From a virus (Duplodnaviria > Caudoviricetes), in the IMG/VR virus record IMGVR_UViG_2879636102_000002, positions 1-64,000 of that record: 64,000 nucleotides of DNA, one strand, 5' to 3'. Every line of letters begins with the position of its first letter. The stretch's first letter is position 1. Below the pieces are notes generated by a model. The model had not been told where the DNA came from. It searched no databases and worked only from the letters and a program-made list of their open reading frames with translations. The translations under genes were made by a program, and so were the position numbers. Shown piece by piece: positions 1 to 64,000 of this stretch.

Positions 1-2
1 TT

Positions 3-422
3 TTGAATAATTTATCCAATTCAAAAACACAGGAATTTCTCGAAGAATTTTTGTTTGGCGAAGATATAGCTCTAAAAGCAGACCGGGATATCGAAACCAA
101 AGGTGGAGATATAAGCACGACGAAAGGTATCGATTGTTTAGTTGATGGACTCCTCGATAAAATGCGAATTCTTCCAGGTCAAATCCCAATGCATCCAGAT
201 ATCGGAGCTCTTCCCAAACCTGGATCTGTGCCAGACGATTTTCTCAATTTGGTAATCCCTAAAAAAATTCTAGATGATATACAATCTGACTTGGGTGTTC
301 AAACTGCAGATATTGTAGAATTCTCAATTGATTCTGATGCAATCTCTTACATTGTGAAGGTGAATCCAATTGGTGATTTCAAATCCTTTAAGTTAAGAAG
401 AGTTAGAGGCTTAATTGAGTGA
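3..422 (+). CDS. Probable baseplate wedge protein (gp25/gpW-like); 5' end may be at or beyond the window edge
   Basis: 139 aa with 'GDI...GIDCL...L...PGQIPMHPDIG', resembling gp25-like baseplate proteins; coupled to the next ORF. Confidence 0.55.
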   Translation: MNNLSNSKTQEFLEEFLFGEDIALKADRDIETKGGDISTTKGIDCLVDGLLDKMRILPGQIPMHPDIGALPKPGSVPDDFLNLVIPKKILDDIQSDLGVQTADIVEFSIDSDAISYIVKVNPIGDFKSFKLRRVRGLIE

Positions 423-1927
423 AAGTTAATGCCATTAAACCAGATTTTCAAGTTTTTCTATTTGGGTTTGTGCCGAATATCGTAAGTAGGTTATCTAGAA
501 GGCTTTCTCCAGGGGAAATCGCTGCTATGCGTTCTCCGATTGAAATTCCAGGAGAATTCATTGATTCTCTTACTTATGTAGATTCCGTTGATAATGGAAG
601 TTTTACCCTAACTCTCGCAAAAGGTGCAACAGGGAATATTATTACTACCTATGCTGGGAAAGTTCGCATTCGTGAAGTTTTGCGAACTGGTGAGCTCATT
701 GTAGTGACTGAATCACAAAAAACTAAGTTTGTTGGAAGAATTAAAACAGCCAATCACGTAAGTAATGTATCTGGAGAGCAAAGCTATGTGATTTCCGGGG
801 GAGGAATGGAAGACTGTATCCAGTCTCAAACCTTATTTATAGATTTCGACAACTCTGGTCCCAATATCGCGGGACAACCTGCTGAAAGTGTTTCCAATTT
901 GCCAATTCCTAAAATCCAAGCTGCGCTAAATATAATTTCTGAAGTGATTTCTGAATCGAAAACACCTAGCGGAATTATTGAATCACTTGCCGATGCTGCA
1001 ATAAGAACTCTACTTTCCAATGGGAACTACGGAGGTGAGATTTTTCGGGATCTCATAAGCTATAAATTTGATAAACTGTCTTACACTATCGGATTTATCC
1101 ATACAGTTCAATGGATCAACAATCAGAGTTTTGGGATTTCTCTTTCGATTTGGTCGCTTATGGCATCAATCGCAAAATCACCGCTATATGAACTTTTCTT
1201 CCATTACGATCAAGATTGCGCACTTTATGTTGGCGAAACAACTCCGCCAATTGAAAAAAAATCAAATGGCTTTGGCCTATTAGGATCTGATGACTATACG
1301 CCAGATATTTCACTTGCTAAATTAGTTTTTCGGAAAACCCCATTTGATAAGTTAGAAGACGATTTCTTCCTTCCATATTTTGGGATCTCTTCAGAGGTCC
1401 CTGAATCTCAATTCAACAGTTTTGACCTCACCGAATCCCAAGAGGATATTTTCTCTGGTGTTCATGTGAATCTCGGGATCCAAGATACCATCACCGGACT
1501 CGCTTTAAATCCAGTTACATATAATCCATCTTTACTTGCTAAATTTGGACAAAGAGTAATGCAGATTACAATGGATGGAGTAGGGATGCCTCCAGAGTTG
1601 CAAGCACCTGGTTCACAAACAGGTAAGATTGCGTCCCTTCTCAAGATTCAAGAGAAATTATACGAAACATTTGGAACAGGCGAACGGATATTCACGGGTT
1701 CATTTTCTGGATTTTATTTTCGTGGATTATGCAAAGGACAAATCATGCGTCTTACGGATGATGATGGCTTTTCCGATTCTCTACACAAAGAAATCAAACA
1801 ATATCATCCTAATTTTTATGTGACCGGTGTTCGAGTAACCTGGCGACCTGGTTCAGGAATCGCAACTCAAGAAACAATGGTTAAATGGGGGAAACGAATC
1901 GAAAACGCCGCTTGGGAAATAGATTAG
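419..1927 (+). CDS. Probable baseplate hub / tail-associated protein
   Basis: 502 aa with hub-like layout (FTLTL, YVISGGGM, PLYELFF, FRKTPF, FYVTGVRVTW near the C-terminus); baseplate context. Confidence 0.5.
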   Translation: MKVNAIKPDFQVFLFGFVPNIVSRLSRRLSPGEIAAMRSPIEIPGEFIDSLTYVDSVDNGSFTLTLAKGATGNIITTYAGKVRIREVLRTGELIVVTESQKTKFVGRIKTANHVSNVSGEQSYVISGGGMEDCIQSQTLFIDFDNSGPNIAGQPAESVSNLPIPKIQAALNIISEVISESKTPSGIIESLADAAIRTLLSNGNYGGEIFRDLISYKFDKLSYTIGFIHTVQWINNQSFGISLSIWSLMASIAKSPLYELFFHYDQDCALYVGETTPPIEKKSNGFGLLGSDDYTPDISLAKLVFRKTPFDKLEDDFFLPYFGISSEVPESQFNSFDLTESQEDIFSGVHVNLGIQDTITGLALNPVTYNPSLLAKFGQRVMQITMDGVGMPPELQAPGSQTGKIASLLKIQEKLYETFGTGERIFTGSFSGFYFRGLCKGQIMRLTDDDGFSDSLHKEIKQYHPNFYVTGVRVTWRPGSGIATQETMVKWGKRIENAAWEID

Positions 1928-2301
1928 TCCCATTCTAAAGTTGAATACCAGTCTTCTAAATCCTCTTTTGATTCATGAATTGTCTCTTCAACTTCAATTT
2001 CACAGCCGCAGAGTGGATGAACAGGAGCACATAACCAATATGAGGTCTTATTTCTACCTACATTATTTTTTCCTGGCCACACAGCGATTTTTGCTTTTGG
2101 ATCTCCTTTTATAATATCTTCACCACCATAGAAACTTGAATTCTCAAAATCACTTTGACTTTTGAAAAGTCTGACTACCGTTCCCCAATGATCTGAGCAA
2201 AATTCGCATGAATGCCTAGTTTTAGTTTTAGCTTTCACAAACGAAAAACTGGTGTCATGTAAATGTTCTTTGTCTATCTCGAAGTGTTCCCAAAAATTCA
2301 T
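1924..2301 (-). CDS. Stand-alone C-terminal MuF (SPP1 gp7-like) metal-binding domain
   Basis: CEFC...VWPGKNNVGR...W..APVHPLCGC matches the CxxC...PxHPxCxC tail of MuF head morphogenesis proteins. Confidence 0.55.
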   Translation of the reverse strand: MNFWEHFEIDKEHLHDTSFSFVKAKTKTRHSCEFCSDHWGTVVRLFKSQSDFENSSFYGGEDIIKGDPKAKIAVWPGKNNVGRNKTSYWLCAPVHPLCGCEIEVEETIHESKEDLEDWYSTLEWD

Positions 2302-2990
2302 TAGTAGTGTTTTAAAACCTCGGAAAGGATTGTGTTCAATTTTCCCTTAATCACAAGAAACTTGGCCGAGTTATCTGGTGTTAAGCTCGATGTCCCGGGT
2401 GCTGTACACTGAACTGTGATTTTAGTGATTTCGTCACAGATTTCTTCTAGGATTGATTTCAAAGTTTCTCCTTGTGCAGCTTTTTCCAGAGAGTTTAGAA
2501 TTGGTGGAATTGTGTGATCGATTTGGACTCTGGTAGTATCTAATTTATCTTTAAAGAGAACTTTATTTTTATCCCATTTTGTTCGATGGCCAGATTCGTG
2601 GCCGACGGATGTTTCTTCAGAATCGAATTGAGTAGAATGTTTAAGTAGTGAACTTTTTCCTTTTGTCTCAGCTGCAAATGGATATACCTGGATGACTATC
2701 GGATTGTCTCTACGATTTTGGAGAAATCCAACAAGTACCATTTGGCCTTCTCGGTATCCAAATTTGAATCCCGAGAGAAAGCCCAATAGACCGATATAAG
2801 GTCCCGGGAGGCGGACTTTCTTTAGAATCTGGCCATTGAAAAGCCGAATGTCGGCCCGGTATTTCATAAGTCCACCGCTAAGAGAATCGATTTCACCTAG
2901 CTCCAATCCATTCATGATGCCTGGTTGTGCAAGACTAGGTGGTGCAAACGCAACTTTCGATTGTCTTCCAAATGATGGGAATTCTGGCAT
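2301..2990 (-). CDS. Baseplate spike / gpV-like protein
   Basis: N-terminal OB-like region (G.MVLVGF....DNPIVI) and GxxL...G.S..P.N C-terminus typical of spikes; ATG at 2990 lies directly behind the late promoter motif, so the ORF-track TTG start is probably an artefact. Confidence 0.55.
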   Translation of the reverse strand: MPEFPSFGRQSKVAFAPPSLAQPGIMNGLELGEIDSLSGGLMKYRADIRLFNGQILKKVRLPGPYIGLLGFLSGFKFGYREGQMVLVGFLQNRRDNPIVIQVYPFAAETKGKSSLLKHSTQFDSEETSVGHESGHRTKWDKNKVLFKDKLDTTRVQIDHTIPPILNSLEKAAQGETLKSILEEICDEITKITVQCTAPGTSSLTPDNSAKFLVIKGKLNTILSEVLKHY

Positions 2991-3027
2991 GGGAAGGGAC
3001 AAATTCGTGGATTTTGTAATTTGTCAA
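2991..3027 (-). promoter_or_regulatory. Putative late promoter copy 1 (leaderless)
   Basis: TTGACA-N18-TTTGTC-CCTTCCC-ATG. Confidence 0.75.
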
Positions 3028-3110
3028 CGGAAAAGAATCAATTAATAGAGCTTCTACGTTATCCAAATTGGTTGACTCATTGGTTCCTTGTATTCTAATT
3101 TTGCATACCG

Positions 3111-5888
3111 ATGGCATTATCACCTAACGAAATTAAATCTAGAGCAATTTCATTTATTCACGACCATAAAGATGACAAATACGAAAAGGGGGAGTCTCAA
3201 ATATTCTGGAGAGATTTCTTTAATATATGGGGTATTAGCGCTAAAAAAGTAGGGATCTTTGAAGAGAGAGCAAAAACTTTAAAGCAAACGACGGGATTTA
3301 TTGACTATTTTTGGCCCAAAACGATTCTGATAGAACAGAAGAGTCGTGGTGAAGATTTAGATAAAGCATATAAACAAGCATTAGACTACTGTTTAACCGG
3401 AGGTATCCCTGATGAAGAACTTCCAAGTTATATTTGTGTATGCGATTTTGAAAGACTTCGATTGGTAAATTTTACAGACCATAAAAAATCAATAGAATTT
3501 AAAATCACCGATCTTCTAGACCACCTTCAACGATTTAATTTTTTACTCGGATATGAACAACGGGAATACAAAGATGAAGATCCAGTAAATATCAAAGCTG
3601 CAGAGCTCATGAAGAAATTGCATGATGAGCTAAAGAGGAATGGATTCCAGGAACATCCTCTAAAACTTATGCTTGTTCGTCTGATGTTTTGTTTCTTTGC
3701 CGATGATACTGGAATATTCAATAAAGACGATTTTCTTTTCTTCCTGAAAGAACGTACCAAGCAGGATGGTAGCGACTTAGGGCTTTGGATTGCTCAATTC
3801 TTCCAAGTACTCAATACCCCTACGGAACAAAGGCTCGCAAACCTAGATGAAGACCTTGCAAAATTCCCTTATGTCAATGGGCAATTATTTGAAGAATCAA
3901 TTCCATTCGCACAATTTGATAGTGTGTTACGTGATATTTTAATTCAAACTTGCGAATTTAATTGGGCTCTTGTTAGCCCTGCTATTTTCGGAAGTTTATT
4001 CCAATCTGTAATGAATACCGCTGAAAGGAGAGAGCTTGGAGCACATTACACGAGTGAAAAGAATATATTAAAGACTATTCATGGACTTTTTCTGGATGAT
4101 CTGCTGGAAGAATTTGAAACTTTAAAATCAAAAAAGAGTATTAAAGGGCTCGATGAACTATTGGCTCGGATTAGAAAAATTAAAATACTCGATCCAGCCT
4201 GCGGTTGCGGTAACTTTTTAATTTTATCCTACCGCGAACTTCGACGTCTTGAAATCAATTTATTAAAGGAAATCAGAAAACTCAAAGGACTTGGACTTGA
4301 GTTATCAATTCAAACACTTGAAAGTCTCGATGTTGATTGTTTATACGGAATTGAAATCGAAGAATTTCCTGCTCAAATTGCAAAAACGGCAATATGGATT
4401 ATGGATCATTTGATGAATGTCGAAACAGGTAAAGAATTTGGAGAGTATTACGTTAGGCTCCCATTGAAGAAATCTCCAATGATTGTCTTTGGGAATGCTC
4501 TAAAATTGAAATGGGAAGAAATAATCAGCCCGAATGAAATTTCATACATTCTGGGGAATCCTCCATTTATTGGTCATCATTTACAAACAACAGCTCAGAA
4601 AGAAGAACTCAATGTAGTACTAAATGAAATTCAGGCTTCAGGTGTAATGGATTATGTTTGTGCGTGGTATATGTTGGCTGCTAGATACATTCAAAAAAAT
4701 CCAAACATCCTTGTTGCATTTGTTTCGACAAATTCAATAACTCAAGGCGAGCAAGTAGGAATCTTTTGGAAGCCTATGATTGAAAAATATGGAATCTCAA
4801 TTTTTTTCGCTCATAGAACCTTTAAATGGAGTAATGAGGCAAAAGGGAAAGCTGCAGTTTTTTGCGTAATAATTGGGTTTTCAAAAATAGAAAAAAGAAA
4901 CAAAAGAATCTTCTTTTATGAAAATGCTAATGCTGAACCAGTTGAGAAGAATGCATCTAATATAAACCCTTATCTAAACCAAGGGAAAAATATATATCTT
5001 GATAACAGAAGTCATCCTCTTTTTGATCATACTCCAAAAATGCTTTATGGTTCAAAACCAACTGATGATGGAAATTTTCTTTTAACAGAAGAAGAATTTA
5101 ATACTGCAATTCTAGATGATAATCGAATTAAAGAATTTGTGCGCCCCTTTGTAAGCGCGAAAGAATATCTAAACGGATTAAAAAGATATTGTATTTGGTT
5201 GGATGAAGTAGATCCATCTCTATACAAAGATATTCCATTCATTATGAAGCGAATTGAAAAGGTTCGGAAGTTCCGATTGGAGAGTAAAGCACTATCTACA
5301 AGATCTTATAAATATCATCATCTTTTTAGGCAAGTTACACAGCCGAAGTCTGACTATATTTTAGTTCCGAGACATTCTTCCGAAAATCGATTGTATGTTC
5401 CGTTTGGCTTTTTTTCAAAAAATGACATAGTTGCAGATAGTTGTTTTTCAATTCAAAATGCAAACCGTTATCATTTTGGGATTATAACTTCACTTATGCA
5501 TAATGCTTGGATGCGAGTCGTATGTGGTAGAATCAAGGGAGATTACCGATATTCAAAAGATATTGTTTACAATAACTTTCCTTGGCCAGAAAATCCTTCA
5601 GATAAACAAAAAGAAGAAATAGAAAAACTTGCTCAATCGGTTTTGGATGCCAGAGCGCAATTCCCTGAGTCCTCGTTAGCTGATCTCTATGACCCACTAA
5701 CAATGCCAAAAGTCTTGCGGGATGCTCACAATAAACTGGACAAAGCCGTGGACAAGGCTTACCGACAAAAGCCATTCCAGTCTGAGTCAGAAAGAGTAGA
5801 ATTCCTCTTTGAACTCTACGAAAAATATACAAATACACTCACATCACAAATAAAGATTCCAAAAAAGAAAGGAAAAATAGGGGAATAG
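3111..5888 (+). CDS. MmeI-family type IIL restriction-modification enzyme (endonuclease + N6-adenine MTase + target recognition domain)
   Basis: N-terminal E..Q.FW..FF, IDYFWP.ILIEQKS (PD-(D/E)xK), GAHYTS, DPACGCGNF (motif I), GNPPF (motif IV), YNNFPWP, LADLYDP. Confidence 0.9.
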   Translation: MALSPNEIKSRAISFIHDHKDDKYEKGESQIFWRDFFNIWGISAKKVGIFEERAKTLKQTTGFIDYFWPKTILIEQKSRGEDLDKAYKQALDYCLTGGIPDEELPSYICVCDFERLRLVNFTDHKKSIEFKITDLLDHLQRFNFLLGYEQREYKDEDPVNIKAAELMKKLHDELKRNGFQEHPLKLMLVRLMFCFFADDTGIFNKDDFLFFLKERTKQDGSDLGLWIAQFFQVLNTPTEQRLANLDEDLAKFPYVNGQLFEESIPFAQFDSVLRDILIQTCEFNWALVSPAIFGSLFQSVMNTAERRELGAHYTSEKNILKTIHGLFLDDLLEEFETLKSKKSIKGLDELLARIRKIKILDPACGCGNFLILSYRELRRLEINLLKEIRKLKGLGLELSIQTLESLDVDCLYGIEIEEFPAQIAKTAIWIMDHLMNVETGKEFGEYYVRLPLKKSPMIVFGNALKLKWEEIISPNEISYILGNPPFIGHHLQTTAQKEELNVVLNEIQASGVMDYVCAWYMLAARYIQKNPNILVAFVSTNSITQGEQVGIFWKPMIEKYGISIFFAHRTFKWSNEAKGKAAVFCVIIGFSKIEKRNKRIFFYENANAEPVEKNASNINPYLNQGKNIYLDNRSHPLFDHTPKMLYGSKPTDDGNFLLTEEEFNTAILDDNRIKEFVRPFVSAKEYLNGLKRYCIWLDEVDPSLYKDIPFIMKRIEKVRKFRLESKALSTRSYKYHHLFRQVTQPKSDYILVPRHSSENRLYVPFGFFSKNDIVADSCFSIQNANRYHFGIITSLMHNAWMRVVCGRIKGDYRYSKDIVYNNFPWPENPSDKQKEEIEKLAQSVLDARAQFPESSLADLYDPLTMPKVLRDAHNKLDKAVDKAYRQKPFQSESERVEFLFELYEKYTNTLTSQIKIPKKKGKIGE

Positions 5889-5990
5889 CCAAATTTCGTA
5901 TTCTAAAAATAATAAAGATCAAATAAAATCAATCAAACTTGATTTGATCAAAACGCCAATTTAGATTATGGAAAGGAACATTTAATTCAA

Positions 5991-6920
5991 ATGGATTATC
6001 ACTTAGAAAATTTATCGGAGGATGACTTCGAAAAGCTAGTCAATGTTATATGTCAGAAAATTCTTGGAACTGGGATTGTGAGTTTTTCAAAAGGACGTGA
6101 CGGTGGTAGGGACGGGAGGTTTTTCGGAACTGCTAATTCCTTTCCATCTAATTTATCTCCATGGAAAGGGAAATTCATTATACAATCGAAACATACAAGT
6201 GATTATCAAGCAAGTTGTTCAGATAATACATTTTTTGAAAACAAAACTAGTGTTGTAAAATTGGAAATCGAAAAAATTAAAAATTTAAAGATAAAGAATG
6301 AAATCGATAATTATCTGCTTTTTACGAATAGAAAAGAAACCGAGACGCGAGAAAATGCAGTAAAATACATAAAATCAGAAACCGGTTTAGAAAACGTCGA
6401 TATTATTGGAAAAGATACTATACAAAGTTGGTTATCCCAAAATATAATTATCGTAAAACAATTTCGATTAGATAAATTTGCTACTCCTTTCGATTTCTAC
6501 GAAAATGATATCAAAGATTTAATTCAAATATTTCATGAAAATACTCCAAAATTTACGAATATCAGTTTAGTAGTGGATAGGCCTGCAATTGAAGAGAAAA
6601 ATAAAATAAATAATTTAGATTCATCGTATTTTGAGAATATATTGATTGAAGACTTAAATAAGTATCATCAGAAAATATTAGAGTTTTTAACTGATCCGAA
6701 AAATGAAGTTTTTGCAGGATTTTATGAGGAAACAAGCATTGAACTCAAAAGGGTAATTGAAATCAATATTGATAAGTTCGAAAATTTCAAGCATGTATTC
6801 GATTTTCTTACAAGATATATTCTGGACAAAGAACCAGAAAGATTAAAAAAATACAGGAATATAATTCCAGCATTTTTTCATTTCATGTATTATCAATGTG
6901 ATATTGGGAGAGAAAAATGA
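5991..6920 (+). CDS. lmuA: Lamassu/ABC-three-component effector: Mrr/REase-like nuclease + C-terminal domain
   Basis: 'L..DDFEKLV...GRDGGRDGRF...IIQSKH' REase fold; C-terminal 'FMYYQCDIG'; first gene of an overlapping triad. Confidence 0.75.
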   Translation: MDYHLENLSEDDFEKLVNVICQKILGTGIVSFSKGRDGGRDGRFFGTANSFPSNLSPWKGKFIIQSKHTSDYQASCSDNTFFENKTSVVKLEIEKIKNLKIKNEIDNYLLFTNRKETETRENAVKYIKSETGLENVDIIGKDTIQSWLSQNIIIVKQFRLDKFATPFDFYENDIKDLIQIFHENTPKFTNISLVVDRPAIEEKNKINNLDSSYFENILIEDLNKYHQKILEFLTDPKNEVFAGFYEETSIELKRVIEINIDKFENFKHVFDFLTRYILDKEPERLKKYRNIIPAFFHFMYYQCDIGREK

Positions 6921-7174
6921 TAAAACCTCATAAATATTTAAATTTAGATTTGTCGATATTAAATATTTCTGCTTTTATCCTTCAGGATTTAAAAAAAAAT
7001 TCTATTTTGTCTTACAATGATGTTATAAATTCCAGCATAAATAAATTTGGAGAAAATGTAAAAGACACAATCCCATTCGCACTTAGCTTTTTATTTATGC
7101 TCGATAAAATCGAATACCTTGGCAATGAATTGGATGCCTTCCAATTAAAGGGATATTTAATTGAAACTCAGTAA
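6917..7174 (+). CDS. lmuC: Lamassu/ABC-3C middle component
   Basis: 85 aa, 'IKPHKYL....S.....A.IL...ALSFLFMLDKIEY'; overlaps both neighbours. Confidence 0.7.
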   Translation: MIKPHKYLNLDLSILNISAFILQDLKKNSILSYNDVINSSINKFGENVKDTIPFALSFLFMLDKIEYLGNELDAFQLKGYLIETQ

Positions 7175-9014
7175 ATTGTACTCAAATAAACTTTTCCACA
7201 ATATAAAATTCAATACAAACAGAGACAAAATAAATATTATTATTGGGGACTCGAAAAAAAAAGAAACGGAAAAGGATCAGCACAATTTAGGGAAATCTAA
7301 AATTTTAATTTTAATCGATTTTTTATTATTAAAGAAAAAACATTCTGATTTATTTTTATTCACAACAAAATTAAAATCTGATCCGGAGTCGCCAAATTCA
7401 GGAAGCATTATAAAAAATTCTGAAATTATTGCGACCTCAGATAAAGGATCTTTACTATTCCAAGGATACGAATTTTATTTAGAGATTTTATTGAATAGTG
7501 GGAAATATCTCGTAATAAAAAGAACCATTGAGAATCCTACGAAAATTTCATTTAAACATTTAGAAAAATCTGATGAAGGTTTTATTTGTTATTCTGATTG
7601 GGACGAAGAAAATATTCCAATTGATAAAGCAAAGTCTAGGTTAAATGAACTACTAAATTTCGATTTTAGCCGAAATTACCAACTAGACTATCGTAAACTT
7701 GTAAATTATTCTTTGAGGATGCAAGGAGATTATGATTATCAGAGGAATAGCATTTTTCAATTAAGTAAATTCAAAGGTAAGGATAAGTTTTGGAAACCCT
7801 TAATGTTTGCTTTGTTAGGATTTAATAAAGAAATTCCACTTAAAAAATATAACCTGGAAAATAAAATTAATGATGATAAAAATACTATCAAAGAGCAAAA
7901 AATTACATTCGACATTAATCCGACAGAAATTGATAGTTTGGTTGGCCAAAAGCAGGTCAAAGAACTCGAGTACTCTGATTTACAGAACGAGATTGACAGC
8001 TATAATTTTTATAATCAAGATCGCGAGATTATAGACAATTTGGTAGGTAGTTTAGAAAATAATATTTCAGCACTAAATTCTCAGCTATATAATTTAGAAT
8101 ACGATATAAACAAACTAAATCAATCCATAAAAAATGGATTTTCTTTTGATACAGAGAAAATAAAAACACTATTTGAAGAATTCAATGTTTATTTTCCAAA
8201 TCAACTTTTAAAATCTTATGAACAGCTGGTAGATTTTAACAAAAGGATAACCAAGGAGAGAAACGAGCAAATAAGAGATTCTTTGATAAAAAAACAACTG
8301 GAAGTTACAAACATTACGACGGAATTAATTTCTCTAAATGCACAAAGAGAAAAATACAGAGATATTTTAAATGATTCAGCAATTATTAAGAAATACAAAG
8401 AATATCAAAGAAAAATGGTGAAACTAGAAACCGAAATTTTACTGATAAATACAAAACTTAATAGTATTCAAAAAATTGAAGCCAAAGAAAATGAAATTAA
8501 GACCACCATAGTAAAAGAATTAGATGGCGTTATCGAAGAACTAAAAAGCACAATCGCGAGTACGGGAAATAATGAAAAGTATGCTAAAATAAGAAGATTA
8601 TTTTCGGATATTACTAGAAAGATTACTCATTCGCAAGCTTATATTTCAATGGCATTAAATCAAAGTTCAAACATTGAATTTGAGTGTAAATACGAAAATA
8701 GTGCTAAAGATGAAGGAACTACATATTATAAATTACTCTGTATTGCTTTCGATATTGCAATTCAATCCGTTTATTCGAGCGAATCATATTTTCGGTTTAT
8801 ATTTCATGATGATGCATTTGCAAATTTAGCAAACACTCGCAGAATTGATCTTTTAAAAACTGTAAGGGAATACACAAAGAAATACAATATTCAATATATT
8901 TTCTCTATCATAAAAGATGATATACCAAGTAATTTTTCATATGAAGATGATGAGGTGATTTTGGAGCTCCACGATAGAGATGATTCGGGGAAGTTATTTT
9001 ATATGAGCTTTTAA
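7161..9014 (+). CDS. lmuB: SMC-like ABC ATPase (DUF2326-type), Lamassu sensor
   Basis: HNLGKS Walker A-like motif, long coiled coil, 'FIFHDDAF' Walker B/D-loop, terminal 'GKLF..F'. Confidence 0.8.
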   Translation: MKLSKLYSNKLFHNIKFNTNRDKINIIIGDSKKKETEKDQHNLGKSKILILIDFLLLKKKHSDLFLFTTKLKSDPESPNSGSIIKNSEIIATSDKGSLLFQGYEFYLEILLNSGKYLVIKRTIENPTKISFKHLEKSDEGFICYSDWDEENIPIDKAKSRLNELLNFDFSRNYQLDYRKLVNYSLRMQGDYDYQRNSIFQLSKFKGKDKFWKPLMFALLGFNKEIPLKKYNLENKINDDKNTIKEQKITFDINPTEIDSLVGQKQVKELEYSDLQNEIDSYNFYNQDREIIDNLVGSLENNISALNSQLYNLEYDINKLNQSIKNGFSFDTEKIKTLFEEFNVYFPNQLLKSYEQLVDFNKRITKERNEQIRDSLIKKQLEVTNITTELISLNAQREKYRDILNDSAIIKKYKEYQRKMVKLETEILLINTKLNSIQKIEAKENEIKTTIVKELDGVIEELKSTIASTGNNEKYAKIRRLFSDITRKITHSQAYISMALNQSSNIEFECKYENSAKDEGTTYYKLLCIAFDIAIQSVYSSESYFRFIFHDDAFANLANTRRIDLLKTVREYTKKYNIQYIFSIIKDDIPSNFSYEDDEVILELHDRDDSGKLFYMSF

Positions 9015-9176
9015 TTTAATTCAAATTTATGATAAATTTAGACTATATACAATAACCTCGTTTAATTTTCACTAAATCAGATAAAAACCAATTTGGAAAT
9101 TTTCGCTGTCCTGGATTTGGGTACTAGCCATATCTAATGGTCTTGACTAGACTTTAGCCTAATCTTAAGTTAGTTC

Positions 9177-9455
9177 ATGAAAAATTTTCTATTCATTCTT
9201 TTCTTTTTAACAATTACATTTCCTATTTTCAGTAAAGACGAAAAACCGAATGAGGCCAACGGGCATGATTTGGTCTGCAAGCAAATTAGAATTATTGCAG
9301 GTGATGACTCACCTATAGTTAAAATGATGTCAGAGTTGACCAATCCCAATAGTGAAGGCGGAATGCTGGCAATGGCAGGGGTAGTCCGATGTGAGAATTC
9401 CACTTCAATTTGCTATGGCGCTTCTGGAAGTGCGCTTTCTTGTCACAAAAAATAA
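9177..9455 (+). CDS. Small secreted Cys-containing protein (moron)
   Basis: Sec-type signal peptide and 4 Cys; TTGACT-N17-TAAGTT ends 5 nt before the ATG. Confidence 0.6.
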   Translation: MKNFLFILFFLTITFPIFSKDEKPNEANGHDLVCKQIRIIAGDDSPIVKMMSELTNPNSEGGMLAMAGVVRCENSTSICYGASGSALSCHKK

Positions 9456-9767
9456 TACTGAACCAAGCTTATACTGCGCAATCGTTCCCCTTACGTTAAA
9501 ATACAACATCAACGAGGAGAGTTTGCAGTTCTGGGCCTCAGAGAGCAAAAACCGTATAAATTGCCACTAATTAGATAATAGGAGGAAATTGCTTCAAATT
9601 TGGAGTTAAATAAATAAAAAAATTGACGATAGTAAAGACATAATCTAAAAAGTGGTCTAAAGATTACCGTCGTTAAATACAGAATCGGTAAATGTTTCAA
9701 CTCGGGCCGACTTTCTGGGCTCTTAGACATAATTAGAAGAACGAATTACAAGTAAGGCAATAAAAAA

Positions 9768-10307
9768 ATGGATCAGGAGTTTACGGATTTAGTCGTAAAA
9801 AATGCGAAATCAATAGCGGTTTCTCATTTATGGGCTTTTTACAGGGACAAAGATGATTCGCAATTTTCTAGAAACCCAAGCTTAGACTATCATTTACATT
9901 TCATTTCGTTTGATGATGACAATGAAAATATTGGATTTTTATGTCTGGATACAGGAGATTTCCTTTTTTCGGACAGGGCGACTTTTGGGAATAGCACCCA
10001 TAGAGTATTGAAAACGGAATTGATTCACACCTTCATAGACAATTTAACAAATTATTTAAGTGTTCAAGGAAAAGACAAAGACCTAGTGGAGCAAATTGTA
10101 TTAAACAAATGCCCTCAAGTTATTTGGGATAAATTCAATGAAATAAAGAATGCAACTTTCTTTAAAAGCATAACTGGATTAGCGAATTACCTCGATACCC
10201 GAAAAGTGGTTACGGGTAAAACTCATGATATTCATTCTCAACCGGAAACTTACAAGAATTTTGAGTATGAAATCTTGGAGGAACGAGGTTTACAGACAGT
10301 AAACTAA
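9768..10307 (+). CDS. Hypothetical protein, HicB-like antitoxin fold suspected
   Basis: 'FISFDDD..IGFLCLDTG...LIHTFIDNL..YL...P..W..F' resembles the HicB partial RNase-H pattern; RBS AAGG. Confidence 0.4.
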   Translation: MDQEFTDLVVKNAKSIAVSHLWAFYRDKDDSQFSRNPSLDYHLHFISFDDDNENIGFLCLDTGDFLFSDRATFGNSTHRVLKTELIHTFIDNLTNYLSVQGKDKDLVEQIVLNKCPQVIWDKFNEIKNATFFKSITGLANYLDTRKVVTGKTHDIHSQPETYKNFEYEILEERGLQTVN

Positions 10308-10308
10308 A

Positions 10309-10557
10309 ATGTTATTTCAAGACGCTCTAAAAGAAATAGTTGAATATGCGAATAGCAAAGGTGTAACCATATTAAATAAAGAACAATGGACGATTTTCCA
10401 GATACAAAGAAATGGTATCTTGATTGAATTACTGAAAATTCCAAGAAGAGAAAATACAAATACAAAGATTCATAAAAGTTTTCTCTCTCAATGGAAATCT
10501 AAAATCGATGACTGCGAAAAAGTTTTCATAGAATTTGCCCAGACCCAAAAACCTTGA
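10309..10557 (+). CDS. Hypothetical protein, HicA-like toxin fold suspected
   Basis: 82 aa with an alpha-beta-beta-beta-alpha pattern (LKEIVEYANSKGV...WTIFQI...LLKIP...IHKSFLSQW); 1 nt after the previous stop. Confidence 0.4.
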   Translation: MLFQDALKEIVEYANSKGVTILNKEQWTIFQIQRNGILIELLKIPRRENTNTKIHKSFLSQWKSKIDDCEKVFIEFAQTQKP

Positions 10558-10588
10558 CAAGCATTACCGCCTACGTCTAGATTAGGCA

Positions 10589-11176
10589 ATGATCAGAATA
10601 GTTTTCCTTTCTTTAATTTTAACTTCCTCCCTCTCCGCCAAAACCCTGGATAACAAAGCGTTTTGCGAAGTGATAGCACAGGGGAAGGAAGCAGCTGACC
10701 TGAAACAAAAAGGGCTCACTGTGAAAGGGGAACGACTGCAAGGTGAAGTCGAAACAAAACTTAAAACTTTTATTACAGTTGGAACGCAAATCTTACCAGA
10801 CGAAAATTTGAGAGTCATAAAGAGAAGGGGGAGACTTCCTGAATATGTGATTCAGTGCTTGGATATTAAATATTCGGATGAAATGAAAGTAGAATACTCC
10901 AGTGAAAAGAAATATTATAAGAATGCTGGATCATTCTGGATATGTTACCAAGGCGATAAGAACAATTGTGCAAAGAATCAATTAACGGATATTGGCATAT
11001 ATGAAAAATTAGAAGAGAATGTTCAAGGGAAGTCACGATACAATTCCATTCTTGGAAATTTCGTAATAGCCCCATCACAATATGGAGACCTTTATTCTTA
11101 TCACCATATAGATGGGTTACAGGTTCACGTGATAATTTCTAAAGTAGAATCAACTCAGAGCGTTGAAATAGATTAG
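10589..11176 (+). CDS. Secreted hypothetical protein (moron)
   Basis: Signal peptide ending SLSA; TTGACA-N18-TAGATT ends 5 nt before the ATG. Confidence 0.6.
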   Translation: MIRIVFLSLILTSSLSAKTLDNKAFCEVIAQGKEAADLKQKGLTVKGERLQGEVETKLKTFITVGTQILPDENLRVIKRRGRLPEYVIQCLDIKYSDEMKVEYSSEKKYYKNAGSFWICYQGDKNNCAKNQLTDIGIYEKLEENVQGKSRYNSILGNFVIAPSQYGDLYSYHHIDGLQVHVIISKVESTQSVEID

Positions 11177-11180
11177 TTTT

Positions 11181-12893
11181 TTAGAATAATGCTTTTAGAT
11201 CCGTTACGATTCCATTGAGATCTTTGATACGATCAATCATCATTTTAAATATTTTGTCCTGTAAATCGTTTGCTGTTTTGAAAGCATCGCCAAGTGCCGC
11301 TTCCTGATCGAGGGCATTTGCGTGTTCAATATGTCTTTGCCCACCGTAATTACTGACCGCTTGTGCTGCCTCTCTTCCATAATCTGCAGCTTGATCATTT
11401 GTGCTAGTTTGGCGACTAATATCCATAACGTCTTTTCCTAAGCGAACGGAATTTTGACCTTCTGTAGCCGTTATAATTCCTTGCTTTTTTAACCAAATAG
11501 CTTTTGTTTTCGGATCCATCCCTTGAGTCATTTGATTAATAGCTGCAGTATTTGCCTGGCTTCCCATTCCTTCTTCAGCTGCTGCCATTGCTGCTAAATA
11601 ATCTCCACCATTCTGTTGCATATGGTGAGCAACTAACATTGAATTCATTTGACCACCGTCTTTGGTCATATTATCGTTCATTGCGCTATATACAGAACTC
11701 AATCGATTATCTCTTATTCCAGCATCTCTCAAATTAGATAGAGTTCCGGAAACCTGACCAGCAGATTGAATCCCCATTCCTGAATTATATGCGTTTTCAG
11801 AAATCCCGGATACTTGTTGTATAAACTCAGCTTGTCTTAGTCCTCCAAATCCAGAACGAATTCCATCGGTCATAATTTTTTTAAGTGCAGATTCATTCTC
11901 CTGAAATCCACCGAATTTATTTAATTTCGCAAATAACTCTGCTCCCGCAGTTCCACCAATCCCCTGAGTAACTCCAAACTGTGCACCTAACTTAGAACCT
12001 TCGGTATCAAAATCTTGGCCAGCAGCACTACCACCCAAAACCCGAGCTCTTGATATTCCAATCTGTCCTACCTCAGCATTTCTAACTATTCCACCACCAC
12101 CTGAAGCATAGCCACCGAATGCGCCAAGTGTTCCTTCTTGTGATTGCATTGCCTGTTGGTGCATTCCAGCCATTGAGGAAATAATGCCAATACCTGCACC
12201 CACAACTGCGCCTAATCCCATCGCAAGAGGTCCAATAGCGGCACTCATGCGCCCTAAGGCACCTGATTTTTTATCTTCGCCTCCAGCCGGAGGGGTACCA
12301 CCAATCGGTGTACTCCCATCGCTACCACCTCGACCAGGTATTCCGACACCTCCACCAAATGCACCAGATCCACCTAAGCCTCCTTTTAGGTATAGATTCA
12401 TAATCCTTGCTTCTTTAACTTCAAGGATGTTGTATTTCGATTTGGCGTTAGGTGATGGTGCTCCGCCACCTAACCCATGACCGCTATCCTCTGAGTTACC
12501 ACCATCATTCTCAGATTTCCCCGTTTTGATTTTATATTTATCCCATTCCTTCTTAGTTGTGTCCTTGAATTTTCTGGCTGATTGAATTTTCCTATTGATG
12601 ATGCCTGAGAATCGACCTGATCGCAATTCCGAAGAATCTTGGTCAAGAGGACTTGCATCTGCTCCGGCCTGATAACCCTCGCCAAGTGATTGGGTTCTTT
12701 TTTGGTTTTCTGTAAGTTCTTTTTTCTTTGGTTTTTCTCCTCCGCCAGAACTTCCGCCGGTCTTCCCATTCCCACTTCCTGAACCTCCACCAGCACCTTT
12801 TTGGCGTTTGGAGATTTCAGAGACTATTTCTGGTCCAAGTTTTTGCGCTAGTTTCGATGCAATACTGTCAATATCTATGAGTACTTCGGCCAT
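11181..12893 (-). CDS. Tail tape measure protein
   Basis: Gly/Ala-rich helical protein with a hydrophobic segment, directly downstream of sheath, tube and chaperones. Confidence 0.75.
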   Translation of the reverse strand: MAEVLIDIDSIASKLAQKLGPEIVSEISKRQKGAGGGSGSGNGKTGGSSGGGEKPKKKELTENQKRTQSLGEGYQAGADASPLDQDSSELRSGRFSGIINRKIQSARKFKDTTKKEWDKYKIKTGKSENDGGNSEDSGHGLGGGAPSPNAKSKYNILEVKEARIMNLYLKGGLGGSGAFGGGVGIPGRGGSDGSTPIGGTPPAGGEDKKSGALGRMSAAIGPLAMGLGAVVGAGIGIISSMAGMHQQAMQSQEGTLGAFGGYASGGGGIVRNAEVGQIGISRARVLGGSAAGQDFDTEGSKLGAQFGVTQGIGGTAGAELFAKLNKFGGFQENESALKKIMTDGIRSGFGGLRQAEFIQQVSGISENAYNSGMGIQSAGQVSGTLSNLRDAGIRDNRLSSVYSAMNDNMTKDGGQMNSMLVAHHMQQNGGDYLAAMAAAEEGMGSQANTAAINQMTQGMDPKTKAIWLKKQGIITATEGQNSVRLGKDVMDISRQTSTNDQAADYGREAAQAVSNYGGQRHIEHANALDQEAALGDAFKTANDLQDKIFKMMIDRIKDLNGIVTDLKALF

Positions 12894-12895
12894 GA

Positions 12896-13255
12896 CTATG
12901 CCTCACCTATCTGTTGTTTTAGTTCAGCGATCTCACTTGCCCGTTTTGATCGTGCAATTCGTTCTTGGTCTGCTTTTGGAAGTTGACTTATACCTTTATC
13001 TATCCAATGAGATAATGGCCGTTTCTCGAGTTCTTCGATTTTCGTTTTTGTGCCCATATACTTTTGAATTTGTTCAAAATCAGGACGAACTGATTCCGCA
13101 AGGAATATCGCAAGTTTTTCCTCTGTTTGGAAATCCTCGCTAGTCTGGTACCCTCTCGGCAATATCCGGAACTCTTTTAGAAGATAGAGATTTAGAAGAC
13201 TGTCTAGGTTGTTTTGCAGAAGCTTTTGTAGATACAACGGTTCGGTTATTTTTTT
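12896..13255 (-). CDS. Tail assembly chaperone second frame (gpT-like), probably expressed by frameshift
   Basis: Frame opens immediately after a TAA at the A9 run; only a weak TTG start; sits between chaperone and tape measure genes. Confidence 0.65.
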   Translation of the reverse strand, partial: KKITEPLYLQKLLQNNLDSLLNLYLLKEFRILPRGYQTSEDFQTEEKLAIFLAESVRPDFEQIQKYMGTKTKIEELEKRPLSHWIDKGISQLPKADQERIARSKRASEIAELKQQIGEA

Positions 13256-13574
13256 TTAGACCCGCTTGATAGGCCTTTTCTAGCTTCGAATATTCTTTCC
13301 AAACAGAGACTGTAAAATTTTCGTCGGGGATATCCGCAAAATCTAACCCTTCTAGTTCTGAAGGTCTATCAGATATTGTATAGTTCAAAGTCACAAAAAC
13401 ATATTCCGATGTATAAGTTTGGTTTGGAATTGAATCGAGTGAAACACCACCTAATCTACGTGAAATGAGAATATCTATATTACGACGATCTGAAGGAAGA
13501 GGGAATCTTCCTCCGAATTTATGACCATCAACTTCAAATTGGAATTCTCTTTCGACTCCAGGGAATAGACCCAT
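13140..13574 (-). CDS. Tail assembly chaperone (gpG-like)
   Basis: Position between tube and tape measure genes; contains the CTA AAA AAA AAT slippery run. Confidence 0.7.
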   Translation of the reverse strand: MGLFPGVEREFQFEVDGHKFGGRFPLPSDRRNIDILISRRLGGVSLDSIPNQTYTSEYVFVTLNYTISDRPSELEGLDFADIPDENFTVSVWKEYSKLEKAYQAGLKKNNRTVVSTKASAKQPRQSSKSLSSKRVPDIAERVPD

Positions 13575-13576
13575 AC

Positions 13577-14026
13577 TTAGTTATCACCTTCCATGTGTTG
13601 AATTCGAATTATCTTAAAGGAAACGTTTCTAACACTTGGTTGAGTAGTTGAAATATTTGTTCTGCGAGTATTGAGTTTTGCAACACAACGCATAATTCTT
13701 TTCCCAGTACTTTTTTCCCTAAATTCCCACAAATTTCCTTTTTTAGTTAAGATATTTGTTAAATCAGGGAGAGACTTTACTATGGAGCCAGGATCTTTTT
13801 CATCCGTGATAACCCACATTTTTCCAGAAAATGAGCCATCAAAGAATAATGCTTTTGTATCCTTCGGGAAAAAATCACCAATTGCACGAATGTCAGTTTG
13901 GTTATAGTTTTCATCGACATCTATATCATCCACATAAGCAGCAAGTTTTCCATCTATGTAGACTTGAGCATTGGACCCAACTAGGATCGAAGTATCTGGT
14001 ATGTCACCAATTGAGATATCTGGCAT
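13577..14026 (-). CDS. Tail tube protein
   Basis: 149-aa beta-rich protein directly after the sheath gene; 'IRAIGDFFP' motif. Confidence 0.75.
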   Translation of the reverse strand: MPDISIGDIPDTSILVGSNAQVYIDGKLAAYVDDIDVDENYNQTDIRAIGDFFPKDTKALFFDGSFSGKMWVITDEKDPGSIVKSLPDLTNILTKKGNLWEFREKSTGKRIMRCVAKLNTRRTNISTTQPSVRNVSFKIIRIQHMEGDN

Positions 14027-14029
14027 GGC

Positions 14030-15814
14030 TTATGCACTTCCTTTGAGAGTATCAAGAGAGAGAATGTAGAAAATGAAATTCACTGGTGAGATCACCGTAC
14101 CTTCGAGCGATCGAAAATACCAAGTGTCGCCATCAACTTCGACAACGAAATCTTTTTGGAAAGCATCAACACCGAGAGCAGAGGAGCCTACCAAATAACC
14201 TTTTTCAACAAAGGACTGAAGTCTCTGTTCCACATATCCCTTTACGTCTGCAACTGTCACACCTTGGACTTTTGCATTTTCATCCACCGTTGAACGACCG
14301 ATAAATCGAGAATTAAATCCTTCCCTGAGTTCACGAACCATAGTTAGGGCAACGGCAACACTGTTCTTTTCGTTGAGTATGATATTGTCTTTTCGTTCGG
14401 TTGTGATGGATCTTTCGATCACCCATGCACCTGTGACAGGATTCTTAGTTAAAACCAAAGCACCATCACGGATAGAAGCATCGCGAACAGAATCGATCAG
14501 GTTTTCAGCGCTTTTGAGGATATTGAGTGCTTTCCAGGTTGGGGAATGTCGAGGAGAGTTTGCAGCAGAAATTGCATTATCTAAAACAGAAAGCATATAA
14601 CCAGGATAAGTTTTTTGATTACCATCAAGACCAAAGTAAACAAATTTCTCTAGTCCGTAGTTCATCCAATAGACACCTAAAGTGCGGGCTTCCTCACGCC
14701 TTGCATCAACAGATAACGACAAATCTCCACCACATCCACCAATCGTTTCCTTCCCCCCATCCGGAGAAATCATATCAAAGCAAGCGGTTTTAAAATGCAC
14801 TTTGTCAGATAAGGAGGATGCGAGAATATTACGATACATTGCAGGAATTTTCTTTGCAAATGTAATCGCATCTTTAACAGCAGTAACTCCTTCCGTACCT
14901 GTTGTACCACCAATAGTTAGGTAGGTGAATATTGTATTGTTTGCAAAAGGTTTTTTAACGGTCGCTGCCGTTGTAAATACTGCAAATCCTGTAGATTCAA
15001 TCCAATTCTTCTCAGCAAACAAATCAGCATAGACAGTCGCAATAGCAGGACTTTTTACTGAAATTGCATCCTCAGTTTCAACATGATCCAAATTGGACAT
15101 CAAAAATGTTGCATTGGACATCATTGACGCAGTGTAAAATGGGATAGAATTGATATAATCCACAGCTTCAATAGCTGTAGGATAATCAGCAAATGGAACA
15201 GAAAGTGAAAGTGATCCATCATTTTGACCTGCCAAAGTAACAATTAAAGCGGTTCCATTAACGGAAAGAATCGCAGAAGTCGCATCTCCGGAATAAGATA
15301 TAGTTAAAACTTTTTGTTCAAGAGCAGGGGAGGTAAGAATACCTTCGTTATCACCAATCTCAATTTGTTTAGTCGCTACCGTTTTACGGAATCGAACTTT
15401 TTTACCTTTCGGCCCAGGGATAGGGAAGGTAAGAGTATGAGATTGTCCTGATTTTAATGATGGAATGGATGCACTTGCAGCCACATTTGCTCTTGTATTG
15501 AGTGCTATGAATCTTTGTGGTCCAGGCGCAAAATCATCTTCGCTAGATGGAGTATCTGCAAGCATAATCGCTTCCAAAAGTTCGCCACCACCTAGAACTT
15601 TTTTCGCCTCATCGAACGAGTAAAAAATATAATATCTTTCGTCATCTGGTAAATTTGTATCATTACAATTTACACCATTGTCGGCTTGCCCAATAATTAA
15701 TTGAGTGAATAGATCAACAGAATCGCCAGGGATTTGATCCTTAGCACGAAATTTTCCTCTCGAACCTGGTCGAACGTAAGAACGTCCCTCGAATGCTTTT
15801 CCTAAAACGCCCAT
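14030..15814 (-). CDS. Contractile tail sheath protein
   Basis: 594 aa; N-terminal RPG, 'IIGQADNG', 'F..FDEAKKVLGGGEL', C-terminal 'FIG...PVNFI'. Confidence 0.85.
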   Translation of the reverse strand: MGVLGKAFEGRSYVRPGSRGKFRAKDQIPGDSVDLFTQLIIGQADNGVNCNDTNLPDDERYYIFYSFDEAKKVLGGGELLEAIMLADTPSSEDDFAPGPQRFIALNTRANVAASASIPSLKSGQSHTLTFPIPGPKGKKVRFRKTVATKQIEIGDNEGILTSPALEQKVLTISYSGDATSAILSVNGTALIVTLAGQNDGSLSLSVPFADYPTAIEAVDYINSIPFYTASMMSNATFLMSNLDHVETEDAISVKSPAIATVYADLFAEKNWIESTGFAVFTTAATVKKPFANNTIFTYLTIGGTTGTEGVTAVKDAITFAKKIPAMYRNILASSLSDKVHFKTACFDMISPDGGKETIGGCGGDLSLSVDARREEARTLGVYWMNYGLEKFVYFGLDGNQKTYPGYMLSVLDNAISAANSPRHSPTWKALNILKSAENLIDSVRDASIRDGALVLTKNPVTGAWVIERSITTERKDNIILNEKNSVAVALTMVRELREGFNSRFIGRSTVDENAKVQGVTVADVKGYVEQRLQSFVEKGYLVGSSALGVDAFQKDFVVEVDGDTWYFRSLEGTVISPVNFIFYILSLDTLKGSA

Positions 15815-16066
15815 TTACTTTTTCACTCCCCAAAATTCCTGAAATGCTTTCTCGTAATCATCTTTGGCCTTCAAACCGTTAAACTTTCCATGGTTCTTTA
15901 CCAAAAACTCCCGGAATACTTGCGCCATAGAATAACGGGCAAGTTCAGGTTTGGACTCAATGAATTTTGCAGTTGGATCCTTTACCAATTCTTTGTTAGG
16001 TGAAGCATCCACGACTTTTGTAGCTTTTTGCTTTGTTTCGACGTTAGAATCTTGAGTCCCTTGCAT
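15815..16066 (-). CDS. Hypothetical late protein (leaderless first gene of the tail operon)
   Basis: ATG directly follows late promoter copy 2; stop abuts the sheath ATG. Confidence 0.65.
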   Translation of the reverse strand: MQGTQDSNVETKQKATKVVDASPNKELVKDPTAKFIESKPELARYSMAQVFREFLVKNHGKFNGLKAKDDYEKAFQEFWGVKK

Positions 16067-16103
16067 GGGAAGTGACAAGGGAACTAGACTCCAAAATTAT
16101 CAA
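16067..16103 (-). promoter_or_regulatory. Putative late promoter copy 2
   Basis: TTGATA-N18-CTTGTC-ACTTCCC-ATG. Confidence 0.8.
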
Positions 16104-16880
16104 CTAAATTTTTGATTTGAGAGGATGAAAATTCATGTTTCTGTTTGATTTTCCTAGCTTTTCTTTACCGGGAAGAGTCCCTACTCCATCAAAGTAAACA
16201 TCAGCTTTTTCAATGAGAGTTCCTTCAGTGAACCTAAACTCTCTTTTGATTTGCCTTACTGATAACATTACTTCGAAACCCCATGCACCTCTTCCGATTT
16301 GAGGTGCTTCTACGTTAAGAGCAGGTTTCCCTTCAAGACTTACTGAAGCCTTAAATTTCTTTTGTATGTTGTGTTTGAGAAAAGGAAGGACTGACATCGT
16401 CGCCTTATATAATTCTTGGGCCGTTTTCCTTCCATTGTTGCCGCTTCCTCCCCAACCAGATATGTTTACATTTGAAACGATATGTGAGGTGTAAGATTCC
16501 ACTATACCAAAGTTAGTTGATTTTAGAATCTTATCAAATTGTTTGTATCCAAAATGTTCGTATTCAGAATCTTTTTTATTTTTATAGGCGATAATTTTGT
16601 TTTTTATCTGTGAATCAAAAGGGAAAATTCTGTAATTCCCAGCTAAATCATCAGAGGGTTCATCATCTGACCATTCCACCCCAACTTTTGGGAAAAATGA
16701 ATCAGAATCTTTAGCCCCTTCCCCGGAAGGGACAGAAGCGATTGAATACAGTGGATGACCCGGGTGAACAATTTTATCACAAGAAATGCCCCTATCTCCC
16801 AAACCAGTCTCTAGGTAGAGTGCTTTCAACTCTTGGATGATCCGAAATTCAGGATCCAATTGCCACATTGATAATATCAT
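16104..16880 (-). CDS. Probable tail terminator / neck protein
   Basis: Position just upstream of the sheath operon; 258 aa. Confidence 0.45.
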   Translation of the reverse strand: MILSMWQLDPEFRIIQELKALYLETGLGDRGISCDKIVHPGHPLYSIASVPSGEGAKDSDSFFPKVGVEWSDDEPSDDLAGNYRIFPFDSQIKNKIIAYKNKKDSEYEHFGYKQFDKILKSTNFGIVESYTSHIVSNVNISGWGGSGNNGRKTAQELYKATMSVLPFLKHNIQKKFKASVSLEGKPALNVEAPQIGRGAWGFEVMLSVRQIKREFRFTEGTLIEKADVYFDGVGTLPGKEKLGKSNRNMNFHPLKSKI

Positions 16881-17635
16881 TTCCGTTTTTCCTTTTGAGC
16901 CTTGATTCTATTCTCTTGAAGATCGATTATAATAGCCTCGGCAAGCGCCTTGAGAAAGGGTTCGCTTGTAAGAAGCTGATCAGCAACCTTTTGCATTTTG
17001 GCTGAAAATTTCTGTCCCTTGATTTCAGGATAAGGCTTCCATTGGGAATCCGAAGTCACCATTATCAAATTATGATTTGAACTACTGCTTCCACCTCTTT
17101 CTTGAGTTTGAGAAAATTGGAATGTTTTAGTTCCTTTCTTTTTGTCTGTTAGCTTGGTATAACTATATTTATTCCGAGTTACAAATCCGCCATTTGGTGA
17201 CTCTTCCTTGTGACTCCCAATAATTTTCATGACTACGTCCGCTTGGCTTTCGTTAGATGCCATGGGAACAATTAAATATTTTTTCCCACCTTTAGATATT
17301 CTGACTTTCTTTGAATTATTCAATAGGCTTTGAACAATATCAAAAGCACCTCTACCGTTTTCGGCAATTTTATCAACATCATAGTTCCCAGATCCTTTTG
17401 AATAAAATATTTTATATCCAATGCCTTGTTGTTCGATTTGTATCTGACCTCTACTAAGATACTGAACTCCCCACCAACCTAATCCTCCTGCTTTAACCCC
17501 AAGTTTCGCTCGTTCGCCTGCCATGAAGAGCCATCGAGACTGGATTTTTTCAGCAGCTTCTCGGAGAACTGAAAAATATCGAGGGAAATTTTCAGGCCTC
17601 TTTTTGATTTGCGATAACACATTGGAAATACTCAC
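16877..17635 (-). CDS. Probable tail completion / neck protein
   Basis: 'ENGRGAFDI...L.S.KV...K.GKKYLIVP...VTSDSQW..P' resembles SPO1/Twort-like neck proteins. Confidence 0.5.
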   Translation of the reverse strand: MSISNVLSQIKKRPENFPRYFSVLREAAEKIQSRWLFMAGERAKLGVKAGGLGWWGVQYLSRGQIQIEQQGIGYKIFYSKGSGNYDVDKIAENGRGAFDIVQSLLNNSKKVRISKGGKKYLIVPMASNESQADVVMKIIGSHKEESPNGGFVTRNKYSYTKLTDKKKGTKTFQFSQTQERGGSSSSNHNLIMVTSDSQWKPYPEIKGQKFSAKMQKVADQLLTSEPFLKALAEAIIIDLQENRIKAQKEKRK

Positions 17636-17636
17636 T

Positions 17637-20210
17637 TTAACATACCTGATTTTTATTTTTCAGAGCTTTGAGGAAAGTTCCAATCGAGCTTTTGAAAGCG
17701 AACATATCCGGAGTTTGGGAATCTGCTTTTATTTCGCTGAATTTCTTTTTCAATGAATCTCTAAAAGCAGCGATATTATTGAGTGCATCAGATAGCCTTG
17801 CAAGTTCTGTTTCCAGTGCACTCTCACCTTTCGTTGCTATAATAGAAGCTGCTAGTTCTTTCGCTTTTCCTTCATTGAGATCCGTAATTGTATCACCAAG
17901 GAATTTCTGAATTGGTTTTTGAATTGCTGTTAGTAAGTTTTCGAAGCCTGCTGAATTTGCCCTCGCATTGTCCTCGCCACCTGCATATTTCACAGCCTCC
18001 TGTTCTACTTCAGATCTACCGGTAGAGTCCACGTTCCCGAAGGAAAAATTCTGTGCTTTGAGACTATCAATATACGACTTAACTTGGTTAGGTGAAATTC
18101 CTTTGCCTTTGTTTTGATTGTACCATGAGAACGCCTTTCTTTGGATAGTAGGTGAGGGATTCCCTCCTTCATCGATCCCGTTTTTTGCGATAACGATTGC
18201 CAATGACTCAGGAATCGATTCCCTTTTCTCTTTGGATCCATCGTTTGCTTTATCTGATGTACGGATGTTCTTTTTCGCATCGGTTCGGAGAAGGTCTTGA
18301 AGTTCTGGAATTAAATTGTTGAGTGCAATGGTTCCCTTGACATATTCCGTAGACTCTCCTGTTCTTTCTGAAATTTCCTGTACGGACTTACCTTGCTCGA
18401 TAAGTTTCGCGTAGGCTTTTGCATCATCCAACCGTTCCACTTCACGCTTGTTTTTGTTCGCTGAGACCTGCGCGAGTAAACGATCAGATTCAGAATTGTA
18501 TTTTTCCTCAATTACATAGATTGGGGTATCTTTTGGAAGTTTTGCTTCCGAAATAAGTTCTTTTACGGCTGTGAAACGATGATGTCCATCGACTACTGTC
18601 AGTTTACCGTTTTTATCTCTATCAACTTTAATTGGAGAACCAGGATCGAAACCTTTGGCAAGAATTGAAGATTTGATTCCTTCTATAACTTTTCGATTAT
18701 AATTTTTCTCGTCAGTGTATTGCTCAATTGTAGAGATATCTGAAGCAGGAACTTCTTTTAATTTATTTGAAGTCTTCCCGGACACAGATTGTCGATAGAC
18801 ATGTTTGTCTCCAGAAATGCGAAGTGCTTGCGATCTTATCTTAGGGCTTTTTTTTTTAATTTCAGAAATTGCTTTTATTGCACCATCTTTCTTAGCATTA
18901 TCATTCCCTTTCATTGCTTTGGAACGTGCATCAGGATCGAGTGCTTGTTTTTCTTTGACGTAATTCGAAATTGCTTTCTTGTCTACGTTCCCTTTAGCAT
19001 CAACTGGAAATGTGTCAGGTGCATCTACCTTGTATAATGCTTCAAATGCGACTTTCTCTAGATCGCTAAGTGTTTTGAAACCATCACGCACCTGTTTTTC
19101 TTTCATTGCTGATCTTAATTCAGAACGGGCTTTTTCAATTTCCGTCCTAAACTCATCCTCACTGAGGCTTTTATCCTTCCGAATGGTATCAATTTTATTC
19201 CAGGATTGAGCGATTTTAGCTTCAATCGGGTCCTGCTCGTTGACTAATTTGGATAGTTCCTTAGTATCAGTTTGGGATTTAGGTAAGCTGGAATTCTTTT
19301 TCAAACTATCCAGCAATTTACCCAATTCATCTTTTTTGGATTTTGGGATTTCGCTCCAATTGGAAATACCTTGCTCTCCGAGACTTTCAATAGAGTGCTT
19401 TGCCTGTGACAAAACTTGTTTTGGATCTTTTTCGGAATAAAATTTTTCAGCTCCTGATCCTTGAGACCAAATCCATTTATCTTCCGTAGGTTTATAAAAA
19501 AAACTCACTTCCTTCCCACTTTGTGAAAGGTATTTGTATTTTGTTGCGTTTTTTACTTCTGAAGTTTGCTCTTTGGTGAATCCAAGTTTCTCCAAATTAT
19601 TTACAATTTCTTGAGAGGATCCCTCCCCATGTTTCTCATTTGAATCAGTATACTTACTTGCTATGAATTGCATGAGCTTCAGATTCCATTTTTTCCCATC
19701 CTGAAATTTATCTGCCTGCTCTTTGACCTTTTCCTTTGGAGTTTTTTCCTGTTTCTCTTTGGTGACGACATCGATGTCGTCACCAATCTCTTCTTTTGGT
19801 TCAGCAGTTTCTTTTGTAGGCTCGGTTTTTTTTGCCTTAAATTTTGTATCCCATTTGGTTTTGTTTGCTAAATATTCTGCTAGGTGAGAGGAGAAATCCT
19901 GTTTTGAGACGGGTCCAACTTCCTTAGTTATTGCATCCAAGTTCTCTTTGTATTCCGATTCAATCTTTGCATTGATTTCCGTCGGCTTGACTCCGAAAAA
20001 ACTTGCAACCTTGCTCCAAATAGAAGGCTCTTTCTGGCCTTCCTTTTTCGGTACTTGTTTTTTGTGATCTCGATCATACGCTTCTTTTGTGTACCAATAA
20101 CGATAACCACCTTTCGCCTTTGGTTCTCGCTTGTAGTATTTTACATTCGTTCCTTGTGAGCCTTTGCTCCCTTTAAGGAAATTTAATATGATTGCAAGAT
20201 TTTGATTCAT
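17637..20210 (-). CDS. Large Lys-rich putative internal virion protein with a ParB/Srx domain
   Basis: 'VIEGIKSSILAKGFDPGSPIKV...VVDGHHRFTA...SANKNK....LDDAKAY..L' ParB + HTH; leaderless ATG after late promoter copy 3. Confidence 0.65.
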   Translation of the reverse strand: MNQNLAIILNFLKGSKGSQGTNVKYYKREPKAKGGYRYWYTKEAYDRDHKKQVPKKEGQKEPSIWSKVASFFGVKPTEINAKIESEYKENLDAITKEVGPVSKQDFSSHLAEYLANKTKWDTKFKAKKTEPTKETAEPKEEIGDDIDVVTKEKQEKTPKEKVKEQADKFQDGKKWNLKLMQFIASKYTDSNEKHGEGSSQEIVNNLEKLGFTKEQTSEVKNATKYKYLSQSGKEVSFFYKPTEDKWIWSQGSGAEKFYSEKDPKQVLSQAKHSIESLGEQGISNWSEIPKSKKDELGKLLDSLKKNSSLPKSQTDTKELSKLVNEQDPIEAKIAQSWNKIDTIRKDKSLSEDEFRTEIEKARSELRSAMKEKQVRDGFKTLSDLEKVAFEALYKVDAPDTFPVDAKGNVDKKAISNYVKEKQALDPDARSKAMKGNDNAKKDGAIKAISEIKKKSPKIRSQALRISGDKHVYRQSVSGKTSNKLKEVPASDISTIEQYTDEKNYNRKVIEGIKSSILAKGFDPGSPIKVDRDKNGKLTVVDGHHRFTAVKELISEAKLPKDTPIYVIEEKYNSESDRLLAQVSANKNKREVERLDDAKAYAKLIEQGKSVQEISERTGESTEYVKGTIALNNLIPELQDLLRTDAKKNIRTSDKANDGSKEKRESIPESLAIVIAKNGIDEGGNPSPTIQRKAFSWYNQNKGKGISPNQVKSYIDSLKAQNFSFGNVDSTGRSEVEQEAVKYAGGEDNARANSAGFENLLTAIQKPIQKFLGDTITDLNEGKAKELAASIIATKGESALETELARLSDALNNIAAFRDSLKKKFSEIKADSQTPDMFAFKSSIGTFLKALKNKNQVC

Positions 20211-20247
20211 GGGGAAGGACAAAGGAATGGATCCCAATGAAAGTCAA
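20211..20247 (-). promoter_or_regulatory. Putative late promoter copy 3
   Basis: TTGACT-N18-TTTGTC-CTTCCCC-ATG. Confidence 0.75.
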
Positions 20248-20261
20248 TTCTTTTCAGGATA

Positions 20262-20290
20262 GACCATAGCGGAAATAGTTCGCTATGGTC
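20262..20290 (-). terminator. Hairpin after the 736-aa gene (terminator or stabiliser)
   Basis: GACCATAGCG...CGCTATGGTC inverted repeat overlapping the stop codon. Confidence 0.55.
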
Positions 20291-28283: not shown

Positions 28284-29234
28284 CTAAAGTATTGCGACTC
28301 TCATGGACCTGTATCGACTCATGTTTTTTTCGTACCATGCCTTGAGATAGTTAGTCAATTCTAAGATTCGGGCTCCATACATCGAGCTCGTCGCAGACTG
28401 AGTTGTGCTGACAGATTCATGTAGAACACCAACCCCAACCGAAAAACTTGCAACGGCGGCAGCGCGTCCATCTCCGTATATCGACATTACTTTAATGGCT
28501 GTTATAAGACCAATAACCTCTCTTAATTCCGCTGGAACTCGATACGCAGAATCATATCCAGAGATAAAATCAATATAGTGAGTAGTTGGAATTTTCGTTG
28601 GGCTCATCCCTTGAAAAACTCTTTGCGATCGAAGCGCTGCGTTACCAGAAAAGGAGACATTAGATCCAAGAATCCCGATAGAACGTAAAATTCCTTGGTC
28701 ATATACTATTCTCGCTCTCTTTTGGAAATCAACGATTGTGGTTGTCGGTTCATTGTTCATGTCCCGGCCAATTGGATTAACGAACTGCCAAGTAATTAGT
28801 CTTTGAAGTGGTTTTTTTCGCAATTCTACAAAGAAATTATTACCAAGATCGGAATTCTGATAATCGTGAGCATCATACCACTTTGCATGAGGCTCGATTA
28901 ACCTTGAAAGGTTCCCTTTTGGTCTATGCCTATAGATTGTCGGATAGATTTCGTGCTCCAACTCCTCAGAAATCGCAAGTGTAACCTGATCTACGAATCC
29001 TTTTAAATTTTCGTCTGTGATATATGATCCATCAACCGTCACCAATCGACCGTTACCCGACATCAAAGAATATCGTATTTCATCGGGAGTTACAATTGCT
29101 CCCCACCCACCGGTCTTAGGAATCGATGGATCGATTTCACCTGGGTTTTCAGTAGCATACAGCCTTTCCAAAAGGTGCCTGTTTGCATTTTCGTCGGGAT
29201 TTTGGAATAGAAAACCTTTAAACGGTCGCACCAT
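28284..29234 (-). CDS. Probable head-tail adaptor
   Basis: 'IDFISGY...VPAELREVI...SFSVG...S' adaptor-like motif; RBS AAAGGT. Confidence 0.55.
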   Translation of the reverse strand: MVRPFKGFLFQNPDENANRHLLERLYATENPGEIDPSIPKTGGWGAIVTPDEIRYSLMSGNGRLVTVDGSYITDENLKGFVDQVTLAISEELEHEIYPTIYRHRPKGNLSRLIEPHAKWYDAHDYQNSDLGNNFFVELRKKPLQRLITWQFVNPIGRDMNNEPTTTIVDFQKRARIVYDQGILRSIGILGSNVSFSGNAALRSQRVFQGMSPTKIPTTHYIDFISGYDSAYRVPAELREVIGLITAIKVMSIYGDGRAAAVASFSVGVGVLHESVSTTQSATSSMYGARILELTNYLKAWYEKNMSRYRSMRVAIL

Positions 29235-29285
29235 ATTTTTTACCTTTAATGAAACCTAAGATGATATTTGAGCAGAGTTTGACAT

Positions 29286-29322
29286 GGGAAGTGACAAGGG
29301 CATCCCCCAGGCGAGAATTCAA
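29286..29322 (-). promoter_or_regulatory. Putative late promoter copy 5
   Basis: TTGAAT-N18-CTTGTC-ACTTCCC-ATG; this ATG opens a 9-codon mini-ORF. Confidence 0.8.
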
Positions 29323-29335
29323 GCTTTTTTCGGTT

Positions 29336-30490
29336 TCAGTCAGTCGCCACCGAACGATAAATTGATTCGCGGAAGATTCTACCAAGATCAAGCCTTGTCT
29401 GATTAATCCTCCCAATAAATTTTCTCGGTTGGATACGTTCTGCCAGAGCTGAGGCCGTTGTATCTGGCATAATCGTATATCTAGGATTATATTGGTACAC
29501 ACAAACTATTCTTTCTGGAAGAGTACCAGCATTGATGCGAGCATATCTACTGTCTTCTATCCAAAAGTCTTCATACTCGATAGAATCGGTATAGACGGCC
29601 ACAATCTCTCTGAGTGGGCTGTATTTGACAGGGTAACGTCCTTCTTTATCTTTTTCCAAGATTTCTTTCTCTGTTCGAAGCGTACGAAGTGGAATCAGTA
29701 TATCATCTTTTGAAATGTTTAATCCGGAACCAACAACGATATCAATATCACCTGACTGGACATCTATCATTTTCTCTGCTAATCGAGCATCTTTGGTATC
29801 GATAGTTTTATAACCAATTTTAATTGGAGAAAATGTGACGTAGCTTAATAAATATCTTCGGCTTGCCTCTGCCACTGTCTCACATGAGATTTTGGTAAAA
29901 TCATATTTAAATCCAATCTCATCATAACCTGATTTGTCGAGACGTTCTCTCCAAACAGAATCGACCATTACGATGATATCATCCTGGACAGGATGGAGTA
30001 AAAAACCGTCCTCTTCTTGTATAAATGAAACATTTTCAAATTTTGTAAATGATTCGATATCATAATCGCAATCCAATTGATAATATTCCTGGAATTCAAT
30101 ATTTGGTTTTAGCTTAATTCTATTGTGCTCAAAACTCTCAATTGAGAGATTAAAATTCCCTCCGAAATCTTCATTCCGAAACACTTTCAGAGATCTGATT
30201 TTGGATATTGGTCCGTATTTCGTTTGAACAACATTGTCATCATAAAACATCGGATTTAAAGTTTCCGTTGGCATCCTTCGATAACGTTCGATTCGATACA
30301 GTTGAGAATCACTTCCAGGAATCGCCATTTTTGTTTCGTCTAGATCTCCTATATTAGGAATTGCGCGGATCCAAATTGCAGGCTCGCCTTGCCTACTGAT
30401 GAGATCATCTGGAGGATTAGGATTAAATACTGAAGGTGCAGGGGTAACTCCAAATGGATTCCCGCCACCAGAAAGATATTGCTTTGCCAT
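29336..30490 (-). CDS. Probable head completion / neck protein
   Basis: 384 aa, last gene of the portal operon. Confidence 0.45.
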   Translation of the reverse strand: MAKQYLSGGGNPFGVTPAPSVFNPNPPDDLISRQGEPAIWIRAIPNIGDLDETKMAIPGSDSQLYRIERYRRMPTETLNPMFYDDNVVQTKYGPISKIRSLKVFRNEDFGGNFNLSIESFEHNRIKLKPNIEFQEYYQLDCDYDIESFTKFENVSFIQEEDGFLLHPVQDDIIVMVDSVWRERLDKSGYDEIGFKYDFTKISCETVAEASRRYLLSYVTFSPIKIGYKTIDTKDARLAEKMIDVQSGDIDIVVGSGLNISKDDILIPLRTLRTEKEILEKDKEGRYPVKYSPLREIVAVYTDSIEYEDFWIEDSRYARINAGTLPERIVCVYQYNPRYTIMPDTTASALAERIQPRKFIGRINQTRLDLGRIFRESIYRSVATD

Positions 30491-30951
30491 TAGTTATATT
30501 TCCCACCATTCCGCTCGATTACCTCTTTTGCGGATTCTATTACTGCGAGTTTTTGTTCCTGATTAAATGTTGATCCAGATACATCGAGATAGATTTCTTC
30601 TCCGGCTTTCCTCACAGAGAGCAGAACTATTCCGAGAGTTTCAAACTCATCCGTGTCCATTTCATTTCTGTATTTAGATACTGCACTTTTAGGATCTAAA
30701 AATTCTGTCATCTCAGAGAAGGCCATTGCATCGAGAACGACTTCTCTACCAGAACGTTGTGGAGGAGTGGATTTGATATAACTATCAACTCGATCCAAAA
30801 TATCTTTGAGCATGAGCCAATACTTCTTTTCCCAAGGATCCTCGATCGGTGTAATATCGTGCCATGTTGCGTGACGCTTATTTGCGTCTTCAAACTTTTT
30901 TATAATAACACGTCTAAGAAATTCTAAATGGTCTTTATAATGATCTTTCAT
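30490..30951 (-). CDS. Hypothetical protein
   Basis: TAATG-coupled ORF in the portal operon. Confidence 0.6.
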   Translation of the reverse strand: MKDHYKDHLEFLRRVIIKKFEDANKRHATWHDITPIEDPWEKKYWLMLKDILDRVDSYIKSTPPQRSGREVVLDAMAFSEMTEFLDPKSAVSKYRNEMDTDEFETLGIVLLSVRKAGEEIYLDVSGSTFNQEQKLAVIESAKEVIERNGGKYN

Positions 30952-31934
30952 TACATCACTCTTTGCCCTTTTCGGAATACTCCATAATCGATTCCCAATT
31001 CACTCATCGCGCGGATCCTTCCAGCATTGAACGCCATACTTGCTTCTGTCCAGGCAAATCGTCGAAAATTTCTATTCAATCGCAATTGCAGTAATTCGGA
31101 TTCTTTACCATTGAGTAATTCAAGATAAGTTTCCGATGAAATCGTACCATTTTCAACGAGATCCAATAGATCCGGATAAGCAAAATCACTTTGCATTTGT
31201 TCAAGTGTCTTCCCTTCCTGAATTGCCGTAACGATCATATCTCGCCACATTTGTGTTAGATACTCATAAGGCTTTCCACCTCTGACAGGTTGACCATCTT
31301 CGCCATAGATTATTTCACCCTGGTCATCTCGTTTGTAAATCGCTAGCCATTCCGCTCCATGTTCCTTTGCGTATTCTGTTGCGAGCCTTGATACTTCTTT
31401 TTTCGAAACTATTTTTCCTTTCTCAAAAACTTCGTCGATGCCAAACCCAAGTTTATACTTAAGTGCTTTGTCATAATCTTGGATCCCCATTTCAGTAACA
31501 GTTTCCAATGGAAGTTTCAGCTCACCGGTTAGATAACCTGAAAGGTATCCGAGCAATGTTCCAGTTTCACCGATTTCTTTGAAAGTAGGATTCCAATCTT
31601 TTTCTAAATAATCAAACAACCATTCATCGAAGTCCTGATCGGGAGGATCCGGCAAATCATCAAGAACAGTATCCTTCCCAATATTTATAATAGCCGGCCG
31701 TATCTTTCTTGGAAATTGTTTTGCTGTAATAGAAGGAAATATTTTGGAAAAAAGATTCTTCCCCCATTTCAATACACCTTTTTTGAAATATAGTTTCGAT
31801 GCGTACATAGTAGGGGAATCAGGTCCAAGCACGACATATTCTATCCACTTGAGCCGATCCCCAACAATTAACTGAAATTCCCTTCCTGCTTTGCTTCGCA
31901 AAAAGGGGGACTCTTTACCCCAATCGTTTTGCAA
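30951..31934 (-). CDS. MuF/SPP1 gp7-like head morphogenesis protein lacking its C-terminal Cys/His domain
   Basis: 'RRFAWTEASMAFNAGRI' matches the MuF R.iA.TE...A.N.G motif; ORF ends about 20 aa later. Confidence 0.6.
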   Translation of the reverse strand: MQNDWGKESPFLRSKAGREFQLIVGDRLKWIEYVVLGPDSPTMYASKLYFKKGVLKWGKNLFSKIFPSITAKQFPRKIRPAIINIGKDTVLDDLPDPPDQDFDEWLFDYLEKDWNPTFKEIGETGTLLGYLSGYLTGELKLPLETVTEMGIQDYDKALKYKLGFGIDEVFEKGKIVSKKEVSRLATEYAKEHGAEWLAIYKRDDQGEIIYGEDGQPVRGGKPYEYLTQMWRDMIVTAIQEGKTLEQMQSDFAYPDLLDLVENGTISSETYLELLNGKESELLQLRLNRNFRRFAWTEASMAFNAGRIRAMSELGIDYGVFRKGQRVM

Positions 31935-32508
31935 ATTGATCTAACTGCTGTGAGTATAAAGACAACTTTGTAGCATTTGGCAATCCACTAGAAACAACAC
32001 CTTCAAATTCGGAAACAAGTGTCAGATAGTCTTGAGTAGCTGCGAGTTCTACAATTCTATTTGATAATTGGCCGAGAGCCTCAGTTGCATCGGGATTCAC
32101 ACTTCTCACTTTATCCAAAATCGCGCTAATAATCATAGAAACGATTATCGGCTGTGTCTGGTTAGGAGTAGCAAGAAGATCGGAAATCGTGTACCCCAAA
32201 ACCGTTTTCTCTTGCTCACTTAGGTGATCAATTTCCCCTTGAATGTAGCCAATCCCTTGATCTTCCGATCCTTGAGTTTCTTCTTCTACTTCAGGAGGTG
32301 GATTCATTGCTTCCGCTTCATTCGAATCAGAAGGATTTTCCTGATCGAATTCGGGAAGAGTCGCCCCCGTTCCATCCCCAGAAACAATATCTCCGCCTTC
32401 TACCAAGACCGATTGTTCGTTCTCAGTGTTTTCAATTACTTCCTCAGTGATTGTCTCCGGTGTTTCTACAACGGCCACTTGGTCTGTTGTTTCGTTTTTA
32501 TTTTCCAT
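31915..32508 (-). CDS. Acidic hypothetical protein
   Basis: RBS AAGGA; Glu-rich disordered N-terminal half; follows portal. Confidence 0.65.
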   Translation of the reverse strand: MENKNETTDQVAVVETPETITEEVIENTENEQSVLVEGGDIVSGDGTGATLPEFDQENPSDSNEAEAMNPPPEVEEETQGSEDQGIGYIQGEIDHLSEQEKTVLGYTISDLLATPNQTQPIIVSMIISAILDKVRSVNPDATEALGQLSNRIVELAATQDYLTLVSEFEGVVSSGLPNATKLSLYSQQLDQFAKRLG

Positions 32509-32536
32509 GTTTTGTCCTTCTAAATTTTTAAATTAA

Positions 32537-34207
32537 CTATGCATTCGGTAGAAAGTCCTCTTCACCCCAAGGCAATTCTCCTTGGTTACCGGTTGCAACA
32601 GGAGATTGCTCTTCCTCACCACCGCCTTGAGCCTGTTCCTCGTCTGCAAAGACTTTTCCAAACTCCTGACTGAAATATTGATTTCCACGTAAGAGGCCGA
32701 GACGGGCCATTTTCTTTCCCTGCTCTACAGTTATGATTCCGCGAGCTACATAATCTTCCGCTTCCTCTTTCATGGTAGGTAAATCATTTGCTTTCCGTAT
32801 TTCATCTAATGACCGACTAACTTTGAATTGTTTGTCTTCGAGATCTGCTTTTTTGTCCTCTTGCTCTGTTTTCACTCCGATGAAATTCAATGCGATTGGG
32901 CTTTCGTCTCTCGGATCGAAAACTTCATTGAGACAATCTTGATGAAAACTCATGATAGATCCATGAGCTCGGTCTCTTGAAAAATGCTGTCTTCCATCCA
33001 TAGAAGGCTCTGCGAGTGATTGCGATTGATTGAGTCTAAGTCCGAGCTGCGCAGGATCAATTCCGTGTCTTGCAATAATAAATGAAGAAACCATTTGGAG
33101 CATTTTATCGAATTCGAAATCATCCGACACATCCAAGTTATGTACCTGGATTTCTCCAGCACCAAACATCATTGGGATTTTGAATCCTTCTCTCGGTCCA
33201 TAAAAAGCGTTTTCCCAAATGAGCTCGATGCGCTCTTGGTCTCCTTTCGGAATTGCGTTTTTTGAAGAAATAATGGCCTTTGGTGGATTCCTAGAATTGA
33301 ATCTGTCTGCGTTATGTTTTATGGTAAAAAGTAGGGACATGATCTCAACCAAACAAGATTCGATAGGCGAATATCCAAACCCACGCATTCGAATATCGGA
33401 AAGGTTATTCTTATGACGGTAAACAATTCGTCCTGCTTCATAAGTCTCTGTTACAGTGTTGTGCACCATCTGAACGTGAGTGATATTTTTATCGCCTTTG
33501 TATCCTTTTCTTGGATCTACACGGAAAATAGTCGCGGGATCCAGATAACGAACGTCACAGATCTCTCCTGCTCGATTAAAGGTTCTCAAATATGCCACGG
33601 CATCTATTGCAAGAGTGTCCCTAGTCGCCATTTCAAGGACTTCCCCAAGTCGTTCACGTTCTCGCCAATCTGCCTGAGATTTATCTCCCATTAGGAAAAC
33701 ACGATTTGCGAAACTGGCCATCTCTTGCCTTTGCAAATCTGTTGCGGATATGTCCTTTTGCTTTAGTTTGAATTCAAAGCCTGGATCTTCTCCAATTTTG
33801 GCATACATTGAAACATCATCGGCCATGATTTGGTGAATTGCTCCGATGAGAGAAGAAGCATAGGAAATGTTTCTGAGGTCCTCTAATGGGATACGATAGA
33901 TAGGCCTAACACGAATCCCTTGCTGGACAGGGACCACCATATCATCTGAATAAATTGGATTCTTCTTGTCCTTTGCAGTTTCCAGCAAATTAAACATTCG
34001 ATTATTTAATTCAACTGCTTGCTTTACTGTTGATTTTGCAGGTGAGTAAAAAGAGGATTTTCTAAATTCCTCCACAGTCATAGTCCTTGGATCGGAAGAG
34101 GGATCTTCGACTGCTTTAGCCTTACCTTGAACAACCTTCTCTCTTAACTCTGGTGGAGTTCGATAGAATAGATTCTTCTCATAATTTTTCCCACGTGGTC
34201 TCGGCAT
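32537..34207 (-). CDS. Portal protein
   Basis: 'LDPATI', 'RGFGYSPIE', 'D.EF.K......I....GIDPAQLG', 'DEIR'; leaderless ATG. Confidence 0.9.
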   Translation of the reverse strand: MPRPRGKNYEKNLFYRTPPELREKVVQGKAKAVEDPSSDPRTMTVEEFRKSSFYSPAKSTVKQAVELNNRMFNLLETAKDKKNPIYSDDMVVPVQQGIRVRPIYRIPLEDLRNISYASSLIGAIHQIMADDVSMYAKIGEDPGFEFKLKQKDISATDLQRQEMASFANRVFLMGDKSQADWRERERLGEVLEMATRDTLAIDAVAYLRTFNRAGEICDVRYLDPATIFRVDPRKGYKGDKNITHVQMVHNTVTETYEAGRIVYRHKNNLSDIRMRGFGYSPIESCLVEIMSLLFTIKHNADRFNSRNPPKAIISSKNAIPKGDQERIELIWENAFYGPREGFKIPMMFGAGEIQVHNLDVSDDFEFDKMLQMVSSFIIARHGIDPAQLGLRLNQSQSLAEPSMDGRQHFSRDRAHGSIMSFHQDCLNEVFDPRDESPIALNFIGVKTEQEDKKADLEDKQFKVSRSLDEIRKANDLPTMKEEAEDYVARGIITVEQGKKMARLGLLRGNQYFSQEFGKVFADEEQAQGGGEEEQSPVATGNQGELPWGEEDFLPNA

Positions 34208-34244
34208 GGGAAGTGACAAGAAATATAGTTCTCAATCATTGCAA
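34208..34244 (-). promoter_or_regulatory. Putative late promoter copy 6
   Basis: TTGCAA-N18-CTTGTC-ACTTCCC-ATG. Confidence 0.8.
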
Positions 34245-34333
34245 TCGTTTTTTAAGGTTGAAAGTGGGGTTTTAAGGGGTTTTTAAATTCGTTTGAAAAC
34301 GATTTGAAAACAAACTCTGAAAAGGTTGCTTTC

Positions 34334-34903
34334 TTATATTTCATCATCCAATACCCAGGAGACAATATTTTCAACTAAGGAAGACTTATCGATTCCCGGT
34401 AACATTCCTTCTTTGTTAAAGGACAAAATCAAATCCTCCATAAGAACCAAACAATTAACAATTTCCGAAGTATTTTCTTTTATTTCCCTGGCCAATTCAG
34501 CGCGAAAGTTTGCTTTATTAATGTTTTCAGGGTAACCCAAACACAAGTCATGCGCAATAAAGTTTCTCGCTTCTCTTGCTTTATCAAAACGGCCAAAAAA
34601 TCCAATAAATTTATCATTTTCTGTATTTATTTTTGATAATATTTTAATACATCTATCTAAATTAATTTTATCCGCAATTTTCATTATTTGGCTATATAAT
34701 TCATCTGAATTTAAATTTATATTATTAAATTCTTTAAATTTTTCTTTGAAATACTGAGGATACTTTATCACCAATGCTAATAAGAAATTCTTGCAAATTT
34801 TATCAAAGTAAGTAGCCACACAAAGCGCTTTCCCTATGATACTGAAATTTATAATGCTATATTCAGTAAGTTCTGGAGTGTAATAATTAATTCTTTTTTC
34901 CAT
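34334..34903 (-). CDS. HEPN-like protein (possible RNase / abortive infection)
   Basis: RNFIAH (Rx4H) motif in a helical protein; RBS AGGGAG; low GC. Confidence 0.5.
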   Translation of the reverse strand: MEKRINYYTPELTEYSIINFSIIGKALCVATYFDKICKNFLLALVIKYPQYFKEKFKEFNNINLNSDELYSQIMKIADKINLDRCIKILSKINTENDKFIGFFGRFDKAREARNFIAHDLCLGYPENINKANFRAELAREIKENTSEIVNCLVLMEDLILSFNKEGMLPGIDKSSLVENIVSWVLDDEI

Positions 34904-35025
34904 AGACTCTCCCTTTAAGTGTTTGAATGGTCATCACTCATGAAGAGGTAGACTCTACTTCGAATACTTTTACTTTTGAAGCATTATTTCTATTTGAGAT
35001 ACTATGAATTATGAAACAATATGCT

Positions 35026-35053
35026 TCTTCCTATAATGTATATTATGTCACAT
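35026..35053 (+). other. dif-like XerC/XerD recombination site
   Basis: TCTTCCTATAA-TGTATA-TTATGTCACAT; 11-6-11 architecture close to E. coli (GGTGCGCATAA TGTATA TTATGTTAAAT) and Bacillus-type dif. Confidence 0.7.
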
Positions 35054-35069
35054 TACAGATGCTAGATGG

Positions 35070-35281
35070 TGTATAGAAAGGCACATCGGTAACACTTTAG
35101 ATCACTCACATGGGTTACACATTTGCTAGTCAATTCTATACAACAACCTCTGGTATTTCAACACTTTACTCGTATACAAATCTAAAATTCCAAGGATTGC
35201 GTTCGCAAAATAAAGACGACAATGCCTGCCAGAGACCTCTTCAAAGCCAACCAACTCTCCAATAGCAGGAGTCCCAATAAA
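35070..35281 (-). mobile_element. IS481/IS1202-like remnant: transposase C-terminus plus right end
   Basis: Minus strand reads FIGTPAIGELVGFEEVSGRHCRLYFANAILGILD...RID*, followed by sub-terminal repeats TGTAACCCATGT / TGTTACCGATGT and a terminal ...TACA. Confidence 0.6.
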
Positions 35282-35653
35282 GCTTAATTATGATAGTAAA
35301 GGTTCTAGTAAAAATACTGAAATTGCTATTAAAATAAGGATTCGGAATCGCAAGGGCACTTATTAATGTTGCATAAAAGCAGCTAGCCCAATATAATATT
35401 CTTTCGAAGAAATTAATAACATTTTGAAGATGTCAAATTTCTTAATTATAAAGGTGAAAAGAAAAGTTCCGTTTAAAAATCCTGGATGAGTGGAATTATC
35501 AAATTCTAAATTGTTGATGCAGCCGATTTTTTAACAGTATTGTTTTTCCTTAAATTATTTATTAAAACTTGCATCTTACTCGACACAACAATATCAGTTC
35601 AATTGTTGCAAACTTAGACCTGTATCGAAACCATATCAATTCATTATTAATAC

Positions 35654-36262
35654 TTACTTCTTAAGCTTTAAATAAAGGAATACCACTACTCCTATAGAAA
35701 TAAGTAACAAATTCATAAAAACAATATTCCCAATGATGAGAAACATTATTTTTTCATTAATTGATTCTATTTTACTTGAAAGTGATAATTCAGATTCTTG
35801 AATTTTGAAATTCAATTGAATCAACTCATTCTTAAATAAAGGTTCATCATTTGATGGATTTTCTTTTTTTGTTGGCAGAGCAACTGGTATTTTCGTTTTC
35901 TTTACTTCTAGAATCTCTACTTCATCTACTAAATCTTTATTCTTAAGTTCATAATAACGTTGTTGAACTAGTGGGTCTGCGCTCCAAAACTCATAAGCTT
36001 TGGAATAATACTTATAAGCTGTGCTAAACTTTCTTTGAATATAATTCTGATTTCCAAGTTCGATCCAAATTTTCGATTGCAATAAATCATATTCAGGATT
36101 TGAAAACTGCACTTCAGAACGTCTTAAAATTTCCGTTTCTGCTTCTTGAAATTTTTTTTCTTTATACAAGTTTTTCGCTAACTGAAGAGGGTCTTCTACT
36201 TTTTGCGAAAAAAGAGAAAATTGGATCACGAAAGCAGATAGGATTAAATATACTACTTTCAT
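35654..36262 (-). CDS. TPR-containing membrane-anchored protein
   Basis: Signal peptide, TPR-like helices, C-terminal TM helix. Confidence 0.65.
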   Translation of the reverse strand: MKVVYLILSAFVIQFSLFSQKVEDPLQLAKNLYKEKKFQEAETEILRRSEVQFSNPEYDLLQSKIWIELGNQNYIQRKFSTAYKYYSKAYEFWSADPLVQQRYYELKNKDLVDEVEILEVKKTKIPVALPTKKENPSNDEPLFKNELIQLNFKIQESELSLSSKIESINEKIMFLIIGNIVFMNLLLISIGVVVFLYLKLKK

Positions 36263-37701
36263 CTGCTTAAGATAACTGCCTTATGAGAAAATCTCGGTCT
36301 TGGCATTTTTATGGATTCCAATCGCCATGGACCTCCTATAGGATTTGCCAAATCAATAGAGTATATATTATCTGTCGGAATGTTTATACTGGTGGAACCG
36401 CCCATAACATAAGCCCTTCTGTTTTGATAAGATATTTCGATACTTGGATAATAGACTGAAACTGGTAGCACAGGGCCTGCTTGAAAGATATTTGAACTTA
36501 TACCCGTTCTATAGTAATCGTAAGAAGAGGATGGTGTTATCGCAGTTACTGGTTGATTGAAATTGGAAGCTGTACTTCCCCCCACTACTAGAAAACCTTG
36601 AGAATCATTCGGATAAGGATCTGTATTCTTTGGATTATAGCAAACAGTTGCGACGCCATGTCTTGCTTGGTTTATTGAAGCTTCGACTAATGTTGTAGTA
36701 GAATTGGCTGATGGCAAATATACATCTGTGGTAGCATATGAATTTCCATCAGAGTATAAACGTCCTCCGCTGTAAAAAAGAGATCCGTTCATGATACATC
36801 CACCCATATCGAGCCTCGGAAAAATTGCATTATTTGATGTGTATTGAATCCATTGTCCGGCACTTCCTAAACTTGGATTAAAGCGAAAGACTGTATTTAA
36901 GATAGTCCCGGTAGTCATATCCATAGTTGTAGAACCAGAGATTAGATAAACTTCTTCACCATTGGAAACGCCGATTCCCCCTTGCAAATCGATCGGCATA
37001 TCAGCCATTCTTTTCCATTCATTTCTGGCTGTGTCTAATCGCTCGACTATTCTAGATTGTAGCCAAGATGAACCGACTTTCGTAGCTCCGCCAATGACAA
37101 AGATATACCCTTTATGATATACTATCTGTGCAAAGGCTCTTGGCGTAGGTATCTGAGAAACATTTTCAAACCATCGATTTTCAACTGGATCAAATACATC
37201 GATCATTCCTATAGGTTCAAAATTGGATCCAATCCCGCCCAGAATCCAAATCGATCTAAGTCCATTAATTCTATCAAGAAAGTCATTTGATGTTGTCACA
37301 AAGGATTGATTACCACTAGTAACTGCACCTAATTCTTTACAATACACCTGATAATAATATCTAGTATTGGGTTTTAAACTATCGACGATGAAAAGGTGCT
37401 CTTTCCCTTCTCTAATACTAGCTCTTACATTATCTGCACCAAGCAAAGCCCCTATTCCATTCAGCGGAAGTTCTGAAAAAGCCATTAGCCCATTAGTTTT
37501 TTCAGAACACAGGACAAAGATATTTGCACTAGTTTCACCTACATTCGAAACTCCAAATCCTTCGAGCTTTAGTTTTTCTATTGCTCCAGTATCAGAAAGG
37601 GGCGAGTTGTAACAGTTAAACAAAAAAAGAAAAGAAAGATTGATGACTAATATAAATTTCAAAACTTCAACATTCCTTGAATCGTAGGGCCAGAAAAACA
37701 A
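36259..37701 (-). CDS. Kelch-repeat lipoprotein with an Fn3-like domain
   Basis: Spirochaetal lipobox 'LFLFNC', 'LKPNTRYYYQV' Fn3 motif, repeated 'IGG/YSGG/VVGG/VMGG...W' kelch blades. Confidence 0.8.
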   Translation of the reverse strand: MFFWPYDSRNVEVLKFILVINLSFLFLFNCYNSPLSDTGAIEKLKLEGFGVSNVGETSANIFVLCSEKTNGLMAFSELPLNGIGALLGADNVRASIREGKEHLFIVDSLKPNTRYYYQVYCKELGAVTSGNQSFVTTSNDFLDRINGLRSIWILGGIGSNFEPIGMIDVFDPVENRWFENVSQIPTPRAFAQIVYHKGYIFVIGGATKVGSSWLQSRIVERLDTARNEWKRMADMPIDLQGGIGVSNGEEVYLISGSTTMDMTTGTILNTVFRFNPSLGSAGQWIQYTSNNAIFPRLDMGGCIMNGSLFYSGGRLYSDGNSYATTDVYLPSANSTTTLVEASINQARHGVATVCYNPKNTDPYPNDSQGFLVVGGSTASNFNQPVTAITPSSSYDYYRTGISSNIFQAGPVLPVSVYYPSIEISYQNRRAYVMGGSTSINIPTDNIYSIDLANPIGGPWRLESIKMPRPRFSHKAVILSR

Positions 37702-38627
37702 ACAGTTGAGGAAGTTTCAAAAGCACAAAAAGTATTTATACCCAGCCGCAATTGAAAATCATTTAGTTTATATCCCTGCCAACCTAGCTCTAACATGGCA
37801 AGTGGATTTAAACCTGATCGATTCCTATCTTCTGCAATCGTATTTACATAATTTCCACCAAACCCAACCTTTCCATAAAAATCCAAAAGAGGATTTTGTT
37901 GAAATTGATAATGAGAGTAATAATAAACGATTCCATTGATCATATTGACTTTGTATTCAGAACTTACTCCCCAAATACCATCTAATTGCAAGCCTATCCT
38001 TCCAAAGCCTTTCCAATCTAGATAAGCTGGCTCAATGTTTAAATTCAATTGATTTAGAGTAATATCTAAATTTGAAGATCTGTAAATTCCATAACCTAAC
38101 CCGACAAAGGTGTTAAGTGATTCTAACGACGAGACTAGATATTTTTTGGGAGGTGGAAAATTCTTTTCTCTATTTAATTCCGATTTTTCAATTTTAGATT
38201 TTTCTACGTTAACGAAACCAATTTGAGTTTGCAAAATTATGTGATCTTGGTCTTCTTCAATCAGATAGCCAATTAATTGGCTTTTATCATACAATACAAT
38301 TCTCGATAAACTTATACTAAAATCACTACCAGACTTATCTTTTTCATTTTTAGTAAGCTCAGATTTCGGAATCCGATAATCCTTACCCTGAAATTGAAAT
38401 AGAATAGATCTCTCATCTTCAGATATTATTTTTCCTAAAAACTTTTGACCAGAAGCAAACTCAATTTCCGCACCATAAAGTATCGTAGCAAAGAAAAACG
38501 ATAGAAAAAGGCAAAGCCATCGAATTAAAGATCCAGTTTTATTTGAGAATCTAAGCTTGTAGGTTGAAAGAAATGATGAAAAAAAAATAGTAGTTTTCAA
38601 TTTTATAAAATAGTCTCGTAATTTCAA
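37659..38627 (-). CDS. Leptospira-type outer membrane protein (LA_3334-like)
   Basis: Signal peptide, two small N-terminal beta repeats (G.II.ED...I), C-terminal beta-barrel-like region ending in F. Confidence 0.5.
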   Translation of the reverse strand: MKLRDYFIKLKTTIFFSSFLSTYKLRFSNKTGSLIRWLCLFLSFFFATILYGAEIEFASGQKFLGKIISEDERSILFQFQGKDYRIPKSELTKNEKDKSGSDFSISLSRIVLYDKSQLIGYLIEEDQDHIILQTQIGFVNVEKSKIEKSELNREKNFPPPKKYLVSSLESLNTFVGLGYGIYRSSNLDITLNQLNLNIEPAYLDWKGFGRIGLQLDGIWGVSSEYKVNMINGIVYYYSHYQFQQNPLLDFYGKVGFGGNYVNTIAEDRNRSGLNPLAMLELGWQGYKLNDFQLRLGINTFCAFETSSTVCFSGPTIQGMLKF

Positions 38628-39646
38628 TTAATGATAATCTTTAAATGCATAATAGCCAGCTGTTCTTTTATTTTCTCTTTTAGGTAATAATCATTAAACT
38701 TACCATCTTTAAGTTTTTTTTCCAATTTAATTAATTGGTTCCAAAATGTGATTCCACAGGAATTATCGCCAGGTTTCAATTGATTGCAGTTGTAATTGTC
38801 TTCGCAAATTGAATCAAAATCAGATTCAACAGGACATTTACTAAAAAGATTTGGATCAGGATTGGTTCTACAAAAACAACCATGTGCGAAGTTCTTTTCT
38901 TTCGTATTTAATCTTTCTCTTAATTCCGCCAAATCTGAGATAATTTTATTATCTTTCTTCTCTATTTGAATCGCTATCTTTAACCTATGCTTGATTGCCT
39001 CATTCATAGCACATTCATATAAATCAAACGAACATTCCCTAAATACATTACGAAACTTCTTTTCAGAAGAGACAGTTGGCCTATTTTTTTCAATGGCATA
39101 AAGTTTTTCTTGTTCTTCTACTTCCAGGATATGATTTAATACCTCTTCGAAAATTAAATCTTCATGACTCGTACCAAAGAAATAATTTGGAATCAGAAAA
39201 ATATACCATGGTGATATATTCCGACTGAGAACAATTGTTCCTTTTGAAATAAATTTATTTTTAACAACTTTAATTTGATAACCGCTGGATTCTAAAAGTG
39301 GTACGAGAAAAAGACTGAAAATAAACGATCCATAATTCAAACTTTCATCATCAGTAGATCGCTCGATCGTAATATCAATTCTATCTACCATATTATTTTC
39401 GCATAGGGCAATGGCCTTATTGACCCCTTTCTTTACATCATCGCTTGCCCCGCCATTTACACTCGCGACATACTGCACATTGAATTTCCCACCCCAACAA
39501 AGACTTTTATTTAGTTGGCTTACTTTATACGAATGGTCAGAGCGAATCGTCATCAATTCGCAATTGAAAAAGAAGAAAAAGAATAAACTGATAACAAAAC
39601 TAATCTTCATAAATTTTTTCTCTATTTTCAAATCGTAAAATTGCAT
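38624..39646 (-). CDS. Lipoprotein with a degenerate phospholipase-A2-like C-terminal domain
   Basis: Lipobox 'FFFNC'; 'HGCFCR...CPV...FDSICEDNYNC...C'. Confidence 0.45.
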   Translation of the reverse strand: MQFYDLKIEKKFMKISFVISLFFFFFFNCELMTIRSDHSYKVSQLNKSLCWGGKFNVQYVASVNGGASDDVKKGVNKAIALCENNMVDRIDITIERSTDDESLNYGSFIFSLFLVPLLESSGYQIKVVKNKFISKGTIVLSRNISPWYIFLIPNYFFGTSHEDLIFEEVLNHILEVEEQEKLYAIEKNRPTVSSEKKFRNVFRECSFDLYECAMNEAIKHRLKIAIQIEKKDNKIISDLAELRERLNTKEKNFAHGCFCRTNPDPNLFSKCPVESDFDSICEDNYNCNQLKPGDNSCGITFWNQLIKLEKKLKDGKFNDYYLKEKIKEQLAIMHLKIIIN

Positions 39647-40160
39647 TTTTCATATGTTCATAGTAGATTGCTTTAGCGTTTTCGGAATTTGTTTGAAAAT
39701 TCCATCTGAATAAACTATATAAGGGACTTCCAACTTTAAAAACTTTTCGATGCACAACGAGCGACCTAAACTTATACAAGTTATCAAATTTAATGTCTAA
39801 TTCAGTATCAACAGTCATTGGTAGAATAAAAAATGATCCTGTAACAAATGGCAGCGATGTAAATACACGTGCCATTTGAGAATTTTGGTTTGATTTATCT
39901 TCAAGTGTTATGGTAACAATTATCGTTTTTTTGCTTTTTTTATTTGTACATTCATCTATTGCATCAAATAGTCCATCATAAGAAATACTAAACTTAGATT
40001 CTCTCCTAATTCTAAAATCAGAATTATCGGAGAAGACATAGTTGAAATCTCCGCATTTTTCCTGTTTTAATATTTTTTTCGTCTCCAGCCGGTTTGGCAG
40101 CATAACTATCCCTGCGCAGTTAATTATTATTATTGTTATTAGCAAAGGTAAATATTTCAT
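39600..40160 (-). CDS. Lipoprotein, candidate RHS immunity protein
   Basis: Lipobox 'IIINC'; starts 5 nt after the RHS stop. Confidence 0.5.
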   Translation of the reverse strand: MKYLPLLITIIIINCAGIVMLPNRLETKKILKQEKCGDFNYVFSDNSDFRIRRESKFSISYDGLFDAIDECTNKKSKKTIIVTITLEDKSNQNSQMARVFTSLPFVTGSFFILPMTVDTELDIKFDNLYKFRSLVVHRKVFKVGSPLYSLFRWNFQTNSENAKAIYYEHMKNAILRFENREKIYED

Positions 40161-40165
40161 AATGA

Positions 40166-43100
40166 CTAACGATCGGTAACCCCAAAATTTATATCCCTAT
40201 TATCCTCTCCATCATTTTGTGAAATCTCTTCCGATGCTCCATAATCACCGGAAAGTGCTATTGATGAAAAATTCATTGCGATACCAATACTTGATAATAC
40301 TATTATTGGAATAGATACATCAAATACAACTATCATAACCACTAGAGTCACTATCTGTATTATCAAAGAGAGAATTGCTTCAGAAGAAAAAGCTTGTTTC
40401 AACCCATTAAAAAATGCTTTACTATCAGCGTAAGGCCTATCTAGTTTATCGACTTTGTTACCAGTGCGATAGCCAGCAGCCACAAACCTTAACACATCAG
40501 GTTTATCTTTCCAAAGCATATATCCCATAAAAGCCATTTTCCAAGATTTTCCAATATGTATTCGCTCTTCTTTTTTACCTTGGATGTCATTGTACGACCC
40601 GCCAGCTTTCTTTCCCATAGTAAATCCCATAAATAGATTTCGAACTTTGTCGAGATCATTTTCTGCTGGCAGCAAGTAATAAGCAGCCAGCGCATATTGT
40701 AAAGCCTTTGAAATATGCGGCTTACCCAAATGAGATGCATTTTGACCGAAAGTTTTTTCTATATAAGATTGTCTTCCTCTCTCGTTCCCTCTATAGGTCC
40801 GAAAAGCTGCCGATGTTAGAAGTAACCGATCACTTTCATTCATACCTTCACTAAGCATATATACGACAACTGCCGAAAAGTAGGGGGATTGTCTTCCATA
40901 ACCAGTCGGATCATTGTATTTAATTGGGTTTCCATTTGTATACATATAACGGTTCAATCCGTTGACTTGTTTTGAGAATAGCTTTTTGTCTCCCGTTAAA
41001 AATCGGCCAATAAAAGGATCATAATATCTTGCCTTCATATAGTATAATCCAGATTCTTTGTCTTCCGTTTGACCAGCATATTTAATTTTACTAATATCAG
41101 GTCCGCCGCTATCAGTTCTGTGAATCAATCCATAAGGTTTGTAAGCAATCCTGGATCTCCCCGTCCAATCACCACCAGACAAAGGATTCCCTTTCGAATC
41201 CGATAAAAAACTAACGGAACCTAAATGGTCAGCATGTTGGAAAGAAATACCCGAAAATGAATTTGATGAAATAGGAGGCACTATTGTGCCTGTCCCTGGA
41301 AAGTAATCGTTTCCTTCATCATTAACAGAAGGGGCGGAGTCAGAGACATGCGTTGGGAACAATGTTAGAGGTTTCTCATCCCCATTGCCTCCGATGCCAA
41401 GAAACGAACAATTCTCAACGCCAATCATAAAAGAAAACAACAATATTACATTTGCATACCGCATAACAGGCATAATATAAATCGAAAAATAAGGTCTTTT
41501 TTGTTTATGAACGAAAATGAATAAAAATCCAAGAAAAGCGAATTGAAGAGAATACGATCCGAATTTGATATTTTCTCTAGTTAAGTGTTTTCTTAGCGGC
41601 TTAAATATCAAAGAATCAAATTTATTTTTTCGATATACTTCGCAGTCCATCTTAGTTTTAGAACAATCAAATACAGAGAAATTCAAACTTAGGATTTTGT
41701 CCCAAGGGGTTAGAGAACTAAAATTTTCATCCCTCAAAAATTGTACATCAGGAACTGCTATTTGAGCCAGAGGCTCCCCTTTTAATCCTTTAAGATATAA
41801 AGTTGCAGATTCTGGAATGCCCTCCTCCCTTGTAATTTCAAACGCATCCCCAAATAAAGTATAATTAATCTGTTTTCCATTGCCCACATCTTTTTTGATT
41901 CGATTACCAGAATGATCGTAGTAATAGCGAATGGAAGTGCCGCCCGCAGTATTGATACTTGTTAACAAATTGTTAGAATCATAAGAATGAACATCTCCAT
42001 TCCGATTAACCATATTTCCATTTGAATCATAGGAGTAATGAAAAGTTCCTATTTGAGGAGATCTGGCTTCAGTGACTAAATGAGGTTTATTTAAATTTTC
42101 ATATTTAAAAGTAACTTCTCCTCTTTTTAGTAAATTACCATCCGCTGAATATTCATATAGTTCCTCACCATATTTTCCAACTGACTTAACAAGGCGGTTC
42201 AGTGAATCGTACTCAAAATTTTGAGTCCTGTCTTCTCGGTTTTTATCCTGTATCTTGCTTATATTTCCAGCTGGATCATACTCATATTTCAAGTTTTGTT
42301 CCAGAAATCCATCCGCCAGTTTGGTTCGAAGCCCAGTTAACCTCTTAAATTTTTTATCAATTTCAATAGTTGATTCAACACCGTTCCCAGTAATTTTCTT
42401 TATAACAAAGCGATCCTCTTCTAAAAAAGGTCCTTCATATTTCACCAGTAGCTGGTCCACTGAATTACCATCAGCCGAATCTAAAGTCATTTTATTCAAA
42501 TGCCCTCCAGATCCGTAAGAATAATGAACGACTGTTCCTTCTGGATACCGAATAAGTGTTGGGTTATTATTAGTATCATACTCCGACTCGACAAACAAAT
42601 TCACATCATCCATCATTTTCTTTTGTCGGATTACATTACCTCGCAAGTCATAGTCCATCAATGTTGTAAGGTTTCCATCATTCACTTGGGTCAATCTTCC
42701 TACTGGATAGGACTGTGATGTTGCACCACCAACATCATAAACATATGAAATTGTTTTCCCACCGGTCATTTGAGATATGATTCTTGATAAACCGTCATAG
42801 TTAAAATCAGTTACCGTTCCATCCGACTTAATCGTTCTCGATAGGCGTCCGAGCATGTCATATTTCATCTCGATGTTACCGGAAGATTTGTCAGTTTGAC
42901 TAACTTTCCTTCCCCTGGAATCATACTCATAACTTATTTGATTGCCCGACGGATCAGTAATTTTTGCAATATTCCCCCGAGCACTATAGCTCATCGTATG
43001 AGTAGAACCATTCATCGTTCTTCGGATTTCTTGACCCAATATATTCTTTTCAATCTCTATCGTGTGAACTAGCTCGCCTGTAGCCGAAAATATACTCGAA

Positions 43101-46100
43101 GTAGTAACCAATTGGTTTGGAGAGTATGAAATAGAGATTCTTTCTCCTTTCGAATTTATAATCCCTATAACTCTATCATAGCCATCATAATTATACTCTT
43201 CCCAATCATCTTCCATCAAACCCGAAATAATAGGATTATATTTACGGTAAAGTCGTCCAAAAGAATCATATACCATTCGTTCGGTTAGATTGGCTGATTC
43301 ATTTAACTGAGTTATCCTACTTTGAAGTTTCCCTTCATGATTCATTATTTCCGTGATGACCGAATACCCACCTTCCGAGTTACGCGACTGCTTGACGACC
43401 TCTAGCTTCAGTTCCTCTTTCTTATATGTAAAACTTTGTTTAAGGTTAGGTGCAGAGTCACCGGGAAGTGTTTCGCTCTTTTCATTCAAAAAAGGATCGT
43501 ACGATCTCTTTAAGCTCGCTCCGTTTGGCGAAATTTCTTCAATTAATGAATCTGTAAGTAAGTCATATCTTTTCTCTGTTCTATGACCTAAACTATTCAT
43601 TTGCGATACAACATTGATTCCAGAATCTGAATCATATTCAGTTATCACTTCACCGATACCTGGAACATTTTTGACCGTATTTCTGCCGAGCATGTCATAA
43701 CTCATTGTCACTTTCGATTGGTCTGGACTTCCAGAAAATGACACAACTTCAGCAACCAAACTGTTATTGGTATAATTAAACTCTTCATCTGAAACTAATT
43801 CAGATTGCAAATAACTTTTTATTCTTTTAGGTCTTCCAATAAAATAGTTATCAAAAGAAGTATTATTATCAAAATTTGATTCTTCTTCTTTTACCAATAT
43901 GTTATTGGCGAATTTTTTTTGAGACAAAGCATTGCCATATATGTCATACCCTGCTTCGTATTCTTCTTTTTTATAAAGATAAGAGTCTATGTAGGATTCT
44001 GAAACCTGCGAATTTCTTAATACTAATTCAACACCAAAAGGATTTTTGATTTGATAATTATAAGTTAAGCTTTTTGCAAGGGTCCCATCCGAATAATAAC
44101 TCTTTATCGATTTTTCGAGACCGGCAAATTGGGGTCCTGCTTGGTTATATATTATTTCTTTTCTTAGATTATGTAATAGATTAGTTTCAATTACTTTTTC
44201 AAACCCATAATATGCCCGGGAAAATAAATCACCAAGGTGAATTCTAAAATTTTGATAATCATATCTATCTGTTATGACTTTATCTGCACTTTTCGATTCT
44301 ATCTCATAAACCTGTTGTTTTGATATTGGAACTGAAAGCTTTGGGTAGGAGCCATTATTAAACTGGATAGCATTTTGAAATTCTTCTGTCTTTTTATATC
44401 GAATTTCAGTTTCAAACCACATCCCATCTGATAGTTTTACAAGCTTATCATGTGAATTATTCAGAACTACCGGAGTAACACTTAAATTTCCTCCTTCTGG
44501 AGTATCGTAAAGAGCTAATAAGCTAAGGAGACTTAGAAGTAAGCCTGGTGACATTGTTGTTTTGGGAGCTTTAAATAAGGAAACAAAAGCATCAAACCCC
44601 CTTGCATGCATCGCAAAATAATTCTGACTTCTGCGCGTACCATCAACATAGTCCTGAATTGCAGGGTAATAACTTAAGTAAGGTACATTTAGTAAAAATG
44701 CGTTTTTATCAGCCTTTAGATGAATTAGTTCTACTCTTCCATCCTTGTTTAAGTCCATTGCCCCATAAAACGAATCAGCTTCTGCCAATGTACCTCCACT
44801 GACAAAGCCTTGTCCGTTCCCATAATTGACAGCTACTCTCGATCCATCAAAAGCTAGTAAGTCGACCTTCCCGTCTCCATTCACATCAGCAAATGTTTTA
44901 GTTTTAAGAATTTCATCTCCAAAAACTTCTCCCTGGTAAACCATTCCGGAAAGATAACCTTGATTAACTCCTTCCGCAAAACTTTTCCCTAAATTTAAAT
45001 AAGTATAAAATAATCCATTGGGTAGTAATACGCAGAAATCAGGTCTACCGTCACTATTGATATCTGCAAGCCATCTGTTGTATCCTTCCTCTTTAATATT
45101 CCCATTGCCCGTGTAGATTCCACCCATTCGATACTCAATGGAATTACCGGAGCTTAAGAATATTTTTCTTATAACTACCTCGCCGTTTAAAATATGTACA
45201 AACTCAGGCTTTCCATCAGAATCAAAATCAATAAACTGCCCCATTTTTTCATTTATAAAGATTGGGCCAATGTCTATATGATTTTCGCCAGAAAAAGAAG
45301 TACCTTGTGAGTAACTGATTGAAATCGTTGTATCATTAATCTTTTTTATATAATCTGAACGTCCGTCTCCGTCCATATCAACAAGACCCCCCTTCCAGGT
45401 TAAATCAGGAGGACTAAATAGAAAATCAACGGGCGGGGTAACTAAACTTAAATTTGATATCAGATATGGTTCAGTATAATAGCCATTCCGCGCGAAGGTA
45501 ACTAATACATTTTGACCATTCGAATATGCTAAGTCTACGTTTCCATCTCCATCAACATCCCCCCAAGACATTGTAGAAAAACTATTATAACCTATACCAT
45601 GCAAATTCGGAGATACCGTGGATTCATCCATACTTGTTGTTGGATTTTTAATTGTGACAATTCTGAACGAACCTTCATCTTCATTACCTACAAGTCGAAC
45701 TCCTTCCAAGCTTCCATCACCATCCGTATCACCGAAAGTTAGAAGATTATTTGGACTTCTGGTTCCTGTCATACAAGGAAGCCACCACGTATTCTGAAAT
45801 TGACTGCAAAGCAAACCATACCTTGCTTTTTCGGTCTGGCAGACCAATAGACTCGCTGGGTTTGGCATATTACATACCATAGTGTTGAATGCCAAACAGT
45901 TTAGTGTACCTAGGTTGCATTCAAATTTATCTTGCAATGGCACTCGTGAAACCGCAAAAAGATTTGGAATTCGTTTCTCAACTTTTGATCCATATACAGA
46001 TTGTGTTCTCTGGCTATAGGTTAATTGAATATCAAAGTATTTGCCATCTCCAAAGTTATTTGATTCTTCGCGAGAAATCGCAATTAATTGTGCTTCTCCT

Positions 46101-46885
46101 AATAGATTTGTAGAATAATCAAATTTATATAAACGGACAGTTACTCCAGCTACTTTTACTCTAATCTCGCTTATTAATTGGTTATCTTGCGATTGAATAA
46201 AATTCGTATATTTCTTTGCGTTATCGTCATTGTCTCGATATTCGAATGAGATTTCTCTGTTTTGGTATGCAATTTTTGTAACAAATATACCTGCACTGCT
46301 ATTCGGTTTCCCATATGTTACAGTATATCCAACACCAAAAGTGTCCTTTACGCTCGTTAGCCGCCATCTTTGGACCTGATCTTGGCTATACAATGAATTT
46401 TCAGTTTGATACTGATCGTTGCCCCCAAATGTATAAATCAACCCGTTTTTGTCTTTCGCTTGCCAAGTTTTCGAGTCAAGTTTCTTGAATATAAATAATG
46501 ATTCAGGTTTAGTTCGATAAATATTTAATGTATTCGAGGGGACTAGCTCTCCACCTAGTGTAGATGTAAAGCGCTCGATCCCATGATCATACGATCCGCG
46601 AACATCTCTTTCTATGTAATGATTAAGATTTAAATCCCATCCTTTTCCTAATAACCCAGTTGGTAATTCCGAATTATACGAAAGTTGCAAATTAGGTGCT
46701 ATTTCTTTTAGGGCAACAGGCAGCTCAATCGGGAAAGTAGTAATAGCATTCCCGAACTGATCAACCGAGATTGTTGGTAAATTTTGAGGAATTTTTTCGT
46801 TCCAAAAATCCATCAAGGTAAAACTTGAAAACGAAAAAAACGCAAAAGATAATAGTAGTATATTCTTTAATTTTGATAATTTCAA
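40166..46885 (-). CDS. RHS/YD-repeat protein with SpvB/TcdB-like N-terminus and FG-GAP repeats
   Basis: 'P.LQLSYNS....GLLGKGW', DxDGDG repeats, YD repeats, 'DHLGS', 'YYMKARYYDP.IGRF', 'NPIKYNDPTG'. Confidence 0.9.
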   Translation of the reverse strand: MKLSKLKNILLLSFAFFSFSSFTLMDFWNEKIPQNLPTISVDQFGNAITTFPIELPVALKEIAPNLQLSYNSELPTGLLGKGWDLNLNHYIERDVRGSYDHGIERFTSTLGGELVPSNTLNIYRTKPESLFIFKKLDSKTWQAKDKNGLIYTFGGNDQYQTENSLYSQDQVQRWRLTSVKDTFGVGYTVTYGKPNSSAGIFVTKIAYQNREISFEYRDNDDNAKKYTNFIQSQDNQLISEIRVKVAGVTVRLYKFDYSTNLLGEAQLIAISREESNNFGDGKYFDIQLTYSQRTQSVYGSKVEKRIPNLFAVSRVPLQDKFECNLGTLNCLAFNTMVCNMPNPASLLVCQTEKARYGLLCSQFQNTWWLPCMTGTRSPNNLLTFGDTDGDGSLEGVRLVGNEDEGSFRIVTIKNPTTSMDESTVSPNLHGIGYNSFSTMSWGDVDGDGNVDLAYSNGQNVLVTFARNGYYTEPYLISNLSLVTPPVDFLFSPPDLTWKGGLVDMDGDGRSDYIKKINDTTISISYSQGTSFSGENHIDIGPIFINEKMGQFIDFDSDGKPEFVHILNGEVVIRKIFLSSGNSIEYRMGGIYTGNGNIKEEGYNRWLADINSDGRPDFCVLLPNGLFYTYLNLGKSFAEGVNQGYLSGMVYQGEVFGDEILKTKTFADVNGDGKVDLLAFDGSRVAVNYGNGQGFVSGGTLAEADSFYGAMDLNKDGRVELIHLKADKNAFLLNVPYLSYYPAIQDYVDGTRRSQNYFAMHARGFDAFVSLFKAPKTTMSPGLLLSLLSLLALYDTPEGGNLSVTPVVLNNSHDKLVKLSDGMWFETEIRYKKTEEFQNAIQFNNGSYPKLSVPISKQQVYEIESKSADKVITDRYDYQNFRIHLGDLFSRAYYGFEKVIETNLLHNLRKEIIYNQAGPQFAGLEKSIKSYYSDGTLAKSLTYNYQIKNPFGVELVLRNSQVSESYIDSYLYKKEEYEAGYDIYGNALSQKKFANNILVKEEESNFDNNTSFDNYFIGRPKRIKSYLQSELVSDEEFNYTNNSLVAEVVSFSGSPDQSKVTMSYDMLGRNTVKNVPGIGEVITEYDSDSGINVVSQMNSLGHRTEKRYDLLTDSLIEEISPNGASLKRSYDPFLNEKSETLPGDSAPNLKQSFTYKKEELKLEVVKQSRNSEGGYSVITEIMNHEGKLQSRITQLNESANLTERMVYDSFGRLYRKYNPIISGLMEDDWEEYNYDGYDRVIGIINSKGERISISYSPNQLVTTSSIFSATGELVHTIEIEKNILGQEIRRTMNGSTHTMSYSARGNIAKITDPSGNQISYEYDSRGRKVSQTDKSSGNIEMKYDMLGRLSRTIKSDGTVTDFNYDGLSRIISQMTGGKTISYVYDVGGATSQSYPVGRLTQVNDGNLTTLMDYDLRGNVIRQKKMMDDVNLFVESEYDTNNNPTLIRYPEGTVVHYSYGSGGHLNKMTLDSADGNSVDQLLVKYEGPFLEEDRFVIKKITGNGVESTIEIDKKFKRLTGLRTKLADGFLEQNLKYEYDPAGNISKIQDKNREDRTQNFEYDSLNRLVKSVGKYGEELYEYSADGNLLKRGEVTFKYENLNKPHLVTEARSPQIGTFHYSYDSNGNMVNRNGDVHSYDSNNLLTSINTAGGTSIRYYYDHSGNRIKKDVGNGKQINYTLFGDAFEITREEGIPESATLYLKGLKGEPLAQIAVPDVQFLRDENFSSLTPWDKILSLNFSVFDCSKTKMDCEVYRKNKFDSLIFKPLRKHLTRENIKFGSYSLQFAFLGFLFIFVHKQKRPYFSIYIMPVMRYANVILLFSFMIGVENCSFLGIGGNGDEKPLTLFPTHVSDSAPSVNDEGNDYFPGTGTIVPPISSNSFSGISFQHADHLGSVSFLSDSKGNPLSGGDWTGRSRIAYKPYGLIHRTDSGGPDISKIKYAGQTEDKESGLYYMKARYYDPFIGRFLTGDKKLFSKQVNGLNRYMYTNGNPIKYNDPTGYGRQSPYFSAVVVYMLSEGMNESDRLLLTSAAFRTYRGNERGRQSYIEKTFGQNASHLGKPHISKALQYALAAYYLLPAENDLDKVRNLFMGFTMGKKAGGSYNDIQGKKEERIHIGKSWKMAFMGYMLWKDKPDVLRFVAAGYRTGNKVDKLDRPYADSKAFFNGLKQAFSSEAILSLIIQIVTLVVMIVVFDVSIPIIVLSSIGIAMNFSSIALSGDYGASEEISQNDGEDNRDINFGVTDR

Positions 46886-47131
46886 AGCGAACCCCAGAGC
46901 CTTTACCTACAATAACACGTGTTTCATAATAAATTAAAATTTAGAAACATAGGTCAATGTTTTTTCGTACAACTTATATATTCTAAAAAGTTTTATTTGT
47001 AATCGAAAAGGCTTAGGATTTGATGCCAGCAAAAAGCTATTATATTAATAACAGTTCAGATTAATTTTATTTCAGAAATTTCAAATTATTTTGAATTTCG
47101 CATTTTTTTTTCAGAATTAATAAAACAGAAA

Positions 47132-47175
47132 TATCACAGACCATTGCGGAAAACATTCCGCAATGGTCTGTGATA
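47132..47175. repeat. Perfect 20-bp inverted repeat
   Basis: TATCACAGACCATTGCGGAA-AACA-TTCCGCAATGGTCTGTGATA. Confidence 0.9.
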
Positions 47176-47421
47176 GAAAAAAGGCCTTTATTCCCAATTC
47201 GAAATTCTATAATCGAAAAAGTGGATGATTTTAAATTACTACTATGTCACCTAACGCCTGAAACCATTTACAGTCATTGAAAAAATTAGGGATAATTAAA
47301 TCTCTGTAAATGAAAATACGGCCTTTTTTAGGAACCATATAAAGAACCTCTTTAAGTACCTTACATAGAACACTAGCGTAAACGAAAAAGATTTCCTTTT
47401 TCAAATACACAAAAGAAAGAC

Positions 47422-49113
47422 TTAATAACCTCGCCTTCTTAATTGTTCTCTTCGAAGCTGCTCAATAGACTTTCCAATTGTAACTTGCGATTCTTGATGC
47501 AACCCTGCTTCCCGTTCCCTTGCCTTCGCTAACTGTTCTGGTGTGACTATACTTATCATATTCCCCATTTGTTCTACAATCAATCGATGAGCCATCTCCA
47601 ATGCGTCAGGACCATCCAGTTTCTTGTAAGGGAATTCGTTTAGCATTTCAAAAAGTAAATTGGAATCGGATCTGAGTAACATGAGGCCAGTTGCAATTAT
47701 AGTTTGCAATGCCCCTTCGATTCGTTTGATCTTATCTCCAGTGTTTGGGATCCCAACCATTGGAACAATGATTCGATCTGTGGGTGATAATCCTTGCCCG
47801 TTGTTTGGGTTTACACACAGTTCATTCCAGTCTTCTAAATGCCGTTTAAACGCGTCCAGGAAGTATTCCTGCCCTCCACTGGTCTCAACACCCGCAACTG
47901 TCCATGGAAACGCTCTGAGAGCCTTTACGAGGTCAATTTGGATCTGATCTGGAGGTCTTCTAGCAATGTCTGAATAGAGTTCGTAGAATTTTCCCTGTGG
48001 AGAAAGTCCAACACCGACAATTGCGGAATAATCTGATCTCTGAGTCTTCCCAAGCGAAAGATCCACTGCCAATCCAAGAGTCCATCCTTGAAATGATTCC
48101 GGCCTAACAAATTCGTAAGTTTGAATTCTACCTTTGAATTTCTGATCGATCTCTGCGAGTATGACGTTCTGCCTTTCTCTTGCGAAAGAGATTGGATCGA
48201 CTTCTCTTTCCTTTAGAAGCATCGAGAGAGGTGCCCCGGCTTCCCAAGTAGAATACTCGGATCCATCTGGACGAGTTCCAATGGCAGAGAATTTCTTACG
48301 ATTCCAATCCCAATACTTTTTGGTATCGTTGTAGATAACTTCTCCTACGCAATTTGGTGAAAGAGTTGTGTAAGACAAAACTACATCGATACCCCATTGA
48401 GCTCCGAGCTTCAATGCCGCCCGATCGAACCAACGATATTTTTTTTGCATTCTGGAATCTGATTCAACGTCCTTCTCTTCATCCGGATCATCGACAATCA
48501 AAGCGTCTGGCCGATATTGTCTATACCGAGTTCCACGAATGGCATTAAGAAAGCCTTTCGCAATGATCCTGGCACCTCCCCTGAAAACGATATCCAAATC
48601 ATTCCAAGCAACATTCTGGCCTTTCTGATCTTTTGCAGGCCTTAGTTCAGGAAAGTCAGATACAAGCAGTTCGTTATCTTCACACTCATCCACAATCTTT
48701 TGGAGAAAACCTTTCGCCTGTGTGAGTGAGGCACTGACCATGATCACAAAATGCCAATCACGCCTAAGCACCAACCACATGACACCGCATAAAGAGAGAA
48801 TGGTTGATTTTCCAAAACCTCGGGAGAGAGCTCGGATTATTTTCATTGGCCCCCTACCCTTCTTTCCGGCAAAGGCTTGTATGTCCTCTATCAATTCCAA
48901 TTGCTGTTCCCCAAACTCAGTAGAGAAGTAGTGAGCAAAATAAGTATTGAGAAAGACTCGAAAACTTTCTATGGCCTTTACTCTTCGTAAGGTGGCGGGA
49001 TTCCCTTCTCCGTATTGTGCTTTTTGTTTTTCTAAAAATCGCTTGAGATAAATTTCAGCGACTTTGGCAGGATACCTTTTTAATTCCTTACGCAATTCCT
49101 CGATTTGGATCAT
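47422..49113 (-). CDS. terL: Terminase large subunit
   Basis: RGFGKST Walker A, 'IRG.R....RPDALIVDDP', 'AVDLS', 'DYSAI', 'DGPDAL'. Confidence 0.92.
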   Translation of the reverse strand: MIQIEELRKELKRYPAKVAEIYLKRFLEKQKAQYGEGNPATLRRVKAIESFRVFLNTYFAHYFSTEFGEQQLELIEDIQAFAGKKGRGPMKIIRALSRGFGKSTILSLCGVMWLVLRRDWHFVIMVSASLTQAKGFLQKIVDECEDNELLVSDFPELRPAKDQKGQNVAWNDLDIVFRGGARIIAKGFLNAIRGTRYRQYRPDALIVDDPDEEKDVESDSRMQKKYRWFDRAALKLGAQWGIDVVLSYTTLSPNCVGEVIYNDTKKYWDWNRKKFSAIGTRPDGSEYSTWEAGAPLSMLLKEREVDPISFARERQNVILAEIDQKFKGRIQTYEFVRPESFQGWTLGLAVDLSLGKTQRSDYSAIVGVGLSPQGKFYELYSDIARRPPDQIQIDLVKALRAFPWTVAGVETSGGQEYFLDAFKRHLEDWNELCVNPNNGQGLSPTDRIIVPMVGIPNTGDKIKRIEGALQTIIATGLMLLRSDSNLLFEMLNEFPYKKLDGPDALEMAHRLIVEQMGNMISIVTPEQLAKAREREAGLHQESQVTIGKSIEQLRREQLRRRGY

Positions 49114-49751
49114 ATCGCAAGGTCATTCCCAAACTTTTCCGCGAGCGCAGTTGAAAGTGCCTGAACTGCTTGTTCTATCTTTTTGTCTTCTTCCTCTTTG
49201 TCATCAGACTTAGGAAGTCGTCCCGTTTTTTCTAAATAAGCGAAGGCTAATTTTCCGGCCTGGATCTTATCCTCAAAGTCATAGTCACCTGATGCTATCT
49301 CTTCTAAGATTCGAAAAAATCCGACGGCCACTGGAACGGAATTTTGGCGAATATGCGATAAGAGTTCCAGTTCAATTTCATCGGCATATTTTCGGAATGG
49401 TTCACAATGCTTATAATTCCATCCGAACCAATCTCGAGCTCTCCCAATCATAGGACCAATGTGCGTTTTATATTTTCCAGCACGGAAAAGTATTAATCCA
49501 GATTCTTGAAATGGGGAGACTTCTGGAAATTCTCTGTAAAGAACCACGGCTTTGTTTTTTGGAATTGGTTCAAATTCTTTTCCTCCCCTACTCTCTAAAA
49601 AGATCTCCTCTGGTTCTCGACTCGGTATTGTATTTTCGGTCGAGTTATTTGAGATTGTTGAGTCAGGATTTTCCCATGATTTAGAACTACCTTTCTTCAC
49701 CACACGTTTGCTAGGTGCTTTTTTCCGAGGGATTTTCTTCTTTGGTGCCAT
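49110..49751 (-). CDS. terS: Probable terminase small subunit
   Basis: Overlaps the terL start (ATGA); size and position. Confidence 0.65.
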   Translation of the reverse strand: MAPKKKIPRKKAPSKRVVKKGSSKSWENPDSTISNNSTENTIPSREPEEIFLESRGGKEFEPIPKNKAVVLYREFPEVSPFQESGLILFRAGKYKTHIGPMIGRARDWFGWNYKHCEPFRKYADEIELELLSHIRQNSVPVAVGFFRILEEIASGDYDFEDKIQAGKLAFAYLEKTGRLPKSDDKEEEDKKIEQAVQALSTALAEKFGNDLAI

Positions 49752-49752
49752 C

Positions 49753-49789
49753 GGGAAGTGACAAGTTGCAGTAAAATACTACCTGTCAA
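49753..49789 (-). promoter_or_regulatory. Putative late promoter copy 7
   Basis: TTGACA-N18-CTTGTC-ACTTCCC-G-ATG. Confidence 0.8.
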
Positions 49790-49800
49790 CGAAAAACGCA

Positions 49801-49834
49801 TTGACCACTTACAGTGATTTACTGTAATGAAGTA
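49801..49834 (+). promoter_or_regulatory. Promoter with palindromic operator
   Basis: TTGACC -35-like hexamer at 49801; TTACAGT-GATTT-ACTGTAA palindrome at 49809-49827. Confidence 0.55.
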
Positions 49835-49993
49835 ATGCCTAGAATAACTTTAGATTTGGATGATGATTCCTATGAGTTGCTTGAAAGTGATCGGGGAGAG
49901 ATGTCACAACAGAAATATATGATTCGGTTACTGAAAGAGTTTCAGTTACATATATCAATCAAAAGACGAAAAAAGGAAGGAAAGAATGGGTAA
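49835..49993 (+). CDS. 52-aa ribbon-helix-helix (Arc/CopG-like) regulator, missing from the ORF track
   Basis: MPRITLDLDDDSYELLESDRGEMSQQKYMIRLLKEF...; overlaps the start of the next gene. Confidence 0.65.
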   Translation: MPRITLDLDDDSYELLESDRGEMSQQKYMIRLLKEFQLHISIKRRKKEGKNG

Positions 49994-50795
49994 ACGTGAA
50001 AAATTTCGCTATTCTATCATTAATATAAATTGGTTCAAAATAGTATTGATTTCTTTCTCTTTGGTAAGCATCGGGATTATTGGGGCAGTTTTTCTATTCT
50101 ATTATTATCATTTCCCAATGCTAACAGATGATAATGAATTATGGGCACATTTTGGCGATTTTGTCGGTGGGACCCTGAGCAGTATTTTTTCTTTTTTTAC
50201 ATTCATTGCAATATTATACACTCTTCATTTACAGCGGGAAGAATTAAGCCTAAACCGGGAGGAATTAAGACTTAACCGATTAGAATTGCAAACTGCTAAC
50301 AAAGAAGCTGGAAATCAAACTCGCATTGCATCTAAGCAACTGGAAAACTCCATTAGGCAAAAGAACGAAGAATATTTGCTTAATTATATGAAAGTATACT
50401 CTGAAATCGAACTAAACTTAATTCATCGCGGTTTCCCTAATACAACAGGTGCGGCGTTAATAGAAAGTTTTTTAAATACAGATAGTAAGATAAAAGTAAC
50501 TACGAAACTCATTTCTATAGAAGATGCTGGAATGGCGATATCGACTAAACTCATATTAAAATATCTAAATTGCTTAGAGTATCTAATCTATTGGGATCTT
50601 TTACAATGCCGTAGTGAAACTTTTGATAGTATTGTTGATTCCGAACATCAATCTTTCTCTTCTGATTATTCCCCATTTATAAAATCTTTTTGTAACGATG
50701 CAACGTTTGTCCATTTGAGAAAATCTGGTATCATTGCTAAAATGAAAATAGAAGACCAATTCCCAAATATTGCTAGATTTATCAATCAGGTATAA
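49986..50795 (+). CDS. Membrane protein, putative abortive-infection (putAbiC-like) family
   Basis: TM helix, 'FGDFVGGTL..IF.FFTFIAILYTL.LQREEL...REEL'. Confidence 0.6.
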   Translation: MGKREKFRYSIININWFKIVLISFSLVSIGIIGAVFLFYYYHFPMLTDDNELWAHFGDFVGGTLSSIFSFFTFIAILYTLHLQREELSLNREELRLNRLELQTANKEAGNQTRIASKQLENSIRQKNEEYLLNYMKVYSEIELNLIHRGFPNTTGAALIESFLNTDSKIKVTTKLISIEDAGMAISTKLILKYLNCLEYLIYWDLLQCRSETFDSIVDSEHQSFSSDYSPFIKSFCNDATFVHLRKSGIIAKMKIEDQFPNIARFINQV

Positions 50796-50809
50796 AAAGC
50801 AAAATTGCC

Positions 50810-51106
50810 ATGCCGAACTGGAAAGAAATTCAAATGGATAGAGTAAAAACACTTCACTGGGAAGCGCAGGAATTTTATACTTCCCTAAAGTTTGAATCAT
50901 TAAAATCCTCTGTCCTTCAAATCCTAGCTCATAAAACAGAATTATACCATAGAGAACATGGGGAAAGTGCAAACATTATAGTAATATCCCCTGAATTTAG
51001 GATATTGATTGGAAAGGATATTTTAGATTTCAGGGGTATCCCGATAATTTATTCTCTAAACCTTACTTCAGAGACTAATTTTGAAAAATCTATTCAGGTG
51101 TTTTAG
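50810..51106 (+). CDS. Hypothetical protein
   Basis: 98-aa ORF continuing the plus-strand moron operon. Confidence 0.5.
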   Translation: MPNWKEIQMDRVKTLHWEAQEFYTSLKFESLKSSVLQILAHKTELYHREHGESANIIVISPEFRILIGKDILDFRGIPIIYSLNLTSETNFEKSIQVF

Positions 51107-51497
51107 GTGAATCTTCTTTCTCTGATTGTGTAGTTTTAATTTTTAGAGCATTCACTAGAAAATCGATTTTCTCTTTCAAACCACTTATCGTATAAGCTTG
51201 AAAAGCTAAAACTAAAGCAGATAAAATGGCCGCGATAGGAGATGCATATTTGCTAAATTGCTCGCCTCCGGAAAGGCCAACTTTCGCATTCTCTCTTCTG
51301 TTGTATCTTTTCCTTTCCTGTGCTACTTCTTTTTCCGGAACTATTTCCAATGCACTTAATTGAAAAGTGTAAGAATTTATCTCTCCACCATCGATTGTCC
51401 ACGTAACTTCGCAGTTATACTCTCTTAGTTGAGTGACTGTCATTAGCTGGTTACCTCCTTTCAGTTTTACCGTGGATCCAACTTTGAAATCACTCAT
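51090..51497 (-). CDS. DUF2158/YodC-like domain + TM helix
   Basis: 'FKVGSTVKLKGG.Q.MTV......C.W......F...LE'. Confidence 0.6.
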   Translation of the reverse strand: MSDFKVGSTVKLKGGNQLMTVTQLREYNCEVTWTIDGGEINSYTFQLSALEIVPEKEVAQERKRYNRRENAKVGLSGGEQFSKYASPIAAILSALVLAFQAYTISGLKEKIDFLVNALKIKTTQSEKEDSPKTPE

Positions 51498-52342
51498 TCT
51501 TTAAGTGCCTCTTTTCCTTCGATAAACTTCTTTAGGTCCTTCAGTTTCTTGATATCTGGATCCTTTTGAATTGCGTATTTCAAGTAGTGTTCAAACCCAC
51601 CTACTTTACCAAAATCCTTTTTGAATTCAGTTTGTTTCTTGGATATTTTATTCAATCGCTCTTTGTAGGAATCAATTTCTTTACGTAGGTCCTCTTTGAC
51701 TTTGTTCTTTTGCTTTTCTGCTTCCCACCAATCAAGGATTCTGTTATTGAAATATCTTACCTCTCCATCCTTCAGTTCTGGTAACTCCTTGGGAGGTTTC
51801 TTCATATCTTTCTTTAGTTCGTCTCGGAGTTCCTTTAGGTCCCGATTTACTGTTCCAAGAGGCCAGCCAAACATATCCATGATCTTACGTCGAATGGGAG
51901 TTTTGAATTCTTTTCGGGAGGAGAACTTATTCCCATAGGACCCTCCCCTATCGTCTTGGAGAACTTCATCTTTTCCAAACCAAATAAGGATTACGCGTTT
52001 TCTGTTTTCTGGAGTATAGTCCTTCGCAAAACCGTTCTGAGCTACCATAACACGAGCTCGAACGATATCAGTTAATTCAGATAAAACATGTTTCGCTGGG
52101 ATAGTTTTGAAGCCTGCTTTTTTGGAAGCACGGTATCTTCTGGCGCCATTTAGAATTTCGTATTGGCCGTTTGCATTTTTTTCTTTGGTTAGGACTATTG
52201 GATCTTGTACGCCTTGAGTGGCAACATCCGCATCAAACTCTTTTTGTGATTCGCGATCTACATCTCGGAAGAAGTTATCTTTGTGGATGACTAAATCATC
52301 GAGTTTGACTAGTTTTATTTCGGAATATAAAATCTTTTCCAT
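51494..52342 (-). CDS. ParB/Srx N-terminal domain protein
   Basis: 'VATQGVQDPIVL...YEILNGARRYRA...GF..IP'. Confidence 0.75.
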   Translation of the reverse strand: MEKILYSEIKLVKLDDLVIHKDNFFRDVDRESQKEFDADVATQGVQDPIVLTKEKNANGQYEILNGARRYRASKKAGFKTIPAKHVLSELTDIVRARVMVAQNGFAKDYTPENRKRVILIWFGKDEVLQDDRGGSYGNKFSSRKEFKTPIRRKIMDMFGWPLGTVNRDLKELRDELKKDMKKPPKELPELKDGEVRYFNNRILDWWEAEKQKNKVKEDLRKEIDSYKERLNKISKKQTEFKKDFGKVGGFEHYLKYAIQKDPDIKKLKDLKKFIEGKEALKE

Positions 52343-52376
52343 TGAAGACAAGTATGACCTGCGATTGAAGAATCAA
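52343..52376 (-). promoter_or_regulatory. Putative late promoter copy 8 (divergent downstream part)
   Basis: TTGATT-N18-CTTGTC-TTCA-ATG. Confidence 0.55.
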
Positions 52377-52699
52377 GCAGTTTTCAAAAGTTGGAATTAG
52401 TCACTGGTATTGGAAAATTCAAGCAACTGCAATGCTGGCAGAGTAGGAGATGAGGAAATTAGAAACGGAATCGATTAGTGAATTTAAAGTTTTAGCCATA
52501 GTTTTTTTTACCCCTTTTATCTTACGTTTAGATACTACTTTTGCTAAGAAACCGAGGATAAATATCAACAAGACACAGACCCAAATTTTTACGTTCTGTT
52601 GCTCCTTCTCTACCAGACATGTTGGAGTGCCATAAGACCAGTATGATTATTTCTTAGACGAAACGAATCGGAGTAAAGAACAGATTTTTGGTCTACTCC

Positions 52700-52948
52700 T
52701 CATTCAAGAAGTTCTTCAACTCGGGCTAAATTTCCATCTATAAAATGAAATCGCAAGATATTCCCATGACATGCAAATTCTACTCCATCTTCTCCCCATT
52801 CGTGGTATGCAACTTTGGCTTTGCAATTTTGACAAATAGGTATTTCAGACGGCTTTTCAAAATACCTTTCTGCATCTGGTGTAGAAATAAATTGGTCATT
52901 GTCAGACTGTGGAAATAGTTCGATCATAATGGTGCCCAATTTTTCCAC
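52700..52948 (-). CDS. Small zinc-ribbon-like protein
   Basis: CxxC...CHG; overlaps the rep 3' end. Confidence 0.5.
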   Translation of the reverse strand: MEKLGTIMIELFPQSDNDQFISTPDAERYFEKPSEIPICQNCKAKVAYHEWGEDGVEFACHGNILRFHFIDGNLARVEELLE

Positions 52949-53478
52949 ATGAGAAAAGCGGATCCTTTCAAATCCTCTGGTCGAGATGCTTTCGAAACTA
53001 AGTCCCAGGTTGAAGGTGATAACCTATCCCTACTCCATTTTAAAAATTCATCCCAGCTCTTTTGTACATTGTACTGTGATTGTACTCTCTTTATAGGAAC
53101 GTTGGAAATTGCAAAGCCTGCCTCGGCACTTTCGCCTACCCTGCTTTTGGTTTTGGGAATATTCTGTTTTGGCGCGGAGGATAAAGCTTTGGACAAAATA
53201 TGATCTTCTTTTTGCACCGATTTTGTCTCAAGAATCGGTATTAGTTTTCTTCGTCTCCCATCGAAACCAGTTTGTTTTACCAAACCCATTTTTTTAAGTT
53301 TGGAAATGATCCTTGAAACCGAGTCCGATCTTACTCCAATTAATTTGGAGAAATGTTCGTTAGATGCGAAACACTCCCCTACCCTATCGAGGGAAACGAT
53401 TTCTGCTAGTAAGACTTTTTCTGTGAGATTCAAAGGCAATACTTCGATCTCAACAGGTATCCATAATCCTGTCCTCAT
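52924..53478 (-). CDS. rep: Replication initiator (winged-HTH, LE1 Rep-like)
   Basis: 184 aa, 'L.LTEKVLLAEI.SL....CFASNEHF...IGV....VSRIISKL...GLV'; RBS GAGGA; downstream of the par genes as in LE1. Confidence 0.75.
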   Translation of the reverse strand: MRTGLWIPVEIEVLPLNLTEKVLLAEIVSLDRVGECFASNEHFSKLIGVRSDSVSRIISKLKKMGLVKQTGFDGRRRKLIPILETKSVQKEDHILSKALSSAPKQNIPKTKSRVGESAEAGFAISNVPIKRVQSQYNVQKSWDEFLKWSRDRLSPSTWDLVSKASRPEDLKGSAFLMWKNWAPL

Positions 53479-53807
53479 AATGATCCTCTTAGGTGGACAC
53501 GCCTACGGCCACGTAATAAATTGATTTTTTGTTTGGATCATTGGATTGATCCAGCTTCACTAAATTGCCAAATTTTCGGAAGTGGCAAGTCTTAGGCGTT
53601 AAGACGGGTACACGGTATATTTAAGAGACATAATAAGTCAAGCACATAATGAGACATAATGGCACAGGTTGGGAGGGAGATGAATTTTGGGAATTGTGTT
53701 TTGGGAGGTTTGAACTTTGCGGGCTTCCGAATTCCCGCATCGTTCGTATCCAGTGAAGCTAGACATGTACTAAGTAGTCAGAAACAAAAAGAAGTACAAG
53801 AAAAAAA

Positions 53808-54338
53808 TTAAATTTTTGCTAAGTCAGATTTTATTTTTTTCAGTTTCTGTTCTGTTGACTTTTCCTTATCCTTTAGCCAAGTTTTCAATACTTCTCGGTC
53901 CTTCTTGCCTAGGTTCTCTCCAGATGAAAATTTCTTATATAATTCAACTGGAGAAATTGTCGGAGTAACATCCTTTTCTTCTTTCTTGGATTCAGAAATT
54001 AGCTGTAATGCCGATTTCAAATCGGTCACTGTTGACCGATTTAACAAAGACTTGTTTTCAAAAAGACGAATGTATCTTTTGGCTGTAGAGTCTGAAAATT
54101 GTAAATTTTCTTTCATCCAAGGAATCCAATTTCCATGACCGATGATTTTCTTCTGATTTGAAAGTTTTTCTCCAATTAATATCGCGGATTGAATCGCATT
54201 GGATAGATCTTGGATGATGGATTGATGAAGAAGATTGATTTCTGTAACTTCGTCATTTTTGATTTCATTTTTTGGTGTCACGATATGGCCTGGTCGCGCA
54301 CCGACTAAATTAGTTATGAGTTTTTTTCGTTCACTCAT
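53808..54338 (-). CDS. Partition partner (DUF3102 / Borrelia-plasmid ParB-like)
   Basis: 'AI.IGEKL...K...GHGNW..W....L.FS.STA.RY'; coupled to parA. Confidence 0.7.
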   Translation of the reverse strand: MSERKKLITNLVGARPGHIVTPKNEIKNDEVTEINLLHQSIIQDLSNAIQSAILIGEKLSNQKKIIGHGNWIPWMKENLQFSDSTAKRYIRLFENKSLLNRSTVTDLKSALQLISESKKEEKDVTPTISPVELYKKFSSGENLGKKDREVLKTWLKDKEKSTEQKLKKIKSDLAKI

Positions 54339-55030
54339 CTCAAAATCTCTTTTGTTAAGTCTGAAAATTCATCCCAAACTTTCTCAGATAGTTTACCATT
54401 TATCGCTGACTTGGCAAATTCTGCTGATTTTGGAATTGATGTTTTTGTCGAAGGGAGTTCAATTTCCGAAATTCTTTCTGAATCCTTCTTCGAAACATTG
54501 AAAGGAACACACACAGGTTCGGTTACGTTGTTTTGCGCACATGCTTCAGCGATAAGCTGATATCCTTGGATTGTCCATCTGGAAAATCCTATCGGGCAAA
54601 TCACATGATCTGCATTGTAAAGTGCTAAATACAATTCGTAAGTCAATGATGGTGGAGTATCAAAAATAATATAATCAAAGTCCAAAGATTTTAAAGCGTT
54701 GTGAAACCTTAAAGCTGTGCCTGGGTTTGCCCCAAACTCATTTTGAGCTTTCGCGAGTTCAGGTGTAGTCGGGACAACGCCGAGACCTGGCTCAACGATT
54801 CTTATCGCATCTGAAATTGAGACCCTTCCTTTTAAAATATTGTATAATGACTTAGATTGAAGTGAATCAAGTTCCTCGTTTCTAAGGAAGAAATCAGTAA
54901 GATTGTTATTTGGGTCCGCATCGATAAGCAAAACTCGCTTTTTTTGTCTCGCAAGGGAGGCCGCAAAATAAATGGCTAGTGTAGTTTTCCCAACTCCGCC
55001 TTTTAAAGATGCAATGGTGATAGACTTCAT
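54335..55030 (-). CDS. parA: ParA/Soj ATPase
   Basis: KGGVGKTT, 'LIDADP', 'DYIIFDTPP'. Confidence 0.92.
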   Translation of the reverse strand: MKSITIASLKGGVGKTTLAIYFAASLARQKKRVLLIDADPNNNLTDFFLRNEELDSLQSKSLYNILKGRVSISDAIRIVEPGLGVVPTTPELAKAQNEFGANPGTALRFHNALKSLDFDYIIFDTPPSLTYELYLALYNADHVICPIGFSRWTIQGYQLIAEACAQNNVTEPVCVPFNVSKKDSERISEIELPSTKTSIPKSAEFAKSAINGKLSEKVWDEFSDLTKEILR

Positions 55031-55112
55031 CTAGGGATAATTTATATGCTGGAATTCAAATGCAAGGAAAAACGATTTCATTTTTCCATTATAAGAAAAA
55101 TACTTAGAAAAA

Positions 55113-56057
55113 ATGTCTCTTCTTTCCAATATTGAAAAAGTTTTAGCGATTCCAGAAATCCAATCAGACCCATTTGTTTTTGAAAAAAACTTTTTTGACC
55201 CTTCTTTTTGGGTACTTTTTCTTTCCCAAAGGCATGGAATATCTAAGATAAAATTTGATTGGGAACAAAATAGATCTTTTGCAAATACTATTGGTTTGTT
55301 TGGTTTTATTGATCCTCGCCAATCAGTTAATATAAACCGACATTCTGAGGGTAATAAGTATTCTAGAATTCAGAGAATTGATTCAGAGGATCCAAAATCA
55401 GTCGATTTAGCGAATACAGGAATTAATACTTGTATGCGTAAGGTTTTACAAGATTACCCGTTTTTGTTGGTAAGTCAAAGTGCAACCGGACTTTTGCAAA
55501 CCGTCATGGAATTGCATGATAATGTCGCAAGTCACAGTGAATCACAAGGATTTTCATTTTTCCAATTAAGGAAACAAGAGCTTTATTTCTGTATTTCAGA
55601 TTCAGGGAAAGGCTTCCTAAACGAAATCAGATCACATAATATCCCTGGGATTATGTCGCATCAAGAGGCAATAAATTGGAGTCTAAAGAAGGGAAATTCA
55701 ACAAAGAAAGTTGATGATGAATTTGCTCAGATGCTACCTGAGGATGCTTTTATCAATCCTATGAGAGGAACGAACACGTTTCGTAGAAAAGCTGACGGAA
55801 ATCATCACATGGGAATAGGATTGGATATTCTGAAATCATTTTGCTTGGATTCAGGTGGAACATTGGAAATTGCAAGTGGTGATTCCATTTACATTCTAAA
55901 TTCGAGGGGAGAGGAAAATTTTATAAATGGGCCAAAAATAGTTGGCGTAACGATATCTATGTCTATTAATTTGTCCCTAGCCAAGGCTAGACTAGAAAAG
56001 TTGGCGAAATTACCAAATATTTTGCCGTCAATTAAGTGGGAGGTTAGTCATGAATGA
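55113..56057 (+). CDS. GHKL/HATPase-domain protein
   Basis: N box ELHDNVASHS, G1 ISDSGKG, GNSTK, G2 GIGL, 'GVTI'. Confidence 0.75.
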   Translation: MSLLSNIEKVLAIPEIQSDPFVFEKNFFDPSFWVLFLSQRHGISKIKFDWEQNRSFANTIGLFGFIDPRQSVNINRHSEGNKYSRIQRIDSEDPKSVDLANTGINTCMRKVLQDYPFLLVSQSATGLLQTVMELHDNVASHSESQGFSFFQLRKQELYFCISDSGKGFLNEIRSHNIPGIMSHQEAINWSLKKGNSTKKVDDEFAQMLPEDAFINPMRGTNTFRRKADGNHHMGIGLDILKSFCLDSGGTLEIASGDSIYILNSRGEENFINGPKIVGVTISMSINLSLAKARLEKLAKLPNILPSIKWEVSHE

Positions 56058-56346
56058 AACAGTAAGATTAAGTTTTTCTGGAACTGATTTATCCTCACGG
56101 ACTTATGGCCAAGAGCAAAGGCTAATTCTTGAAAAACTTCTCCAAAATGGCGACAAGGTAACTATAGATTTAAGGAATATAGAATCTATTTCTCATTCTT
56201 TTGCTGATGAACTCTTTGCAGTTTTATATTCAAAAGTAGGGGAGAAGACCTTCTCAGAGAAGATTAACTTTATAGTAAAAAGTGAAGATTTAGTACAAGT
56301 CATCTCTGATTCTATTCGCTATAGATGCAATTTACAAAGCGTTTAA
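56050..56346 (+). CDS. STAS-like (DUF4325) protein
   Basis: 'SR..G...R...VTIDL.NIESISHSFADELF'; overlaps the HATPase stop. Confidence 0.8.
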   Translation: MNETVRLSFSGTDLSSRTYGQEQRLILEKLLQNGDKVTIDLRNIESISHSFADELFAVLYSKVGEKTFSEKINFIVKSEDLVQVISDSIRYRCNLQSV

Positions 56347-56358
56347 CACGCTTAAGCC

Positions 56359-64000: not shown

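Follow-up and report, generated by a model that had tools for sequence, protein, structure and literature searches.

What directs transcription of the late genes in the LE1 lineage of Leptospira phages? The 64,000-nt stretch analysed here (the window) is part of a circular LE1-like replicon (C11, 79,565 bp), a Leptospira plasmid-prophage, on which a bipartite element, TTGnnn-N18-YTTGTC, stands at the heads of late operons. The original prediction described eight minus-strand copies and read them as a non-canonical late promoter class giving mostly leaderless mRNAs. All eight are real and lie on the minus strand at the positions given below, with an 18-nt spacer in 8/8, and the replicon total is ten: two divergent copies beyond the window, at C11 78083 (-) and 78104 (+), head baseplate and lysis operons. 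The element is thus not restricted to the minus strand, since the copy at 78104 is on the plus strand. Among the late genes downstream of the motif, PHROGs identifies those for terminase, portal, major head, sheath and tail fibre, and the LE1 annotation adds baseplate J and endolysin.

Five copies in the window head operons or genes directly. The copy at 2988..3027 (-) has its -35 TTGACA at 3027-3022 and, after N18, TTTGTC at 3003-2998, CCTTCCC and an ATG at 2990-2988; it heads a gene of 229 aa (homologue of LE1 gp40, phrog_33385) followed by one of 125 aa, and its LE1 orthologue lies at 43502, with gp40 starting at that same ATG in RefSeq. At 16064..16103 (-), TTGATA, N18, CTTGTC (16079-16074) and ACTTCCC precede the ATG (16066-16064) of an 83-aa gene that leads into the tail sheath operon (phrog_279); orthologues are found in LE1 (32716, with the gp29 start) and in replicons of two relatives, G061 and G048. 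The copy at 20208..20247 (-) consists of TTGACT, N18, TTTGTC (20223-20218), CTTCCCC and ATG (20210-20208), and heads the gene for a virion-module protein of 857 aa that contains a ParB HTH segment (LE1 orthologue at 28571, with the gp26 start). The portal operon (portal, phrog_12) is headed by a copy at 34205..34244 (-) with TTGCAA, N18, CTTGTC (34220-34215), ACTTCCC and ATG (34207-34205); this promoter candidate has orthologues in the metagenome contig L019, the viral contig G114, G061 and G048, and the portal N-terminus that follows, MxRPRG..YEKNL, is invariant in three divergent portals. At 49749..49789 (-), TTGACA, N18, CTTGTC (49765-49760), ACTTCCC and a single G precede the ATG (49751-49749) of a 213-aa gene, terS by position only, which is followed by the large terminase gene (terL, phrog_38) and, after the terminase operon, by a terminator with a 20-bp stem (47175-47132). 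Orthologues of this copy in G114, G061 and G048 carry TTCGTC or TTTGTC and a GTG or ATG start.

The remaining three copies in the window depart from this arrangement. At 29256..29322 (-), TTGAAT, N18, CTTGTC (29298-29293) and ACTTCCC are followed by an ATG (29285-29283) that is at the purine, as predicted, but opens a frame of only 9 codons; the frame is a remnant of the start of LE1 gp15, a giant gene that occupies this place in LE1 and begins there with the same ATG. The tail fibre gene (phrog_772) after this copy begins at ATG 29234 and has its own AAAGGT ribosome-binding site. The copy at 27158..27230 (-) has TTGCAA, N18, CTTGTC (27206-27201) and ACTCCCT, with a predicted +1 A at 27193, and heads an operon reaching the major head protein gene (phrog_752). 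It had been singled out as the one copy with a leader, and it does have one, of 33 nt, with GAGGT at 27168-27164 and ATG at 27160-27158; the same leadered arrangement occurs in LE1, G114, G061, G048 and G049. Divergent from it lies a small conserved gene (27284..27643, +, GTG 27284; 119 aa, phrog_21632), which in G114 and G061 has a TTGTCA-N18-TTTGTC copy of its own, 8-9 nt before the ATG. The third, at 52340..52376 (-), is atypical: TTGATT, N18 and CTTGTC (52352-52347) are followed by TTCA and ATG (52342-52340), so that the pyrimidine tract is missing and the ATG is only 4 nt after the hexamer. It heads a 282-aa gene with a ParB_N domain and a second gene of 135 aa, and the short distance of 4-5 nt recurs before the orthologous ParB_N gene in LE1, G061 and G048. 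The ParB_N gene and, in relatives, the small opposite-strand gene are thus also under the motif, and the class is not restricted to morphogenesis genes.

Over the ten copies, the upstream box has an invariant TTG with A preferred at position 4, a feature of sigma70-type -35 elements. The downstream box is YTTGTC in 10/10 copies, with neither A at position 2 nor T at position 6, and is as unlike TATAAT as had been claimed; no TAnnnT, the feature of a housekeeping -10, is found 16-18 nt after the -35. Substitutions between the window and LE1 at the ten sites number 0/100 in the 10 nt upstream of the -35, 1/30 in the last three -35 bases, 4/70 in the 7-nt tract, 26/140 in spacer positions 1-14 and 61/300 further upstream. 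The pyrimidine-rich 7-mer followed by a purine is present in 7/8 window copies, as predicted, but conservation of the ACTTCCC tract stops at the close LE1 group, so the element is not defined by it. No conservation is seen 9-11 nt upstream of the hexamer G, which does not fit the GG (-24) and GC (-12), 10 nt apart, of sigma54 promoters; G-rich spacer columns 13-15 nt upstream of that G are seen in only 4-5 of ten copies. The ECF promoter feature is likewise incomplete, with GTC present, AAC absent from the -35 and no ECF gene on the replicon. Taken as sequence, this anatomy (A-tract, sigma70-like -35, spacer of fixed length and non-TATAAT hexamer) supports a bipartite promoter.

The motif is specific to the phage replicon. 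The pattern TTG-N21-YTTGTC has 13 matches in the window vs a mean of 1.94 in dinucleotide-preserving shuffles (n = 100; largest 6; 0/100 reach 13). Five of these matches, at 5768 and 52860 (-) and at 17117, 32487 and 32828 (+), have neither tract nor start codon and were treated as background. The core TTGTCNYTYCC alone has 9 matches on the replicon, and TTG is at the exact offset in 8/9 (chance of TTG at a fixed offset, 0.018; for ≥8/9, P ~1e-13); the -35 is thus not a product of the search pattern. The original prediction would have failed had the motif been as frequent in host DNA or before early genes. The replicon has 2.0 matches per 10 kb vs 0.09-0.85 on host contigs >30 kb, and the strict motif has 8 matches on the 79.6-kb replicon vs 2 in the remaining 4.1 Mb of the host genome. 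Among 114 Leptospiraceae genomes scanned, there is an excess only in the genome that carries C11 (10 strict matches, 8 of them on C11) and in G005 (7, all on a sister replicon), over a background of 0-5; a host-type match inspected in another genome (G012) lies inside a 721-aa coding frame. YTTGTC is found 13 nt before the first ATG in 0/1854 long host ORFs, and 26 of 292 relaxed host matches are near an ORF start, with one only resembling the phage arrangement. An exact-pattern scan of species-representative genomes gave one chance match only, in a Nitrospira MAG.

The motif is also absent from the early and immunity regions of the replicon. Between cI and cro lie promoters of canonical form with Shine-Dalgarno leaders: TTGCTT-N17-TATTAT in the window and TTGCAA-N17-TATGGT in both G114 and G048. 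LE4, an unrelated L. biflexa phage, has no such element before its genes. A simple sigma70 scan found sites no more numerous than in shuffles, and a crude scan upstream of the first ATG of the 1854 long host ORFs found no TAnnnT peak, too coarse a result to characterise the promoters of host leaderless genes.

A scan of LE1, the phage comparison suggested with the original prediction, recovers all ten copies. The window, LE1 and G005 form a close group with mutual identity of 88-97%, so conservation inside that group alone says little. Four more distant LE1-like elements (35-66% protein identity) share the architecture at orthologous operon heads: an A-tract, TTGnnn, N18-19, nTnGTC and a start codon 4-10 nt later, with spacer sequence that drifts freely. 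L019 (portal 57% identical) has TTGCAA-N18-TTTGTC-N8-ATG, and the element is present in G114 and in the replicons G061:C27 and G048:C3, which are syntenic at 35-66% protein identity. The 31 instances compiled over four lineages all have nT[T/C]GTC (TTTGTC 17, CTTGTC 10, ATTGTC 3, TTCGTC 1), a spacer of 18 nt in 28 and 19 nt in 3, and TTGCAA (10), TTGACT (6) and TTGATT (4) as the commonest -35 forms; a sixth lineage, G049, has the leadered copy. The motif does not occur in G013:C15, an LE1-like element of greater distance (34% portal identity), or in two high-GC viral contigs (L021, L022). These three have GGAAA(A/T)(A/T)C repeat arrays upstream of the portal gene instead. A plasmid collection searched with window positions 27000-47000 gave no match. 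A search of sequencing runs for related sequence found no RNA run, only contigs from four wastewater metagenome runs that belong to a single study; over 15500-35000 these contigs are short fragments of related phages without transcript ends.

The start codons suggest where the transcripts would begin. The purine after the tract is the A of an ATG in the five copies for which this was predicted (3027, 16103, 20247, 29322 and 34244, named by their upstream ends), and in a sixth (49789) the ATG is 1 nt later, again as predicted. On the whole replicon the hexamer-to-start distance is 7-9 nt in 8/10 copies (that at 29322 opening a remnant frame) and 4 nt in one, and one copy is leadered. A Shine-Dalgarno-like word precedes 0/8 promoter-proximal LE1 genes vs 24/35 other late genes (Fisher p = 5e-4), and for 8 LE1 genes the start given in RefSeq is the motif ATG; the motif also corrects gene starts in the LE1 reference annotation. 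The starts without Shine-Dalgarno sites and the conserved N-termini directly after the motif agree with leaderless translation, but the distance ranges over 4-10 nt across relatives, and ‘leaderless or with a leader of 0-3 nt’ is therefore a safer wording than strictly leaderless. If the transcription start site is fixed, such a variable distance leaves at least some transcripts starting away from the start codon; a site 7 nt after the hexamer would even lie within the coding frame of the ParB_N gene, whose distance is 4-5 nt. GTG starts are poor for leaderless translation in E. coli, and several relatives use GTG at motif-headed genes. The available text of a genome-wide start-site study describes about 440 Leptospira mRNAs with leaders of ≤10 nt, and 184 that begin at the start codon, and the host genus as routinely translating leaderless mRNAs (PMC5243855). 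We read the element as a lineage-specific late promoter class with predicted start sites, probably giving leaderless or near-leaderless mRNAs.

No sigma gene had been seen in the window, and none was found on the whole replicon either. Six-frame searches over the genome with Pfam Sigma70_r2 (PF04542) and r4_2 (PF08281) gave no match on C11, and local HMM and hhalign comparisons with host small sigma factors returned from the replicon only the HTH of the cI-like repressor, a weak region-4 match; a very divergent sigma on the replicon could still lie beyond these profiles. Pfam and PHROGs searches on about 55 of 100 ORFs revealed no regulator and no gp55-, gp33-, MotA- or AsiA-like protein. In the host genome there are at least 9 matches to Sigma70_r2 (8 passing the Pfam cut-off) and 12 to Sigma70_r4_2 (11 passing). 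A gp03-like HTH protein (52924-53478) was considered as a sigma and rejected, being a replication initiator by PHROGs and Pfam HTH_36.

The non-structural proteins common to the four motif-bearing lineages are ParA, the cI-like repressor, an 80-aa protein in the cro position, a Dam-type methylase, the ParB_N protein and the 119-aa phrog_21632 protein, none of which looks like a sigma. The 119-aa protein has only 3 homologues in a large protein collection and no Atlas match, and its AlphaFold model (pLDDT 79.4) has no PDB fold match (best Foldseek E-value 1.7). The model of the 80-aa protein (pLDDT 54.5) is too poor for a fold search. These two small proteins are candidates for a factor that recognises the element.

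We consider it probable (about 60%) that the elements are late promoters of LE1-type (Saintgironsvirus-like) phages, silent without a lineage-specific factor, that give leaderless or near-leaderless mRNAs; promoter function, late timing, start site and the existence of the factor are all part of what we infer. Each promoter would combine a sigma70-like -35 (TTGaca or TTGcaa) and, across an 18-nt (rarely 19-nt) spacer, the hexamer nTnGTC in place of a TAnnnT -10, with the A/T-tract just upstream of the -35 possibly acting like an UP element for the RNA polymerase alpha subunit. Because the hexamer lacks two bases needed by every housekeeping -10, host sigma70 holoenzyme alone would be unable to open it. 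The promoters would be silent in the lysogen and fire only once the lineage-specific factor, possibly a phage-encoded sigma-like or sigma-remodelling protein that current searches do not recognise, binds the TTGTC element. Transcription would then begin about 7 nt after the hexamer, which in most copies coincides with the A of the ATG or misses it by 1-3 nt. Genes that open a late operon (portal, terS-like, baseplate and others) would accordingly be translated with no mRNA leader or almost none, and those behind them from Shine-Dalgarno sites. More tentatively, LE1-type phages may redirect host RNA polymerase to an nTnGTC -10 while keeping the sigma70-type -35 and UP-like contact, and do so without a recognisable sigma gene. 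If so, the factor would be of a new type: a sigma-like protein that current profiles do not reach, or a small protein that gives host sigma70 a new -10 specificity.

The same promoters could instead be read by a host alternative sigma, for example of ECF type with a GTC-core -10, switched on by prophage-inducing stress and needing no phage factor. Many ECF -10 elements have GTC at their core, and GTC is what never varies in the hexamer; searches of the replicon gave no phage sigma, the host carries many sigma-region matches, and a conserved host factor could explain why phages from three host genera have retained the motif. We nevertheless regard a host sigma as unlikely: the motif shows no excess in the host genome, where its frequency is near the shuffled expectation, the single host match resembling the phage arrangement stands alone among 292, LE4 infects L. 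biflexa without the element, and the -35 resembles TTGACA, with no AAC such as ECF promoters have. ECF sigmas also usually autoregulate, and the motif is found within 400 nt upstream of 0/13 host sigma genes.

Host sigma70 might also suffice by itself, reading the promoters through the UP-like tract and the near-consensus -35, with TTGTC mainly an operator for a phage repressor. The strong -35 elements, the A-tracts free of substitutions (0/100) and the presence of cI-like and other HTH proteins fit this account, as does the imperfect inverted repeat GACAA...TTGTC formed by the -35 TTGACA and the hexamer in copies 3027 and 49789. That repeat is missing from most copies (TTGCAA, TTGAAT, TTGATT), however, and an operator has no need to stay, from lineage to lineage, exactly 18 nt from the -35 and a set short way before the start codon. 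In 10/10 copies the hexamer lacks the position-2 A and the position-6 T of a -10, with no TAnnnT at a usable distance, whereas the early promoters of the same replicon do carry TAnnnT, and we give this account even less credence than a host sigma. Least probable of all is that the element is no promoter, being rather an RNA or translation signal (non-Shine-Dalgarno, ending ACUUCCC-AUG, within longer transcripts) or another DNA site. The conserved block does adjoin the start codon, the start sites are predicted only, and only 14-40 nt separate some copies from the stop of the gene before them, so that read-through transcripts probably cross them. Against this, distant relatives keep the TTG, spacer length and GTC but not the pyrimidine tract, a translation signal leaves the TTG 27 nt upstream and the A-tract unexplained, and one operon, in five lineages, has the element 40 nt before the start codon together with an ordinary GAGGT.

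Promoter rules in Leptospira are poorly defined, and the available text of the genome-wide start-site study reports no shared sigma70 motif (PMC5243855). The LE1 lineage offers about ten sharply defined, mutually similar candidate promoters per genome, beside canonical early promoters on the same replicon. Our full-text literature search, whose scope did not extend to the LE1 genome paper (Bourhy 2005) or to supplements, found no description of LE1 late promoters, and the words ‘promoter’ and ‘sigma’ have 0 occurrences in the LE3/LE4 paper. If the class is late-specific and factor-dependent, it would provide a clean setting in which to look for a new transcription factor that takes over -10 recognition, a natural set of leaderless mRNAs for studies of spirochaete translation, and compact, tightly switched promoters for Leptospira genetics, where shuttle vectors are already built on the LE1 replication origin.

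Several known systems resemble the LE1-type class in part. In T4, late promoters (gp55/gp33) consist of TATAAATA with no -35, and middle promoters (MotA/AsiA sigma appropriation) keep the -10 and have the -35 replaced. The LE1-type class would be T4-like in that a phage re-specifies one promoter box on the host core enzyme, but it keeps the -35 and replaces the -10; a re-specified -10 recognition by host sigma70 would mirror MotA/AsiA, which re-specify the -35. The Bacillus phage SPO1 has recognisable sigma genes (gp28, gp33/34) whose promoters differ from the host consensus in both boxes. The LE1-type elements are like these in being a bipartite, phage-specific class of a putatively later temporal stage; unlike in SPO1, the difference from the host consensus is confined to the -10, and there is no recognisable sigma gene. 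ECF promoters have AAC at -35 and GTC or CGTC at -10, which recalls the invariant GTC of the LE1-type downstream box and the variant TTCGTC of relatives, containing CGTC, but in the LE1-type elements GTC lies about 4 nt further from the -35 than in known ECF examples.

A further parallel is found in the late promoters of the Thermus phages Lalka27a and YS40, which, in the available text, have their own -10 consensus, use host RNA polymerase and are many and scattered through the structural genes, with transcripts beginning at the A or G of the start codon and a phage factor, as yet unidentified, inferred by the authors (bioRxiv 10.64898/2026.04.20.719267). The LE1-type class likewise combines a class-specific -10, many copies in structural genes, predicted leaderless transcripts and an inferred factor. 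The Thermus late -10, TAGGGT, still fits TAnnnT, whereas in LE1-type nTnGTC both the A and the final T are missing, and a consensus -35 with an 18-nt spacer is retained. Within the host genus, the elements resemble the leaderless mRNAs of Leptospira interrogans in having a start codon at or near the predicted 5' end and no Shine-Dalgarno site; for those host genes the available text reports no shared promoter motif (PMC5243855), whereas the LE1-type set shares a sharply defined one.

The window forms the first 64 kb of C11, a contig of 79,565 bp in a source genome of 4.19 Mb (37% G+C), and parts of it share 88% DNA identity with Leptospira phage LE1, a plasmid-prophage of L. biflexa (NC_048892). 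An ORF that begins at 78143 crosses the contig end and closes at 422, yielding 614 aa, the same size as LE1 gp43; thus, C11 is a complete circular LE1-like replicon. PHROGs matches assign the large terminase, portal, major head protein, tail sheath and tail fibre to the window's minus-strand genes, with baseplate and endolysin genes added from the LE1 annotation. The strongest terminator-like site in the window, a perfect 20-bp stem followed by a T-run (47132-47175, -), lies directly downstream of the large terminase gene, where it marks the terminase operon's end. Between the terminase and portal operons, 13 kb of inserted DNA carries a 2239-aa gene (40166-46885, -) that has no TTGTC-type promoter.

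Defence cargo occupies a plus-strand block between two late operons (3111-9014), with a complete MmeI-type restriction-modification protein (925 aa, five MmeI domains) and an adjoining three-gene ABC-3C system (CTD12 effector, MC8 middle component, DUF2326 ATPase). Dam-type and other methylases are also encoded on C11, and GGATCC and its extensions (GGATCCC, TGGATCC) are over-represented there, from ~5-fold (7-mers) to 12-fold (CGGGATCC) above the base-composition prediction.

Thirteen matches to TTG-N21-YTTGTC were found in the window, compared with a shuffled mean of 1.94 (13 was reached in 0 of 100 shuffles). The eight minus-strand copies of the original prediction (-35-side coordinates 3027, 16103, 20247, 27230, 29322, 34244, 49789 and 52376) were recovered at their exact positions, all with an 18-nt spacer; in seven a pyrimidine-rich 7-mer precedes a purine, with an ATG at that purine in five and 1 nt further on in a sixth. 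The five remaining matches have neither this tract nor a start codon and are treated as background. The replicon total is ten, with a back-to-back pair beyond the window at 78083 (-) and 78104 (+) that heads two operons (baseplate J through the lysis genes, and gp43/gp42 baseplate). Two of the eight also need qualification. Copy 52376 has the 18-nt spacer but is atypical, with no tract and an ATG 4 nt after the hexamer (YTTGTC), while the ATG of copy 29322, which is the gp15 start in LE1, opens only nine codons. C11 is rearranged here relative to LE1: the giant LE1 gene that follows this promoter (gp15, 5.9 kb) is missing, leaving a 9-codon stub (29256-29285, -), and C11 has instead the 2239-aa gene between its terminase and portal operons; the LE1 arrangement at this junction was seen in one wastewater contig. 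When the downstream core TTGTCNYTYCC was searched alone, it occurred at nine places on the replicon, eight of which have TTG at the exact upstream offset (chance of at least 8 of 9, ~1e-13), so the two boxes are linked whichever way they are found. Information content over the ten copies also reveals a tract of A/T lying 4-10 nt ahead of the -35, and CC is favoured immediately before the hexamer.

Scanning of LE1-like phages located an LE1 copy at 10 of 10 orthologous places, as well as copies in distant relatives. Between the window and LE1, substitutions over the ten sites number 0/100 in the 10 nt preceding the -35, 61/300 further upstream, 1/30 in the last three -35 bases, 26/140 in spacer positions 1-14 and 4/70 in the ACTTCCC-like tract; TTG and the hexamer were left out of this evidence since the search was conditioned on them. 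The distant relatives are more telling. A metagenome contig with a 57% identical portal has TTGCAA-N18-TTTGTC-N8-ATG ahead of the portal gene. Three further elements show synteny, at 35-66% protein identity: G114, a viral contig of 51.6 kb, and the complete replicons G061:C27 (72.8 kb) and G048:C3 (83 kb), both from other genera. Their motifs precede the same set of operons: portal, terS-like, tail fibre or giant gene, sheath, gp40, baseplate J, gp43 and the ParB_N gene, with the capsid-assembly operon in the same leadered form as at window copy 27230. Among 31 compiled instances, the hexamer is TTTGTC in 17, CTTGTC in 10, ATTGTC in 3 and TTCGTC in 1, and spacers measure 18 nt in 28 instances and 19 nt in the other 3; relatives also contain TTAGTC and AATGTC, and a sixth lineage (G049) has a leadered copy with TTCGTC. 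The comparison identifies TTG, spacer length, T at hexamer position 2 and GTC as the invariant parts. Only the close LE1 group has the ACTTCCC tract.

Ahead of the portal promoter, window positions 34245-34290 contain AAAAACCCC / TTAAAACCCC repeats. In more distant LE1-like elements, which have no motif, arrays of 3-5 GGAAA(A/T)(A/T)C repeats occupy the same place (L011, 2960-3075; L021 and L022, upstream of the portal gene), followed in G013 by TAGAAT. Such repeats may be the site of another activator or have a role in packaging.

The motif is specific to the phage rather than to its host. Its density is 2.0 per 10 kb on C11 versus 0.09-0.85 on host contigs >30 kb, and a stricter pattern gives 8 matches on C11 versus 2 in the remaining 4.1 Mb. 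None of 1854 long host ORFs has YTTGTC 13 nt ahead of its first ATG, and among 292 relaxed host matches 26 are near an ORF start, with one resembling the phage arrangement; a recurrent host-type match examined in G012 falls within a 721-aa coding frame. Across 114 Leptospiraceae genomes, the background of 0-5 matches is exceeded only in the source genome and in G005, which harbors a sister replicon (portal 97% identical). The motif was not found before any gene of LE4, an unrelated lytic L. biflexa phage. LE4 (MF974397, L060) has a five-copy element of its own, GTTTACAAAAAATAAACC, upstream of genes at 7140, 33338, 33795, 35921 and 46771, with GGGAGA- or AGGAGA-type ribosome-binding sites ~20-25 nt later in Shine-Dalgarno leaders; this is probably LE4's own promoter class.

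The motif ATG coincides with the RefSeq start of eight LE1 genes. Shine-Dalgarno-like words (loose list: GGAG, GAGG, AGGA, AAGG, GGTG, AGGT) occur in the 15 nt ahead of the start in 0 of 8 promoter-proximal LE1 genes versus 24 of 35 other late genes (Fisher p = 5e-4), and three portal homologues, with identity down to 33%, share an invariant N-terminus (M, RPRG, YEKNL). Across lineages the start codon, GTG in some, lies 4-10 nt after the hexamer; transcription from the predicted site ~7 nt after the hexamer would leave leaders of 0-3 nt. With its start codon always 4-5 nt from the hexamer, the ParB_N gene would require transcription to begin unusually near the hexamer, unless it is read in another way. 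In L. interrogans, mRNAs with no leader or a very short one are frequent (PMC5243855). Two annotated starts in LE1 look mis-set: that of gp44 (gene at 47958-49205) is 90 nt upstream of the post-promoter ATG (48048), within the divergent promoter region, and gp18 (21028-21219) overlaps with the capsid-assembly operon's promoter and leader.

The cI/cro intergenic regions have canonical boxes (TTGCTT-N17-TATTAT in the window; TTGCAA-N17-TATGGT in G114 and G048) and leaders with GAGGA-type ribosome-binding sites. The replicon therefore holds two promoter types, an arrangement that fits host sigma70 reading an early class, with the late class being distinct from it.

Sigma regions 2 and 4 were not detected anywhere on the replicon, and the motif is upstream of none of 13 host sigma genes. 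We therefore favour a lineage-encoded factor, so far unrecognisable, as the reader of the late class. The main rival is a host alternative sigma; the GTC core is reminiscent of ECF -10 elements. Pfam and PHROGs searches, covering ~55 of 100 ORFs, recovered as regulator-like or DNA-binding proteins a cI-like repressor with weak HTH proteins adjoining, a replication initiator, ParA and ParB_N. The non-structural proteins that all four lineages with the motif have in common are ParA, the cI-like repressor, a Dam-type methylase, ParB_N, an 80-aa cro-position protein (phrog_7494) and a 119-aa protein (phrog_21632). The phrog_21632 gene (27284-27643, +) lies within the late region on the other strand and is unannotated in the LE1 RefSeq record; its product is 41-51% identical in distant relatives, and a predicted model had no PDB match. 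It is preceded by TTGAAT-N16-TATTAT in the window and by its own TTGTC-type promoter in G114 and G061. Separately, window 55113-56346 (+) encodes a protein of 314 aa, which matches HATPase_c weakly, and then a 98-aa STAS-like DUF4325 protein, both also in G048:C3 (40% and 35% identity); the pair resembles, in domain types only, an anti-sigma / anti-anti-sigma pair.

A full-text literature search, whose reach excluded the LE1 genome paper, returned no description of the LE1-type late class. The nearest described case examined (bioRxiv 10.64898/2026.04.20.719267) is the late promoter class of Thermus phages Lalka27a and YS40, in which the -10 is specific to the class, transcripts are leaderless and the authors infer a phage factor that they have yet to identify. 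Unlike the Thermus class, LE1-type promoters drop TAnnnT entirely and keep a consensus -35, at 18 nt; they are of interest mainly because the factor still missing may belong to a new type.
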